64,000 nt of DNA from Macrostomum lignano (lineage: Eukaryota), in the NCBI GenBank assembly GCA_002269645.1, contig NIVC01002838.1, positions 1-64,000 on the forward strand, in the 5' to 3' direction. Of the stretch, positions 1-64,000 are shown piece by piece (within the stretch, counting starts at the first letter, position 1; each line of letters opens with the position of its first letter). The notes beneath the pieces were generated by a model that saw only the letters and a list, made by a program, of their open reading frames with translations, ran no database searches and was not told the origin of the DNA. The translations under genes were made by a program, and so were the position numbers.

Positions 1-789
1 TACAACTAGGAAAAGAAATATGAAAACACTTCTTGCAATGGGATTGGGATTGAGATGGAAGGAATACCAAGACCCAAGATCTAATAGTAAGATACATGAA
101 AGTTCGCAACTAAAATCAGGACCATTTCGTACCTATACTTACAACGAAATTGCTTTCATAGTACATAGCTTTCATATTACATCTATGAGTTTATTTAAGC
201 TGCAAAAATAGAGTACAATAAAATTAGATTATACCCTGTAGTGTAGATATCAGTAGAGATAGAACTAGAGCGATAAAGAGATGGCACAGATAAAACAATG
301 ATACAATGAAACAGGAGAGTTAATCACAAATATATATTTATTTTTACTTTTGACTACAGTTAACAGTAAGTCAGTAGTGGTATAACAGAATTGCTATGTA
401 AAAACTAAAGTGACGTCTTTACATAAAATTGTATGCTGATATGAGTAGGTAATCATTGTGATAATTGATTATTGGCGACTGATGCGTGGAGAATAATAGT
501 GTATTTATAAATTTTAAGCTTCCTCATCCAATCCAGAAGTTCAGACCATGTTACACGTAGCACATGTAAAATTATTACTGAGCGTAATTTTTTAAATCAT
601 CAACTGCAAGACTGAATGGGTCGAAAACGACAATCGTTATTTACCAGAAAGTGTAAATGAATCCATGGTTCTATCTGCTATTTCCGTTTCAAATTGTATG
701 TAAAATATAACTTAAGTTGTACCTGAAACTCAATGCATATCTTTTGCATTGTGGATTTTGCATGAGGAGTAAAAAGTGCTTGAAAATAC

Positions 790-1002
790 TATTGAGAATG
801 ATAATTGTTCAAAACCCCGAAAACCCGGTGGCCAAATCCGACCGAAACCCCGAACCCGGTACCCTTACCCCGAACCCCGAACCCGACCCGGAACACCTAC
901 CCCAAACCCCGAACCCGACCCGGAACACCTACCCCGAACCCCGAACCCGGTACCAAAACCCGACCCGAAACCCGACCCGACCCCGAACCCCGAACACCCC
1001 TA
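790..1002. mobile_element. Probable right end of a hAT-type DNA transposon: subterminal CCCGAA/CCCGAC repeats ending in ...CCGAACACCCCTA; other end outside the window
   Basis: Dense short CCCGA(A/C) repeats stop abruptly at CCCCTA (reverse complement TAGGGGTGTTCGG). This is the same layout as the TSD-verified hAT ends at 44348/49683. No matching left TIR or TSD in the window. Confidence 0.5.
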
Positions 1003-1249
1003 GTTCCAATTAATTAATAGCGCCAAAGGTGCACGCCTTGCTGCTGTTTGCTCACAAGAGCAGTAGCTCTTGCTTGATGCTCAATCTTTTAAAGAGATCA
1101 TTAATGAAGCATCACTACAAAACGTCAATTACGACGAATCATAATTTTTGTATAGTCAGTTGGTTGCTTAAATCGTAGTTCTTTTTCAAGAATTGTTGTT
1201 GACAACTATTTCTGGGCTTGATTATGAAGCTGTCCGCTCGTACTGAGTT

Positions 1250-2251
1250 TCACACTCCAAAGAAAATTTTATTGATGGTTTCTTCCGGCAGATTCGTATT
1301 AGAAACGGCCACGGCTCTGACCAAACCTTGCAGCATGTAGTTGCCGTTGTACCGCCAGCCCACGTGGACGCAGGCTCCGGCTTGGTTGAAGCTGTTCGTC
1401 CGAGCGAAGACGCCGGCAGTCGGTAGAAACTTTGCTCCATAGAAGAAGCGAGTCAGGTTCTGCTGCCTCCTGAATGAGACGCCAGCGATGAAGAACTCGT
1501 TCGGGTCCGAAGGCAGCACCGAGCCGGTCTGGAATCTGGCGAAGTAGCCCGGGTTCAGGAAGATTGCGCGACTCACTCCGGTCATCACTGAGTACTCAGC
1601 GAGGTGGTCGAGCATGCTGCCGGATCCGATGCAGCTGCTCAGCTCCAGAAAGATTGCTTTACCTGGCGTTCTCTTTAGGTGCAGCACCCAGGTGTAGGAC
1701 GCCGTGAAGTCCAGACCTGTGGGGTCGTCCACCCACAGCCGAGACGAGACTCCGTCCATGCGAGCGCCTTCGTTCGTCCACGAGACACCGCTGGACTTCA
1801 TGGGGTTCCTTTGTCCCTCGGAGCCGCACACCAGGTTCTCCAGCGCCGGTCCCCTGTCTCCGACCCACACAGCGCTGAAGTGCTCGTTCGCAGCGATCGC
1901 GTCGTACTCCGAGTCCACCAAGGTCTCGCAGATGCTCTCAGCGGCCACTCCGGCAGTCGGTGTCGTCGAGGTCATGTTGAGCAGGTGGCACACCTCTCCG
2001 AAGCGGAACAGCGCGCACGAGGCGTCTCGCTTGTTCCGTTGCACAACGCCGACGCTGCCGAGACGGAGAGAGCGACTGGACGAGAAACAGTTGATCATTG
2101 AGGCCGAGGGCTGAGGCTTCTGCCACACCGCCAACGACAAGTTCAGGCACTTACGCTTTGACATTTTCAGCTTCGTGAATTGGGGGCTCTTTTGACCATT
2201 GCAGTCGAGTAGCAGGGCACTCAAAACTATTAAGAAGAAGACAGTATTCAT
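1250..2251 (-). CDS. Secreted PAN/apple-like + ConA-like (LamG) protein, paralog A1 (333 aa, single exon)
   Basis: Intact ORF with hydrophobic signal peptide MNTVFFLIVLSALLLDCNG. LamG-like motifs EGARMDGVSSRLWV..LDFTASYTW, CVHVGWR and GLVRAVAVSN. Four other intact paralogs in the window. Confidence 0.88.
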   Translation of the reverse strand: MNTVFFLIVLSALLLDCNGQKSPQFTKLKMSKRKCLNLSLAVWQKPQPSASMINCFSSSRSLRLGSVGVVQRNKRDASCALFRFGEVCHLLNMTSTTPTAGVAAESICETLVDSEYDAIAANEHFSAVWVGDRGPALENLVCGSEGQRNPMKSSGVSWTNEGARMDGVSSRLWVDDPTGLDFTASYTWVLHLKRTPGKAIFLELSSCIGSGSMLDHLAEYSVMTGVSRAIFLNPGYFARFQTGSVLPSDPNEFFIAGVSFRRQQNLTRFFYGAKFLPTAGVFARTNSFNQAGACVHVGWRYNGNYMLQGLVRAVAVSNTNLPEETINKIFFGV

Positions 2252-2454
2252 TACAAGTGTCTTTTTAAAGCTTTATACGAATGTTTGATTTTGCGTCTCA
2301 TGAAACTCAATTTCAAAATTCATTTATTCATAGGGACGGAACTCAGGATTTTTTTGCTGAAAATGTTCCGATTGGCTGAGACAGTTTGCAGCTATTTGTA
2401 GACCATGGACAGCTGAAGCACACAGCACTTCTGTTGTCCCTATAAATGAGATGA

Positions 2455-3330
2455 GACGTGAGGGGCAGGGGAGCTGGAGTGTGTGTTGCAATGGGCAGAG
2501 GAGCTGGAGTGTGTGTTGCAAGGGACAGGAGAGCTGGAGTGTGTGTTGCAAGGGACAGGAGAGCTGGAGTATGTGTTGCAAGGGACAGGAGAGCTGGAGT
2601 ATGTGTTGCAAGGGACAGGAGAGCTGGAGTGTGTGTTGCAAGGGACAGGAGAGCTGGAGTATGTGTTGCAAGGGACAGGAGAGCTGGAGTGTGTGTTGCA
2701 AGGGACAGGAGAGCTGGAGTGTGTGTTGCAAAGGACAGGAGAGCTGGAGTGTGTGTTGCAAGGGACAGGAGAGCTGCAGTGTGTGTTGCAAGGGACAGGA
2801 GAGCTGCAGTGTGTGTTGCAAAGGACAGGAGAGCTGCAGTATGTGTTGCAAAGGACAGGAGAGCTGCAGTGTGTGTTGCAAGGGACAGGAGAGCTGCAGT
2901 GTGTGTTGCAAGGACAGGAGAGCTGCAGTGTGTGTTGCAAAGGACAGGAGAGCTGCAGTATGTGTTGCAAAGGACAGGAGAGCTGCAGTATGTGTTGCAA
3001 AGGACAGGAGAGCTGCAGTATGTGTTGCAAGGGACAGGAGAGCTGCAGTATGTGTTGCAAAGGACAGGAGAGCTGCAGTGTGTGTTGCAAGGGACAGGAG
3101 AGCTGCAGTGTGTGTTGCAAGGGACAGGAGAGCTGCAGTGTGTGTTGCAAGGAACATGAGAGCTGCAGTGTGTGTTGCAAGGGACAGGAGAGCTGCAGTA
3201 TGTGTTGCAAGGGACAGGAGAGCTGCAGTGTGTGTTGCAAGGGACAGGAGAGCTGCAGTGTGTGTTGCAAGGGACAGGAGAGCTGCAGTGTGTGTTGCAA
3301 GGAACATGAGAGCTGGAGTGTGTGTTGCAG
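2455..3330. repeat. 30-bp minisatellite (GGGACAGGAGAGCTG[G/C]AGTGTGTGTTGCAA), ~29 units
   Basis: Tandem unit read directly. It explains the six repetitive ORFs at 2324-3483. Confidence 0.95.
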
Positions 3331-4199
3331 AAACTCACCATAGAGTGGAGAGCAGAGCAGCCAGCAGCCACGAATTTTAAGAAGAAGATTAAAGAAATTG
3401 CCCGAGAGTTGGTGACGCGCCAGCGACCACCGACTGTTTCCCGGCATCAGACACGCGTTATCAGTCACAACGGAGCACAGCAATAATTTATTTATTCAAG
3501 CGTCAATTGTATTCTTGCCAAGACAGTTCTCTGGAAAACCTACAGAGATGCAACAGCTTGCGAAACTCTCACGGAAGCCACTCGCTTGCAGGAATGCAGG
3601 AGCAGAGGCATGCATGAGTTGGGCTCACAAGCAAGATGCTGTGAAGCCTCATTGGCTTCTAACCCTCATCAAACATCCGCTGTGAAACCAAATTTGAGCC
3701 CAGCAGCTTCAAACGTAAAGACTTCGACGTTTTTTCGAAAATAAATTTTACCTAAAGCATTTTCAGAGAAAACTCAGCTCTAATGGGAAGCTAGAGTGCG
3801 TTGAAAATGATTAATAAACACCTGCATAGGTTTAGCACTAGCCGGGATAATTTTTATTATATAATCTTGTATTTATAAAAAAATAACCTCGTTGCAGATC
3901 TCCGTTGCAGATCACTTAATCAGAACTGGGACTCCGGCAAACCGTGGCCATAACAGCAACGTTTTCAAAAACCATGTAGGTCTGGGTAATGCATGGGTAC
4001 GGATACGCCAAAAGTTTTAGCAAAAAGCTGACTGCAAGCAAGAAACCGCTTAGTCACTCGCGACATTTTGTGCCCTATAAAGCCCCAAATTCAGGCCCTT
4101 AATGGCGCCGTGGTACTGATCCGAAGCCGGGATTTTCCATCTAACTAGTCCACGCTTAACGCCAACTTGTCAACAACAACAATACGAGCAACAACACCA

Positions 4200-5527
4200 G
4201 TGGGAAGGCACTCGTCTCCCCACCAAGAGAGAAGTCCGCTACATTGGCGTCTGGATAGACGATGGCCTTACCTTCAAGCGTCAGGCGGCCGAAGTTGTTT
4301 CGAAGATGCACCGCCGATGCAGCATCCTCCGCGCCCTGGCCCCCAGAGAGTGGGGCTGGGACTGCAGCACCCTCCGCACTGTCTACAAGGCAGTCGTCGA
4401 GTCCGTCGCTTGGCATGCGGCCGCGGCTTGGATGCCTTGGCTGCCCAAAACGCCGTTTGGAGGAGCTGGAGCGAGCACAGCGAGAAGCCCTAAGACTTGT
4501 TACCGGCCTGCCAAAGTTAAACTCCTGTGCGGCTGTCTATAAGGAGGCAAATTGCGATCCTATTAGCGCCGAGGCCAAACAGAGAGCCCTCACCGCCATT
4601 GAAAAGTCCAAAAGAAGACGGTTAGCAACACCTGGCGCCAGATTTGCGAGCGCGAAACCGATGTCCGCCTCAAAGCTAACCGGGGACTCCGTGAGCAAGC
4701 CAGCAAAATTCTGGCCAACCTCCTCCCGTTCGAGAGGCTGCCGAACTCCTGGATTCGTGCGCCCCAGGGGAGGCGCTTAATGGCTTGAAGCGACTCCGCC
4801 TCTTCCCCGAGCTCCTCCGCCACTGCAGCAAGTCCGAAGACATCCAGGCCAGGCGTGACCTCATCGAGGAGATCCGCAGAAAGTGCCTTCCGGACACCTG
4901 CTACTACAACGATGGATCAGCCACCAGCGGTACTCAGCTTGGCGGGGCGGCCTGGATACTGTACTGCAGCCGCCATGACCTGATCATTCGTTCGGGGCGT
5001 GCTGCGGCCTGCAGATGGTGCAGCTCCTTTGTAGCTGAGCTCCGGACCCTTTGACTGGCCCTGGGCGACATATTAACGGAAGAACCGCCGAAAGCAACAA
5101 TCCTGACTGACAGCCAGGCCGCCATCCGAGCCATCCAAGCCGACTGCACCACTACGAACAGCCTCCTAGAACACTCAAGAATCTCATCCGACGTGCTATC
5201 CGGGTCACAGCCATTACCATCCAGTGGATCCCTGGGCACGTGGGCGTTAGCGGAAATGAGCTGGTCGACCTGGAGGCCAAGCGGGCCGCGCGCCTGCCTC
5301 AACAGCACATCCCCCTTGCGCTTGCTGCGTCCAAGAACCTACTGCGCAGGTCCGTCGGGTACCAGCCCGTCCTTGAGGGCCACCTGGAAGCAGTTTACTC
5401 GGGGCGCATCACCTTCCATGATGGCACCAGAAACCAGAAAGTCCTAGTCTCGCAGGTCCGCGCCACTGCTGGCCACTGCCCGGCGTCGGTCTACTACAAG
5501 AAGCGCATCGGGACGACAAACGATGCT
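4200..5527 (+). mobile_element. Degenerate non-LTR retrotransposon fragment: RT C-terminus plus RNase H (I/Ingi/Loa-like), truncated at both ends
   Basis: Frameshifted translation gives EVRYIGVWIDDGLTF..LRALAPREWGWDCSTLRTVYKAVVES, then RNase H motifs YYNDGSA, FVAELRTL, ILTDSQAA, IQWIPGHVGVSGNELVDLEAK, then GHCP..YKKRIGT. Confidence 0.85.
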
Positions 5528-5867
5528 CCCCTGTCTCCGACCCACACAGCGCTGAAGTGCTCGTTCGCAGCGATCGCGTCGTACTCCGAGTCCACCACGG
5601 TCTCGCAGGTGCTCTCAGCGGCCACTCCGGCAGTCGGTGTCATCGAGGTCAAGTTGAGCAGGTGGCACACCTCACCGAAGCGGAACAGCGCGCACGAGGC
5701 GTCTCGCTTATTCCGTTGCACAACGCCGACGCTGCCGAGACGGAACGACCGACTCGACACGAAGCAGTCGAGCAGGAAGGCGGAGGGTCGCGGCAGTTGC
5801 CACACCGACAGCGACAAGTTCAGACACCCCTGATTGACTTCTTTATATTTAGTAATGCTGGAGAACT

Positions 5868-8800
5868 CCCGTCGAACTTTTCACCCGGAATTTCGCCCGG
5901 AATTTTTTGCGTTCACCCGGAATTTTTTCATATTCCAGTAATGCAATCCGATCCGGGTGGAAATTCCGGATCTGTAACGAAAGTTTACAGAATCCGGGCG
6001 AATTTTCCGGATCAAAAAGAAAAATTCCGGAAAATTGACCCGGATCAATAAAAAAATTCCGGTGACAGTTCCGGGCGAATTCCGGGCGAGTGAACCGGAT
6101 CTGCAGCCGAATCCGGGCTAATTCCGGGCGAGTGAACCGGATCAGCACACAATTCCGGGCGAGTGAACCGGATCAGCACACAAATCCGGGCTAATTCCGG
6201 GCGAGTGAACCGGATCAGCACACAATTCCGGGCGAGTGAACCGGATCAGCACACAATTCCGGGCGAGTGAACCGGATCAGCACACAAATCCGGGCGAATT
6301 CCGGGAGAGTGAACCGGATTAGCACACGAATCCAGGTGAATTCTGGATGATTGAACCGGTTTTTCAGCCAAATCTTGGGCTTATCACAGTAGCAGAAAAT
6401 TAAATAAAGAACGGGTCATTGTTCCATACATTTTCCACGACTACGAATAGAATCGAATTCGATTTAGCCGTCCACGAACAGAAATACTGAATTCAGTTGT
6501 GCACAACTGCAAATCGTATATTTCTATGCACTTCTACGTACTTTCAGAAACAAAAAATGCTGACCTTCTGAATGTCACTCGGATGGGCAGCTGGACTTCG
6601 ATGCTACCATTAACTTTTTTGAAGCCGTATACGGTTTTATATACCTTATCGCGACATTGGCTGCTCTTCAGGGATCCCCATCGCCTACCTCTGATTGCAT
6701 CTGTCAGGTGGGTCACTCACTATACAGCTAATTAGCTAGTTAACTCAAGTCAGCTGACTTGTCTATTCACTTGCTTAAGAATTGTAAAGATCTCCGCAAA
6801 AATTAAGGAACGACTTTTGTCTCATTTTCCAGGACCTATCAGGGCTCATAAATGTAGACAGCCAATGTCTCGAAGAGCGTTTCTAATGAAATCAAATCCA
6901 GCAAATTTGGCCTTAACAAAAAGCTAGAAATTAATTGCAAATAAATGCGGTGGTGGTGTTATGCACTCGATCTTGGACATCGCCCGCATTTCACTCCTCG
7001 AGTAGCTCGCCGTCTGGAAATATATGTTTCCAGAAGTCGGCCCCTCATTTTCGGCAGCACTGGCGATTCGTCGCGCCTTCACCTGGTCTTCTTTTGCCGC
7101 TCTGCGGCTGGCCGAGATTGAAAGAGCACTGCCTGGCTTCTCGCCACGGTCGTGTCGGATTCCGACGAGCTCGTAGCGGAGATACTTCCAACCGAAGAAC
7201 TTCAGCTTTCATCTGACGATTTTCGGCTTGAGCCTCCGACAGCTTTTCACGAACTCCGCTCAATTGATGGCCTATTAAGTACATAAAAATGAGGAGAGTG
7301 GCGAAGCAGATTCAAACTTAAGAATCGACAACACTTATATATATACGAGGCTGCTAACGTCTTCTAGTATATGCATAAAAAACTTACACAGTTCGTCCTC
7401 GGCTTCGCCTTGGGCCCGAATCTGATCCATCATTGTGGTGCATGACGGGCATCGTGACGGCTGCGGTTGCTGCGACGGCACACGCGCCAAAGCAGTCGCT
7501 TCAATCGCTTGGGCCTTTCTATCCAAAGGCCCCTTCCAGAGAGTGGCGGAATACCGGGATCCGGTACTCTTGTTAGCAGCCGTGACAACGTGATCTGCTC
7601 ACGGCTGGTGCAACTGCAAACGCCTTAGACAAACCAATGGAGCATGCACCGACAAAAATCGGATTAGCGTCTGTCTTAATAGGAAAGCTGCTTTGCATAC
7701 TGGGCCAGTTAGAGCTATTTGGAACTATGCCACAGTCTCCGTCTAGACACCCAGCTGTGCCAAACAATATGGTTGGCTGATTTTATGCTTCTAAGCGTCA
7801 AATATGACGATAGAATCATTCAGCCCGTTGACACACTAAGCAGCTGTGATAGACTACATGCCAGTGGAAGTCAAACCTCTTGCACGCAACAATTTTTCAA
7901 TTGTCACCTTCAATTGTACGGAGGATGGGCTCAGCCTCACATTACGGACGCTACAGTGCCGCCGTAAAGCAGATAAGTTGTCTCATCAAAGCGAGGCTTT
8001 ATTACCCCTCGCAGGTCAGCTTAGCAGCTGCCTTGAGCCACAACAGAAGCGAGGATTGATTATCCCTCGCAGGTCAGCTTAGCAGCTGCCTTGAGCCACA
8101 ACAGAAGCGAGGATTGATTATCCATCGCAGGTCAGCTTATCAGCTGCCTTGAGCCACAACAGAAGCGAGGATTGATTATCCATCGCAGGTCAGCTTATCA
8201 GCTGCCTTGAGCCACACGATATGGTTACCGACCATAGTAGTCCGTATAGACTACTCTAGACGTGATCTGCTCACGGCTGGTGCAACTGCAAACGCCTTAG
8301 ACAAACCACTGGAAGCATGTACCGACAAAAATCGGATTAGCGTCTATCCTAATAGGAAAGCTGCTTTGCATACTGGGCCAGTTAGAGCTATATGGAACCA
8401 TGCCACAGTCTCCGTCTAGACACCCAGCTGTGCCAAACAATATGGTTGGCTGATTTTATGCTTCTAAGCGTCAAATATGACGATAGAATCATTCAGACCG
8501 TTGACACACTAAGCAGCTGTGATAGACTACATGCCAGTGGAAGTCAAACCTCTCGCACACAATCAGGGCGCAACAATTTTTCAATTGTCACCCGTACGGA
8601 GGATGGGCACAGCCGCACATTACGGACGCTACAGAGCCGCCGAAAAGCAGATCAATTCACATTGCAATTTCGAGGCTTTATTACCCCTCGCTTTCCAAGA
8701 GGAAATAGCGCCGTTGACCGAATGGATGTCAGGGATTGCCTGATGGGATAGCCATTTGCTGGGGTCTGTATTCAGCGGTTTTCCATCGGAGGCTTCCTCT

Positions 8801-9240
8801 CAAAATCCCCATGGTACTTGTATAATGGATGCCGGATTGATTCCGACTCAAGTCCCGAAATTTTCCCGGATCAGCTTCGCCCGGAATTTGGCTGAAATTC
8901 GGGTCAAGGGAGCTGATCCGGGTGAATTTTCTGGATCATTTGGTCCGGATCACTGGAGAATTCCGACTGAAGTCCCGAAATCTCACCCGGAACATTTTCA
9001 CCTGGAACACTGCTGAAATTCGGGTGTACACCCAGAATTCCATAGTGTTCCGGGTGAAAAATTCCGGAAAATCCAACCGGAACAGCTTTCCTTTTCCCGA
9101 AATTTTACCGGATCTTTTTCCGGAAAAAGGGGCTGTTCCGGGCCAAAAAAGCTGATCCGGGCGTTCACCCGGAAATCAATTAAAAATCGGGCCCGGATCA
9201 CAAAATTCCGGAAAAAATTCCGGGTGAAAAGTTCGACGGG
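5868..9240. mobile_element. Non-autonomous DNA transposon, 3373 bp, 26-bp TIRs (CCCGTCGAACTTTTCACCCGGAATTT), 2-bp TSD CT; CMC/EnSpm-like
   Basis: Perfect inverted termini at 5868 and 9240, and CT on both flanks. Long subterminal arrays of CCGG-containing repeats (5868-6360, 8830-9240). No transposase ORF seen. The superfamily is inferred from CCC termini, 2-bp TSD and subterminal repeats. Confidence 0.82.
7590..8690. repeat. Internal ~420-bp direct duplication (7590-8012, 8262-8690) separated by four 58-bp tandem units (7993-8217)
   Basis: GTGATCTGCTCACGGCTGG occurs at 7590 and 8262. GCAGGTCAGC recurs at 8011, 8069, 8127 and 8185. Confidence 0.9.
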
Positions 9241-9625
9241 CTTTTGGCATTCGCAGCTGGTGCAGAAGACGGTCAGAGCTGCCAGAACCGCCGCCAGGGC
9301 TGCCTTCATGTTTAGCATGGCGGTTTGAAGGATTATTTCAGTAACTATTCAGTAACTAAGGACTATTCGGTAGTACGGTGAGGAACGGGTGCGGTTTTCG
9401 TTTTGGGAATCGTTTTTAAAGGTGAAATTGGCTCGACTCTGATTCGCTCTTAGACTTGTAGCAAATCTTGCGATTATTTCCACAACTTCGTCAGGCTATA
9501 ATTTTTTATCATAAAACTAATTGGTAACAGTCTTTGTCCGTTAATTCGATAGTTCACCAGCATGCTGTCAATCTTCTATGCGAGATTAATGTCAGGGACT
9601 CAAATATAAACACTTGCGTCACAAG

Positions 9626-10650
9626 TTTGTCCGCACACGGAGATATTTTGTCCGCACACGGAGATATTTTGTCCGCACACGGAGATATTTTGTCCGCACA
9701 CGGAGATATTTTGTCCGCACACGGAGATATTTTGTTCGCACACGGAGATATTTTGTCCGCACACGGAGAAGTTTTGTCCGCACACGGAGATATTTTGTCC
9801 ACACACGGAGATATTTTGTCCGCACACGGAGATATTTTGTCCGCACACGGAGATATTTTGTCCGCACACGGGATATTTTGTCCGCACACGGAGATATTTT
9901 GTCCGCACACGGAGAAGTTTTGTCCGCACACGGAGATATTTTGTCCACACACGGAGATATTTTGTCCGCACACGGAGATATTTTGTCCGCACACGGAGAT
10001 ATTTTGTCCGCACACGGAGATATTTTGTTCGCACACGGAGATATTTTGTCCGCACACGGAGAAGTTTTGTCCGCACACGGAGATATTTTGTCCACACACG
10101 GAGATATTTTGTCCGCACACGGAGATATTTTGTCCGCACACGGAGATATTTTGTCCGCACACGGGGATATTTTGTCCGCACACGGAGATATTTTGTCCGC
10201 ACACGGAGAAGTTTTGTCCGCACACGGAGATATTTTGTCCACACACGGAGATATTTTGTCCGCACACGGAGATATTTTGTCCGCACACGGAGATATTTTG
10301 TCCGCACACGGAGATATTTTGTCCGCACACGGAGATATTTTGTTCGCACACGGAGATATTTTGTCCGCACACGGAGATATTTTGTCCGCACACGGAGATA
10401 TTTTGTTCGCACACGGAGATATTTTGTCCGCACACGGAGAAGTTTTGTCCGCACACGGAGATATTTTGTCCACACACGGAGATATTTTGTCCGCACACGG
10501 AGATATTTTGTCCGCACACGGAGATATTTTGTCCGCACACGGGGATATTTTGTCCGCACACGGAGATATTTTGTCCGCACACGGAGAAGTTTTGTCCGCA
10601 CACGGAGATATTTTGTCCGCACACGGAGATATTTTGTCCGCACACGGAGA
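9626..10650. repeat. 21-bp minisatellite (TTTGTCCGCACACGGAGATAT), ~48 units
   Basis: Tandem unit read directly. It is the source of the HGDILSA-type ORFs. Confidence 0.95.
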
Positions 10651-11544
10651 AAGTTTGTATACTGACTTCAACCCAGTTTCCTCAGTAAACCGTGTAATGT
10701 CGAAATTTCTATAAAAATGCTGCTTGCTTTAAAGAAAATAAAAAGATAGTTTCTGTGACTGTTGAATTTGTTTTGTAGCTCAATGAAAGTCTGTGAGAAT
10801 ATTGTCTGCTTTTGTTTCCTAATTCTTTAAAAACTTCAATTTTTATTACGTGATTGTATTTTTTTCAATTTGTTAAGCACTTCAAGAGCGAACTTTAATT
10901 GAAAATTTCATTTTGCAATATTCCATTCTGTTTACTGGAAGTAGAGTGTAAGGAAAACGGTACTGTTTTTTATTAGTAGAGACAGGAGGCTGTGTGCGCA
11001 TTGTCGCACAGCCGGCGAGAGGCATTACTACGAGCAGAGGCACACACTCACACAGGAGTGTACAGCGGCCCTAACTTTATTTATCGTCAGACATGTGCAC
11101 TTCACTGTGCTTTGGAGTTGGCCCTCAAAGCCGTTAATATCACGAGCAGAGGCAATTAAGCCAAAGTTAATTTGACTGCACTTGGAATCACGCCCCCCCC
11201 CCCGAAATAAAATTGGTACGATAATTTTGTTTTGTCAGTCAGCTGAGCATTGATAGTTGAGTCTATTAACATAAAAACATTTTTTATTGTCGCTAAACCT
11301 ATTATTTATATCGCTACTTTTTGTGAGTAGCGATCTCCTACTCTTTACGTAGCCATATCAGATCGATACGACACCCAACTCAGGTCACTTCATCCTTGGA
11401 GCGACATATGTCATCGATTGCTGTTAGCCTGTACCACAATTCAAACAGGCATGCGGTATGATTTTCTCAACTCTCCTTTTGATACCAATATGATCGCAGT
11501 GTTTGACTTTGCTCTGCCTCTAAAAAAATAATAATAACTGGTTG

Positions 11545-11670
11545 CACCTGCCCTAATGGAGGCTGCTGCAAACGACAGCTCAGCCGCAACTGTTGCGTGA
11601 CGCATCTGAAAGCTGCGTACGACTTGACTTGCGGGACTGATACAAGAAGCCAGTCCTTCGGGGGCAGCCG
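11545..11670 (-). mobile_element. 3' fragment of the SINE family seen at 31720-31976
   Basis: ACAGCTCAGCCGCAACTGTTGCGTGACGCATCTGAAAGCTGCGTAC closely matches 31746-31790. Confidence 0.55.
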
Positions 11671-12235
11671 TTAAAAATCTTTAGCCTTGACAATTCCCAC
11701 CATACAGGAAGTCTTCTCGAAAAGTGGAGCTGCAGAAGGGTTTGCATTTTTCAACAATGCGCTCTGAAACGTGTCTATTAATCTGCTGCGTGTAAACGAT
11801 GAAAACTACTCGTAGAGGAGCCTAAACATCTTCAGCAAGTCAAGAAAGACGCTTTTGTAGCACAGGTGCCCTGTCAAGTGTTGACAACGAGATTCTTCTC
11901 TCAAGATTCCTGCTGCCTGGATTGACAGGCCTCCCTCTGTGCTCAAAGTTTTCGAACCGAATCCAACAATCCAGAAGCGAAATACTTTGAGAGGGCTCGG
12001 TTTTCAGCACGTCAATCTGATAAACAGCAACGCTGTTTGCTTACCTTTAGATGAACCGTGAGCGATGGGCTGTTGACCTCGCGACAATGCGCTCGGTAAA
12101 CTTGTTTTAAGATGAGGAGGAATCCGCTGCACTGACAGCAGAAGCTCTAGGACGCTACAGCAATTTACAGCAAAACTTACAGCCATGCAGAATTTGTCGA
12201 GTTTTGCAGAGCAAACTGAAGCCACCCAGCATAGA

Positions 12236-12318
12236 TACCTACCTACCTACCTACCTACCTACTTACCTACCTACCTACCTACCTACCTACCTACCTACCT
12301 ACCTACCTACCTACCTAC
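12236..12318. repeat. (CTAC)n microsatellite
   Basis: About 20 near-perfect tetranucleotide units. Confidence 0.95.
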
Positions 12319-12487
12319 CGACAAACCATGTTTAGTATATGGATTCAAGACAAACTGAAAATAGTTATTTTCGAGCTTGGGCCACTTTACGCGTAGGCTT
12401 TTTCCATCAGTGACTCTAAAGCTAATAAGGCAATGTCCCCGGATAGTTGATTCTGGTTCTGGAAATCAATATAAAGTTATACTGGAA

Positions 12488-12666
12488 ACAGACACCGCGT
12501 CTCTCCTGTTAATAAACTTAATTCACAAAAGTGGCTTCAGAATGAGCTGGACGCCTCCTAATGATCCGCAATGGTCCAGCCCAATGAAGCGCTGAGCCCT
12601 GGGAGTTCTCTTCAGGTGCAGGACCCAGGTGCAAGACGCCGTAAGTTCCAGACCTGTGGGGCTGTC
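12488..12666 (-). pseudogene. Inverted, degenerate internal fragment of a B-type paralog
   Basis: Reverse complement translates DSPTGLELTASCTWVLHLKRTPRAQRFIGLDHCGSLGG, homologous to DDPTGLDFTASYTWVLHLKRTPRVQCFIELDNCESIGG of B3. An indel and a stop follow. Confidence 0.85.
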
Positions 12667-12970
12667 CTCAAATGAACAAGAAAAAGGTCTGCATTGTGTT
12701 TAACATATCCCTCTTGCTGATTTTATGAACTCAAGTGCTCGTTGCTTCAAAGTTAGGGCAACTCAAAAGAAATTGTAGCGTCAAGGTAAACAAGCCGTCA
12801 AAGTTAGCGACATGCTGCAAGAGCCAATGGGAAACCAAAACCAATCAGAACACCTCCACTGATCAGCAGAAAGTTAAAAACTTTGATGCGATCTGATGCC
12901 GAGGCTCTCCATACTGGCAGACTCCTCTTCTACTGACTGACAGAAGCTTACAATACATGTACGTCACAAA

Positions 12971-13984
12971 ATGTACAGCCTCCTACATCTCGCTGTTCTG
13001 TGCGCCCTGCTCTCGGTCTCTGACTGTGTGAACGGAGACAAAATTGCACAGCACAGAGTAGCCAACAATCACTGCGTGAACTTGTCGCTCTCGGTGTGGC
13101 GGCAGCCGCGACCCTCCGCCTCCCTGCTCGACTGCTTCGTGTCGAGTCGGTCGTTCCGTCTCGGCAGCGTCGGCGTGGTGCAGCGGAGCAAGCGAGACGC
13201 CTCGTGCGCGCTGTTCCGCTTCGGTGAGGTGTGCCGCCTGCTCAACATGACCAGCTCGTCTACACCGACTGAGGCAGTGGCCACTGAGAGCACCTGCGAG
13301 ACCGTGGTGGACTCGGAGTACGACGCGATCGCTGCGAACGAGCACTTCAGCGCTGTGTGGGTCGGAGACAGGGGACCGGCGCTGGAGAACCTGGTGTGCG
13401 GCTCCCAGGGACAGAGGAACCCCATGAAGTCGCTCAATGTGACCTGGACGAGTGAGGGCGCTCGCATGGACGGAGTCTCGTCTCGGCTGTGGGTGGACGA
13501 CCCCACAGGTCTGGACTTCACGGCGTCCTACACCTGGGTGCTGCACCTGAAGAGGACTCCTAAGGTTCAGTGCTACATTGAGCTGGACAATTGCGAATCA
13601 CTAGGAAGCTCAGTCTTAAGCCTCTTTTGGGAATTCAGCTTGATTACAGGAAAGACGCGATGTCTGTTTTTCTATACTGGCAGCCAAAACTGGCTCCAAA
13701 GCGGCTCTGTGCTGCCCGCTGACCCTGAGCGCTTCTTCATCACTGGCTTGACAACCGATAAGCCGTCGGGTGAACGCCGATTTCTGCTGGGATCCGCGTT
13801 CTTGACCGAGCCGCTGGTCTCTGGCAACGGTTCCAAATTTAATTATAACAATACTGGCGCCTGCATCAAGATCGGCTGGCCGTCTCCAGGCAAGTTCATA
13901 TTGAATGGCGTCATCCGCGCCGTCGCTGTGGCCAACTCGGCTGTGCCTGAGCAGGCGGTGCGACAGCTGCTTCAGCAGCCCTGA
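12971..13984 (+). CDS. Secreted PAN/apple-like + ConA-like (LamG) protein, paralog B1 (337 aa)
   Basis: Intact ORF, signal peptide MYSLLHLAVLCALLSVSDC, family core, and LamG-like C-terminus (CIKIGW, GVIRAVAVANSA). Confidence 0.88.
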   Translation: MYSLLHLAVLCALLSVSDCVNGDKIAQHRVANNHCVNLSLSVWRQPRPSASLLDCFVSSRSFRLGSVGVVQRSKRDASCALFRFGEVCRLLNMTSSSTPTEAVATESTCETVVDSEYDAIAANEHFSAVWVGDRGPALENLVCGSQGQRNPMKSLNVTWTSEGARMDGVSSRLWVDDPTGLDFTASYTWVLHLKRTPKVQCYIELDNCESLGSSVLSLFWEFSLITGKTRCLFFYTGSQNWLQSGSVLPADPERFFITGLTTDKPSGERRFLLGSAFLTEPLVSGNGSKFNYNNTGACIKIGWPSPGKFILNGVIRAVAVANSAVPEQAVRQLLQQP

Positions 13985-14930
13985 AGCTTTGGCTTGGTTG
14001 TTGTGAGAAGTTGAAAAATTAATAATTTGTTGCAACAATATTTTATTTGAGCTTTTAAGTTCTGTACGATTATCTGAACTGCTATATGTGCTTCTTTATG
14101 CGGCTATTTTACCCACTATCAAAAATGTATTTTAACGCTTTTAATTACAGATAGGGGCATAGCATAACAGATCTTTGTTTCTAACTTTCTTTCTTAAGCT
14201 CTGTCTAATTTCTCCCTCTTTTATTTAGAAGATTAAGCATATCTCTTGAGAGAGAGTTATTGGTATAAATTACAAGGGCCGATGGTGTTTTTGGTCATGA
14301 GAAGGCTTGTATTTCAGTCGCGTTGTGTTTTGAAGCAGTAACATTTCTGTAGTGGAAGATTTTCATTTGAATAACTATTTATTTACATATCATTATCAAT
14401 GCCTTAGATTTTTTAATAAAGGGCAAAGCTTTATCATTGCTATTGACAGCTCTTGACATGCTGTAAACCCAATATCTGCATGCGCTTTAATATGTACGGT
14501 ACTACGAAGTTGAGTTAAAAGTACTGCTGTAGCCTCGGTCTGAGCGCAGGAGCCAAATCCTTTTTTGTTTTACGTGGCTCCAGTGCTCGGGCCGGGGGTT
14601 TTAGACGCTGGCGGATCTGGTCTGATCTGATCTTTATCTCAATTATTGCCCCTATTTTTCTTTGGCGAGTCTGTAATCCTGTCTTTACATGCTCGTATCA
14701 CAAAGTGCCTTAGCGAACTTAGCTCTTTGCTATAGATAACAGTATGCTCCTATTGTCCTTATCTATTTATTTACTCTACGGAAGATTTATTGCGTCGTAA
14801 AAGAGCTCATGCGCAGAATTACTTTTTCTGTTTATTTTTCTCAATCATTAAAACCATCAACCGTTTCAATTTTGTGCTCGTAATTTATTTAATGACTTGC
14901 TGAACCTTACTTTTTGGTAATGAAGCAAAT

Positions 14931-16250
14931 GGAACCATTGACCAGTGTGAACCAGTGACCAGTGTAAACCAGTGACCAGTGTGAACCAGTGACCAGTGTG
15001 AACCATTGACCAGTGTGAACCAGTGACCAGTGTGAACCAGTGACCAGTGTAAACCAGTGACTAGTGTGAATCAGTGACCAGTGTGAACCAGTGACCAGTG
15101 TGAACCAGTGACCAGTGTGAACCAGTGACCAGTGTAAACCAGTGACCAGTGTGAACCAGTGACCAGTGTGAACCAGGGACCAGTGTGAACCAGTGACCAG
15201 TGTGAACCAGTGACCACTGTGAACCAGTGACCAGTGTGAACCAGTGACCAGTGTGAACCAGTGACTAGTGTGAATCAGTGACCAGTGTGAACCAGTGACC
15301 AGTGTGAACCATTGACCAGTGTGAACCATTGACCAGTGTGAACCAGTGACCAGTGTGAACCAGTGACCAGTGTGAACCAGTGACCAGTGTGAACCAGTGA
15401 CCAGTGTGAACCAGTGACCAGTGTAAACCAGTGACCAGTGCGAACCAGTGACCAGTGTGAACCAGTGACCAGTGTAAACCAGTGACCAGTGTGAACCAGT
15501 GACCAGTGTGAACCAGTGACCAGTGTGAACCAGTGACCAGTGTGAACCATTGACCAGTGTGAACCAGTGACCAGTGTGAACCAGTGACCAGTGTAAACCA
15601 GTGACCAGTGTGAACCAGTGACCAGTGTGAACCAGGGACCAGTGTGAACCAGTGACCAGTGTGAACCAGTGACCAGTGTGAACCAGTGACCACTGTGAAC
15701 CAGTGACCGGTGTGAACCAGTGACCAGTGTGAACCAGTGACCAGTGTGAACCAGTGACCAGTGTAAACCAGTGACCAGTGCGAACCAGTGACCAGTGAAA
15801 ACCAGTGACCAGTGTGAACCAGTGACCAGTGTAAACCAGTGACCAGTGTGAACCAGTGACCAGTGTAAACCAGTGACCAGTGAACCAGTGACCAGTGTGA
15901 ACCAGTGACCAGTGTGAACCATTGACCAGTGTGAACCAGTGACCAGTGTGAACCAGTGACCAGTGTGAACCAGTGACCAGTGTGAACCAGTGACCAGTGT
16001 GAACCAGTGACCAGTGTGAACCAGTGACCAGTGTGAACCAGTGACCAGTGTGAACCAGTGACCAGTGTGAACCAGTGACCAGTGTGAACCATTGACCAGT
16101 GTGAACCAGTGACCAGTGTAAACCAGTGACCAGTGTGAACCAGTGACCAGTGTGAACCAGTGACCAGTGTGAACCAGTGACCAGTGCGATCCAGGGACCA
16201 GTGTGAACCAGTGACCAGTGTGAACCAGTGACCAGTGTGAACCAGTGACT
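14931..16250. repeat. 17-bp minisatellite (ACCAGTGTGAACCAGTG), ~77 units
   Basis: Tandem unit read directly. The same unit recurs at 31185-31322. Confidence 0.95.
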
Positions 16251-16704
16251 GGCGGCGCAATTAGTGTGACAGTGAGTTCGCAGGTTTGCATTAAAAGGCC
16301 AGAAGTATCAAAAGCTGTGGACGTATGACTCTTTTTGCACTGAGCAGCTGGAAACGATGGAGTTCACCTTTCCTCGTACTACTCTTAGTAGTCTAGCAGT
16401 CACAAGGTATAGGGCGTCCATTGCGCTCTCATCTCCACACAGTTCATCACACTATCGCCGTGAATTGTTTATTATTAACTAATTCTTGATTTATCAGGCA
16501 TCACTTCTGCTTACACCCTCTGCCTATCTTGGCGGAGTCAATAAAATGCAAATATCACTGCTGAAAGATATTCGCTGAAATGAGGGAGCACAGCGACACT
16601 TTATTGAAAGTTGCAGAGATGATTTGCTGTAGGCAAGGTGCACTTAGCCGTAGGTTCCCATTTAAGACTGTAGCTTAGGATGTAAACTACTAGAAATATC
16701 GAAA

Positions 16705-17438
16705 CCCTGCTAGCTAGGCTCAAGGACTACTCAAGTAACATATATATAGGACGCTACACTCGAAACCTATGGTAATGTTTTGAAGGCAACTTTTCACCGA
16801 AAAATACACTACAGAGATAGGAGATTTCAATTTTTAAAGAAAAAAAATTGTTATTGCTTTTGATAGGAGGCAGATCCAGTGTTTATCTTTTGATCTGTTG
16901 TGCCTTTCTTATTGCTCTATCGATATTCATAAAGCTTTTCGTTCAGAAATAGTTTTAAAGGCAGGTTTCACCGGAAAAATACACTACGGAAATAGGAAAT
17001 TTCACGATTTTCAACACTAAAACAGTGATTGGGTCTCTTAACAGTGTCAGAGAAAGTCCTAATCACACTATTTTGTGCCTCACATGCTGCTCTAACGACG
17101 CATTAATCGATTTTTCATGTTAAATTGGTCTTGTCATTATTTTAAGTGACAGACCAATTTAACCGGTAGTGTATTTTTCCGGTGAAACCTGTCTTTAAAA
17201 CTATTTCTGAACGAAAAGCTTTATGAATATCGATAGAGCAATAAGAAAGGCACAACATATCAAAAGATGAACATTGAATCTGCCTCTTATCAAAAGCAAT
17301 AACAATTTTTGTGCTTAAAAATGAAGACTTCCTATCTCTGTAGTGTATTTTTCGGCGAAAAGTGGCCTTCAAAACATTTACCATGGATTTCGAGTGTTGC
17401 GTCCTTCTACTTAAGTTGTCCTGGGCTAGGCTGTCGGG
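16705..17438. mobile_element. Foldback/MITE-like element with ~280-bp imperfect inverted arms and CCC...GGG ends
   Basis: 16745-16988 is the reverse complement of 17164-17405 (e.g. CTTATTGCTCTATCGATATTCATAAAGCTTTTCGTTCAG). Weaker similarity extends to 16705/17438. No convincing TSD. Confidence 0.7.
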
Positions 17439-20273
17439 AGGATGGCGTTATATTTTTAATTTATCCTTGCAAACTCGAAAAGATACTTTTTTTAGTGTTG
17501 AGGGTTTTTACTATTAAATGTCTGTCTGGAAGGTGACAAAATTGTCGAGAGCATACACCGGTAGTTGAATAAACTGTAACCAGACATATTTTCTTGATTA
17601 TTGAAAGGACTATTCGCTCGAAAAAATGTCAAATGGATCAACTACTTTCTTTTATTGTTATTCCAAAGCTCTGAGCAAATATATAATTCTTTGTTATGCG
17701 TTATGACTAACCATAAGCACAATAAATTGTTGGCACGTATTTTTCTAAGGGCTGCGCATGACCAGTCTCAAATGTTATCAATATTGTTTAATTGAAAAAT
17801 TGGGGTTACTGGGAGATAATCAGCTGATGAGCTATACCAACAAATACATATTAACAATTCAAGATTGTTAAAAGGATAAACCATTCGGTAATTCCTACAT
17901 AAAAATAAGTAAGAAGGCTTACCCGTATGAAAAAAGATTTGTTCTCCGACTTATTCAAAGAGTAAAAGACTGTATGTTCAGAAATCAATTTGGAAAAAGA
18001 CAGCTTTGGAAAGCCAGTAACTCAAGATTATTTTCTAGTCACTACGCGGTTGCCTTAAGTGAAAATTCACTGAGGAAGAACCCTTATTACCCCCAGTACA
18101 GCTTAGGCAAACACCGTGGGATAGATTAATAGTATACACATATTCGAATACCACTGCAATGCACAAAGATAGATCGGATTTCGAGTTAAATTTGATATAT
18201 ATGCACCAAATTTGAGAACACTTCCTTCTGTTACTACCTAGATGTAGTGTTCGACCAGCGGTCTTCCTCAAATTTTGGCAGCGCAGTCAGAGCATCACTG
18301 CAATTCGCTATAGTGCCAGTTGATTTTCAATAAGTCTCAACAAGTGGCATATGAGAGAAACTGAACTCTGTGCAGCTTTTAGATTTGCTTGATTCAACCA
18401 TCCTTAGGCCCTGATTTTATATCTTGTATATAGTCGGATGCGAATTTCCCAAACTCATTGCAGTTCAGTGTATTTTATTGACACAGAAATACATGTAATT
18501 GCTTCTGACATTCTGAGAATGTTTCTTCAGCAAATTCTGCTCAAACGAGATTCTATTGTCTGAGAATGTCTGAAAATTGTGATTAAATCAGACTTCAGTA
18601 AGGAAATGGTTTTTTAGTATCGGCTACTAACAGTAGTATGCTAGACTACTAAAAGTAATATAACGGAACCTAAACTCCAAGTTATCCAGATGTGAGCAGT
18701 GCTGAAGTACACAGTTTGGTCATTTGATCCAAGGCAATTCTCATCTTGCAGACTTGATATCAGGTAGTACCTGAAAAGTGGAAAATTCCATCAAAGTTTC
18801 TTTTTTTAATTATTCCATTTTGATGCAAAAATGATACATGAGTTTCAGCGATTGTACGTCAAATATCAACGGTAAAATATGCGTTGGATCAAGCATGAGT
18901 AGGAGAGTGAAATAGGATAATCCACGAGTCCAATAGGTCACGGGAGACACAGAAACCTTAAATGTGATTAATGGCCTGTCAAAAAATGAGAAAAATTACT
19001 TTAGTCACGTGATTTTCCCAGTGCGCACGGGTCCGAATGCGAGGTTGGTCGGCTGATACCTTAACACATGTGGTTATTTGTGATCCGCAAATTAATAAGT
19101 GACACAAAAGGTAAGAAGAGAATATACATGTAGGAGAGAGGAAAGGATATGAGAAGACATGGCTGGAAAAAGAGAGTGCCATTCCTACTGAAGGTAGAAA
19201 GTAAAGTGCAAAGGAGCGATCTCATGAAGGAGAGAGCTTTAATGACGCTAAAGTGACGAAATAAAGCCCACTTTCTGGCCTACTCAGAATGCTTGGTTAT
19301 TTCAGACTACTAGCAAAAGTAGTGATTAATGAATATTAGTAGAAATGTAACGAAAAAAATGCAAAATATGTTATGCTTGATTTCGATTTGAGTTTGATTT
19401 TATTTAACTTTTTAAAGGTAAATATGCAAAGCTTCAGTTTGAAAGATTTCATTTTTGCAAGAGATTCATCACACGTACTACTACGCGATCATATATAAAA
19501 ATTCCTGATTAAACCTCGGGAAGCTCCGTCCTTCTGTCCGGCTTTGAGGATGTACCTATCGGAAGATATCAGTATGGTAGCTGACATCTTAGACAAATCA
19601 TTTGCAAGTATAGCAGCTTAGCAAGATGCTGATTTAGGAAGTTGAAAAGTCGCCTGCTTGGTACGTAGCAGCTAGGAGCTATTCATAGCCGAAGAAGCAG
19701 GAATGAATTGCATCTCAGCAAAAGCGTTCTCTTTCAAAAAAGTAAATCCATCAACCCCGCAACTTTTTCTCCATCAACCCAGCAGCTCCGCCCCAAATCG
19801 GCATGGGCGCGGAAGCCATCCTTTGTTGACTCGGCACACCACCACTGCGAGTGAGAGGAAGCGAGTTTGCCTTGCAAAACAAAGAAGATGGATTTCTAGA
19901 ATTTGCGAACAGTCAGAAAACGGTACTCTTTCCGCTAAATATGTTGCCTCGTTAGGAGGCTGTGAACATGAAAAAAAGCCTGTATATTGTTCAAGCTACA
20001 ATGCATCTCGCTTGCTTTTCGTTGACTCGAATAGTGATTGATCGTTGCCTCAAAGTCAGAACTCAGGCAACCCGCCGCAGAAGTTGCAGCGTCAAGATAA
20101 ACAGGCCGTCCAAATTAAAGACAGGTTTCTGGAGCCAATGAGCAACAAAGCCAATCAGGATGCTTTCACTGATCTGATCAGTGAAGTATATCTGTGACAA
20201 AACAGATACCCAGACATTCAAGACACGTGGCTTTTCTTCTACTCACTCACAGAAGCTCGAGAAACGCAACTAA

Positions 20274-21287
20274 ATGTCCAGCCTCCTACATCTCGCTGTT
20301 CTGTGCGCCCTGCTCTCGGTCTCTGACTGTGTGAACAGAGACAGAACTGCACAGCACAGAGTAGCCAACAATGACTGCCTGAACTTGTCGCTGTCGGTGT
20401 GGCAGATGCCGCGACCCTCCGCCTCCCTGCTCGACTGCTTCGTGTCGAGTCGGTCGTTCCGTCTCGGCAGCGTCGGCGTGGTGCAGCGGAACAAGCGAGA
20501 CGCCTCGTGCGCGCTGTTCCGCTTCGGCGAGGTGTGCCGCCTGCTCAACTTGACCAGCACGTCTACACCGACTGAGGCAGTGGCCACTGAGAGCACCTGC
20601 GAGACCGTGGTGGACTCGGAGTACGACGCGATCGCTGCGAACGAGCACTTCAGCGCTGTGTGGGTCGGAGACAGGGGACCGGCGCTGGAGAACCTGGTGT
20701 GCGGCTCCGAGGGACAGAGGAACCCCATGAAGTCCAGCGGTGTCTCGTGGACGAACGAAGGCGCTCGCATGGACGGAGTCTCGTCTCGGCTGTGGGTGGA
20801 CGACCCCACAGGTCTGGACTTCACGGCGTCCTACACCTGGTTGCTGCACCTGAAGAGAACTCCCAAGAAACAGTGCTTCATCGAGCTGGACAATTGCGGA
20901 TCAATAGGAAGCTCAGTCTTAAGCCACCTTTGGGAATTCAGCTTGATTACAGGAAAGACGCGATGTCTGTTTTCCAATATTGGCCACCAATACTGGGTCC
21001 AAAGCGGCTCTGTGCTGCCCGCCGACCCTGAGCGCTTCTTCATCGCTGGCTTGACCACCGATAAGCCGTCGGTTGAACGCCGATTTCTGCTCGGATCCGC
21101 GTTCTTGACTGAGCCGCTGCACTCTGGCGGCGGTTCTGCATTCAAATTTAACGATGCTGGCGCCTGCATCAAGATCGGCTGGCGGTATCCAACTGGCGGC
21201 CTGCTTAAGGGCGTCATCCGCGCCGTTGCCATGGCAAACTCGGCTGTGACTGAGCAGGCGGTGCGGCAGCTGCTTCAGCAGTCCTAA
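20274..21287 (+). CDS. Secreted PAN/apple-like + ConA-like (LamG) protein, paralog B2 (337 aa)
   Basis: Intact ORF with signal peptide and family core. Confidence 0.88.
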   Translation: MSSLLHLAVLCALLSVSDCVNRDRTAQHRVANNDCLNLSLSVWQMPRPSASLLDCFVSSRSFRLGSVGVVQRNKRDASCALFRFGEVCRLLNLTSTSTPTEAVATESTCETVVDSEYDAIAANEHFSAVWVGDRGPALENLVCGSEGQRNPMKSSGVSWTNEGARMDGVSSRLWVDDPTGLDFTASYTWLLHLKRTPKKQCFIELDNCGSIGSSVLSHLWEFSLITGKTRCLFSNIGHQYWVQSGSVLPADPERFFIAGLTTDKPSVERRFLLGSAFLTEPLHSGGGSAFKFNDAGACIKIGWRYPTGGLLKGVIRAVAMANSAVTEQAVRQLLQQS

Positions 21288-21494
21288 AGCTTAATTTTTG
21301 TTTTGAGAAGTTTAAAAAGGAATAATTGTAATTTACATCATACGAGAATAATTATCTGAACTGTTTTATGTGTCTTTTTTAATAGTTATTTTACCCAGAT
21401 TGAAATTACGCTATATTTCTTTATAGTTCTTGCCTTATAGGTAGCTTGAAAACTATTATTTCTTTCCAACTCCGTCTTATTTCAGCATATTTTA

Positions 21495-22600
21495 CTAGCA
21501 ATCTACGCCCCCCGTTGGGGAGCCAAAGAAATGCAATACACGTTTTTTTAATAAGCTACATGTATCCTTGAAATCTTAAAAAAATCTCCTGTCAAACCTT
21601 GTAAGCCTTGACATGTCAGTAATTCCCCCCCACAAGCTTTAACTTATCAACTTCCCCCCTTGACATCACAGCAATGCCCCCAATAAGCCTTGGAAATCTA
21701 AAAACTGTCAACCTTCTAACCCTAACCCTAGCCTAACCCTAACCCTAACCCTAACCTAACATTGAAATTTCAGTAATTCTCTCTAAGAGTCATTATAGCA
21801 CTACTACAGCATTATAGCGATTCCCTGCAAGCCTCGACATCATAGGGATTCCCAAATGAATCTCTTAACTTCGACATGAAGCTTCTTTTATTTTTTACAT
21901 TACGCTTTTTTTATCAGCGATCCCTCCCCTGATGAGGCATCAAATAATGTAATAAAAAGTTTTCAATAAACTACATGTAGCTTCTGACTTTAGCCTTGAA
22001 ATCTCATTTATACCCCCGTGAGCCTTGAAATCTCAGCCATTCCCCCCATAAGCCTTGACATGTCAGCGATGGCCCCCATAAACCTTGAAATCTAAAAAAT
22101 CCCCTGTTATTCTGTTAACCTTGAAACCCGATAAAATATAACCCTCAACCCACACCTGACCTAAACCTAACTTTAACCCAACCTAAAGCCTTGAAATCTC
22201 AGCAATTCTTCTCCCCTAAGCCTTGAAATTTTAGTGATTCCTTCTTTAAGAATCACAGCACTATAACGATTTCCACCAAGCTTTGACATCGTAGCAATTC
22301 CCAAAGGAATCTTTTAACTTCGACATGACTTTTCTTTTATGTATACATAGTGCTACTTTTATTTTTTACATGACTCTTCTTCTATCAGCGACCCCCCCCC
22401 GTGGCGAGCCAAAGAATGCAATAAAAAAATTGAGTAAAGTACATGAACTTTGAAGTAGCTTCTGACTTTTGCTTTGACATCTCAGAACCCCCCCCCCCGT
22501 AATCTCAGTTATTCTCTGAGAGCCTTTACGTCTCAGTTTTTCTCCCCAGCACAGCATTATAGCTGCATTTAATTTTTACATGACACCCTTCATGTCTGAC
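21495..22600 (-). mobile_element. Helitron-like non-autonomous element (3' end at 21495), internally duplicated, with (CCCTAA)n-like tracts
   Basis: On the minus strand it ends in a hairpin (CCCCAACGGGG) about 13 nt before CTAG followed by T. A second copy lies at 63267-63650. It interrupts the B2 downstream region. Confidence 0.55.
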
Positions 22601-25600
22601 ATGACGCTTCTTTTATTCTACCATGATGCTTCTTAATTTTTTAAATGACACTTTCATTAGTTTTTAAATGAGGCTTCTATGATTTTTTCTTGACGCTTCT
22701 ATGATTTTTATATGACGCTTCTATGATTGTTTACATGACGCTTCTATGATTGTTTACATGACGCTTCTATGATTTCTTACATGACGCTTCTATAATTTTT
22801 TACATGAAGCTTCTATGATTTTTTTACATGACGCTTCTATGATTTTTTCTTGACGCTTCTATGATTTTTATATGACGCTTCTATGATTGTTTACATGACG
22901 CTTCTATGATTGTTTACATGACGCTTCTATGATTTCTTACATGACGCTTCTATAATTTTTTACATGACGCTTCTATGATTTTTTTACATGACGCTTCTAT
23001 GATTTTTTACATGACGCTTCTATGATTGTTTACATGACGCTTCTATGATTTTTTACATGACGCTTCTATGATTTTTATATGACGCTTCTATGATTTTTTA
23101 AATGACGCTTTCATGATTGTTTACATGACGCTTCTATGATTTTTTTACATGACGCTTCTATGATTCTTTACATGACGCTTCTATGATTGTTTACATGACG
23201 CTTCTATGATTGTTTACATGACGCTTCTATGATATTTTACATGACGCTTCTACGATTTTTTACATGACGCTTCTATGATTTTTTACATGACGCTTCTATG
23301 ATTGTTTACATGACGCTTCTATGATTGTTTACATGACGCTTCTATGATTTTTAAATGACGCTTCTACGATTTTTACATGACGCTTCTATGATTGTTTACA
23401 TGACACTTCTATGATTGTTTACATGACGCTTCTATGATTGTTTACATGACGCTTCCATGATTTTAAAATGACGCTTCTACGATTTTTCACATGACGCTTC
23501 TATGATTGTTTACATGACGCTTCTATGATTTTTTACATGACGCTTCTATGATTGTTTACATGACGCTTCTATGATTTTTACATGACGCTTCTATGATTTT
23601 TACATGACGCTTCTATAATTTTTTACATGACGCTTCTACGATTTTTACATGACGCTTCTATGATTGTTTACATGACACTTCTATGATTGTTTACATGACG
23701 CTTCTATGATTGTTCATATGACGCTTCTATGATTGTTTACATGACGCTTCCATGATTTTAAAATGACGCTTCTACGATTTTTCACATGACGCTTCTATGA
23801 TTTTTTTACATGACGCTTCTATGATTTTTTACATGACGCTTCTATGATTGTTTACATGACGCTTCTATGATTTTTATATGACGCTTCTATGATTTTTTAA
23901 ATGACGCTTTCATGATTGTTTACATGACGCTTCTATGATTTTTTTACATGACGCTTATATGATTCTTTACATGACGCTTCTATGATTGTTTACATGACGC
24001 TTCTATGTTATTTTACATGACGCTTCTACGATTTTTTACATGACGCTTCTATGATTTTTTACATGACGCTTCTATGATTGTTTACATGACGCTTCTATGA
24101 TTGTTTACATGACGCTTCTATGATTGTTTACATGACGCTTCTATGATTTTTAAATGACGCTTCTACGATTTTTACATGACGCTTCTATGATTGTTTACAT
24201 GACACTTCTATGATTGTTTACATGACGCTTTTATGATTGTTTATATGACGCTTCTATGATTGTTTACATGACGCTTCTATGATTGTTTACATGACGCTTC
24301 TATGATTGTTTACATGACGCTTCTATGATTTTTAAATGACGCTTCTACGATTTTTACATGACGCTTCTATGATTGTTTACATGACACTTCTATGATTGTT
24401 TACATGACGCTTTTATGATTGTTTATATGACGCTTCTATGATTGTTTACATGACGCTTCCATGATTTTAAAATGACGCTTCTACGATTTTTCACATGACG
24501 CTTCTATGATTGTTTACATGACGCTTCTATGATTTTTTACATGACGCTTCTATGATTGTTTACATGACACATTTATGATTGTTTACATGACGCTTCTATG
24601 ATTGTTTATATGACGCTTCTATGATTGTTTACATGACGCTTCCATGATTTTAAAATGACGCTTCTACGATTTTTCACATGACGCTTCTATGATTGTTTAC
24701 ATGACGCTTCTATGATTTTTTACATGACGCTTCTATGATTGTTTACATGACGCTTCTATGATTGTTTACATGACGCTTCTATGATATTTTACATGACGCT
24801 TCTACGATTTTCACATGACGCTTCTATGATTGTTTACATGACACTTCTATGATTGTTTACATGACGCTTCTATGATTGTTTATATGACGCTTCTATGATT
24901 GTTTACATGACGCTTCCATGATTTTAAAATGACGCTTCTACGATTTTTCACATGACGCTTCTATGATTTTTTTACATGACGCTTCTATGATTCTTTACAT
25001 GACGCTTCTATGATTGTTTACATGACGCTTCTATGATTGTTTACATGACGCTTCTATGATTTTTATATGACGCTTCTATGATTTTTAAATGACGCTTTCA
25101 TGATTGTTTACATGACGCTTCTATGATTTTTTACATGACGCTTCTATGATTCTTTACATGACGCTTCTATGATTGTTTACATGACGCTTCTATGATTGTT
25201 TACATGACGCTTCTATGATTTTTAAATGACGCTTCTACGATTTTTACATGACGCTTCTATGATTGTTTACATGACACTTCTATGATTGTTTACATGACGC
25301 TTCTATGATTTTAAAATGACGCTTCTACGATTTTTCACATGACGCTTCTATGATTGTTTACATGACGCTTCTATGATTTTTTACATGACGCTTCTATGAT
25401 TTTTTGCATGACGCTTCTACGATTTTTACATGACGCTTCTATGATTTTTTAAATGACGCTTCTATGATTGTTTACATGGCGCTTCTATGATTGTTTACAT
25501 GATGCTTCTATGATTGTTTACATGACGCTTCTATGATTTTTTTACATGACGCTTCTATGATTTTTTCTTGACGCTTCTATGATTTTTATATGACGCTTCT

Positions 25601-28600
25601 ATGATTGTTTACATGACGCTTCTATGATTTTTTACATGACGCTTCTATGATTTTTTTACATGACGCTTCTATGATTTTTTAATGACGCTTCATGATTGTT
25701 TACATGACGCTTCTATGATTTTTACATGACGCTTCTATGATTTTTACATGACGCTTCTATGATTGTTTACATGACGCTTCTATGATTGTTTACATGACGC
25801 TTCTATGATTTTTACATGACGCTTCTATGATTTTTACATGACGCTTCTATGATTTTTTACATGACGCTTCTATGATTGTTTACATGACGCTTCTATGATT
25901 GTTTACATGACGCTTCTATGATTTTTACATGACGCTTCTATGATTTTTACATGACGCTTCTATGATTGTTTACATGACGCTTCTATGATTGTTTACATGA
26001 CGCTTCTATGATTGTTTACATGACGCTTCTATGATTTTTAATGACGCTTCTATGATTTTTACATGACGCTTCTATGATTGTTTACATGACGCTTCTATGA
26101 TTTTTTACATGACGCTTCTATGATTGTTTACATGACGCTTCTATGATTGTTTACATGACGCTTCTATGATTTTTAATGACGCTTCTATGATTTTTACATG
26201 ACGCTTCTATGATTTTTACATGACGCTTCTATGATTTTTACATGACGCTTCTATGATTTTTACATGACGCTTCTATGATTGTTTACATGACGCTTCTATG
26301 ATTGTTTACATGACGCTTCTATGATTGTTCATATGACGCTTCTATGATTGTTTACATGACGCTTCTATGATTTTTAATGACGCTTCTATGATTTTTACAT
26401 GACGCTTCTATGATTTTTACATGACGCTTCTATGATTTTTTACATGACGCTTCTATGATTGTTTACATGACGCTTCTATGATTTTTACATGACGCTTCTA
26501 TGATTTTTTACATGACGCTTCTATGATTGTTTACATGACGCTTCTATGATTTTTTACATGACGCTTCTATGATTTTTACATGACGCTTCTATGATTGTTT
26601 ACATGACGCTTCTATGATTGTTTACATGACGCTTCTATGATTTTTTACATGACGCTTCTATGATTTTTTACATGACGCTTCTATGATTTTTACATGACGC
26701 TTCTATGATTGTTTACATGACGCTTCTATGATTGTTTACATGACGCTTCTATGATTGTTTACATGACGCTTCTATGATTTTTACATGACGCTTCTATGAT
26801 TTTTACATGACGCTTCTATGATTGTTTACATGACGCTTCTATGATTGTTTACATGACGCTTCTATGATTGTTTATATGACGCTTCTATGATTGTTTACAT
26901 GACGCTTCTATGATTTTTAATGACGCTTCTATGATTTTTACATGACGCTTCTATGATTGTTTACATGACGCTTCTATGATTTTTACATGACGCTTCTATG
27001 ATTGTTTACATGACGCTTCTATGATTGTTTACATGACGCTTCTATGATTGTTTACATGACGCTTCTATGATTGTTTACATGACGCTTCTATGATTTTTAC
27101 ATGACGCTTCTATGATTTTTACATGACGCTTCTATGATTGTTTACATGACGCTTCTATGATTTTTACATGACGCTTCTATGATTGTTTACATGACGCTTC
27201 TATGATTGTTTACATGACGCTTCTATGATTTTTACATGACGCTTCTATGATTGTTTACATGACGCTTCTATGATTGTTTACATGACGCTTCTATGATTGT
27301 TTACATGACGCTTCTATGATTGTTTACATGACGCTTCTATGATTGTTTACATGACGCTTCTATGATTTTTACATGACGCTTCTATGATTTTTACATGACG
27401 CTTCTATGATTTTTACATGACGCTTCTATGATTTTTACATGACGCTTCTATGATTGTTTACATGACGCTTCTATGATTGTTTACATGACGCTTCTATGAT
27501 TTTTACATGACGCTTCTATGATTTTTACATGACGCTTCTATGATTGTTTACATGACGCTTCTATGATTTTTACATGACGCTTCTATGATTTTTACATGAC
27601 GCTTCTATGATTGTTTACATGACGCTTCTATGATTTTTACATGACGCTTCTATGATTTTTACATGACGCTTCTATGATTTTTACATGACGCTTCTATGAT
27701 TGTTTACATGACGCTTCTATGATTTTTACATGACGCTTCTATGATTTTTACATGACGCTTCTATGATTTTTACATGACGCTTCTATGATTTTTACATGAC
27801 GCTTCTATGATTTTTTACATGACGCTTCTATGATTTTTACATGACGCTTCTATGATTTTTACATGACGCTTCTATGATTTTTACATGACGCTTCTATGAT
27901 TGTTTACATGACGCTTCTATGATTGTTTACATGACGCTTCTATGATTTTTACATGACGCTTCTATGATTTTTTACATGACGCTTCTATGATTTTTACATG
28001 ACGCTTCTATGATTTTTACATGACGCTTCTATGATTTTTACATGACGCTTCTATGATTTTTTACATGACGCTTCTATGATTTTTTACATGACGCTTCTAT
28101 GATTTTTTACATGACGCTTCTATGATCTTTACATGACGCTTCTATGATTTTTTACATGACGCTTCTATGATTTTTATATGACGCTTCTATGATTTTTACA
28201 TGACGCTTCTATGATTGTTTACATGACGCTTCTATGATTTTTACATGACGCTTCTATGATTTTTACATGACGCTTCTATGATTGTTTACATGACGCTTCT
28301 ATGATTGTTTACATGACGCTTCTATGATTTTTACATGACGCTTCTATGATTTTTACATGACGCTTCTATGATTTTTACATGACGCTTCTATGATTGTTTA
28401 CATGACGCTTCTATGATTGTTTACATGACGCTTCTATGATTTTTTACATGACGCTTCTATGATTGTTTACATGACGCTTCTATGATTGTTTACATGACGC
28501 TTCTATGATTGTTTACATGACGCTTCTATGATTTTTACATGACGCTTCTATGATTTTTACATGACGCTTCTATGATTTTTACATGACGCTTCTATGATTT

Positions 28601-29580
28601 TTACATGACGCTTCTATGATTTTTACATGACGCTTCTATGATTTTTACATGACGCTTCTATGATTTTTACATGACGCTTCTATGATTGTTTACATGACGC
28701 TTCTATGATTTTTACATGACGCTTCTATGATTTTTACATGACGCTTCTATGATTGTTTACATGACGCTTCTATGATTGTTTACATGACGCTTCTATGATT
28801 TTTACATGACGCTTCTATGATTGTTTACATGACGCTTCTATGATTGTTTACATGACGCTTCTATGATTTTTACATGACGCTTCTATGATTTTTACATGAC
28901 GCTTCTATGATTTTTACATGACGCTTCTATGATTGTTTACATGACGCTTCTATGATTGTTTACATGACGCTTCTATGATTGTTTACATGACGCTTCTATG
29001 ATTTTTACATGACGCTTCTATGATTGTTTACATGACGCTTCTATGATTGTTTACATGACGCTTCTATGATTGTTTACATGACGCTTCTATGATTTTTACA
29101 TGACGCTTCTATGATTTTTACATGACGCTTCTATGATTTTTAATGACGCTTCTATGATTTTTACATGACGCTTCTATGATTTTTACATGACGCTTCTATG
29201 ATTTTTACATGACGCTTCTATGATTTTTACATGACGCTTCTATGATTTTTAATGACGCTTCTATGATTTTTATATGACGCTTCTACGATTTTTATATGAC
29301 GCTTCTATGATTGTTGAAATGACGCATCTATGATTTTTATATGACGCTTCTCTGATTTTTTAAATGACGCTTCTATGATTGTTTACATGACGCTTCTATG
29401 ATTGTTTACATGACGCTTCTTTGATTGTTTACATGACGCTTCTATGATTGTTTACATGACACTTCTATGATTGTTTACATGACGCTTCTATGATTTTTTA
29501 AATGACGCTTCTATGATTGTTTACATGACGCTTCTTTGTTTTTTAAATGACGCATCTATGATTTTTACATGATGCTTCTT
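22600..29580. repeat. ~7-kb satellite of 22/23-bp units (CATGACGCTTCTATGATT[G]TTTA), ~300 units
   Basis: Tandem unit read directly. The edges are degenerate and the right-centre is more homogeneous. Confidence 0.97.
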
Positions 29581-30156
29581 TTTAAAAAGTCTTTTAGTTT
29601 TCCTGACGTTGAAAAGCTTTAATTAAAAAAATTATACTCTATGAAAATTCGAACCATCGTTGCTGCATTTAGCAGTTCAGTTTGTTCACCTCTAGGCTAG
29701 CTCTCATCGTTTTGATAACATGAAATTTTGCACTTATATAATTCAACACTTTAAAATCCAAGCATAGAGTAAATCACACGAAGCAGTTATGACATAATCA
29801 GTTTCTCAGTCAGTCAGTATCAGTTAACAATATGGTTACGCAATTTAAATCAAGTCTGGTGCTACGCTTCCACACTGCATTTTCAATTCAAGTCGGAGTT
29901 ACAATTCAGTTATGATGCAATCTATTTCAGAATCAGAATTCAACCAGTCAATTTTTTCTCTAGCATTCTTACAATGCATTTCAAGTCGAAAAGTTTGTTT
30001 GACCTTTGCAAAAAAGCATGTTTTTCGAATATTTAATGCCTTTAGCATCGAGCAATTTCTTAGCCACGATGCATGTACAGTCACGGAAAAATTTCAGATC
30101 GAACAGTGCAAGCTCGAACAAAATCGGTCCAGCCATTTTTTCTCTAATCGATCACA

Positions 30157-30184
30157 TAGATAGATAGATAGATAGATAGATAGA
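30157..30184. repeat. (GATA)n microsatellite
   Basis: About 7 units. Confidence 0.9.
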
Positions 30185-31184
30185 TTTGGACATACATAGA
30201 TTTGGAGTGTTATGGACATACAAACCTTAGAGATTTAGTATATTTAGATAGCTGAGCAGTTTACTTGCTGGTTATCTGACTCGAACGTTGTCAAAGCTGT
30301 CGTAATTTATAACTGCATGTAGAACACAACAGACTGCTGCAATGTGGTTCCAAGAAGATGATGGTCCTTAGATATAGCAATAACCTTTCTATTTTGTTGA
30401 AGCAGAACTTTATTTATTAACTGTTTATTTACCTCAGTACCTTTATTTTTATTTGAAAAGTGGCAAACATTTTTGCTATTCTCTCTTCTCGACTTGTTGT
30501 AGGCCCAACTTCTCAATATTTTTGACAATATGAACCATAATACAGTTTAAATTTTCTTTTTCACCATTCAATCTTTTGCTGGCAATTTTTAGTTTTTATA
30601 CTCGTAAATTTTTGTACAACTCTTATAGCCTCAGTCTGGGGACAGGAAGCCCTTTTTGTTTGTGTGTGGCTTCTGTGCTTGGGGCTCGGGCCCTCTTTTT
30701 TGTTGCGCAACCGATTTGTCCTTGTTTTCCCTATGTGATTCTCGATGATTGCACCGGTTTTTCTCCGTTTTGCTTCTGTTGTTCACATATTCTATCTAAC
30801 GGACTCCCAGATTTGCGTCTTTGGCTGTCTGAATGCTTCAATCCAGTATAAATCCTCATTTTTCCTCACTTTCCCGGCGTGCGCCACGTGATAAATGTAG
30901 CTATAGAAACAGGTGAGTCTATAATCCTGTCTGTACATGCTTGCTTGTCTCACATGGGGTCTTAACGCACTTAGCTCTTTGCTAGAGATAAGTGTATGCT
31001 CTGATTGTATTAATTCATTAATTTACTTACTCTATACAGAAATAATTAAGAGCAAATGCACAGAATTATTTTTTACCTCCGTAATTACTGCCATCAACTG
31101 TTTCACCTTCGTACTCGTAATTTAATTATTATTGACTTGCTAAACCTTTTTGGTGATAAAGCATAGGGATCCTGTTGGAAGATG

Positions 31185-31322
31185 TGACCAGTGTGAACCA
31201 GTGACCAGTGTGAACCAATGACCAGTGTGAACCAATGAACAGTGTGAACCAATGACCAGTGTGAACCAGTGACCAGTGTGAACCAGTGACCAGTGTGAAC
31301 CAGTGACCAGTGTGAACCAGTG
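31185..31322. repeat. Short copy (~8 units) of the 17-bp ACCAGTGTGAACCAGTG minisatellite
   Basis: Same unit as 14931-16250, preceded by homologous flank (30620-31150 vs 14530-14920). Confidence 0.92.
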
Positions 31323-31719
31323 TCCTAATTTTCTGAACAAGAAGCAAATATATTTTGCGATTATACATAGCAAAAGTAGTGATCAATGAATATTAGAACA
31401 AAATGTTAATCAGCAATTAATGGAAGTCAATTGAAATTGACAAATTGCTGATAAAACCTCTGGTAACTCCGTCTTCTGTAGGGCTTTGAGGATGTACGCA
31501 TAAGAAGATATCAGTATCGTAGCTGACCTCCTAGACCAATTTATTGGCAAGTATAGCAGCTTAGCAAGATGCTGATTTAGGAAGCTGAAAAGTCGCCTGA
31601 CTACTAGGAGCTAGGAGCTATTTATAGCCAAATAAGCAGGAATGAGTTGCATATCAGCATGATTTCTTTTGATGCAAAAAGTGGTTTTTTTCAAAAAAAT
31701 ACTAATGATAATTGATTAC

Positions 31720-31976
31720 ACCTGCCTGAGCCGATGTGCAACCGACAGCTCAGCCGCAGCTATTGCGCGGCGCATCTGAAGGCTGCGTACGGCTGTTCAG
31801 TCCATGGACTTGGGGTCGCCACATACACCCTCAATTACCACAGCTAATGCTTGTACACATTCTACAGCTGGATAAACTGAAGCAATGCAGAGTTGAGTGT
31901 CTTGCCGAGTGAGTCAAGAATCGATCCCCCGACCTTCATGTCGCGAATCCGACGCTCTGACCACTAGGCTATAACC
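31720..31976 (-). mobile_element. tRNA-derived SINE with CORE-like segment
   Basis: Minus strand starts GGTTATAGCCTAGTGG (A box) and has GATCGATTC (B box). GGCAAGACACTCAAC follows and resembles the CORE motif. The 3' part is shared with 11545-11670. Confidence 0.65.
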
Positions 31977-32521
31977 ATTCCTTTAAAAAACGTGAAGCCA
32001 TTAACTCCGGGACTTTTTCTCCATCAAACCCGCAGCTCCGCAGTCAACTCCGCATGAATGCGGAAGCCATCCTTTGTTGGCTCGGCAAACTACCGTTGCG
32101 AGTGAGAGGAAGCGAGTTTGCCTTGCAAAACAAAGAAGATGGATTTCTAGAATTCACGACCAGTCAGGAAACGGCACTGCTTCCGCTAAATATGTTGCCT
32201 CGTTAGGAGGCTGCGAACATGCACAAAAGCCTGTATTGTTCAAACTACAATGCATCTCGCTTGCTTTTCGTTGACTCTAGTGGTGATCGATCATTGCCTC
32301 AAAGTCAGAATTCAGGCAACCCGCCACAGAAGTTGCAGCGTCAAGAAAAACAGGCCGTCAAAGCTATAGACAGGTTGCTGGAGCCAAAGAGCAACAAAGC
32401 CAATCAGGACAATTTTACTGAACTGGTCAAGAATGCATAACTGGGACAAAACAGATGCTGAGGCTTTCAAGACAAGCGAATTCTCTTCTACTGACTGACA
32501 GAAGCTACATCACGCCACAAA

Positions 32522-33553
32522 ATGTCAAGGCTCCTACATCTCACTGTTCTGTGCGCCCTGCTCTCGGTCTCTGACTGTGTGATCAGAGTCAAAACTACAC
32601 AGCACAGAGTAGTCAACAATGACTGCCTGAACTTGTCGCTGTCGGTGTGGCAGATGCCGCGAGCCTCCGCCTACCTGCTCGACTGCTTCGTGTCGAGTCG
32701 GTCGTTCCGTCTCGGCAGCGTCGGCGTGGTGCAGCGGAACAAGCGAGACGCCTCGTGCGCGCTGTTCCGCTTCGGTGAGGTGTGCCACCTGCTCAACTTG
32801 ACCAGCTCGTCTACACCGACTGAGGCAGTGGCCGCTGAGAGCAGCTGCGAAACCCTGGTGGACTCGGAGTACGACGCGATTGCTGCGAACGAGCAGTTCA
32901 GCGCTGTGTGGGTCGGAGACAGGGGACCGGCGCTGGAGAACCTGGTGTGCGGCTCCCATGGACAGAGGAACCCCATGAGGTCCAGTGGTGTCTCATGGAC
33001 GAACGAAGGCGCTCGCATGGACGGAGTCTCGTCTCGGCTTTGGGTGGACGACCCCACAGGTCTGGACTTCACGGCGTCCTACACCTGGGTGCTGCACCTC
33101 AAGAGAACTCCAAGGGTTCAGTGCTTCATCGAGCTGGACAATTGCGAATCAATAGGAGGCAGCTCATTCTTAAGCCACTTTTGGGAATATTGCCGTGGTT
33201 CATCAGAGACGCGATGTCTGTTTTCCAATATTGGCGACGATAAATGGGTGGTGCACACGGGCTCTGTGCTGCCCGCCGATCCTGAGCGCTTCTTTATCGC
33301 TGGCTTGTCAACAGATAAGCCGTCAGGTGAACGCCAATTTCTGCTTGGATCCGCGTTCTTGACTGAGCCCCTGAAATCTGGCAACGGGTCCACATTCAAA
33401 TATAACGACACTGGCGCCTGCATCAAGATCGGCTGGCGGGGTGCAAGCTCGCCATCGTTCAACGGATTTTTCCAGGGCGTCATCCGCGCAGTCGCCATGA
33501 CGAACTCAGCCGTGACTGAGCAGGTGGTGCGGCAGCTGCTTCAGCAGCCCTGA
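32522..33553 (+). CDS. Secreted PAN/apple-like + ConA-like (LamG) protein, paralog B3 (343 aa)
   Basis: Intact ORF with signal peptide and family core. Small insertions in the C-terminal loops. Confidence 0.88.
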   Translation: MSRLLHLTVLCALLSVSDCVIRVKTTQHRVVNNDCLNLSLSVWQMPRASAYLLDCFVSSRSFRLGSVGVVQRNKRDASCALFRFGEVCHLLNLTSSSTPTEAVAAESSCETLVDSEYDAIAANEQFSAVWVGDRGPALENLVCGSHGQRNPMRSSGVSWTNEGARMDGVSSRLWVDDPTGLDFTASYTWVLHLKRTPRVQCFIELDNCESIGGSSFLSHFWEYCRGSSETRCLFSNIGDDKWVVHTGSVLPADPERFFIAGLSTDKPSGERQFLLGSAFLTEPLKSGNGSTFKYNDTGACIKIGWRGASSPSFNGFFQGVIRAVAMTNSAVTEQVVRQLLQQP

Positions 33554-34804
33554 AGCTTTGGCACCTTTCAATGTTGTTCGGACACTTTTTGTTTTTATAT
33601 TCGTAAAAATTATTGTGCAACTATTACATAGCCTCGGTCTGGGCACAAGAAACCATTTTTGTTTGTGTGTGGCTCCTGTGCTCGGGCACTCGCTGGGAGA
33701 ACAGGTCGATTGCAGCTCCCTGCATCTCCGACATCTGCCCCCAATATTCCCTGCCAGCTGTCTTTTTGTTGAACAACCGATTTTTCTAGTTTTCTCTCTA
33801 TTTTTCTCGCTCTTTGCTTCTGTTGTTCACTGACCCTATCTAAAGAACTCCCAGATTTGCGTCACTGGCTAATCTGAATGCGCCAATTCAATATAAATCC
33901 TCATTTTTCCTCACTTTCTCTGCGTGCCCCCAGGTGACAATTCTATTTTTAGAAACAGGTTAGTGACGTCAGAAGACCGGATGCCAATCAGAGAGAGAGA
34001 GAGAGAGAGAAAGAGTCATAGCAATGACCTTAAAGAGAGTCACATGACCGATCTTGGGACTCTATTTAAGCCGGGGATTTTTCGCCTCAACCGGCTACGC
34101 CACCGATCCTACTGAGGACTTACCTCCATCAGCTTCTTCAAGCCTGCAGCATCAGCATCAGCAGCCAGTTCTCTCTCTCTGGCGCCCCCGGTGAGTGGCG
34201 CCCCCGGTGAGTCTGTAATTCTGGCTTTAGGCCAAATCGCACTTAGATTATTGCTACTTCCTAGACATTAGAGTCTGCTTTTACTGTCCCTACGTGTATT
34301 CATTTATTTACTCCAGAGCGAACTATCAATAATTATGACAACTGTCAAGAATCAAGAATTAACTATTTCTATAGGGTTGCCTATTTGCCCTTAACAATTT
34401 CTTCTGGAGGTCTTAATGCCTTTATAATTTAGTTCCTAATAGCATGCAAAACCTTATATTTTCATATGCTTATACATTCATATCATATTTTCGTATTTTC
34501 ATATATACATTTCGATTTCCCTCATACTACTCTTAGTAGCAAAATGTGTAATCACGCATCACTTCAACCACACCCTATTGTCAAAACGACGTATAACGTT
34601 ATCCGTCGATGTAATGTAAAAGAACATACTTATCAGCGACGTCGATAGACTGTAGGAACGTCGGCCAGAGAGAATCTTTTGAAATAGCTTTAGTAACTTC
34701 GACCAAAACAGAGTTGCTTCTGTTTAAATTTACAACAACAACAACAAAATACTTCTCCGCTAGCTACGCAGTGGCCAGAATAGGGGGGGGGAGTCAAAGA
34801 ACAG

Positions 34805-35380
34805 CGCGTCTCTAGGCGATAGCCCTCAAAACGTCACAACTTGCTTGGTCCGGGGCGCCAGCATCAATCAAAAGCCGGTCAGGGTATCTCGCCGTTCGCC
34901 CTTGGCCTCGGCTACGCGGTCCCTGCAGCTTGAGCAGCAGCACTTCGTTTAGTGGCTCAGGGCAAGTGGGCCTCCGACTGGCTGTCGTGGCCAACCAGTC
35001 GAAGTCGTCTCCCGCGCAGCAGGTCAGAAGGCCGCATCAGGCCTCGCATCGCTGCCTGGGCCGCTGCGCACGCCGAACGCCTCACTCAGCTTGGCCGCAT
35101 GCGCAGCGTCCAGCTGCCTCTTTTTCAGGTGTCCGTCAGGGTCCAGGTCTCGGCGTTGTACAACAAGACAGTCTCAACGACTGCCTGAAACAGCCGAGAC
35201 CCGAGCCCATCATCCAGGGCCTCAGAATGGAGCACGGAGCTCACAGAACGAACGAAGCATGATTGCATCCCCAGACAGCGTCTCGGTAATTGATATCGGA
35301 GGTCGGAGGGAACCGTGAAGACTACCGTCTTCCGCTCATTCAGCATGAGGCCGACTTGCAATGTTGACGCCGTCAGGCCA
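34805..35380 (-). mobile_element. 3' fragment of an RTE-clade non-LTR retrotransposon (degenerate)
   Basis: Translation contains RLFQAVVETVLLYNAETWTLT, LLRGRRLRLVGH and CPEPLNEVLLLKLQG..RGQGRTARYPD, typical of the RTE RT C-terminus. Frameshifts and stops present. Confidence 0.75.
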
Positions 35381-38300
35381 TCAAGCAGCTAACAAAATTT
35401 TAAATTTAGTTACTACAATAAGGTTGAGCTGTTGTCAAGTTATATTGCTCAAAATTCTAATCTGGCTAGTACTTTCTAAATCGACCTACAATTAAAATCG
35501 CATGATAGACAGAACAGAGGGCTTTCAGTTTTAAGCACCAATTCATCAAACCTTCGTCAATACTAGCTAAAATTTCTGAATTGTAACTTTAGAACGTATG
35601 ATTTGTTTACTGTAGCGTAAAGACATTGTTAATTTCGATAAAAGCATTTCTCTGCTTTTGTTATCGGTCGTCTAAAATGCGGGCTGAAAGCAAATAGTCT
35701 GGCCCTCAGAAACCCGCCTGCTAAACCCCCATGCAGCATGCAGTCGGAATTACGGTCATGTTGGTGCTACGGTTATGCTGAGTCTTAGATTTAGGCTTAT
35801 TTTGGATTTGCCGATGTGTTTATCCTAATATTGGCTTTGCTGGCTTTCTGACTTTGGTACATCGCTGTCTGAGGCCTGACGTTCCCCCTAACCCTATTAG
35901 TATGTAAAAATTAAAGAACGAACCACGACAATCCAATTCTAACTTAAAAAGTAGACAATAACCAAAAGATGTTGAGAATAGATAAAAAATGTTTGGCAAG
36001 TCTCATAGCTGTATTAAGTAAATTAATCCCTAATTTCGCCTAGAATTGTCATGCAGAGTAAAAAAATTGCGAGAAACAAGGTGGGAGGGACGTCAAATAT
36101 ATTGAGAGCATGAGACCATATGGTGCACAGTAGTAGGTCATAATTAGTCATTTATATTTTGCTTCACTCTTACCATGTATCTCGCAAAATATGATGGTAC
36201 TCACTATTTTTAGTGAGATCTATAACTCAACTTTGTCACGAACAGAAGCATTGGTCACAAAAGATTATCATGCTTATCAAGTAGGTTGATATTACAGCTA
36301 GGTAATAATAATAATAATTAATGAAATTAATGTTCAGTAAGTTCAGATCAAATGCATTACGATAGTCCGCATTGCATACGGCTTCAAACTTCTGAAAAGC
36401 GGGTCGGTCCTTTGAAAGGTCGTTTTTTGTTACAATATATGTTGGCAATGAAAATTTTTGGTACAATATATTCCTATAAGATACTGTGATGCTTTTTCTA
36501 CTATTTCATTTACTGTAAATTACTGTCCAACAATTTATTAAGGGTCAATAGTCTGCTCAACTGGACACTGGCTGGGAAAAGAGACGATGTTGTACGACTA
36601 ACCAGTGTCCGGGCCATGGTTCTTCTAGTTTATAAGAACCCAGGCACTGGATTCTGGGTCGAGCGCTGTTTCACTGGCCTTCCCAACATCTCTTCCACTA
36701 ACGCCCTTCGCCCTCACAGAACTGCGAAGGTCTCGCAGGCAGGATAATGCGAGGGAAAGACAACCATGACAGCAATGGCAACTTGTCACTCAAGCTTTCT
36801 CGCTTTTTCAAAGAAACAACTTAAACAAGACATGCTTTTCCTTGCAAAATAACTTTTCTTGTTAAAAAAACTTTTGTACATATATCTAACTCACTGTCTG
36901 TGAGGTTCTCCAGCTATTCAGAAGGCATCGTTTCGAATTTGCTACTCACATTGTGGCTCTTTGATACTTCGAAAACTAACTTTATTATGCTTGCAATGAA
37001 TGGCTTGCATTCGACTGTTATAGGCAAAAATATTTCAGGCTGCGGTCGATGAGATAAAGAGGGCGACATAGAAACTTAAGGATTTAAACACCCTTGCAAA
37101 GTTAGCAATTGACTCAGCTAAAATGAATAGACGGGTTATTGGTATGAGCTCGTAAGTGAGTCACCTACTCAAAAGCTTTTAAAGCTTCAAGTCCATTATA
37201 ATACATGCAGCATGCAGCCGACAAAAGGCCAAGTGCCTGTCTGTCCTCGTCAGCAGCAGAGACGACAATTCGACAAAATATAAAAGTATGTATTGTACTT
37301 CTGTGCCGAAAAATGGAAAAGCACCTATCTCCATACAGTAGTGCCTTTTTTCGTAAAGCCAGCTTCATGAGCAGTTGGCATCGCCATGAATTTTATGATG
37401 GTTGGACAAAGGCGAGAAGTCTGCATGATTAAATTCCTATATTATTTTAAGAATCGGTGTTGATTGCTTATTTTGGCGCCGAATGTGCTCTATTTTGGGG
37501 CCCTGAGGCCAAATTATTGACTTACAAAACGGTACACAAAGTGGGTGGGGCGGGGAGACAAAGCATTATGGTAAGCCCCCCATAGCTTTCTGGGCGGGGG
37601 CATGGACAGGCCGACGGGGCGATAGCTGTAAACATCTTCATGGCCAAGAGCTGTTTTTCATATCCTAATTATCATTTTTGAATATATTTAAGTCGGCCAA
37701 TTTGCAAATTTGACGACATTATCGTTTTCAACGAGATGGACTTTTTGCTTCCCGGTCCCATTTGTTTATGCGGCCTTTAAATGAATGCATACAAGCTTTC
37801 AGCAAAATTAGATCCTTTTTTGCTTCACGAGAAGCAAGTCAACAATTAAATTAGTGAATTAAAAAGGGCCCCATTTATTTGGGAACTTCGATTTAAATTT
37901 CGTTGCTCTTTAATTTGGAGCAGTGGTTACAAGCCTCTTAATAGATTTTTTGTTTATTCAGCAGTTGAATTACGTAGTTTGGACGAAGCAACTGAAGACA
38001 ATAGTATAGGAATATAGGAATATTTTGCATTACTGTAGCTCAATGTTAGGTCGTAAAATAATCACAATGGCACGTGTGAGTACTAATAATTAATTTAAGA
38101 ATAGTTGAATTACATGCTTTTTGAAACTGTGCATCCGGTTATGGAGTATCCTGTACAGCAATCATGCGACAATTAGCCGTCGGATGGCGTTAAGATAGAA
38201 GTATCATTTTGCCAACAATGTCCATTGACGTCGGGTTGTAGGCAGACGTCCTGTTGCTGCACGGGTATGCGAAAATTTGTGCTTACCGTTCCAGCCTGCG

Positions 38301-38913
38301 GCGCCCTAATACGAGTTCCTTTTCGACAGCTACCTGTTCTATCGGTTGACTCTGTTATGGAATGAAAGCAATTGAAACTCCTCCATTCAAGAACGGCTGA
38401 TTTAGGCCCCAATCACCTTGACAACAAGGTAAGGTAAGAAGGATGTATATTTTAATTTTGACTCTGAAAAGCCTTTGATAGAGCTTCCATCCTGAAATTT
38501 TAATTTAAAATTATTGATAAAGCCGAGAAAAAATAAACCGGGTCTACAATAAGCAATTAAACAATAAAGCTGATATTTAAAAGTTTATTTATGGCGTTCA
38601 TATATTACAGCAAGTCTGTAGGTACACAAGACTATTTAATTAACAGCATCACGGACGGGTAGCTATTTTTTGCAAGGAACGGTCTCGATCGTTTGATGTT
38701 AAAATGTTTAGAAAATTCATATAGATACTCGTAAAAGCAAAGATAAAAAAGCGTTCCTGGGCTCATGAAAAATTCAAAAATGTCGGGAAAACTTGAACAA
38801 AATTAACTTTAACTGGAAATAGATCTTTCCAGAGGGAGTTGGTATAACTGATATTTATTTCAAAAAATAGTTGTTCATAACCTTTTGTTAATTCCTGACG
38901 TTTTACAATCAAT

Positions 38914-39915
38914 TTACACTCCGAAGAAAATTTTATTGATGGTTTCTTCCGGTAGATTCGTATTAGAAACCGCCACGGCTCTGACCACACCATAAAGCAT
39001 GAAGGTGCCGTCATACCGCCAGCCCACATGGATGCAGGCTCCGGCTTGGTTAAAGCTGTTCGTCCGAGCGAAGACGCCGGCAGTCGGTAGAAACTTTGAT
39101 CCATAGAAGAAGCGAGTCAGGTTCTGCTGCCTCCTGAATGAGACGCCAGCGATGAAGAACTCGTTCGGGTCCGCAGGCAGCACCGAGCCGGTCTGGAATC
39201 TGGCGAAGTAACCCGGGTTCAGGAAGAGGGCGCGACTCACTCCGGACATTACTGAGTACTCTTGCAGGTGGTCGAGCATGCTGCCGGATCCGATGCAGCT
39301 GCTCAGTTCTAAAAAGCTAGCTAAACCTGGCGTTCTCTTCAGGTGCAGCACCCAGGTGTAGGATGCCGTGAAGTCCAGACCTGTGGGGTCGTCCACCCAC
39401 AGCCAAGACGAGACTCCGTCCATGCGAGCGCCCTCACTCGTCCAGGTCACATTGAGCGACTTCATGGGGTTCCTCTGTCCCTCGGAGCCACACACCAGGT
39501 TCTCCAGCGCCGGTCCCCTGTCTCCGACCCACACAGCGCTGAAGTGCTCGTTCGCAGCGATCGCGTCGTACTCCGAGTCCACCACGGTCTCGCAGGAGCT
39601 CTCAGCGGCCACTCCTGCAGTCGGTGTCGTCGAGGTCATGTTGAGCAGGCGGCACACCTCACCGAAGCGGAACAGCGCGCAGGAGGCGTCTCGCTTGTTC
39701 CGCTGCACCACGCCGACGCTGCCGAGACGGAGAGAGCGACTGGACGAGAAACAGTTGATCATTGAGGCCGAGGGCTGAGGCTTCTGCCACACCGCCAAAG
39801 ACAAGTTCAGGCACTTACGCTTTGATATTTTCAGCTTCGTGATTTGGAGGCTCTTTTGAGCATTGCAGCTGACTAGCAGGGCACTCAAAACTATTAAGAA
39901 GAAGACAGTATTCAT
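38914..39915 (-). CDS. Secreted PAN/apple-like + ConA-like (LamG) protein, paralog A2 (333 aa)
   Basis: Intact ORF. Start placed at ATG 39915 (MNTVFF...) by alignment with A1, not at 39996 as in the ORF track. Confidence 0.88.
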   Translation of the reverse strand: MNTVFFLIVLSALLVSCNAQKSLQITKLKISKRKCLNLSLAVWQKPQPSASMINCFSSSRSLRLGSVGVVQRNKRDASCALFRFGEVCRLLNMTSTTPTAGVAAESSCETVVDSEYDAIAANEHFSAVWVGDRGPALENLVCGSEGQRNPMKSLNVTWTSEGARMDGVSSWLWVDDPTGLDFTASYTWVLHLKRTPGLASFLELSSCIGSGSMLDHLQEYSVMSGVSRALFLNPGYFARFQTGSVLPADPNEFFIAGVSFRRQQNLTRFFYGSKFLPTAGVFARTNSFNQAGACIHVGWRYDGTFMLYGVVRAVAVSNTNLPEETINKIFFGV

Positions 39916-41454
39916 TTCGAGTGTCTTTACAAGTTTAAATAAATAGATCGTATATTTGGTTTGGTGTTTTACAGAAATGCATTCAGAATTTATCAATTTA
40001 TTGGACGGAGCTCAGGACTTAGAGATGTTGAAAATGTTTTGATTGGCTGAGATAGTTTGCAACGAATTTCCACAGAGCGGGATTGCTAGACCAAGAGCAT
40101 CTGAGGTACACTGCACTTCAGTTGTCCCTGGGTGCATGGGTGAGGATATACAAAAAGTTTTAGCAACAAGTTGACTACAAGCAAGAAACCGCATAGTGAC
40201 TAATGCCACTGTGCCTTGAAGCCCCAAATTCAGGCCTTAATGGCGCCATGGTTCTTTGAAGCTGGAATTGTCCTCCAACACTCAACTCCAACTAGTCAAC
40301 ACTCAACTCCAGTGAGTTCACTCTCACCCAACTGAAAAAGGACCCGCCATCTTGTCTGTGAACTTCGGAGACGCCCCTGTGATTTGCGATCCCTGCTCTG
40401 GGCATCCGATCACAGCTGTGACCGAGAGCAGCATCGTCGCAGGTCGATCGCTGGTAGACTCTGGTCAATTATGTCACGGTCGCCTTGGTCAGCCAGACAC
40501 TCTGCATCGCTGTTGGCAGCGTCGATCAAATAAAGATTCAACAGTCCTACTGTACATGCAGGCTTCGTCACACGCAAGGTATTAATGGTGTTTTTAAAAA
40601 ACATAATTACTGAATCCCTGCCAGTTGTCATTTGGCCCAGTGACCATTTTCAATGCAAGGTAAAAATACACTAGCATTGATCTGCTGCGGTAAGGGTAAA
40701 ACCAGCCTGTATCTGCCTTGGAACTGGGCTAATTCACCCACAATTCCATGAAAATCCATGAAGTTATACGTGTACATGTACCTACATGTACTGTGTCATG
40801 AGATCAAAGTCGTGCCCCAACCCACCGTACGTGACTTAGAAGCTGCGACCAGCTCCGAGTGACTCAATTTTAGTGCTTGACGGTGCATGCATTACAAAGG
40901 CGTGTGAATTTGAAGATGTACATGTAAAAGGGTAAAATTGCTCAACTTTCAGACATAGCTCGAGCAGCAATACACGAAACACGAGCTTTATTGGGCGACT
41001 TTTGTGAAGCGACTATTGGGTGCTTATAACAATGCCCTCCTAGACTCCTGTCATGGAGAAATCATTCATGATCCATGATCCATGTCAATTCATGCAAGTC
41101 AATGAAACTTTCATGGATGCATTCTTTTGCTCCATGCTTTTATCATGGATGGAAGCACGTTCGTATGTTTCTCTCAAAAAATATTTATGTGCCATTGTTT
41201 GCCATTTTTTTTCTAAGCAAACAATGTAGAAAATAACAAAAAGTAGTACTTTACTCACTTTAAAAATTTTGTAGACTACATTTTTGTTTTTTGCAATACA
41301 TCTATTGTTCTAACCATTCTATAGCGTACGTCGAAGTTGTGTTTTTTTAATGTCACTTGCTCGATCGTTTATTTAGTATATTCCCCTTATGTTATTTTGG
41401 CTAGTAGAAAACCGACGAGACCGGTTCTATATCCACAGGATCCTTTGAAACTTC

Positions 41455-42215
41455 TATCTTCTCTTCTGTTTCCTCTCTTCTCTCTCCCCTTTTCTTTCTC
41501 CTCTCTTCTCTCTCATCTCTGCTCTCTCATTTCTCATTTCTCCTCTTATCTTTGCTCTCTTATCTCTTCTCAATTCTCTCTTCTCTAGCTCCTATCTCAT
41601 TTCTATCATCTCATCTCTTCTCTCATCTTTCCTCTCTTCTCTCTTTTCTCCTCCCTTCTCTCTTCCCTCTTCTCTCGTCTCTCCCCTCTCCTCTCCTCTC
41701 TCCTTTCCTCTCTCGCCACTTCTCTCGTCTCTCGTCTCTCTTTTCTATGCTCTCTCATTTCTCCTTTCACATTTTTTATCTCTTCTCTTTCTCTCTTCCC
41801 TCTTCTCTCCTCCTTCCTCTCTTCTAACATCTCTCTACTCTCTTCTCTCTTGTCTTGATCATCTCTCCTATCAACTCTTTCCGGTCTGATATATTCTCTC
41901 TCATCTATTATTTGTACTTTCCTATTTATCATTTCTCCTCTCTTCTCTTCTATGAACTCTTCTCATCTCATCTCTATTCTTTATTCTCTCTACTTTCTCT
42001 TCTTTACTCTCTCATCTCTCATGTTATATGTATCTCTCTGCCCTCTCATATCTTTCTTTCCTTCCCTCTCTCCCCTCTCCTCTTTTCTCCCTCTTTTCTC
42101 TCCCCTTTTCTCTCCTCCTTTTCTACTCTCTCCCTCCCGCTAATCCCCTGTCCTCTCCTCTCTGTTCTCTCCCCTCTGCTCTCTCCCATCTTTCCCCTCT
42201 TCTCTCTTCTCTCCC
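41455..42215. repeat. Pyrimidine-rich (CT) low-complexity tract
   Basis: Almost pure C/T with scattered A. Shares segments with the reverse complement of 50780-51960. Confidence 0.85.
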
Positions 42216-43344
42216 AGTCTACCTGAGCATGCCTAGGCTATCTATTTCCCAGTCCCAGCAGGAGGGCATGCATGGTCGTCGCGGCAAGCAATTTACATGT
42301 ACCTGGTACATGTACGCATCAGCTTAGATAGTTTAGGAGAAACTCGAAATTTGTTGTAGACGTAATTTTTGTTGCTCTTCAATAGCTAGGAACTAGTATA
42401 GGCTGCATGATGCACATTTATTAGGTAGCTAGCTATTTTGTAGATAAATTTAAGTTGCTTCTTGACCATCTCAAGGTTTGCTATTATAGGTTACGAATTT
42501 CAAAGTTGTCAATTAAAGAGGAATTCTTTTGTTTCACATTGGAGCTTGAGCTTGAGATTGAGCTGTTATATACAGTGTATATCCTTGGAGTGGCAATCAC
42601 TATATAAACCGCGAGTGTCAATTTGGCGCAAAAATTGGTGTACATTTTTTTTCATTCTAGATATATACCTGCTTATTTTAAATTGGCATTTTTTTATAAA
42701 AAAGCTTCAGCACTTCGTCCGCTACAATAATCCGAAATTAATGCCGAAACAAAAATGCGGGACATGCGCGCCCAGATGATGCAGCTACAATTTTTTGTTC
42801 TAAGCTTTTAAAAATGTGTTTGCACATTACATGTACATGTATGCGCCAAGTCGTACTGCCCTCAGAAGGTGCAGGAAGTGCTGCTGCTAACGCATACTTA
42901 GAGACACCTTGTACCATGAAGTGAGGACTGCTGGCTTAAGCAAGTTTTGTTATTGATATTTTTGTATTTGATGGGCCAGTCTCGTTATTGGAGCTATTAC
43001 TGTTATTATGTTATTATTAAACCGGCTTTTGGTGATGGGTAAGCTCAGTAGCTCATTCCTAATTTTTTATTTATACATTTTTAATTATAATCGCGTTATT
43101 AACATTCATTATATGCGTCGTGGAACCGCCTTGGCTACGAAATCCGTTGCTTTAGATTTGTTTAAAGTGTTAAAAAAGCCGCGAATTTATGATTCTTCTA
43201 CAATCTTCGAAATAAAATTTTTTTTTTGATTCAACACAGTGACACGGGTCTTACTCTTAAACTTAAGTCCTTAAGTTCAAGGAAACGCCTTGGCGAGTTT
43301 AAGTCTTCTATTTTAGAGCCTGCTACAGTATTTATATAGGTGAA

Positions 43345-46300
43345 ATGGCGCTATTAATTGGTCCCTCTAGCGTTGGGAAAAGTTTACTCCTTAAGCGACT
43401 TACCACAGACGAAAAAGATAAAGATCTAGTTGCGACTGTACCATCGGTAAGTTTTTTTCAATGACAATTTTTTGTTTAGTCAAGCTTTTTACTGATAATA
43501 CGCAGGAAACTTTGTAAAATTTCATGCTTTTGCCTTCAGAATGGTTAAAGTCTAACTTACCAAAACTAACTTGTAATTAAATAAGTATACTTTAAATTTG
43601 ATAGTGTAAGTGTAAGTGACACTATATCATTTTTGCATTGTAAAAATGCAAATAAAGCAATGTTAGAACATAGAAAATACAGAAATCTTGCACCTTTTTC
43701 CAACAATAGTCTTCATAGGTGGCATAGGTTTAATGCACTGCCTTTGCTTTATTATCTTTTTAGCAAAACACAAAAATCATACAAGCAGTTTATAAGATAA
43801 AAAGTAATAAATAATAGTTGTAAAAACTTGTGTGTATATAATACCACTAAAATTAAGTATACAATAAAATAAATAACTTTTTTATTTGAAACTTCAAATA
43901 AAGGCTAATTATAATTAGTTAATTATAAAATATTAATAGGAAGTTTTTTAAGTAGCATTAGCAGGTGTAGCAAAAAGTTTCGCATTGCATGATTCATTAT
44001 GCAATGAATCAAAGCAATTGATGTTTTAATGCAAGCAATAAAGTTCACAATTTTACCTCATTATTGAAGTTCATTAATAAGAAATTAGTACATTTGCTTA
44101 ATCATCTTTATAAAGAGAGATTAATTAGACATTCCATACTCTGAATCATATAGTATATACTCAAAAATTTGGGTGTGCATTGGCCTTGCACCATGCCAAA
44201 AGTTGCATGCCAAAAGTAGGCATCCACAGTTGGCATGTATCACTCCCAAAAAATACACTTGGCATGTCCTAATACTAAAACTCTAGCAATGTTTGTCTGT
44301 GTGTGTGTGTGTGTTGCAAGTGAACTCCTACAATATTTGCAAGTCAGTAGAGGTCGGACGGGATCCCGATCCCGATCCCGAAACCTCGGGATCCCGAGGA
44401 AAATTGGATTCCCGCGGGATCGGGATCCCGACCCTAAAAAAAACGGGAATCGGGAACAGGTCCTTTGGTTCCAAATTTGTAGAATTGATGATTGCTTTCA
44501 TGCATTTTGTTTTACTTGTACTTGTTACATCGTTACTTTTTTGGTTACAAAACTTTGCATTCATTCTCTCGTGTTTTACCTCTTGATCTTAACATTGTTA
44601 AAGTTATAAATATTCCATTGATATTTACAAACTTTGTAGAACATATAAATCAAATCGGATTAGTATGCATGGTTGCGCAATGATTAGTGAATAGAAATTA
44701 CAGAAGCTCAATACATGCGCAATCTCTGCTGCGATTAAAATTTGATCACTCCCTTTTCACTCCATTATAAGAACACAAAAACTTTTTTTTCTCCCTTATT
44801 TTAGCACGTCTAGGCCTGTGATTGTGTGCGCAAAGGTTATATAACTTGCGCAATCGTTTATTAATTTATTTTCACTGTTTCAGTTTCATCATTTTTGGGC
44901 GTGAAATCTGAGGCGTGAATTCAGTAGTTAGTGTTAACACATGTTGCTTGTAATGTTGTATCTTAAATAGCTTTTTACTTTTTGTGTAATGTAAATAATG
45001 TTTTTTTAAATGTTATGATCGTTTGTTTTATTTTTAATTGCTAAAATAAAATAAATAAACCGAATGTCTTTAGACAGGATTTACATCAATATTTTCCATT
45101 CCAAATGCTTTCCAATTACTTAACAAATCACTTATCAAGTCATCATTAATTCATTCATCAGTCGTTGTGCAGGTGGAAAGTTGCAAACTTCTGTTGTTTA
45201 TTTCTCAATAAAAAGGCAGTCGGTGGATGCTACAAAAATGGTACATGTACATTTACGAGTGTAACTTCCTGATTTGCCTCACAGAGATGGAGATCTTAGT
45301 GATATGGATAACGTGAGTGCCATCGGCAGAAACTGTTCGCTTTAAACAAGCAACAAAAAACAGGATATAAGAAAGCACAACAGCAGACAAAGTAGGCAAT
45401 ATTTTACTTTTGCACGTTTAATTATTTTACTTTGAATTAGTGTTGAAGTAGGACATCGTGATCCACCTTACAAATATAGATAAATTGTGTTATATTTTAA
45501 AAGGCTAAAATTTCATATCACTTTCTATCAAATCTACAAATTTGTTAAATGTTTAAGGAATAAGGTCCTCAGGGATTTTATATTGCTTTTTATAATGTGG
45601 ATCGCAACTTCCTTTTTAGCGCCAATCTAAATTGAAAAAGTAACTGCGTAAGCCGTAAAGTAAAAAATGCCTAAAAATCCGTAACAAACGTCTCTAGCAT
45701 TGGCAAAGTGCATCTTCGAAATTATTTTCCGGCATTGAAGTCAACAAATGGCAAATTAATCTTACACAAAACAATCTTTTCTAGCGAATCAGGTGACAGA
45801 GAAGCCCGCCTATCTGAGAAAACATTTCCAGCAATACTAAATAGCCTTTCACTAGAAACGCTAGATGCAGGAATGCAAAATAGTTTTTTCACTAAGGGAA
45901 TAATCGAAGTCCGAAGCCTTTCAGTTGCCTTTGTAGACCAGTAGATAAGTGGATCACTACTGGCTGGCTCCAGTTTTGAGGTTAGAAACTCCGTCAACAG
46001 CTCTTCAATGCAGCTGCTGGGCTGCAGCACTGAGTTGGCATTAAAATTACTGAACAGATCGTCCAGAAGATGGCGCTTTGGAGGAGGGGGCTGGTCAAAA
46101 GCTTCCCTCGTGCATTCATCATCCTCTGGAGAAGGCGAACTTGCAAAGTTGCCATTGCCAGAAGTTACTTCTTGTTCTTGTCTACTATTATGACCAGTGA
46201 CAGTAGTAGTCGTAGAACAGAATTCTAACACAATCTTCTTCTTCTGGTCTCTCTCAGCAGCAGGGAAAAAAGCAAGCTTGTAACGCGGATCCAGGGCTGT

Positions 46301-49300
46301 TGCCAGGATGCAGTCCAATCTGATAGGGATGTCAGAAAATCGCGAATTGACACCACGTACCAGTGAATCAAACAGCGACCTCACACCCGAAATTGCATCC
46401 TTATCGAGTGCTGCTTTTTCGAGAAACTTTTGCAACAGTGCAACCATTGGAATCAAATATGAGATGCTGGTTGACTCTTTGCTAACTTCCAGAGTTAGCT
46501 CTTCAAAAATTGAAAGCAGATTAACTACTTTTTCGATTATGGTAAATTCATTGCTCGAAATTTCTTCGAAATCCGATCGATCAGCAACGAAGGCAGAGAT
46601 AGCACTTTGCTGTTCCAAAACTCTTTGCAGCATGTGTAATGTAGAGTTCCAACGAGTTGGAACATCACACTTGAGCTTGTGCTGTGGCAGCTCCAATGCT
46701 TTCTGAAGCTTTTCAAATCGGCCTTGAGATGTTGTTGAATGGTGCATGGAGCTAACAAAGCGTCGGCATTTGCCTATAATTGCCTCAACACACGGTTGCT
46801 GCTTAAGTGCATCTTGCACAATCAGATTCAACTTGTGAGCTGCACAGCTCACACTTCCTCCGATATTCTCCGAGAAATTGGAGTCAGCAGTAGCACCATT
46901 GGCTGAAGAAGGTAGCATTGTGCGCACTGCCTTCAGCATGTTAGCAGCATTGTCAGTAACAATTGCTATTGTTTTACTTTCGATACGCCAGTCAGCGAAA
47001 ATCTCAGTCAGCACATTTGCAATGTTAGAAGAAGTGTGAACTTCAATCAGATGTTGCATAGCCAGTGTTGTGCTAAATCTCTCTAGCTTGCAGACTTGAG
47101 CTTGGGTGTTGTCGTTGCAACAATCAGCCTCAGAGACGGAAAGCATTTCTTTGATTCCGTGGACTGTGAGTCCAAGGAAGGACAGGCCTTTTTCAGACCA
47201 AATGTCACAGGTAACTGCCACTGAGGTCAAGTCGTCAAGCTGCTGCCTGATGTTCTTCTTGGCACAGTTGTACACATCATTGAGCTTTTCGCGGTAAAAT
47301 TTTTCAGACTTAATTGTATACTGTGGTGATGCAATCTTCATCAGGCCTTGAAATCCTGCTTCTTGAACCATGGTCCATGGTTGACCATCCAACAATATCA
47401 TACGAACAATTGCTAAGTCAAGTTCCTTTGACCTGGAATCCTCGATGTCCCATGGACGGCTTTTCTTAATTGATTGTTGCAATGTTGGCTGGAAAAGCCC
47501 TTCAGCTTTTGAGCTCTCCTTCAGTTTCTGGCTGTCTCTCTGCTGTTTAATTTGTTGGAGCTCTTCATATAAGTCCTTATGGCATGATTGTAAATGGCGA
47601 AGAGCCCCACTTGTAGATCCAGTGGAACACAGTAACATTTTTCCACAACCTGGGCTTAAGCATTTAGCAAAATCTTGTCCATTGTGCACTTCCTTTTTAA
47701 AAAAGCGCCAGACTGGACTTGAGTTTATACCAGACATTAGGTTGATAACTTGATGTTAATTTGACTTGTATATGGTGTAGCACGTGTGCTGAAAATGGAA
47801 AATGATGAAACATTAGTTATACATGTTTACAATCTACATTATAAGAAAATATATAAAAAATATAGGCACCTAATGGTTTTATAATTATTTTTATAGTTTG
47901 TTACTGAAAGTACTAAACATAAATAGTTTAAATCAAATGGCAATAAACTAGGCCTATTTAGTGACTAGTAATGATAATGAGATAATAATAGCAAGTTGAT
48001 TGTTGAATAATAAAAAATTCACTGAATTATTTGAATAAAAACTATAGATTGAAAAATGAAATAGCATGCTACGCTAGGATATTCAATGCCTATGCCCTTA
48101 TTCACTATTTTTTCAATAAGATTTTTAGAGACATTAAATACAGGACAAAAGCCTAGTATTATTCTAAGGAATAGGCTAGATTACGTTAAAATCAATTGAA
48201 GAATTTAATTACAAAAATAATAATCAAACTGAACTCCTAACTCTATTCTATTAAATAATTCTTAATATTGACTTGACAATAAGTCAGAAAATTTTGAAAT
48301 TCAAACAAATAGTCACACAAAAAGACAAGTGATAAAATCAAAAAAATTGCAAAAAGGTCTCTACTCTATATAACATATTGATAAAAAACATTTGCAAAAT
48401 TAAAAGTATTAAATTTATTTAACAGATTAAATCCCATTTTTTAAAAATAAATCTTTTTGATAAAAAAGAATTTTTTTATTGACAAATAAGCTACAATTTA
48501 TACTACAATTTATTCTGTTATTGATGAATAGAATACAATTGATTAAGTCAATTGTCATTGAACATAGTGATAATGAAGTAACCACTTTATCTAATCTGGC
48601 ATATTTCTAGCTAGCTAACTTTAACTTTTTTGCATTTTTTGTTAATAAACACTAAATAGTTTTCAATGGAATATACACCATCACCATACTGCTATATAGT
48701 ATATGCTATGAACGTTCAATAAATTATTTTGACTTCAAATTTGTGCTTAGCAAACAGTTCTAAGAATTCCCATAGTGAAACAAACACAAATAACTAATAA
48801 TTTCAAAATTTGTAGCCAAAATAATTTGTTGATTTCAGGTATCAATTATAAACAAATTATATATGTACTAAATATACAATCTACATTTGCTTGTTTGTAA
48901 CGGTTGACAGACTTGAAATTCTTGACCATCATTATTACGAAATGCAAATAAATATAGAAATTTACAATCCTATATACTAAAAATGAGTTGATTGTTTGTA
49001 CGCACCACGCAATCGATTAGAGAAAAACTGGCTGGATTTTCTCTTTTACTTTTACTTTTACTTCTACTTTTTTCAATTTTTTTTTCAGTTGATATAATAA
49101 ACTTGATAATTAACATAATATCGTGTCTATTATGTTAATTATTGAAAGAAAGTCCCAAGCAATCAGTTTCAGCATCAGTTTCAATTTTTCTAGCTTTCTA
49201 TGCTAAAATATTTTAGGCCAAGGTTTATACATTCCATATATACTACATTTTTTCTCTATTTATTTAATTTATAAAATATATTAATTTAAAAGTAAAAACA

Positions 49301-52300
49301 TTAATTGTCTAATGTCTGTGTACTGTACATACATTACTATCTATATAATTATTTTTATATTATTTACTTAAAGGAAATTGATTAGGACTTTTTTATTATA
49401 AATTCAAAAGTTTCTATTTATATGCATTTAAATATATTAATAGTAATTATAAATAATAAAGCATAAACTTAAGAGCCTAGACAAATTTTTGTTTATGTTA
49501 TATTGTGTATCTATTCTTTATAGCTGTATATGAATATACAAATATACAAACTACGGCTACGGTATATTTTAACTTTAAAGACCTGATCCCGATTCCCGGA
49601 TCCCGATCCCGATCCCGATCCCGAGAAAAAAATTATTCCCGATCCCGATCCCGCCCGAAGATTTCAATCCCGTCCGACCTCTACAAGTCAGTGTCAAAAC
49701 TTATATGGGAAAACTGCAAAATTTCTGGAGCAGGCTTTAGGCTATTTTAATTTTTAATTTTTACATTTTAACATCCCTAAAAAAGTAGAAAACTGCTTTT
49801 TTTAACCCCTAATAACCTTCTTTGGCTACTCTGCCTAGGGCTGCAGCCAGTTTGTAAAAATAGCCACCCCAACCTCCGCCCACAGGCCGCTGTGTATTGA
49901 GGGGCGGTGGGTGCGCGTGTTCTACATTCAATGCAATAAAACCCCGCATTTTGGGGGGTTGAGTTAAATTTAATGCTTCCCCCAGAACGAGGGTTGGGCT
50001 TGGGCTGAGTGTACATAGCAGTGTACAGTGTAAACAGATAGACTGTGTCAAAATTCAATTGGTTTTATTATTGGCGCCTTTTTTCTCCATAGGCAGCCCT
50101 GTGTATTAGCTTGGCAGTGAAATTCAATGAATAAACTTGCGGGCTTCTCTATCTCTAGCAAGCAGTCGGGAAATCGGTAAATTTCAAACGCTAACTGTTC
50201 CTCGAGTTTTAAACTTTGAGAGGAGAAACTTATATTGCTGGAAAGATCTTGCAACACAGAGTTCGAGGATATAAGTGGTTTGCTTTATATATGGAAACAG
50301 TAAGCTCAGAATTAAGAAAATGGTTTTCATGCTTTTCATTTTCTGCAAAGATTGTACTTATTTTTGCGAGACGTAATAGATAAAGTTATGGGGTTCAACT
50401 TCAACTTCCAACTGCCGCTGTGTATTGGAGGGGGGTCGGTCGCTCTGTATTGAAGGGTGATTTAGGTTGTGCAACAATATTGTTAACTTTAACTGAGACC
50501 ATGATACTGACTGACTGAAAAATTTGTTGCACAATCTATTGCTTCAATTAGTTCAATTTTTTAATACCGGGCATCGGCGTCTTTTAACACGCAGCTCTGT
50601 GCAGCTTTCTAACCCTAACCCTAAGGTCCCTAACCAATGAATTCTGAGAGTTGAGTTCTTTTTGACAGAGAAAATTTCGATTCAGTCCAGTTTCACCAAG
50701 AGGATTTGTTTTTCGGAGAGAATTTTGATAGATTTTTGTTTTATGGAGTTTAATAGATTCGGCACCTTCAGTCAGTCAGATAAGAGAGTAGAGAGAAAAG
50801 TGAAAGAGAAGAAAGAGGAGATGATAGAAAAGAGAGTATATATGAGAGAGGACAGATGACAGATAGGAGAGAAGAGGGGAGTGAGGCAGGAATGAAGAGG
50901 GGGACAGAAGAGGAGAGAGGAGATGAGATGGGAGATATGAGATAGCAGAGAAGAGACAGGATGGATGAAAAGAGAGAGGAGAGAAGGGATAAGAGCATAC
51001 AGAGGAAATAGAAGAGAAAAGAGAGTAGAAGAGAAAGAAAAAGAGTAGAGATGGGAGATCAGATAGGAGAGAGAGGAGAAGGGAGAGAGGAGATGAGAGG
51101 GGAGATATGAGATAGCAGAGAGAGACAAGAGAGATGATAGGAGAGAGAATAGATGAGGGATAAGAGCGTACAGAGGAAATAGAAGAGAGGGAAGAGTAGA
51201 GGAGAAAGAAAGAGTGAGATGAGGGATGAGAGATGAGAGAGAAGAGGAGAAAATAGGGGAGAAAGGAGACAGAAGAGAGTACAGATGAAAGACCAGGGAG
51301 AAGATATAAATAAGGTAGTATAAATGAGAGAAGAGAGAGGAGAGAAATGAAAGATCAAAGATGAGAGAGTTAGGAGAGAAAAGTAATGAGGAGAGGAGAG
51401 GAGAGATAAGAGATGCGATGAGAAGAGATAAGTGAGAACATAAGAGAGAAGTGATAAGAGATTAGAGAAGAGAGGGAAGAAGATGAAAGGAGCAGGGAGA
51501 GGAGAAAAGAGAGAAGAGAAGAGACAGGGGATAGGGAAAGGAGGAAAGAAAGATGGGAGACAAGAAAGTAGAGTGTGAGAGCGTATATGAGATATGAGAA
51601 ATGAGAGCAGAGAGAAGAGAGAGGGTAAAGAGAGATGATAGATAAGTGAGTAGAGATGACATATGAGAGAGGAGAGAACAGGGAGAGATAAGAGAGAAGA
51701 GAGGAGACAGGAGACAGATGTGAAGAGGAGAGATATGAGAGAAGAGAGGAGACAGGAGACAGGATAGGGTACAGACAAAAGATGAGGGAGAAGAGATACA
51801 TAAGGGAGTAGAGATGAGAGGAGAGAGAGGAGAGACTAGATATAAGATAGCAAAGAAGAGAGAGCAGAGATGAGAGACTAGAGATGGAAAGCAGATTAGA
51901 GAGAAGAGATAAGAGACTACACTGTAGAGATAAAAGGGCAAAGAGGAGAGCAAAAAGGCTTTACAGAGGATTTGGAGATGATTTGGAAGATGGGATTCAA
52001 GTCATGGAGTTTCAGCTGATGGATTCCAGGGAATGGAATTCCAGTGATGGGAGTTCTTCCCCTTTTTCCTCTGGAGGAGGAGTTCCACTCGTACTTTATA
52101 AAATCACACAGAAGAGTTATTGTAAAGTGGAAATAAGGTAAAAAAAGTTTATTTTCAAGTGCAAATTTCTTGCTTTCTAGGTTTTAGGCTTGTAATAAAG
52201 CATTTAAACAAATATTTGCATGTATCAATTTTATACTGTAAATAGTATCACTAAAAAGTGGAAAAATTAACCAAACTATCTGTTAAAAAGGATCTAATAT

Positions 52301-55300
52301 GCAATGAAAAAATGTCATTTTTATTGTCACAATGTAAAAAAGGTCATTTATTGTCGTAGCACTCGCAGAGTTTTAAGAATAGGCATGCATTTGTTATTAT
52401 CAATTTTTGTTCGGGTGTGCACCTAGCATGATCTGGACTATGGTAGGCATTTAGGTAAATTCAAATATATTTGTAATGACAATGTTGTAACTTCTTGTCA
52501 GACTTATATTTTTGTTCTTTCTTTGCATCTTTGGTCATTGACATTGTCATTAATGTTAACAATGAACTTGATGTTATCTTATATAACATATAAATCTTAT
52601 ATTAATAGAAATTTGTTAATCCGTTATTGTAAAAGAATCCTAATAGCAGTCCATTAATATAAATTAAAAATATTGATATTTAATAATGCTTATTAATGGA
52701 CTAGTGCCCAACACTTAAATTAAACATATAATTATATTGTGCACACTTACACTGAAAAGTAGGGATTGCAAAATCTCGGATTTTTGTGATCCTGGGATCC
52801 AGGGAATCCCGGGATCAGAATAGTACAGATTTTTATGCTTCTAGGTTGAAATTTTAAGGCAAAATATGCGCTAAACACTTTTGCTTACTTTTTTATTGTT
52901 ATAGAGATAATGATCCATTGTAGATGATAAACAGCATTATCTTGTGACATATTGAAGTAAGTAAGTAGTATAAATGTACTAATTAGTAGTAAGGAAGCAA
53001 ATCATATAAAAATTTAAATTGGAATTAATTTCACATTTAAATATGTTATGTGGGGTTTAAAAAGGTGCCACACGATGTGAGGCAATTAATGGATATTAGC
53101 GCAGTATAATAAACTAGTTGTGGGCCTAATTATGTTTATATTACAGCACTTTTTGTAAAAATATTGACAAAAATTAGTCCTGGGATTTAAGCCCAATCCT
53201 GGGATCCTAGGATTGCAATCCCTACTGAAAAGAGAAACTTAAGTGTCCTTATCACAAGAAATAAAGAGTTTCTATAACTAAAACCAAATTTTATACCTTA
53301 TTAAGGAACACTAAATTTCTGAGCCTTTATGGGAAAACAATGCATATAGAAAAATTAAAGTCACTTTTTTAATAATCTCCTTTAAACATAATTCACTTGT
53401 TGCATCTTGATCACAGCACTTCAATGCCCCTGAACCAAGCAGTTGCAGCATCTTTGAGTTGATCAATCTATTGCCCATAGAGTGCCTACTTTAGATATTG
53501 AAATAGGTAAAGTCACCCAAAGCCAGATCTGGTAAATATGCAAGGTAGGTGAGGCAGCTCTTGGAAATTTGCAATTTATATCACAGAACTTACACAGAAT
53601 GCTCAATCAGCGATTTAATGAAATTAAACTGCGTAGAAATAGATATGCGTACAAACTACTAATCCGGTGAAGAAACATAAGTAGCCATAGACTGTTACTC
53701 AAGTGTGTAGCACAAGACCGCCTGATTTATTAAGTCAGTAACCAGAAACCATGCAGCAATTGAAACCTAAAATGTGAAACGTAGAAACCAGTTAAACTGG
53801 AGCACAAAAAGTTTAAATCCAATGTCTCGCAGGAAATGATGGCAACAGGGACTATAGTGGAGAAGTCCTGTTGCAATTCGGAGTGACGAGCGTGACCACG
53901 TTGGTCGATTCCTGTTCGCATTTTTTTGTTGATCGTTGATAAATGCATTCACTAGAGGGCTCAAGCCATGGCACCGAGTTGAGGCGGAGGAAGAGTTGAC
54001 ACAGGAAGATGCTTCCGTAGATCGCAATCTAAGACAGCGGGCTTGAAGCGAAGAAACTTGCAGCTTTTTTTTTAAGTTTTTCACCTTGCTCCTACATTGC
54101 CTTAACTTCTGAACCACTTCCGTCCTTGACGCACGTTTCCTGCCCGGCAAACTCAGTGGCAGTGTACTGGCAGTCGTTCCGCAAATTTTTGCTTTCTTTT
54201 GAATTTGAGTCTCGGATAGATGTAACTCTTCTGAGACACAGGCTCTTGGCTTTGGAGGCGAGCGGGTCTTCTGCTCCTGAGCCGTGTCTTTATACAGCTT
54301 CAGTGTTGGATGCGCATTCCAGACAAGTCGACTGTGCAGCTCATGATGGTCTTTCGGGCACATATACATGTGATCAGCAAAGTGCTGACTGCACACCACT
54401 GCAGTCGCCCATTTGTGCTCATACTTCTTCCCCAGAAGGTCAGCACAGAAGATGCGACGAGCCCAGTCTTCACACCTACAGCGTAAAATTCAACATAAAT
54501 CGTACACAAGTTTTCATGCAAATAATATTAGTCACGATTCGACTAAGCTTACTGGGCACGGTTTGAAGGAAAGCTGTAAAACCTGGTTTCTGGTGGACAA
54601 TGATAGGAATAATTTAGACAGCCATAGGCAGCACACTGTTTTCGCGATTTTGCAGAAGGCATACTTCACTGTAGCAAAACCAAACATCCAAATTCTTTGT
54701 AAAAGACAATGCTGCTGCAAGTAATTCTATTAAATGAATAAATCTTGTGCTACACACTTGAGTAATAGTCTATGGCTACTTATGTTTCTTCACCAGATAA
54801 GTAGTTTGTATGCATATCTATTTCTACGCAGTTTAATTTCATTAAATCGCTGATTGAGCATTCTGTGTAAGTTCTGTGATTTATATAGCAACCTTTATAA
54901 TTCTGATACTATGAGCTGGTCTATTGTCATGCAGTTGTATTATACTTTAGGTCAACATTTCTTGCCAATTTTATTTTAGTGCCTAGCATAGACTAATAAT
55001 AGATCTTTGTGACTATCTGCTTATGCAGTAGAAAGTCCAGCAGCAGCAGACCTTTTGAATCCCAAGACTATTAGCATGATCTTGCTACCACTGTATGCAT
55101 GACACATTACACATGATGCATGATGATGATGCATGACAACATACACATTAGCCATATGGCAGTGAATTTCTACAGGCTTTGAGCCTTCTAGTGTTTGGAA
55201 TTTGATAATAAAGCTAGTGCTTAGCTCTATGCTTAAGATGCAATTCTTGTATAGATGCCATGATATGCTAGAAATACAATGGTACTGTGACCTATTGGCA

Positions 55301-58300
55301 ATAGATTTGAGACTGAAATAACGAATGACTAATATAGACTTTTTGAATACTTGTATGCTGGAGTTTTGGAGCTTTAATGTCTAGGGATCTTGGTCAGGCT
55401 CAACTATTGTATTTGTGACAGGCCTTTTGGCCCTGTCTTTTTAAACTCCTAACTATTGATGCTAGTGTTTATTAATATCCTACAAGCTGCCACCAAAGTT
55501 GTTGTAGGGGTGTTCCCATCTGCTAACTAAAGTTTATCCTAATTGCACTTCTATTTTCACTCTTTAACTGTTTCTTAGGATTTCATTTGAATATACTGGT
55601 AGCATCTTATGTATTAGTCTGGTAGCGTCTTATGTATTAGTCTGGTAGCGTCTTATGTATTAGTCTGGTAGCATCTTATGTATGGCCTGAGTGGTCTAGT
55701 ACTGGTTCATAAACTTATTAGATTGTCCTAGTCAGGCCTTCACTGGGATTAGAGGGTCATAGCACAACTCTCAGAATTTCCCTTGTATATCTCCCAATCC
55801 CTTCTCTTAGTAATTTTCTGAGCACTATTGCTCCCTCTTTCCTTAAAATAACTAACTCAATAAGATTTCAAAGTTTATCTGAGAATATAGAATGAACCAA
55901 TGTTATAGCGCACAAATATTTCAAGAGCAAGAAAAGGTTACTTTTATTTGGGCAAAATTCACTCATATATATAGGATTCGGGAAGGCTAAGTTATAACAA
56001 AAAAATTTTTCCATTTATAATTCGCTATTTAAAACAAAGTAGAATAGTGTTTCTTAGTTTGCACGCTAATTCAGTTTTACTGTAGTTTAAGCAATTTTTG
56101 CGTGTATAATAGGATCAGCAAAGTTACAATGATCTATTAAGGTATAATTATAGAACAAACATTCTATTATAGGCACTAGCAAATGACTTATTAAAGTATT
56201 ATAGAGACATATTATAGGCACTGGTAAATATTGCTTCTCATATGCACCTAACATCTTTTTATGCAATATAATCCAATATACCTCTATTTAAATTGTTTGT
56301 TGGTAGGCATTAGTCTATATATATTTATGTATTTGTTTAAAATCATATTTAACAATTTGTTATCAAATCAAGCTTAGCCTTATACTATCTAGTCAGAACT
56401 TTTCCCATGACAAAACATGTGTTGTGACTAAGAAATTGCGTAATACTAGGCTTTTTTAGGAATTGGAAATTCAGAATTAATATGTTTTTTTAATATATGC
56501 ATTGTATTTGTAAGAATGCTAGAGAAAAGAGATTGGTTTTATTTAGGCTTTTTTGACCTTATTTACTTAGGCTAGCAAATTATAGATATTAGGCCTTTTT
56601 TTGTTAGAAACTTCTTTCTATTATTATATTTTGCCATTATAGGATCTTTTTATTATAGGCATAGTGGGCATAAAATGAATGAAACCATTATATTTCCTTA
56701 GTTATAACCACAAGAGCAGTTTTTTCATAGACATAATTGTAGCTATTGTTGTTACCTGTTTTATTACATTTGCCATAGGTATATTATAGTTAATTATTTA
56801 TAATCAAAGCAATAAAATGGTATAAAAACTGAGTTTATTGTTTTTATTATTATCAGTCATATATTTTTTCACTTTTATTGATCTATGTTACCAAGAAAAT
56901 AAATTTTGTTTTTGCAATTTATAATTCAAAACAATTTTTTGAAAAATTTAAACTTGACCATTGTCAGATCAAATTCAATGAAAAATATTCTAAATATTAA
57001 ATTTTCTTGTAATGATTTAATTCAATTCTTATTTACCTAAAGATATCAGGTCGAAAAATTAGCGATCTGCTGTGCTTCTGACTTGAATCATATTCCAGTA
57101 GTATTCATCTGTTTACATGCACCTGTCATATTAACAGATTGGCACAAGCCTGGTTAAAGTGCAAGTCAGTCGAAAGAAGTCGGTCACAATTCGTGAACTT
57201 GGAGGCTCAATGGCACCTGTTTGGCCAGACTATTATAGCGATGTGGCTGCCATCATTGTGAGCTTAGCAGCTTTGTAATTAGACTCTGTTAAAATGATAG
57301 CAAACTATATGGCCATATCTTCAGTCACTTGGCCAGCCTCCCAGATCCTCAGTTGCTGTGCTAGCCTCCCAGATCCTCAGTTGCTGGGCCAGCCTCCCAG
57401 ATTCTTAGTTGCTGGGCCAGCCTCCCAGATCCTCAGTTGCTGGGCCAGCCTCCCAGATCCTCAGTTGCTGGGCCAGCCTCCCAGATCCTCAGTTGCTGGG
57501 CCAGCCTCCCAGATCTTCAGTTGCTGGGCCAGCCTCCCAGATCCTCAGTTGCTGGGCCAGCCTCCCAGATCCTCAGTTGCTGGGCCAGCCTCCCAGATTC
57601 TTAGTTGCTGGGCCAGCCTCCCAGATCCTCAGTTGCTGGGCCAGCCTCCCAGATCCTCAGTTTCTGGGCCAGCCTCCCAGATCCTCAGTTGCTGGGCCAG
57701 CTTCCCAGACCCTCAGTTATTGGGCCAGCCTCCCAGATCCTCAGTTGCTTGGCCACCAGCCCCCCCCCGATCCTCAGTTGCTTGGCCACCAGCCTCCCAG
57801 ATCCTCAGTTGCTGAGCCACCACCCTCCAATATCCTCAGTTGCTGCGCTAGCCTTGCAGATCCCCAGTTGCTGTGTTTCTGTCACCCTGTTAGATCCACA
57901 AGGCAAATAACACTTGTAATGCATTTAAATTCAATATGAGTATAATATGCGTAATAAATAAATAAATATTGCCACCCACACTGCAAACTTATCCATGCAG
58001 TTTGTAGTTGACGCCTCAAACCTGCAGCAGGTTGGTGCTGCCACCATCCAGTTCATTCACCTGTTGAACAGTCCGCAAACTCAGAGCTCAAAAATTTTGC
58101 TGTTATTTAATAAACTGTGAGTGACTTGACTGTCTCTTTGTTTCATTCATCATATCATTTGTTCACTAAATATGATTCATGTGTGCAATTCATTCCAGCG
58201 ACCTTGTAACATCAGAAGCTGACAAAGGCAAATTTATGCACCTATTCATGCTGGACGATATACTTCGTCACTCCAGACAAGAGGTGTCTGTTGCCGAAAT

Positions 58301-58361
58301 TTCCGCTCTTAATAGAACCGGCTTTGCCGCCATGAAAGAGTGGCTTGAACTTTGTGCTTGA
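43345..58361 (+). CDS. ARL16: ARF-like small GTPase, ARL16-like; 4 coding exons 43345-43446, 57138-57257, 58001-58116, 58199-58361 (166 aa)
   Basis: Spliced product MALLIGPSSVGKSLLLKRL..TVPS|IGTSLV..VTIRELGGSMAPVWPDYY..|FVVDASN..ILLLFNKL|DL..VAEISALNRTG..EWL. P-loop, RELGG switch II and NKxD motifs match ARL16. All introns are GT-AG with consistent phases (0,0,2); 501 nt in total. Confidence 0.88.
44348..49683 (-). mobile_element. Complete autonomous hAT (Ac-like) DNA transposon, 5336 bp
   Basis: 17-bp perfect TIRs TAGAGGTCGGACGGGAT, exact 8-bp TSD CAAGTCAG (44340-44347, 49684-49691), subterminal (CCCGAT)n repeats, intact transposase ORF. Confidence 0.95.
45722..47737 (-). CDS. hAT transposase with BED zinc finger (ZBED1/4-like, 671 aa)
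   Basis: BED finger VWRFF..AKC..C..STSGALRHL..CH; catalytic motifs TCDIWS, IVTDNAANM and SSERLFS; CAAH; DVPTRWNS; C-terminal hATC dimerisation region. Confidence 0.95.
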   Translation of the reverse strand: MSGINSSPVWRFFKKEVHNGQDFAKCLSPGCGKMLLCSTGSTSGALRHLQSCHKDLYEELQQIKQQRDSQKLKESSKAEGLFQPTLQQSIKKSRPWDIEDSRSKELDLAIVRMILLDGQPWTMVQEAGFQGLMKIASPQYTIKSEKFYREKLNDVYNCAKKNIRQQLDDLTSVAVTCDIWSEKGLSFLGLTVHGIKEMLSVSEADCCNDNTQAQVCKLERFSTTLAMQHLIEVHTSSNIANVLTEIFADWRIESKTIAIVTDNAANMLKAVRTMLPSSANGATADSNFSENIGGSVSCAAHKLNLIVQDALKQQPCVEAIIGKCRRFVSSMHHSTTSQGRFEKLQKALELPQHKLKCDVPTRWNSTLHMLQRVLEQQSAISAFVADRSDFEEISSNEFTIIEKVVNLLSIFEELTLEVSKESTSISYLIPMVALLQKFLEKAALDKDAISGVRSLFDSLVRGVNSRFSDIPIRLDCILATALDPRYKLAFFPAAERDQKKKIVLEFCSTTTTVTGHNSRQEQEVTSGNGNFASSPSPEDDECTREAFDQPPPPKRHLLDDLFSNFNANSVLQPSSCIEELLTEFLTSKLEPASSDPLIYWSTKATERLRTSIIPLVKKLFCIPASSVSSERLFSIAGNVFSDRRASLSPDSLEKIVLCKINLPFVDFNAGK
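50780..51960. repeat. Purine-rich (GA) low-complexity tract
   Basis: Almost pure G/A. It explains the Ser/Leu-rich minus-strand ORFs. Confidence 0.85.
52760..53224. mobile_element. hAT-family MITE, 465 bp
   Basis: TIRs TAGGGATTGCAA / TTGCAATCCCTA, exact 8-bp TSD CTGAAAAG, subterminal GGGATCC repeats. Confidence 0.92.
53582..54878 (-). mobile_element. Internally deleted P-superfamily (THAP) transposon, 1297 bp, 136-bp TIRs
   Basis: 53582-53717 is the reverse complement of 54743-54878 with a few mismatches. CA...TG termini and an exact 8-bp TSD ATTTATAT (53574-53581, 54879-54886). Confidence 0.9.
53767..54662 (-). CDS. Truncated P-type transposase: THAP zinc finger plus coiled coil; exons 54662-54553 and 54475-53767 (~272 aa)
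   Basis: Exon 1 is MPSAKSRKQCAAYGCLN..RFYSFPSNRA. A 77-bp GTAAG..TGTAG intron is phase-consistent. Exon 2 reads CEDWARRIFCADLL..VCSQHF..RLVWNAHPTL, then a basic coiled coil and WSRSSLRIATGLLHYSPCCHHFLR (start of the P transposase core). No catalytic domain. Confidence 0.78.
55595..55682. repeat. Four 23-bp tandem units (CTGGTAGCRTCTTATGTATTAGT)
   Basis: Read directly. Confidence 0.85.
57330..57870. repeat. 28-bp minisatellite (GGGCCAGCCTCCCAGATCCTCAGTTGCT) in ARL16 intron 2
   Basis: Read directly. It explains ORFs 57294-57939. Confidence 0.93.
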
Positions 58362-58399
58362 CTCTATTCAGTTTATTGTGTACTACTTACATGTCGCTA

Positions 58400-59035
58400 G
58401 TGGACTGCCCAACCTCGCCCAAGCCCCTATGGACTAGCCGACCAATCAGCGATTGTCCTCCTCACTCCCTGCCCAACCTCCATTGACTAGCCGACCAATC
58501 AGCGATCGCCCCGCCTCACTCCCTGCCCAACCTCCATTGACTAGCGCCAACCAATCAGCGATCGCCCCGCTTCACTCCCTGCCCAACCCCGCCCAAGCCC
58601 CTATGGACTAGCCGACCAATCAGCGATCGCTCCGCCTCACTCCCTGCCCAACCTCCATTGACTAGCCGACCAATCAGCGATCGCCCCGCCTCACTCCCTG
58701 CCCAACCTCCATTGACTAGCCGACCAATCAGCAATCGCCCCGCCTCACTCCCTGCCCAACCCCGCCCAAGCCCCTATGGACTAGCCGACCAATCAGCGAT
58801 CGCCCCGCCTCACTCCCTGCCCAACCTCCATTGACTAGCGCCAACCAATCAGCGATCGCCCCGCCTCACTCCCTGCCCAAGCCCCTATGGACTAGCCGAC
58901 CAATCAGCGATTGGCCTCCTCACTCCCTGCCCAACCTCCATTGACTAGCCGACCAATCAGCGATCGCCCCGCCTCACTCCCTGCCCAACCCCGCCCAAGC
59001 CACTATGGACTAGCCCACCAATCAGAGATCGCCCG
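58400..59035. repeat. ~55-75-bp tandem repeat carrying CCAAT and GC-box motifs, 11 units, between ARL16 and the caspase gene
   Basis: Unit GACTAGCCGACCAATCAGCGATCGCCCCGCCTCACTCCCTGCCCAACCTCCATT with an optional CCCGCCCAAGCCCCTATG segment; 11 CCAATCAG copies counted. Confidence 0.9.
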
Positions 59036-59387
59036 TCTCATCCCTGCACTAAAAGTTAATTTGATCAATGTTTCTATATCTTTTTTAATACTATTTGTTC
59101 TTTTTATCTGTAATCTTTGTCGCTTTTTTGTATGCGACTTTGTTAAGCATTCTGTCTTATAACTTTTACGCATTATCAAAACGTGATAGAATATTTATTT
59201 GAAGATCACAAATACTACTTAGTAGATTTTTATTGTGCGAGCGTATTTGAACTGTAAATAAAAAACTTACGATTTTTAATTTTAGCTCACTTTTCATTTT
59301 AAAACGTTTTGTTTCTTTAAAGAGAACAATAAAAACTTTTGCGTCTGTTTAAACACAGTTGTATTTATTGATTGACTTTGCAGCCAA

Positions 59388-62156
59388 ATGGCGGACTCAA
59401 GCGATGCCGCGGTGAGGCCTAAAAACGAGAAAAAACGGCGAACTGAACGCGGCAGATCTGGCGGCTTTTTGTCGATTTTCGGTTGCGCCAGTTCAAAGAG
59501 TTCTTCGCCTCCTCCGATTGCTAAGTCGGAGCAGAGGACTAAACAAATTGCTGCTCCACCTGCTGTCAATCATAACAGCACCGCTGCTCCTGCTGCTGCA
59601 GCGGCTGCCCACTCTTCTGCTGGTGCTAAAGAGTACGCTTATTGTGCTTTGTTTTTATAGTTTTATGTACTAATTTTCAGCCCCTTCTTTTCCACCACCC
59701 CACATCTGCACCCCTCCTGTGCACCCACCCCACTTATCTCTCTACCCCTCCTGTGCACCGACCCCACTTATCTCTCTACCCCTCCTGTGCACCCACCCCA
59801 ATTTTCTCTCTACCCCTCGTGAACCCACCCCAATTTTCTCTCTACCCCTCCTGTGCACCCACCCCACTTATCTCTCTACCTCTCCTGTGCACCGACCCCA
59901 CTTATCTCTCTACCACTCTTGTGAACCCACCCCAATTTTCTCTCTACCCCTCCTGTGCACCCACCCCAATTTTCTCTCTACCCCTCCTGTGCGCCCACCT
60001 CGCATATCTCTCTACCCCTCCTGTGCACCCACCCCACTTTTCTCTCTACCCCTCGTGAACCCACCCCAATTTTCTCTCTACCCCTCCTGTGCGCCCACCT
60101 CACATATCTCTCTACCCCTCCTGTGCACCCACCCCAATTTTCTCTCTACCCCTCCTGTGCACCCACCCCAATTTTCTCTCTACCCCTCCTGTGCACCCAC
60201 CCCATTCTCTCTATATCTTCTATTGTCCACCGACTTTCCAGAGCGGCAACTGTCAGCGATCAATCATTTGACCCGAAGCACGTGTACAACATGAGACACC
60301 GGAGCAGAGGCCTGGCTTTGATATTCAACTTTCAACAGTTCCTACCCGAGACCAACCTGTCCTATCGACACGGCTCGGATAAGGACCTTAACAATGTAGT
60401 GGCCTCGTTCAAGCGGCTGCAGTTTCAGGTGCACAAGTTCAGCAACCTGTATGCTGTTGAGTTTCTTAGCCAGCTGAAACAAGGTATGGTTTTTAATTTT
60501 CGGTTTAAGAAAGAATCTCCATTTTTTCATAAAATAATTTTTGTAGTTTATTACTCTGAAATCTCACCCTTAAATGCTGAGATCTCACGTTAAGATACTG
60601 GAATCTCACCCTAAATATTAAAATCTCACCCTAAGATACTGAAATCTCATCCTAAGCTACTGATATCTCATCCTAACGTACTGAAATCTCATCATAAGTT
60701 ACTGAAATCTCACCCTAAGATACTGGAATCTCACCTAAGATACTGAAATCTCACCGTAGGATACTGAAATCTCACCGTAGGATACTGAAATCTCACCGTA
60801 GGATTCTGAAATCTCACCGTAGGATACTGAAATCTCACCGTAGGATACTGAAATCTCACCCTAACGTCCTGAAATCTTACCCTAAGATACTGAAGTCTCA
60901 CTCTAAATTTGAAGTTTTCATCCGCGAGTTTTCAATCTAGGAAAGAATGCACAAAAATGTTCACAAAGATGCTTGAACGACTCCCTCGCTACTCCTGCCC
61001 AGTGTCCGAGGTGAACCACAGCGACCACGACGCCATTGCCATAGTGATCATGTCCCACGGCGAGGAGGGCGTCATCTTTGCCAGCGACGGAGGCATCCCC
61101 CTGGTTGAGGTGTTCGAGCCTATCAGACAATGTCCCTCTCTGGTTGGCAAGCCAAAACTCTTCTTTCTGCAGGCCTGCCGTGGCAGCAAGTTCGACCCCG
61201 GCAAAGAGCAGGTAAGGATTGCTTCAAATTTGTACCTGTCAATCACTTGTCATTGAAAAACTGGCCACTAAAACTAAAACCACTAAATCACTTGTCACTT
61301 GATCTGTCATTGAACCTATCAATCACTTGCTCTTTACCTGTCACTGAACCTGTCAATCACTTGTCACTTGTCCTGTTACTGAACCTGCCAATCACCTGTC
61401 ACTTGACCTGCCAATCACTTGTCACTTGACCTGTCACAGGACCTGTCAATCACCTGTCACTTGACCTGTCAATCACTTGTCACTTGACCTGTCACTGAAC
61501 CTGCCAATCACCTGTCACTTGACCTGTCACTGAACCTGCCAATCACCTGTCACTTGACCTGTCACTGAACCTGCCAATTACCTGTCACTTGACCTGTCAA
61601 TCACCTGTCACTTGACCTGTCACTGAACCTGTCAATCACCTGTCACTTGACCTGTCACTGAACCTGTGAATCACTTAACTTTGAACTCATTAAGTGACAG
61701 GTGAAGCGACAGGTAATGAACTCGAAGTCATTACTGTTTTCAAAGTTACATGTAACTCAAAGCTGAAATATTTGACCATAAACCTGTCAGACGGACTCCG
61801 GTGTGGAGGAGACTGAACCCGAGGCCTTCAGACGCGCTTTGGACGCCGCTGACGGCATCAAGACCATCCAGCGGCTGCCGACTGACGCAGACTTCCTCAT
61901 CTGCTATTCGGTGGTGCCTGGCTATTTCTCCTGGCGCAATGGCACCCACGGATCCTGGTTTGTGCAGAAACTGACCGAGGTCCTGGCTGAGACAGACTGC
62001 TCCAAGGTTGAGTTCATGCGAGTCATGACTCGGGTTAACCGGGCGGTAGCCTACGAGTTTGAGTCGCACACGAACAATCCTCACCTGGATAGAAAGAAGC
62101 AGGTGCCATCTATTGTGTCCATGCTTACTAAGGAGCTGTACTTTCCATCGAAGTGA
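59388..62156 (+). CDS. Effector caspase (caspase-3/7-like); exons 59388-59632, 60242-60483, 61003-61211, 61791-62156 (353 aa)
   Basis: YNMRHRSRGLALIFN, RHGSDKD, catalytic MSHG and KPKLFFLQACRG, small subunit ADFLICYSVVPGYFSWRN..GSWF and KQVPSIVSMLTKELYF. GT-AG introns with phases 2,1,0; 1062 nt in total. Confidence 0.93.
59690..60215. repeat. ~34-bp C-rich minisatellite in caspase intron 1
   Basis: Unit TCTCTCTACCCCTCCTGTGCACCCACCCCAATTT and variants. Confidence 0.88.
60570..60905. repeat. 21-bp minisatellite (GATACTGAAATCTCACCGTAG) in caspase intron 2
   Basis: Read directly. Confidence 0.88.
61240..61672. repeat. Compound 10-13-bp minisatellite (CCTGTCAATCA / CCTGTCACTTGA / CCTGTCACTGAA) in caspase intron 3
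   Basis: Read directly. Confidence 0.88.
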
Positions 62157-63266
62157 CTCGCGCTCGTAAAGGCGAAGTATATGAATAACTAAGTATTTTA
62201 CTTCAAATTTTAAAGAGAAAAATAAGTGATTTCCTTGATGCTGTTTTGGGACTGTTACGAGTATTAGTGTTGTATGAAATAAGGTTTGGTGTGTCTGTTT
62301 AATTAAATCAGTTTTCTTAACGAGTATTAAATGCTTGTTATTGATTTTAACAAAACCAAATAAAGTTGCTTTCAATTCACTTTAATCGTCTTCTTCTGCA
62401 TTCTAAAAATTGTTTTGTTATTCGATTTTATAGGCTTACTCATCCGCGAAATATCCTACTTATGCTACTTACAGTAATTGCTTTACTGCTCAGTAAGTAG
62501 TGCAGCTCGATTGCGAATACAATTTTGTGCAATAGTAACTTAATTTTTGTACTTATAATTAGATAAGCTTGTTTTGCCATATATTCACTCTATTTGAATA
62601 TTTCAGTTTGACTGGTGACAATTCCTGTGCGGATTACTCGTATTTTACATACGCTGTGTTTCTATTTTTTACTGTGTCAAAATATCAGTCTATTTAATTT
62701 ACTTTACGGGTAAAATTTTTATAAAATTATCATAAATCAACCATTTTTGCGCGATATGCTACTTAAAGTGCGTGTGTGTACACCGTCTTTTATTTTTATC
62801 TTGGTCAACAATTACACGAAAATCAATTTTTTGTTAACCTAATTGTCGCAGGCTCGCGATCAACTAATTTAAATGCTTTTGCACTTTATTTTTAAAAAAT
62901 ATTTAAAAAAATTTTCTAATTATTTAAACGGACGTTGTGTACTTTTACCATACTGATAGGTGACGAAAATCACCTTTGGAAACATGTTTTTCGATACATA
63001 TCGGCAATTGTGTCACTAATAATAATCCGGTTTAGTTTTAATTAAGCAGAGACGGTGCTCAGCACGGTGAGAATCTGCTCTGACAAAGTGGAATGTTGCC
63101 ATCCGCATCAGATTCGAGCAGCTGGACCAGCTCCTCCACTTTGCTTGGGTCTATTAACACCTCATCTAATGCTCATCTAACACCTGCGGGTGACGGTTAT
63201 AGATGTTACATATGAGTGTCATATGGGTGTTAGATATGATTGTTAGTTATGGGTGTTAGATATGGA

Positions 63267-63650
63267 CTAGCAATCAGCGCCCCCCGTTGGGGAGCCAAAA
63301 AATGCAGCACAAGTTTTTTTAATAAACTACATGTAAGCGTCTCTTTGCATTGTACCTCAGCAACCCCTTGTAAGCCTTGACATGTCAGCAATTCCCCCCC
63401 CCCACAAGCCTTAGCATATCAACTCCCCCTTGACATCTCAGCAATGCCCCCATAAGCCTTGAAATCTTAAAAAAATCTGTCAACCTTCTAACCCTAACCC
63501 TAGCCTACCCTAACCCTAACCCTAACCTTAAAGCATTGAAATTTCAGTAATTCTCTCCGAGAGTCATTATAGCACTACAGCATTATAGCGATTCCCTGCA
63601 AGCCTCGACATCGTAGGGATTCCCAAATGAATCTCTCAACTTCGACATGA
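63267..63650 (-). mobile_element. Helitron-like non-autonomous element, 384 bp, second copy of the 21495 family
   Basis: Minus strand reads A|TC...hairpin...CTAG|T. Colinear with 21495-21850, including the (CCCTAA)n-like tract. Confidence 0.6.
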
Positions 63651-64000
63651 TGCCGATATTCTAGGCTATCACCTGTAAGCTTCATAGCTGCCCTGAGCAG
63701 CATATAGTCCCTATAAATTATTTAAATAAATGGCCAGAGGGGATCCATGAGCCCACCAGAGATTCAGAGGCTTAGTCTGGGAAAATAAATTGCAAATTTA
63801 TTAAATAGCCTGGCAGAGCAACTGCACAGGTCTCCATCTCCAAGCCCAGGTATTCCCAGCAGCCGCTGTCAGCTTCAAATGAATTCACCTAGCAACGGAG
63901 TTTTCCTGTGCTTTTTCGCTGCCATTTTCTTAGTAGATGTGGCCACTCAGTCTTCGGTCAGCCAGCACAGGCAGACAGATTCAAAGTGTCTACTTGTCAA

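Follow-up and report, generated by a model that had tools for sequence, protein, structure and literature searches.

The window analyzed here, a 64,000-nucleotide stretch of Macrostomum lignano contig NIVC01002838.1, carries a cluster of paralogous genes which, we think it probable, form a lineage-restricted family of secreted ConA-like proteins with an internal core kept alike by recurrent gene conversion. The core is about 405 bp long, from RLGSVG to HLKRTP (404-407 alignment columns). The two subfamilies, A and B, share 59-60% of their nucleotides before the core, 91-96% in it, and 45-50% after it. A preliminary description of this DNA had proposed a near-identical core of about 400 bp between poorly aligning ends, and these identities bear that out.

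Gene copies and their layout

The family is represented in the window by five intact open reading frames (A1, A2, B1, B2, and B3), all intronless, and two broken copies. This is the count originally proposed; the reading frames are confirmed by the ORF list, and the broken copies by blastn and tblastn. The features are as follows, where the cassette is a short two-state segment of the core.

1250..2251 (-): A1, intact gene, 333 aa; core 1664-2065, cassette 1766-1795 in state SSGVSWTNEG (ORF list and alignments)
2252..2441 (-): 5′ flank of A1, common to A2 (there to 40129), with a CCAAT box (AGCCAATCGG)
5518..5856 (-), approximate ends: pseudogene C (blastn and tblastn, sequence and translation)
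~12432..12667 (-): decayed, frameshifted B-like fragment, with the end of the core and the start of the C-terminal part
12971..13984 (+): B1, intact gene, 337 aa; core 13157-13561, cassette 13430-13459 in state SLNVTWTSEG, including an NVT sequon (ORF list and alignments)
19731..20273 (+): 5′ flank of B2, ~540 bp common to B3 and ~235 bp common to B1, with two CCAAT boxes (self-BLAST)
20274..21287 (+): B2, intact gene, 337 aa; core 20460-20864, cassette 20733-20762 in state SSGVSWTNEG (ORF list and alignments)
32522..33553 (+): B3, intact gene, 343 aa; core 32708-33112, cassette 32981-33010 in state SSGVSWTNEG (ORF list and alignment)
38914..39915 (-): A2, intact gene, 333 aa from the MNTVFF ATG; core 39328-39729, cassette 39430-39459 in state SLNVTWTSEG (ORF list and alignments)

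With their 5′ flanks, A1 and A2 align by self-BLAST at 88.5% (1249-2441 vs. 38913-40129). The last loop of B3 carries a four-codon insertion. Intact reading frames together with conserved 5′ flanks and their CCAAT boxes are signs of working genes, as far as sequence can tell. Pseudogene C has no signal peptide, and its homology stops abruptly at 5527, inside the core; Pfam did not confirm a retroelement as its neighbor. The B-like fragment retains about 80% identity to the intact copies. This genome is rich in repeats, and minisatellites lie between the family copies in the window. Exact-sequence look-ups using A1, B1, B2, and a relative from UniProt (A0A1I8IQ62, or P0001) as queries matched no contig.

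A homogenized core between diverged ends

The synonymous sites carry the argument. A core with the same synonymous divergence as its flanks is the outcome that the preliminary description had set against itself, and we observe otherwise: dS between A and B copies lies at 1.07-1.25 upstream of the core and runs from 1.8 to saturation downstream of it, but in the core it is only 0.085-0.18, some ten times lower than in the flanks and no higher than within subfamilies. Restricting the comparison to sites where A and B copies agree in amino acid, we find different codons at 70 of 145 sites in the N-terminal part, 57 of 700 in the core, and 179 of 311 in the C-terminal part, that is, 8% in the core vs. 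48-58% in the flanks (Fisher p = 4e-10 to 2e-16 per pair). Codon bias is ruled out as the cause, since 92% of core codons are identical and 54% would be expected from core codon usage alone. The core copies still differ from one another by 4-9%, and largely at synonymous sites. In all five genes the core has a GC3 of 0.79-0.84 and the C-terminal part only 0.64-0.72, a contrast that GC-biased conversion predicts. Subfamilies A and B, together with a third type found in UniProt, are old, with ends saturated at synonymous sites.

We propose that recurrent interlocus gene conversion, or ectopic recombination, holds this internal tract near-identical across subfamilies. Conversion tracts would end where flank identity is too low for heteroduplex formation, and the boundary would therefore maintain itself. 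Copies of one subfamily may also exchange their 5′ flank, their leader, and some of the 3′ half, giving rise to mosaic B copies. The same process may have carried the two-state cassette from copy to copy. This ancient cassette lies at the first hairpin of the predicted sandwich, one state being G...N/K/E and the other N...S, the latter often with an N-x-T sequon.

Mosaic sites, the cassette, and hybrid copies

There are 19 informative sites in the core, and 10 of them fall in one 25-bp two-state cassette that groups A2 with B1 against A1, B2, and B3, across subfamily lines. The identical tracts claimed between subfamilies are exact at the nucleotide level: A2 (39421-39465) and B1 (13426-13465) have the same string coding for SLNVTWTSEG, and A1 (1761-1803) and B2 (20728-20765) have the same string coding for SSGVSWTNEG. 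The four-gamete test fails for 80 of the 171 pairs of informative sites in the core, and six different bipartitions are present. The split of A from B is supported only by a boundary site and by a 17-bp patch (columns 289-305) that is still A/B-diagnostic and adjoins a 3-bp A/B indel at columns 282-284. Outside the cassette and this patch there are 4 informative sites, each with a different bipartition, and recurrent mutation could explain some of them. Incompatible sites cluster in a PHI-like permutation using the 3 nearest sites (p = 0.003) or 5 (p = 0.011); with 10 neighboring sites there is no clustering signal (p = 0.67). All these mosaic tests rest on five intact sequences of one genome, which limits their power.

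Three copies are hybrids. Pseudogene C does join, as had been described, a B-type LLDCFVSSRSF to an A-type TPTAGVAAES; it combines a B-type N-terminal segment with an A-type mid-core patch. Among M. lignano proteins in UniProt, A0A1I8H0C0 (P0002) combines a B-type N-terminus with an A-type C-terminus, and A0A1I8IQ62 has the same core between a third kind of ends. The B copies also disagree among themselves along their length. Upstream, from -400 to -235, B2 and B3 agree at 74 of 87 variable sites; for nucleotides 591-800 of the coding region, B1 and B2 agree at 26 sites, against 11 and 8; and for nucleotides 800-1014 the relationships are mixed.

The proposal that core variants ignore subfamily stands for the cassette and the hybrid copies, and does not extend to the 17-bp patch. 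The proposed pairing of A1 with B3 by CHLL and CETLV fares less well: CHLL amounts to one common nucleotide (column 266), which is weak, and CETLV is not a common tract because its Leu codon (column 334) is TTG in A1 and CTG in B3. As for conversion being the diversifier of this family, the signature of ectopic conversion or recombination is there, but what it leaves is a homogenized core, not a diversified one. Diversity lies where conversion between subfamilies does not reach.

The same layout in a second organism

Paralogs with the same layout are present in related metagenome or metatranscriptome contigs of another organism (JGI contigs L001-L005). At sites encoding the same amino acid, their codons differ at 78 of 475 in the core and at 238 of 414 after it, and GC3 is 0.60-0.72 in the core vs. 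0.43-0.51 in the C-terminal part. A two-state cassette, SGVEWTKEG or VNVTFTSEG, sits at the homologous position. These contigs could in principle be transcripts, with identical 5′ parts arising from alternative splicing of one locus. Across 31 family members the cassette states co-vary: 14 are G/non-S, 13 are N/S, and 4 are neither (one G/S, one N/non-S, and two whose first site is Asp). The recurrence of layout and cassette in a second organism makes them a lasting property of the family.

The protein and its predicted fold

The product of each gene, about 335 aa long, would be secreted and has predicted N-glycosylation sites; N-terminal hydrophobic leaders are directly visible in the sequences of the copies. 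The predicted order of parts is a signal peptide, a Cys-containing region of about 100 aa, and a ConA-like/LamG-type beta-sandwich that starts near residue 155 and extends to the C-terminus. The sandwich comes from an AlphaFold2 model (pLDDT 77.7, pTM 0.73) built on a shallow alignment of 27 sequences from a full HMMER search; six near-identical sequences alone gave an unusable model (pLDDT 30). A Foldseek comparison of the model with the PDB returns 188 matches at E<=0.001, headed exclusively by ConA-like domains, with jelly rolls at E ~1e-6 and probability 1.00. They include a trans-sialidase lectin domain, BoNT/NTNHA Hc-N, AbnA domain 4 (TM 0.71), and neurexin LNS. The lectin fold suggested earlier from sequence is thus supported by a model, as a predicted ConA-like lectin/LamG jelly roll.

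By sequence, Pfam finds no match at E<=1 in any of the five window proteins. Among the 27 family members, 9 have sub-threshold matches to Laminin_G_3 (PF13385) at E<=1, the best at E 1.2e-5. The PF13385 matches of relatives span the whole profile; two (P0007 and P0008) score 18-20 bits, below the gathering score of 27.6 bits, and one JGI relative has a precomputed PF13385 hit. A PDB sequence search with the window proteins gave no match, and a profile search one chance-level match (E 1.7). A word-indexed homology search found one relative, and 11 when using a profile, which added little. By our own reading, EGAxxDG...FTWLLxLKRxP near the start and G.I/V.R.V...N....T..E near the end resemble LamG_3. 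We identified no sugar- or Ca-binding residues of known kind in the window proteins.

The idea that this is not a described family agrees with what we find: Pfam and the PDB sequence search gave none, and no earlier description turned up in the literature on Macrostomum conversion, ConA-like proteins, or seminal-fluid proteins. The suggested design, a constant core with a variable binding face, is not supported, because the homogenized core is no structural domain: it takes in the Cys-containing N-terminal region and only the first strands of the beta-sandwich. When the variable residues of the B C-termini are mapped, as had been suggested, their enrichment in predicted loops is weak, a trend with odds ratio 2.0 and p = 0.07. 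It is the divergent two-thirds of the sandwich that we infer to be the putative determinant of ligand specificity.

Of two other readings of the protein, the first was set aside and the second rejected. Dibasic processing at HLKR|TP would place the cut in a predicted beta strand that appears to be the 'fTvsaWvkp' strand of LamG_3. A trypsin-like reading of 'GDRGPAL', taken from a UniProt name, has the motif at the wrong position, without Pfam support, and in a different predicted fold.

Alternative explanations

Can the pattern be the trace of a single event? A one-off chimeric origin, by core replacement or fusion followed by ordinary duplication without continuing exchange, would fit a core dS among the five copies (0.085-0.18) that is similar to flank dS within subfamilies (0.02-0.30), the star-like core phylogeny with its many private substitutions, and the survival of the 17-bp A/B-diagnostic patch. 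To judge from the sequences, a few past exchanges followed by duplication could yield much of the pattern in the window. Yet no core site other than that patch and the boundary site favors the A|B split, subfamily lines are crossed by the cassette and by three hybrid copies of independent origin, and the B copies are themselves mosaic. Moreover, both the architecture and the raised core GC3 are found in the second organism, so that a one-off origin needs the same accident to have happened twice. We regard it as unlikely.

A stronger reading than ours, on which we would place little weight, is that the core is a selected recombination 'handle' of a combinatorial diversification system. The homology block would let divergent leaders, the two-state hairpin cassette, and highly divergent sandwich modules be re-assorted from locus to locus, and perhaps in somatic cells or within populations as well. 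The outcome would be a repertoire of binding proteins that serve immunity, gamete or partner recognition, or seminal-fluid conflict in this hermaphroditic flatworm, with a layout kept from before the two organisms separated.

It is very unlikely that a second function at the nucleotide level (for example as an antisense ORF, as a small-RNA target, or as an RNA with a structured or regulatory role) conserves the synonymous sites of each copy separately. Core synonymous sites are indeed conserved, and two antisense frames are open across the whole core in every copy. But antisense frames this long appear in 22-83% of synonymous-codon shuffles of the core, so they are due to composition, and the antisense-ORF hypothesis is rejected. 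A scan of the window matched no Rfam family. Such a constraint also leaves unexplained the cross-subfamily variants, the hybrids, and the two very different cassette states, and it has to coexist with the largely synonymous differences that the core copies do show.

We find it extremely improbable that assembly or polishing, by way of multi-mapping reads, made the cores chimeric or homogenized. In a highly repetitive genome with minisatellites between the copies, short-read polishing could in principle swap mosaics as small as the 25-bp cassette, but it cannot create a 400-bp tract between flanks of about 50% identity. Each copy keeps private core substitutions, independently produced M. lignano protein models have the same core with other ends, and the contigs of another organism show the same architecture.

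Finally, protein-level purifying selection alone, with the core an essential domain and the ends free to vary, has next to no credence with us. In its favor, dN/dS is lower in the core (0.21-0.44) than in the B C-termini (0.54-0.92), and the amino-acid motifs best conserved across distant relatives are those of the core, but as sole cause it is refuted by the dS, codon-difference, and codon-usage results, a tenfold drop in A/B dS being something that protein selection cannot yield. Purifying selection probably acts on the core as well, without being the cause of its nucleotide identity.

Significance

Recurrent conversion of the core, our preferred explanation, makes this a clean case of segmental concerted evolution: intronless genes, sharp boundaries, and the same tract and cassette in two organisms. 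In this system one can test what bounds conversion tracts, and whether the 3′ part is held beyond their reach by selection. The analysis also defines an undescribed family of secreted proteins, apparently restricted to Macrostomum, and gives it a predicted ConA-like/LamG fold. If the proteins are reproductive or immune effectors, they would provide a workable model of paralog diversification in a laboratory flatworm.

There is also a warning. A core common to so many copies breaks short-read assemblies and confuses gene models. Four of the JGI contigs (L001-L004) all start inside the core, and several M. lignano protein records among the relatives appear to come from gene models that are fused or chimeric. 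The database names 'Peptidase S1', 'UBC core', and 'Ricin B' domain-containing, as given to family members, appear unsupported: by Pfam the named domain is absent in two of the members, and the near-identical window relatives of the third have none.

Comparison with known systems

The predicted beta-sandwich of the window proteins (~residues 155-333) is like Laminin_G_3 and the ConA-like lectin/glucanase superfamily; unlike them, these proteins have an extra Cys-containing N-terminal region of ~100 aa, and they fall below every Pfam threshold. The trans-sialidases of Trypanosoma cruzi are a large surface or secreted family known for recombination between members, and their C-terminal lectin-like domain is the best structural match (E 9.5e-7). 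The window proteins lack the sialidase beta-propeller and belong to an unrelated organism with an unrelated biology, and at 11-13% identity the likeness is one of fold only.

The preliminary description invoked the Sp185/333 (SpTransformer) and snail FREP families. Sp185/333 genes are built of present-or-absent elements and encode largely disordered proteins; FREPs have IgSF and fibrinogen domains and undergo somatic diversification. Like them, the genes in the window are clustered, lineage-specific paralogs for secreted proteins, sharing blocks in a patchwork. The special features of those two families are not seen in the window, whose proteins show no relationship to them in sequence or fold, and Pfam finds no domains of Sp185/333 or FREP type in the five.

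Venom superfamilies of the conotoxin type have their regions on separate exons, with signal and pro-peptide as the conserved part. The likeness is that a 5′ part conserved down to its silent sites adjoins a 3′ part that diverges fast and codes for the surface by which a secreted protein interacts. The window genes differ in being intronless, with a divergent leader and the conserved part internal.

Partial concerted evolution is known from the human G-gamma/A-gamma globin pair, the opsin genes, and the RH genes. There, as here, a sharply bounded tract is homogenized, synonymous sites included, and its GC is raised while the rest diverges. What sets the window apart is that conversion would link subfamilies whose flanks are saturated, among at least 5-7 copies over 39 kb on both strands, with the tract homogenized in a second organism as well.

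Sequence identity across the cluster

The cluster comprises five intact intronless open reading frames in two subfamilies, A and B, which appear in the ORF listing exactly where the preliminary description had placed them. It had also claimed two broken copies, and two turn up when the genes are searched against the window with BLAST.

1250-2251, minus strand: A1, 333 aa
38914-39915, minus strand: A2, 333 aa
12971-13984, plus strand: B1, 337 aa
20274-21287, plus strand: B2, 337 aa
32522-33553, plus strand: B3, 343 aa
about 5518-5856, minus strand: pseudogene C, broken
about 12432-12667, minus strand: B-like fragment, frameshifted and broken

All five intact proteins start with a hydrophobic leader and have invariant NLS and NMT/NLT sequons. 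Seven cysteines after the leader are conserved in 5/5 copies, and the B copies have three or four extra. Every intact gene has a 5′ flank of ~190-540 bp that is conserved within its subfamily and contains CCAAT boxes, and similarity is lost within 1-43 bp 3′ of the stop codon. The window DNA is eukaryotic, with many minisatellites.

In a nucleotide alignment, A and B genes are 59-60% identical upstream and 45-50% identical downstream of a core that runs from RLGSVG to HLKRTP, in which they are 91-96% identical across 404-407 columns. The near-identical core with divergent ends is thus real, and the identical tracts quoted for it match exactly on a sequence check. The comparisons among intact genes rest on the five copies available from this genome (n=5).

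Among these five copies the core has 19 informative sites, and 10 of them fall in a single 25-bp cassette that splits A2 and B1 (SLNVTWTSEG) from A1, B2 and B3 (SSGVSWTNEG). Five of the 19 back the A|B split: one lies at the 3′ boundary, and the other four are in a 17-bp patch adjoining a 3-bp indel, within a low-confidence linker rich in Ser, Thr and Pro. The remaining four are single sites, each with its own grouping. The proposed pairing of A1 with B3 through CETLV does not survive: A1 encodes the leucine with TTG and B3 with CTG, and therefore the two share no tract there.

Why the core is alike

Could selection on the protein explain the similarity? Synonymous divergence rules it out. For A against B, dS (Nei-Gojobori) comes to 1.07-1.25 over the N-terminal part and ranges from 1.8 to saturated over the C-terminal part; the core value, 0.085-0.18, is no different from that within subfamilies. 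Core divergence matching that of the flanks, which would have spoken for purifying selection, is not what we see. Likewise, at positions where A and B encode the same amino acid, the two flanks use a different codon in 70/145 and 179/311 cases and the core in 57/700 (Fisher p = 4e-10 to 2e-16 per pair). Codon usage fails too: on its own it would make 54% of core codons identical, against 92% observed.

Two antisense frames are open across the core in every copy (ORFs of 133-187 aa; 1679-2114, 12983-13546, 20270-20849, 32534-33072 and 39343-39778, on the opposite strand to each gene). They do not speak for overlapping genes: composition suffices, since 22-83% of synonymous shuffles do equally well. 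An Rfam scan of the window gave no family matches.

What remains as the cause of the core likeness is sequence exchange between loci. In the four-gamete test, 80 of the 171 pairs of core informative sites fail, and the incompatible sites are clustered when 3 (p = 0.003) or 5 (p = 0.011) nearest neighbours are considered, with no signal at 10 (p = 0.67). There are three hybrid copies. Pseudogene C, which lacks a leader and whose homology breaks off at 5527, within the core, does join B-type and A-type segments as had been described; the UniProt entry A0A1I8H0C0 is B-type at its N-terminus and A-type at its C-terminus; and A0A1I8IQ62 has the same core between ends of a third type. How the B copies relate to one another shifts along the gene: B2 goes with B3 upstream, B1 with B2 in nt 591-800, and they are mixed beyond. 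In every copy GC3 is higher in the core (0.79-0.84) than in the C-terminal part (0.64-0.72), as GC-biased conversion predicts.

An assembly artefact is unlikely to lie behind the main signal, and it may lie behind the small mosaics. Two M. lignano UniProt entries have cores near-identical to the window copies, and one has a B-type leader ~93% identical to that of B2 (over ~76 residues, by our own count); both facts indicate that the window comes from M. lignano or a very close relative.

Predicted fold

The window proteins have no match among Pfam families or PDB sequences. An AlphaFold2 model from a 27-sequence alignment is usable (pLDDT 77.7, pTM 0.73). Its Foldseek matches, with E about 1e-6, are jelly rolls of the ConA-like type: the trans-sialidase lectin-like domain, botulinum toxin/NTNHA Hc-N, AbnA domain 4 (TM 0.71) and neurexin LNS. 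Laminin_G_3 matches below threshold in 9/27 members (best E 1.2e-5). Together these support the lectin fold of the preliminary description as a prediction of the fold alone, lectin activity being a separate claim.

The core is not a structural domain. The predicted sandwich spans about residues 155-333 and the homogenised tract residues 63-197, that is, a Cys-containing N-terminal region and only the first sandwich strands; it is therefore a DNA tract and no protein domain. For pairs of B copies, dN/dS reaches 0.54-0.92 over the C-terminal part, against 0.39-0.44 over the core, and variable C-terminal residues are only weakly enriched in predicted loops (p = 0.07).

Some database names are not borne out: 'Peptidase S1' for A0A1I8IQ62 (P0001), 'UBC core' for A0A1I8H4S8 (P0005) and 'Ricin B-type lectin' for A0A1I8F1L1 (P0017). 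Pfam scans of P0005 and P0017 did not find the domains named by UniProt; as to P0001, window proteins with a near-identical core gave zero Pfam matches. Several other M. lignano family records are products of gene-model fusion, for instance with clathrin, SPATA6 or P450.

The family beyond the window

When 1.84 billion representative proteins were searched in full with HMMER, 25 relatives turned up, and every one whose origin was checked belongs either to M. lignano records or to short contigs from JGI metagenomes or metatranscriptomes. Five contigs, L001-L005 (samples 3300040801 and 3300040776), which could be transcripts, carry paralogs from a different, related organism, ~27% identical to B1. 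Their architecture repeats the layout in the window, with a nucleotide-identical stretch over VWVMSDDEDASKSNLVCNGQTQQWQA and AKFDGTSSKMTLENVNF and divergence saturated past L-x-K-R. Codons for the same amino acid are different at 78/475 positions in the core and 238/414 after it. L001-L004 all start inside the core, which is what assembly breakage at a repeat would produce.

The cassette at the homologous position also has two states, SGVEWTKEG and VNVTFTSEG. Over 31 family members from at least three subfamilies, counted without phylogenetic independence, the two cassette positions co-vary: 14 are G/non-S, 13 N/S and four neither (one G/S, one N/non-S, two with Asp at the first site). This co-variation across subfamilies shows the dimorphism to be old and re-assorted among copies. 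Judging from these sequences, the converted-core pattern is a property of the family, beyond this single locus.

The second organism's signal peptide, MHHALILHCLISGHALLALVCLVQLANCDS, is constant among paralogs (L001-L005; P0004, P0027, P0030). After it come alternating variable and constant blocks, and the block mosaic is therefore finer there than in the window.

Repeats and neighbouring genes

Four large minisatellite arrays are interspersed among the paralogs, and they could favour ectopic pairing or breakage close to the genes. The other features are a GC-rich stretch, two ORFs and two pairs of dispersed repeats.

2461-3329: array, 30 bp x 29, beginning ~210 bp 5′ of the A1 start codon
9626-10658: array, 21 bp x 49
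14932-16249: array, 17 bp x 78
22599-29579: array, 23 bp x 309 (about 7 kb)
4167-5527, plus strand: GC-rich stretch (58% GC in 4001-6000), abutting pseudogene C at 5527
45722-47737, minus strand: intact hAT-type ORF, 671 aa, with BED zinc finger and hAT C-terminal dimerisation domain (E 3e-12)
about 60300-60593, plus strand: caspase-like ORF end, first ~57 Peptidase_C14 positions (E 7e-6)
21494-21882 and 63266-63653: repeat pair, the first downstream of B2
14664-15096 and 30912-31325: repeat pair, the first downstream of B1

The stretch at 4167-5527 is probably the trace of an insertion by which copy C was truncated. An ORF in it (5240-5833) opens ...GVSGNELVDLEAKRAA, which we take to resemble a retroelement C-terminal RNase H motif; Pfam confirmed no domain in the stretch. 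The ORF at 45722-47737 is either a transposase of the hAT family or a ZBED-like gene that was domesticated. The caspase-like ORF end lies directly after a 34-bp tandem array and is likely to be the initial coding exon of a caspase gene. The dispersed repeats near B2 and B1 have 76-86% identical counterparts far off in the window and probably represent unclassified interspersed elements.

Comparison with known systems

Conversion of a sharply bounded gene segment is a familiar process, with the globin, opsin and RH genes as examples; venom and immune families that pair a conserved 5′ part with a hypervariable 3′ part are familiar too. The predicted fold of the window proteins belongs to a large known superfamily. 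It seems improbable to us that selection has made the core a recombination handle through which binding modules are re-assorted combinatorially. What is new here is the family itself, for which our literature searches found no description, and the same converted tract and two-state cassette persisting in two organisms.

Follow-up and report, generated by a model that had tools for sequence, protein, structure and literature searches.

The DNA analysed here, referred to as the window, is a stretch of 64,000 nucleotides (positions 1–64,000) of Macrostomum lignano contig NIVC01002838.1. Positions 53582–54878 are occupied by a 1297-bp element in which long terminal inverted repeats (TIRs) enclose a gene for a THAP zinc finger and a putative coiled coil. 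This raises the question of whether the element encodes a repressor of transposition comparable to the Drosophila KP protein, whether it represents a THAP gene in an early stage of domestication, or whether it is a defective transposon whose reading frame has stayed open by chance. The findings point to the last of these, and the locus is very probably a non-autonomous, internally deleted and neutrally drifting copy of a Macrostomum P-superfamily (P/THAP9-type) DNA transposon.

Element ends, insertion site and gene

The element tips are of the CA..TG type (CACAGAAC...GTTCTGTG). The TIRs are 136 bp in length (53582–53717 versus 54743–54878) and are identical at 132 of 136 positions (97%), leaving four mismatches; if an 8-bp indel is allowed, the repeat shows a weak extension to ~150 bp. 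The target site duplication (TSD) is the 8-bp sequence ATTTATAT, which is repeated exactly at 53574–53581 and 54879–54886 and abuts both tips. The 31-nt tip is found at two sites only in the 64-kb window, the two element ends, where the chance expectation is 0. An earlier reading of the letters of this DNA (the sequence-only reading) had described a 1297-bp element with 136-bp TIRs, CA..TG ends and an exact 8-bp TSD, and all of its coordinates are confirmed. The predicted empty site is ...GCAATTTATATAGCAAC.... The possibility that the host site is itself a repeat was considered and rejected: the flanks of the element, when joined, have no convincing inverted repeat and occur a single time in the window.

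The 8-bp TSD and the 136-bp TIRs are both in keeping with the P superfamily, in which TIR length varies. Galileo TIRs extend over hundreds of bp; the window element has far shorter ones, which nevertheless exceed those of P. The tip CACAGAAC..CAGAATGCTCAATCA is common to three related sequences that are described below (L001, L005 and L006).

The gene carried by the element is on the minus strand and runs from an ATG at 54662 to a TAG at 53769–53767, over 272 codons with no stop and no frameshift. The features of the element are as follows.

53574–53581, no strand: left copy of the TSD ATTTATAT, an exact 8-bp direct repeat abutting the tip
53582–53717, minus strand: TIR at the 3′ end of the gene, 136 bp, 132/136 against the reverse complement of 54743–54878
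53726–53731, minus strand: AATAAA, a polyadenylation-type hexamer from reading of the sequence, with a putative function
53767–53808, minus strand: post-junction tail of 13 unrelated codons (FVLQFNWFLRFTF) plus TAG; no relative aligns past 53809
53767–54475, minus strand: exon 2 including the stop codon, 709 nt, with the AG acceptor at 54477–54476 and the frame continuous with exon 1
53808–53809, no strand: internal deletion junction after codon 259 (...GFKL), from the ends of tblastn alignments
53809–53985, minus strand: truncated P-transposase HTH region, about aa 201–259, from aligned relatives and 6p5a
54001–54126, minus strand: long basic helix, a putative coiled coil, aa 154–195, from AlphaFold, with L/V heptad spacing
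54301–54635, minus strand: THAP zinc finger, aa 10–95, split by the intron (Pfam PF05485, E 5.9e-9)
54476–54552, minus strand: intron of 77 bp, GT..AG (GTAAGC..TGTAG), phase 2, conserved in L001
54553–54662, minus strand: exon 1 from the ATG, 110 nt, with the first zinc-ligand pair of the THAP finger
54743–54878, minus strand: TIR at the 5′ end of the gene, 136 bp, from self-comparison of the element ends
54879–54886, no strand: right copy of the TSD ATTTATAT, an exact repeat of the left copy

Unspliced read-through of exon 1 meets an immediate stop. The position and phase of the intron (at the codon before CEDW) are the same in L001, whose intron is 72 nt, and in tblastn searches the proteins of dozens of relatives align separately to exon 1 and exon 2. 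The earlier description of an ATG-initiated two-exon frame of ~270 codons, with a 77-bp intron in the correct phase, also holds, and the 272 codons are uninterrupted. The stop codon of the truncated frame is 49 bp short of the TIR; the AATAAA hexamer is 36 nt past the stop codon, at the inner edge of the TIR.

The gene list of assembly GCA_002269645.1 has no gene called on the element, which is weak evidence against transcription. A collection of 15 billion proteins does not contain the exact spliced 272-aa protein, and exact-protein look-ups of the spliced product, the exon 2 open reading frame and P0001, a sister copy known as a protein, gave no match.

Several other features are present in the window. 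An intact open reading frame of 671 aa at 45722–47737 (minus strand) combines a BED zinc finger with a hAT dimerisation domain. Its product matches an NCBI protein exactly, and the range of that record, 35722–57737 of contig NIVC01002838.1, agrees with the window in both coordinates and sequence. The M. lignano annotation includes this frame with at least four paralogous gene models (Mlig006260g1-5). Its surroundings show no clear TIRs, and from its sequence the frame may belong to an active hAT element or be a domesticated gene of the ZBED type. Five paralogous single-exon open reading frames of 333–343 aa are at 1250–2251 (minus), 12971–13984 (plus), 20274–21287 (plus), 32522–33553 (plus) and 38914–39996 (minus), and they have hydrophobic, signal-peptide-like N-termini. 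The two that were scanned against Pfam (12971–13984 and 1250–2251) gave no match, and none of the five has its exact sequence in the protein collection; by their sequences they appear to be a lineage-specific tandem gene family. Minisatellites are dense (2461–3329, 9626–10658, 14932–16249, 22599–29579 and 57313–61674), and the 22599–29579 tract is a 7-kb array of a 23-bp unit in ~309 copies. Several of these minisatellites are open in all six frames and give rise to spurious long open reading frames.

The encoded protein and the deletion junction

The THAP finger scores 37 bits in Pfam against a cut-off of 23.9. The C2CH ligands C10, C15, C65 and H68 are all present, as are the signature residues P32, W41, F69 and P93, and the finger is complete, as had been proposed. 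The basic coiled coil of the sequence-only reading is placed, by prediction, in the AlphaFold helix of aa 154–195, which has a block-mean pLDDT of 87–97 over aa 151–190. In the family profile this region aligns with the leucine-zipper region of the Drosophila transposase. Helices beyond it, to aa 254, are modelled with moderate confidence. The THAP part of the model is of low confidence (mean pLDDT 55.7) because the alignment is shallow, and only the helix was used from the model.

The segment that follows the helix aligns with P0003, P0010, P0009 and P0040 (RPTWS..LATGLxHYSPRxxRxL..G..L), and via the family profile it corresponds to residues ~150–186 of the Drosophila P transposase structure 6p5a. 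No relative shows homology past codon 259, i.e. nt 53809, and many tblastn alignments stop exactly there. Beyond the junction, the relatives run on with LPSRxTIRR... into the RNase H core. Between the 91-bp post-junction stretch and the 3′ subterminal region of L005, nothing aligns outside the TIR. The junction had been put at ~53810, which is right, and the frame does run into unrelated sequence and stop before the TIR. One earlier statement needs to be modified, namely that the frame ends with the first residues of the transposase core. Some transposase sequence is indeed retained, but it is rather most of the HTH region, which precedes the RNase H core.

By deletion, this copy has lost the RNase H-like catalytic domain with its inserted GTP-binding domain, and it is therefore a non-autonomous derivative and not an autonomous member of its family. 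No further P-transposase remnant is found anywhere in the 64-kb window; additional exons thus cannot restore a full transposase, a possibility that had been raised before.

What remains of the protein has an N-terminal THAP finger, then a coiled coil, then an HTH region homologous to that of P transposase. The same N-terminus, together with an 8-bp TSD, is found in P-superfamily and THAP9-type members (P, 1360, Galileo, zebrafish Pdre and THAP9), from which the window element differs in its missing catalytic domains.

The KP protein consists of the first 199 residues of the Drosophila P transposase (bioRxiv 10.1101/2020.10.06.328815). The junction of the window element aligns to L186 of that transposase (6p5a), and its breakpoint is inside the HTH, as in KP, and 13 residues upstream of KP's. 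As the two breakpoints are close in Drosophila coordinates, the expression ‘KP-like deleted P element’ is anatomically correct, and the earlier identification of such an element outside the insects is borne out. In both the Drosophila melanogaster KP element and the window element, the catalytic part is wholly deleted, both termini, the THAP finger and the leucine-rich helix are kept, the tail is short and out of frame, and the TSD is 8 bp. There are also differences. The TIRs of the window element are 136 bp, whereas those of KP are 31 bp, and the host is a flatworm. One intron precedes the breakpoint, compared with two in KP, and the third HTH helix (PSRTTLYRW) is lost, unlike in KP. The window element, in contrast to KP, shows signs of neutral decay, and its likeness to KP is known from sequence alone.

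The likeness in architecture (THAP, helix and truncated HTH, with a breakpoint equivalent to L186 versus 199) does speak for a genuine KP-type (type II) repressor, that is, an expressed THAP/coiled-coil protein that binds the TIRs of the family and/or makes dead heteromers with transposase, and that has been spread or kept for damping transposition. The open frame and splice signals speak for it as well, as does the retention of the termini, the THAP finger and the dimerisation helix with one open frame.

Relatives and other deletion derivatives

An exhaustive HMMER search found 84 relatives at E ≤ 0.001. The closest protein matches are M. lignano ‘THAP-type domain-containing proteins’, and the element's subfamily has given rise to three or more other gene models in M. 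lignano, a finding that could be counted in favour of a KP-type repressor. The full-length relatives P0018 (844 aa) and P0022 (876 aa) extend further and include the catalytic core. With the closer partial proteins P0003 and P0010 they have in common the block RPTWS..LATGLxHYSPRCHRxL..GxxL. P0003 has the Pfam domain PF21787 (TNP-like_RNaseH_N), L003 has PF21788, PF21789 and PF22824, and the family profile matches the solved Drosophila P transposase 6p5a with an E value of 1.3e-27 over aligned residues 96–364.

A full-length parent was sought with an N-terminal profile (A3) and a core profile (A4) in a collection of 5.8 billion proteins, and no M. lignano protein with a transposase core was found. 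It should be pointed out that this word-index search is insensitive (P0002 was missed), so that a missing parent is not proof of absence. L002 and L003, which are ENA contigs with distant relatives, have no TIR similarity and are therefore uninformative on the parent. Metagenome contigs with the tip motif CACAGAA N4-7 CAGAATG NNN AATCA were rejected; these are 46 single matches, which are attributed to chance because they have no protein or DNA similarity to the family. The literature searched contains no paper linking Macrostomum with P elements or THAP transposons.

A separate observation concerns P0096, from a 2146-bp contig of the NCBI MAG ‘Kangiellaceae bacterium’. It is 62% identical to a flatworm-type P transposase core and has PF21787 and PF21788. 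The contig is most likely a eukaryotic contaminant in a bacterial bin.

A 72%-identical relative, L001, is present in Logan run SRR31628394. It starts 1 base before a homologous TIR (CACAGAATATACAACAGAATGGCGAATCAGCC), which is 72% identical over ~95 bp, and has the same intron and a longer open reading frame that reaches the RNase H domain. It also carries an 8-bp TSD-type repeat, GTCTTTGC.

At positions 378–418 of L001, in the 5′ region of this related element, there is a 25-bp tip-to-tip remnant (CACAGAATATAC-A-GTATATTCTGTG) within 8-bp direct repeats of GTCTTTGC. The remnant resembles either the footprint of a P-type excision that left ~12 nt of each terminus in place or an extreme mini-element, and it suggests that the family has recently been active in that organism.

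M. lignano also has a 1020-bp derivative of a sister subfamily, at L005:9761–10780 and L006:9765–10798. Its tips are CACAGAATACACCAGAATGCTCAATCA and its 8-bp TSD is GTTGCAAG. The common TSD and flanks show that the two loci are one duplicated segment and not two insertions, which is consistent with recent large-scale duplication in M. lignano. The derivative is annotated as the partial genes BOX15_Mlig030330g1/g2, and the annotated gene models P0006 and P0085 belong to a related deletion derivative. That a gene model is annotated on such a derivative is a further point that may be cited for a KP-type repressor.

The L005/L006 derivative resembles the window element in its terminal motif (CACAGAAT..CAGAATGCTCAATCA), its 8-bp TSD, its length of ~1 kb, and the retention of the C-terminal half of THAP and of the helix. 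It has no exon 1, half of the THAP finger is gone, and it ends shortly after the helix. Thus, unlike the window element, it has an incomplete finger, and it differs further in its other deletion boundaries, its protein identity of ~37% and a near-perfect TIR of only ~28 bp. As the boundaries are not those of the window element, several kinds of deletion derivative coexist in the genome. Judged by these sequences, deletion derivatives in M. lignano look to arise stochastically.

Chance, selection and the function of the open frame

The crucial point is whether the open frame reflects selection or the age of the copy. The TIR arms differ at 2.9% of sites, which is ~1.5% per arm. A substitution-only simulation asked how often the ATG, the two splice sites and every one of the 272 codons survive. 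The probability that the open reading frame and splice sites stay intact is ~0.51 at 1.5% per site and 0.27 at 3%. At this age, the open frame is expected by chance with P ~0.5.

The sister copies P0001, P0002 and P0008 are known as proteins only, and none of them reaches the deletion junction. Compared with these copies and with outgroups, the window copy has five private replacements (H29Y, R37Q, R47C, R80H and P83L), which fall at otherwise conserved positions in the region where polarisation is possible; R247C and R250H, further on, are probably private as well. All seven, the five and the two probable ones, are C>T/G>A changes, six of them at CpG, and two of the four mismatches between the TIRs are also C>T/G>A. 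Five replacements in 363 nt, a handful of substitutions, amount to ~1.4%, and this is indistinguishable from the per-arm rate of the TIRs, which are non-coding. R47, a conserved Arg, aligns with R41/R42 of THAP1 at the boundary of helix H1 and loop L3 (PMC3479173).

In computational gene models, P0002 carries an N-terminal indel and, past ...EQKT, is read from the same DNA in the +1 frame, and P0001 has its N-terminus in a shifted frame. P0008 is homologous over a short stretch only and is a fragmentary copy or else a gene model of chimeric make-up. M. lignano has large recent duplications, and some of the ‘copies’ may therefore be duplicated loci and not independent insertions. The pattern at the protein level points to neutrality of the window copy. 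The sequence-only reading had set neutral decay of the frame among copies against a repressor, and such decay is seen in part, on evidence at the level of proteins only.

With regard to base composition, the observed/expected ratio of CpG is 0.82 in the window and 0.76 in the element, and that of TpG+CpA is 1.15. The substitutions of the element are mostly CpG>TpG/CpA, which hints at CpG hypermutability in the flatworm.

A probable history of the element can be outlined. To judge from the full-length relatives, the parent transposase would have consisted of a THAP finger, a coiled coil, an HTH, an RNase H domain with a GTP-binding insertion, and a C-terminal domain. The deletion starts directly behind codon 259 and leaves ~91 bp in front of the 3′ TIR, and it may have come about by abortive gap repair after excision, the typical route. 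Both TIRs were kept, and the copy could therefore be mobilised in trans; its insertion at ATTTATAT gave the 8-bp duplication. Neutral drift since insertion would amount to ~1.5% per site, chiefly as C>T/G>A at CpG, and the 272-codon frame is probably still open because the copy is young.

Given the intact open reading frame, ATG, splice sites, zinc ligands and AATAAA, a KP-like protein could be made from this copy, incidentally. If transcribed and spliced, the product would have a KP-like architecture and could in principle occupy the TIRs of the family, and it might also poison transposase multimers. A repressive effect, if any, would be a by-product of the deletion and not an evolved or domesticated function.

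An evolved KP-type repressor, which had been the principal proposal for this locus, is not supported and seems unlikely. The architecture, the frame and the related gene models fit it, as pointed out above, but the open frame is to be expected by chance, and the private replacements are at conserved residues that include the Arg aligned to THAP1 R41/R42. In addition, P0002 and the N-terminus of P0001 are shifted in frame, the copy is without a called gene, and the insensitive profile searches revealed no active full-length transposase among M. lignano proteins that there would be to repress. It is quite improbable that there is an amplified family with this junction whose product inhibits, in a trans-dominant manner, a Macrostomum P-like transposase that is still active, i.e. 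a KP-type system that is convergent in a flatworm.

Early domestication, where the locus would be a nascent host THAP-domain gene derived from a P-like element and comparable to THAP9 or the Drosophila P-neogenes, had also been suggested. The finger is complete and the two-exon frame intact, as such a gene might have them. The TIRs and TSD are, however, both intact as well, which makes the element a mobile insertion and not an immobilised one. A 13-residue junk tail follows the junction, conserved sites are replaced and no gene is called; moreover, there are multiple decayed paralogous copies. Domestication thus fails to find support and is very improbable. It is least probable, to the point of being scarcely credible, that the element is hAT-type or another non-P element that merely captured a THAP exon: hAT and P elements have the 8-bp TSD in common and an intact hAT/BED frame is 6 kb away, but the alignment to the HTH region of P transposase takes in residues 195–259, past the THAP finger, TNP-like RNase H domains follow in relatives that have this N-terminus and TIR motif, and the Pfam scan shows no hAT similarity inside the element.

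The element, very probably a neutrally drifting deletion derivative, documents a P-superfamily family in the model flatworm M. lignano, which has TIRs of 136 bp, TSDs of 8 bp and an intron that is conserved, and from which several deletion derivatives have arisen independently. KP-like coding remnants appear to arise readily wherever P-type elements decay. This is of use for repeat annotation, since several of the M. lignano ‘THAP-type domain-containing proteins’ are such remnants. If the truncated protein were expressed and repressed transposition, it would be a second, independent example of KP-type self-regulation, and should a convergent KP-type repressor exist in this flatworm, the species would be amenable to a test by transgenesis.
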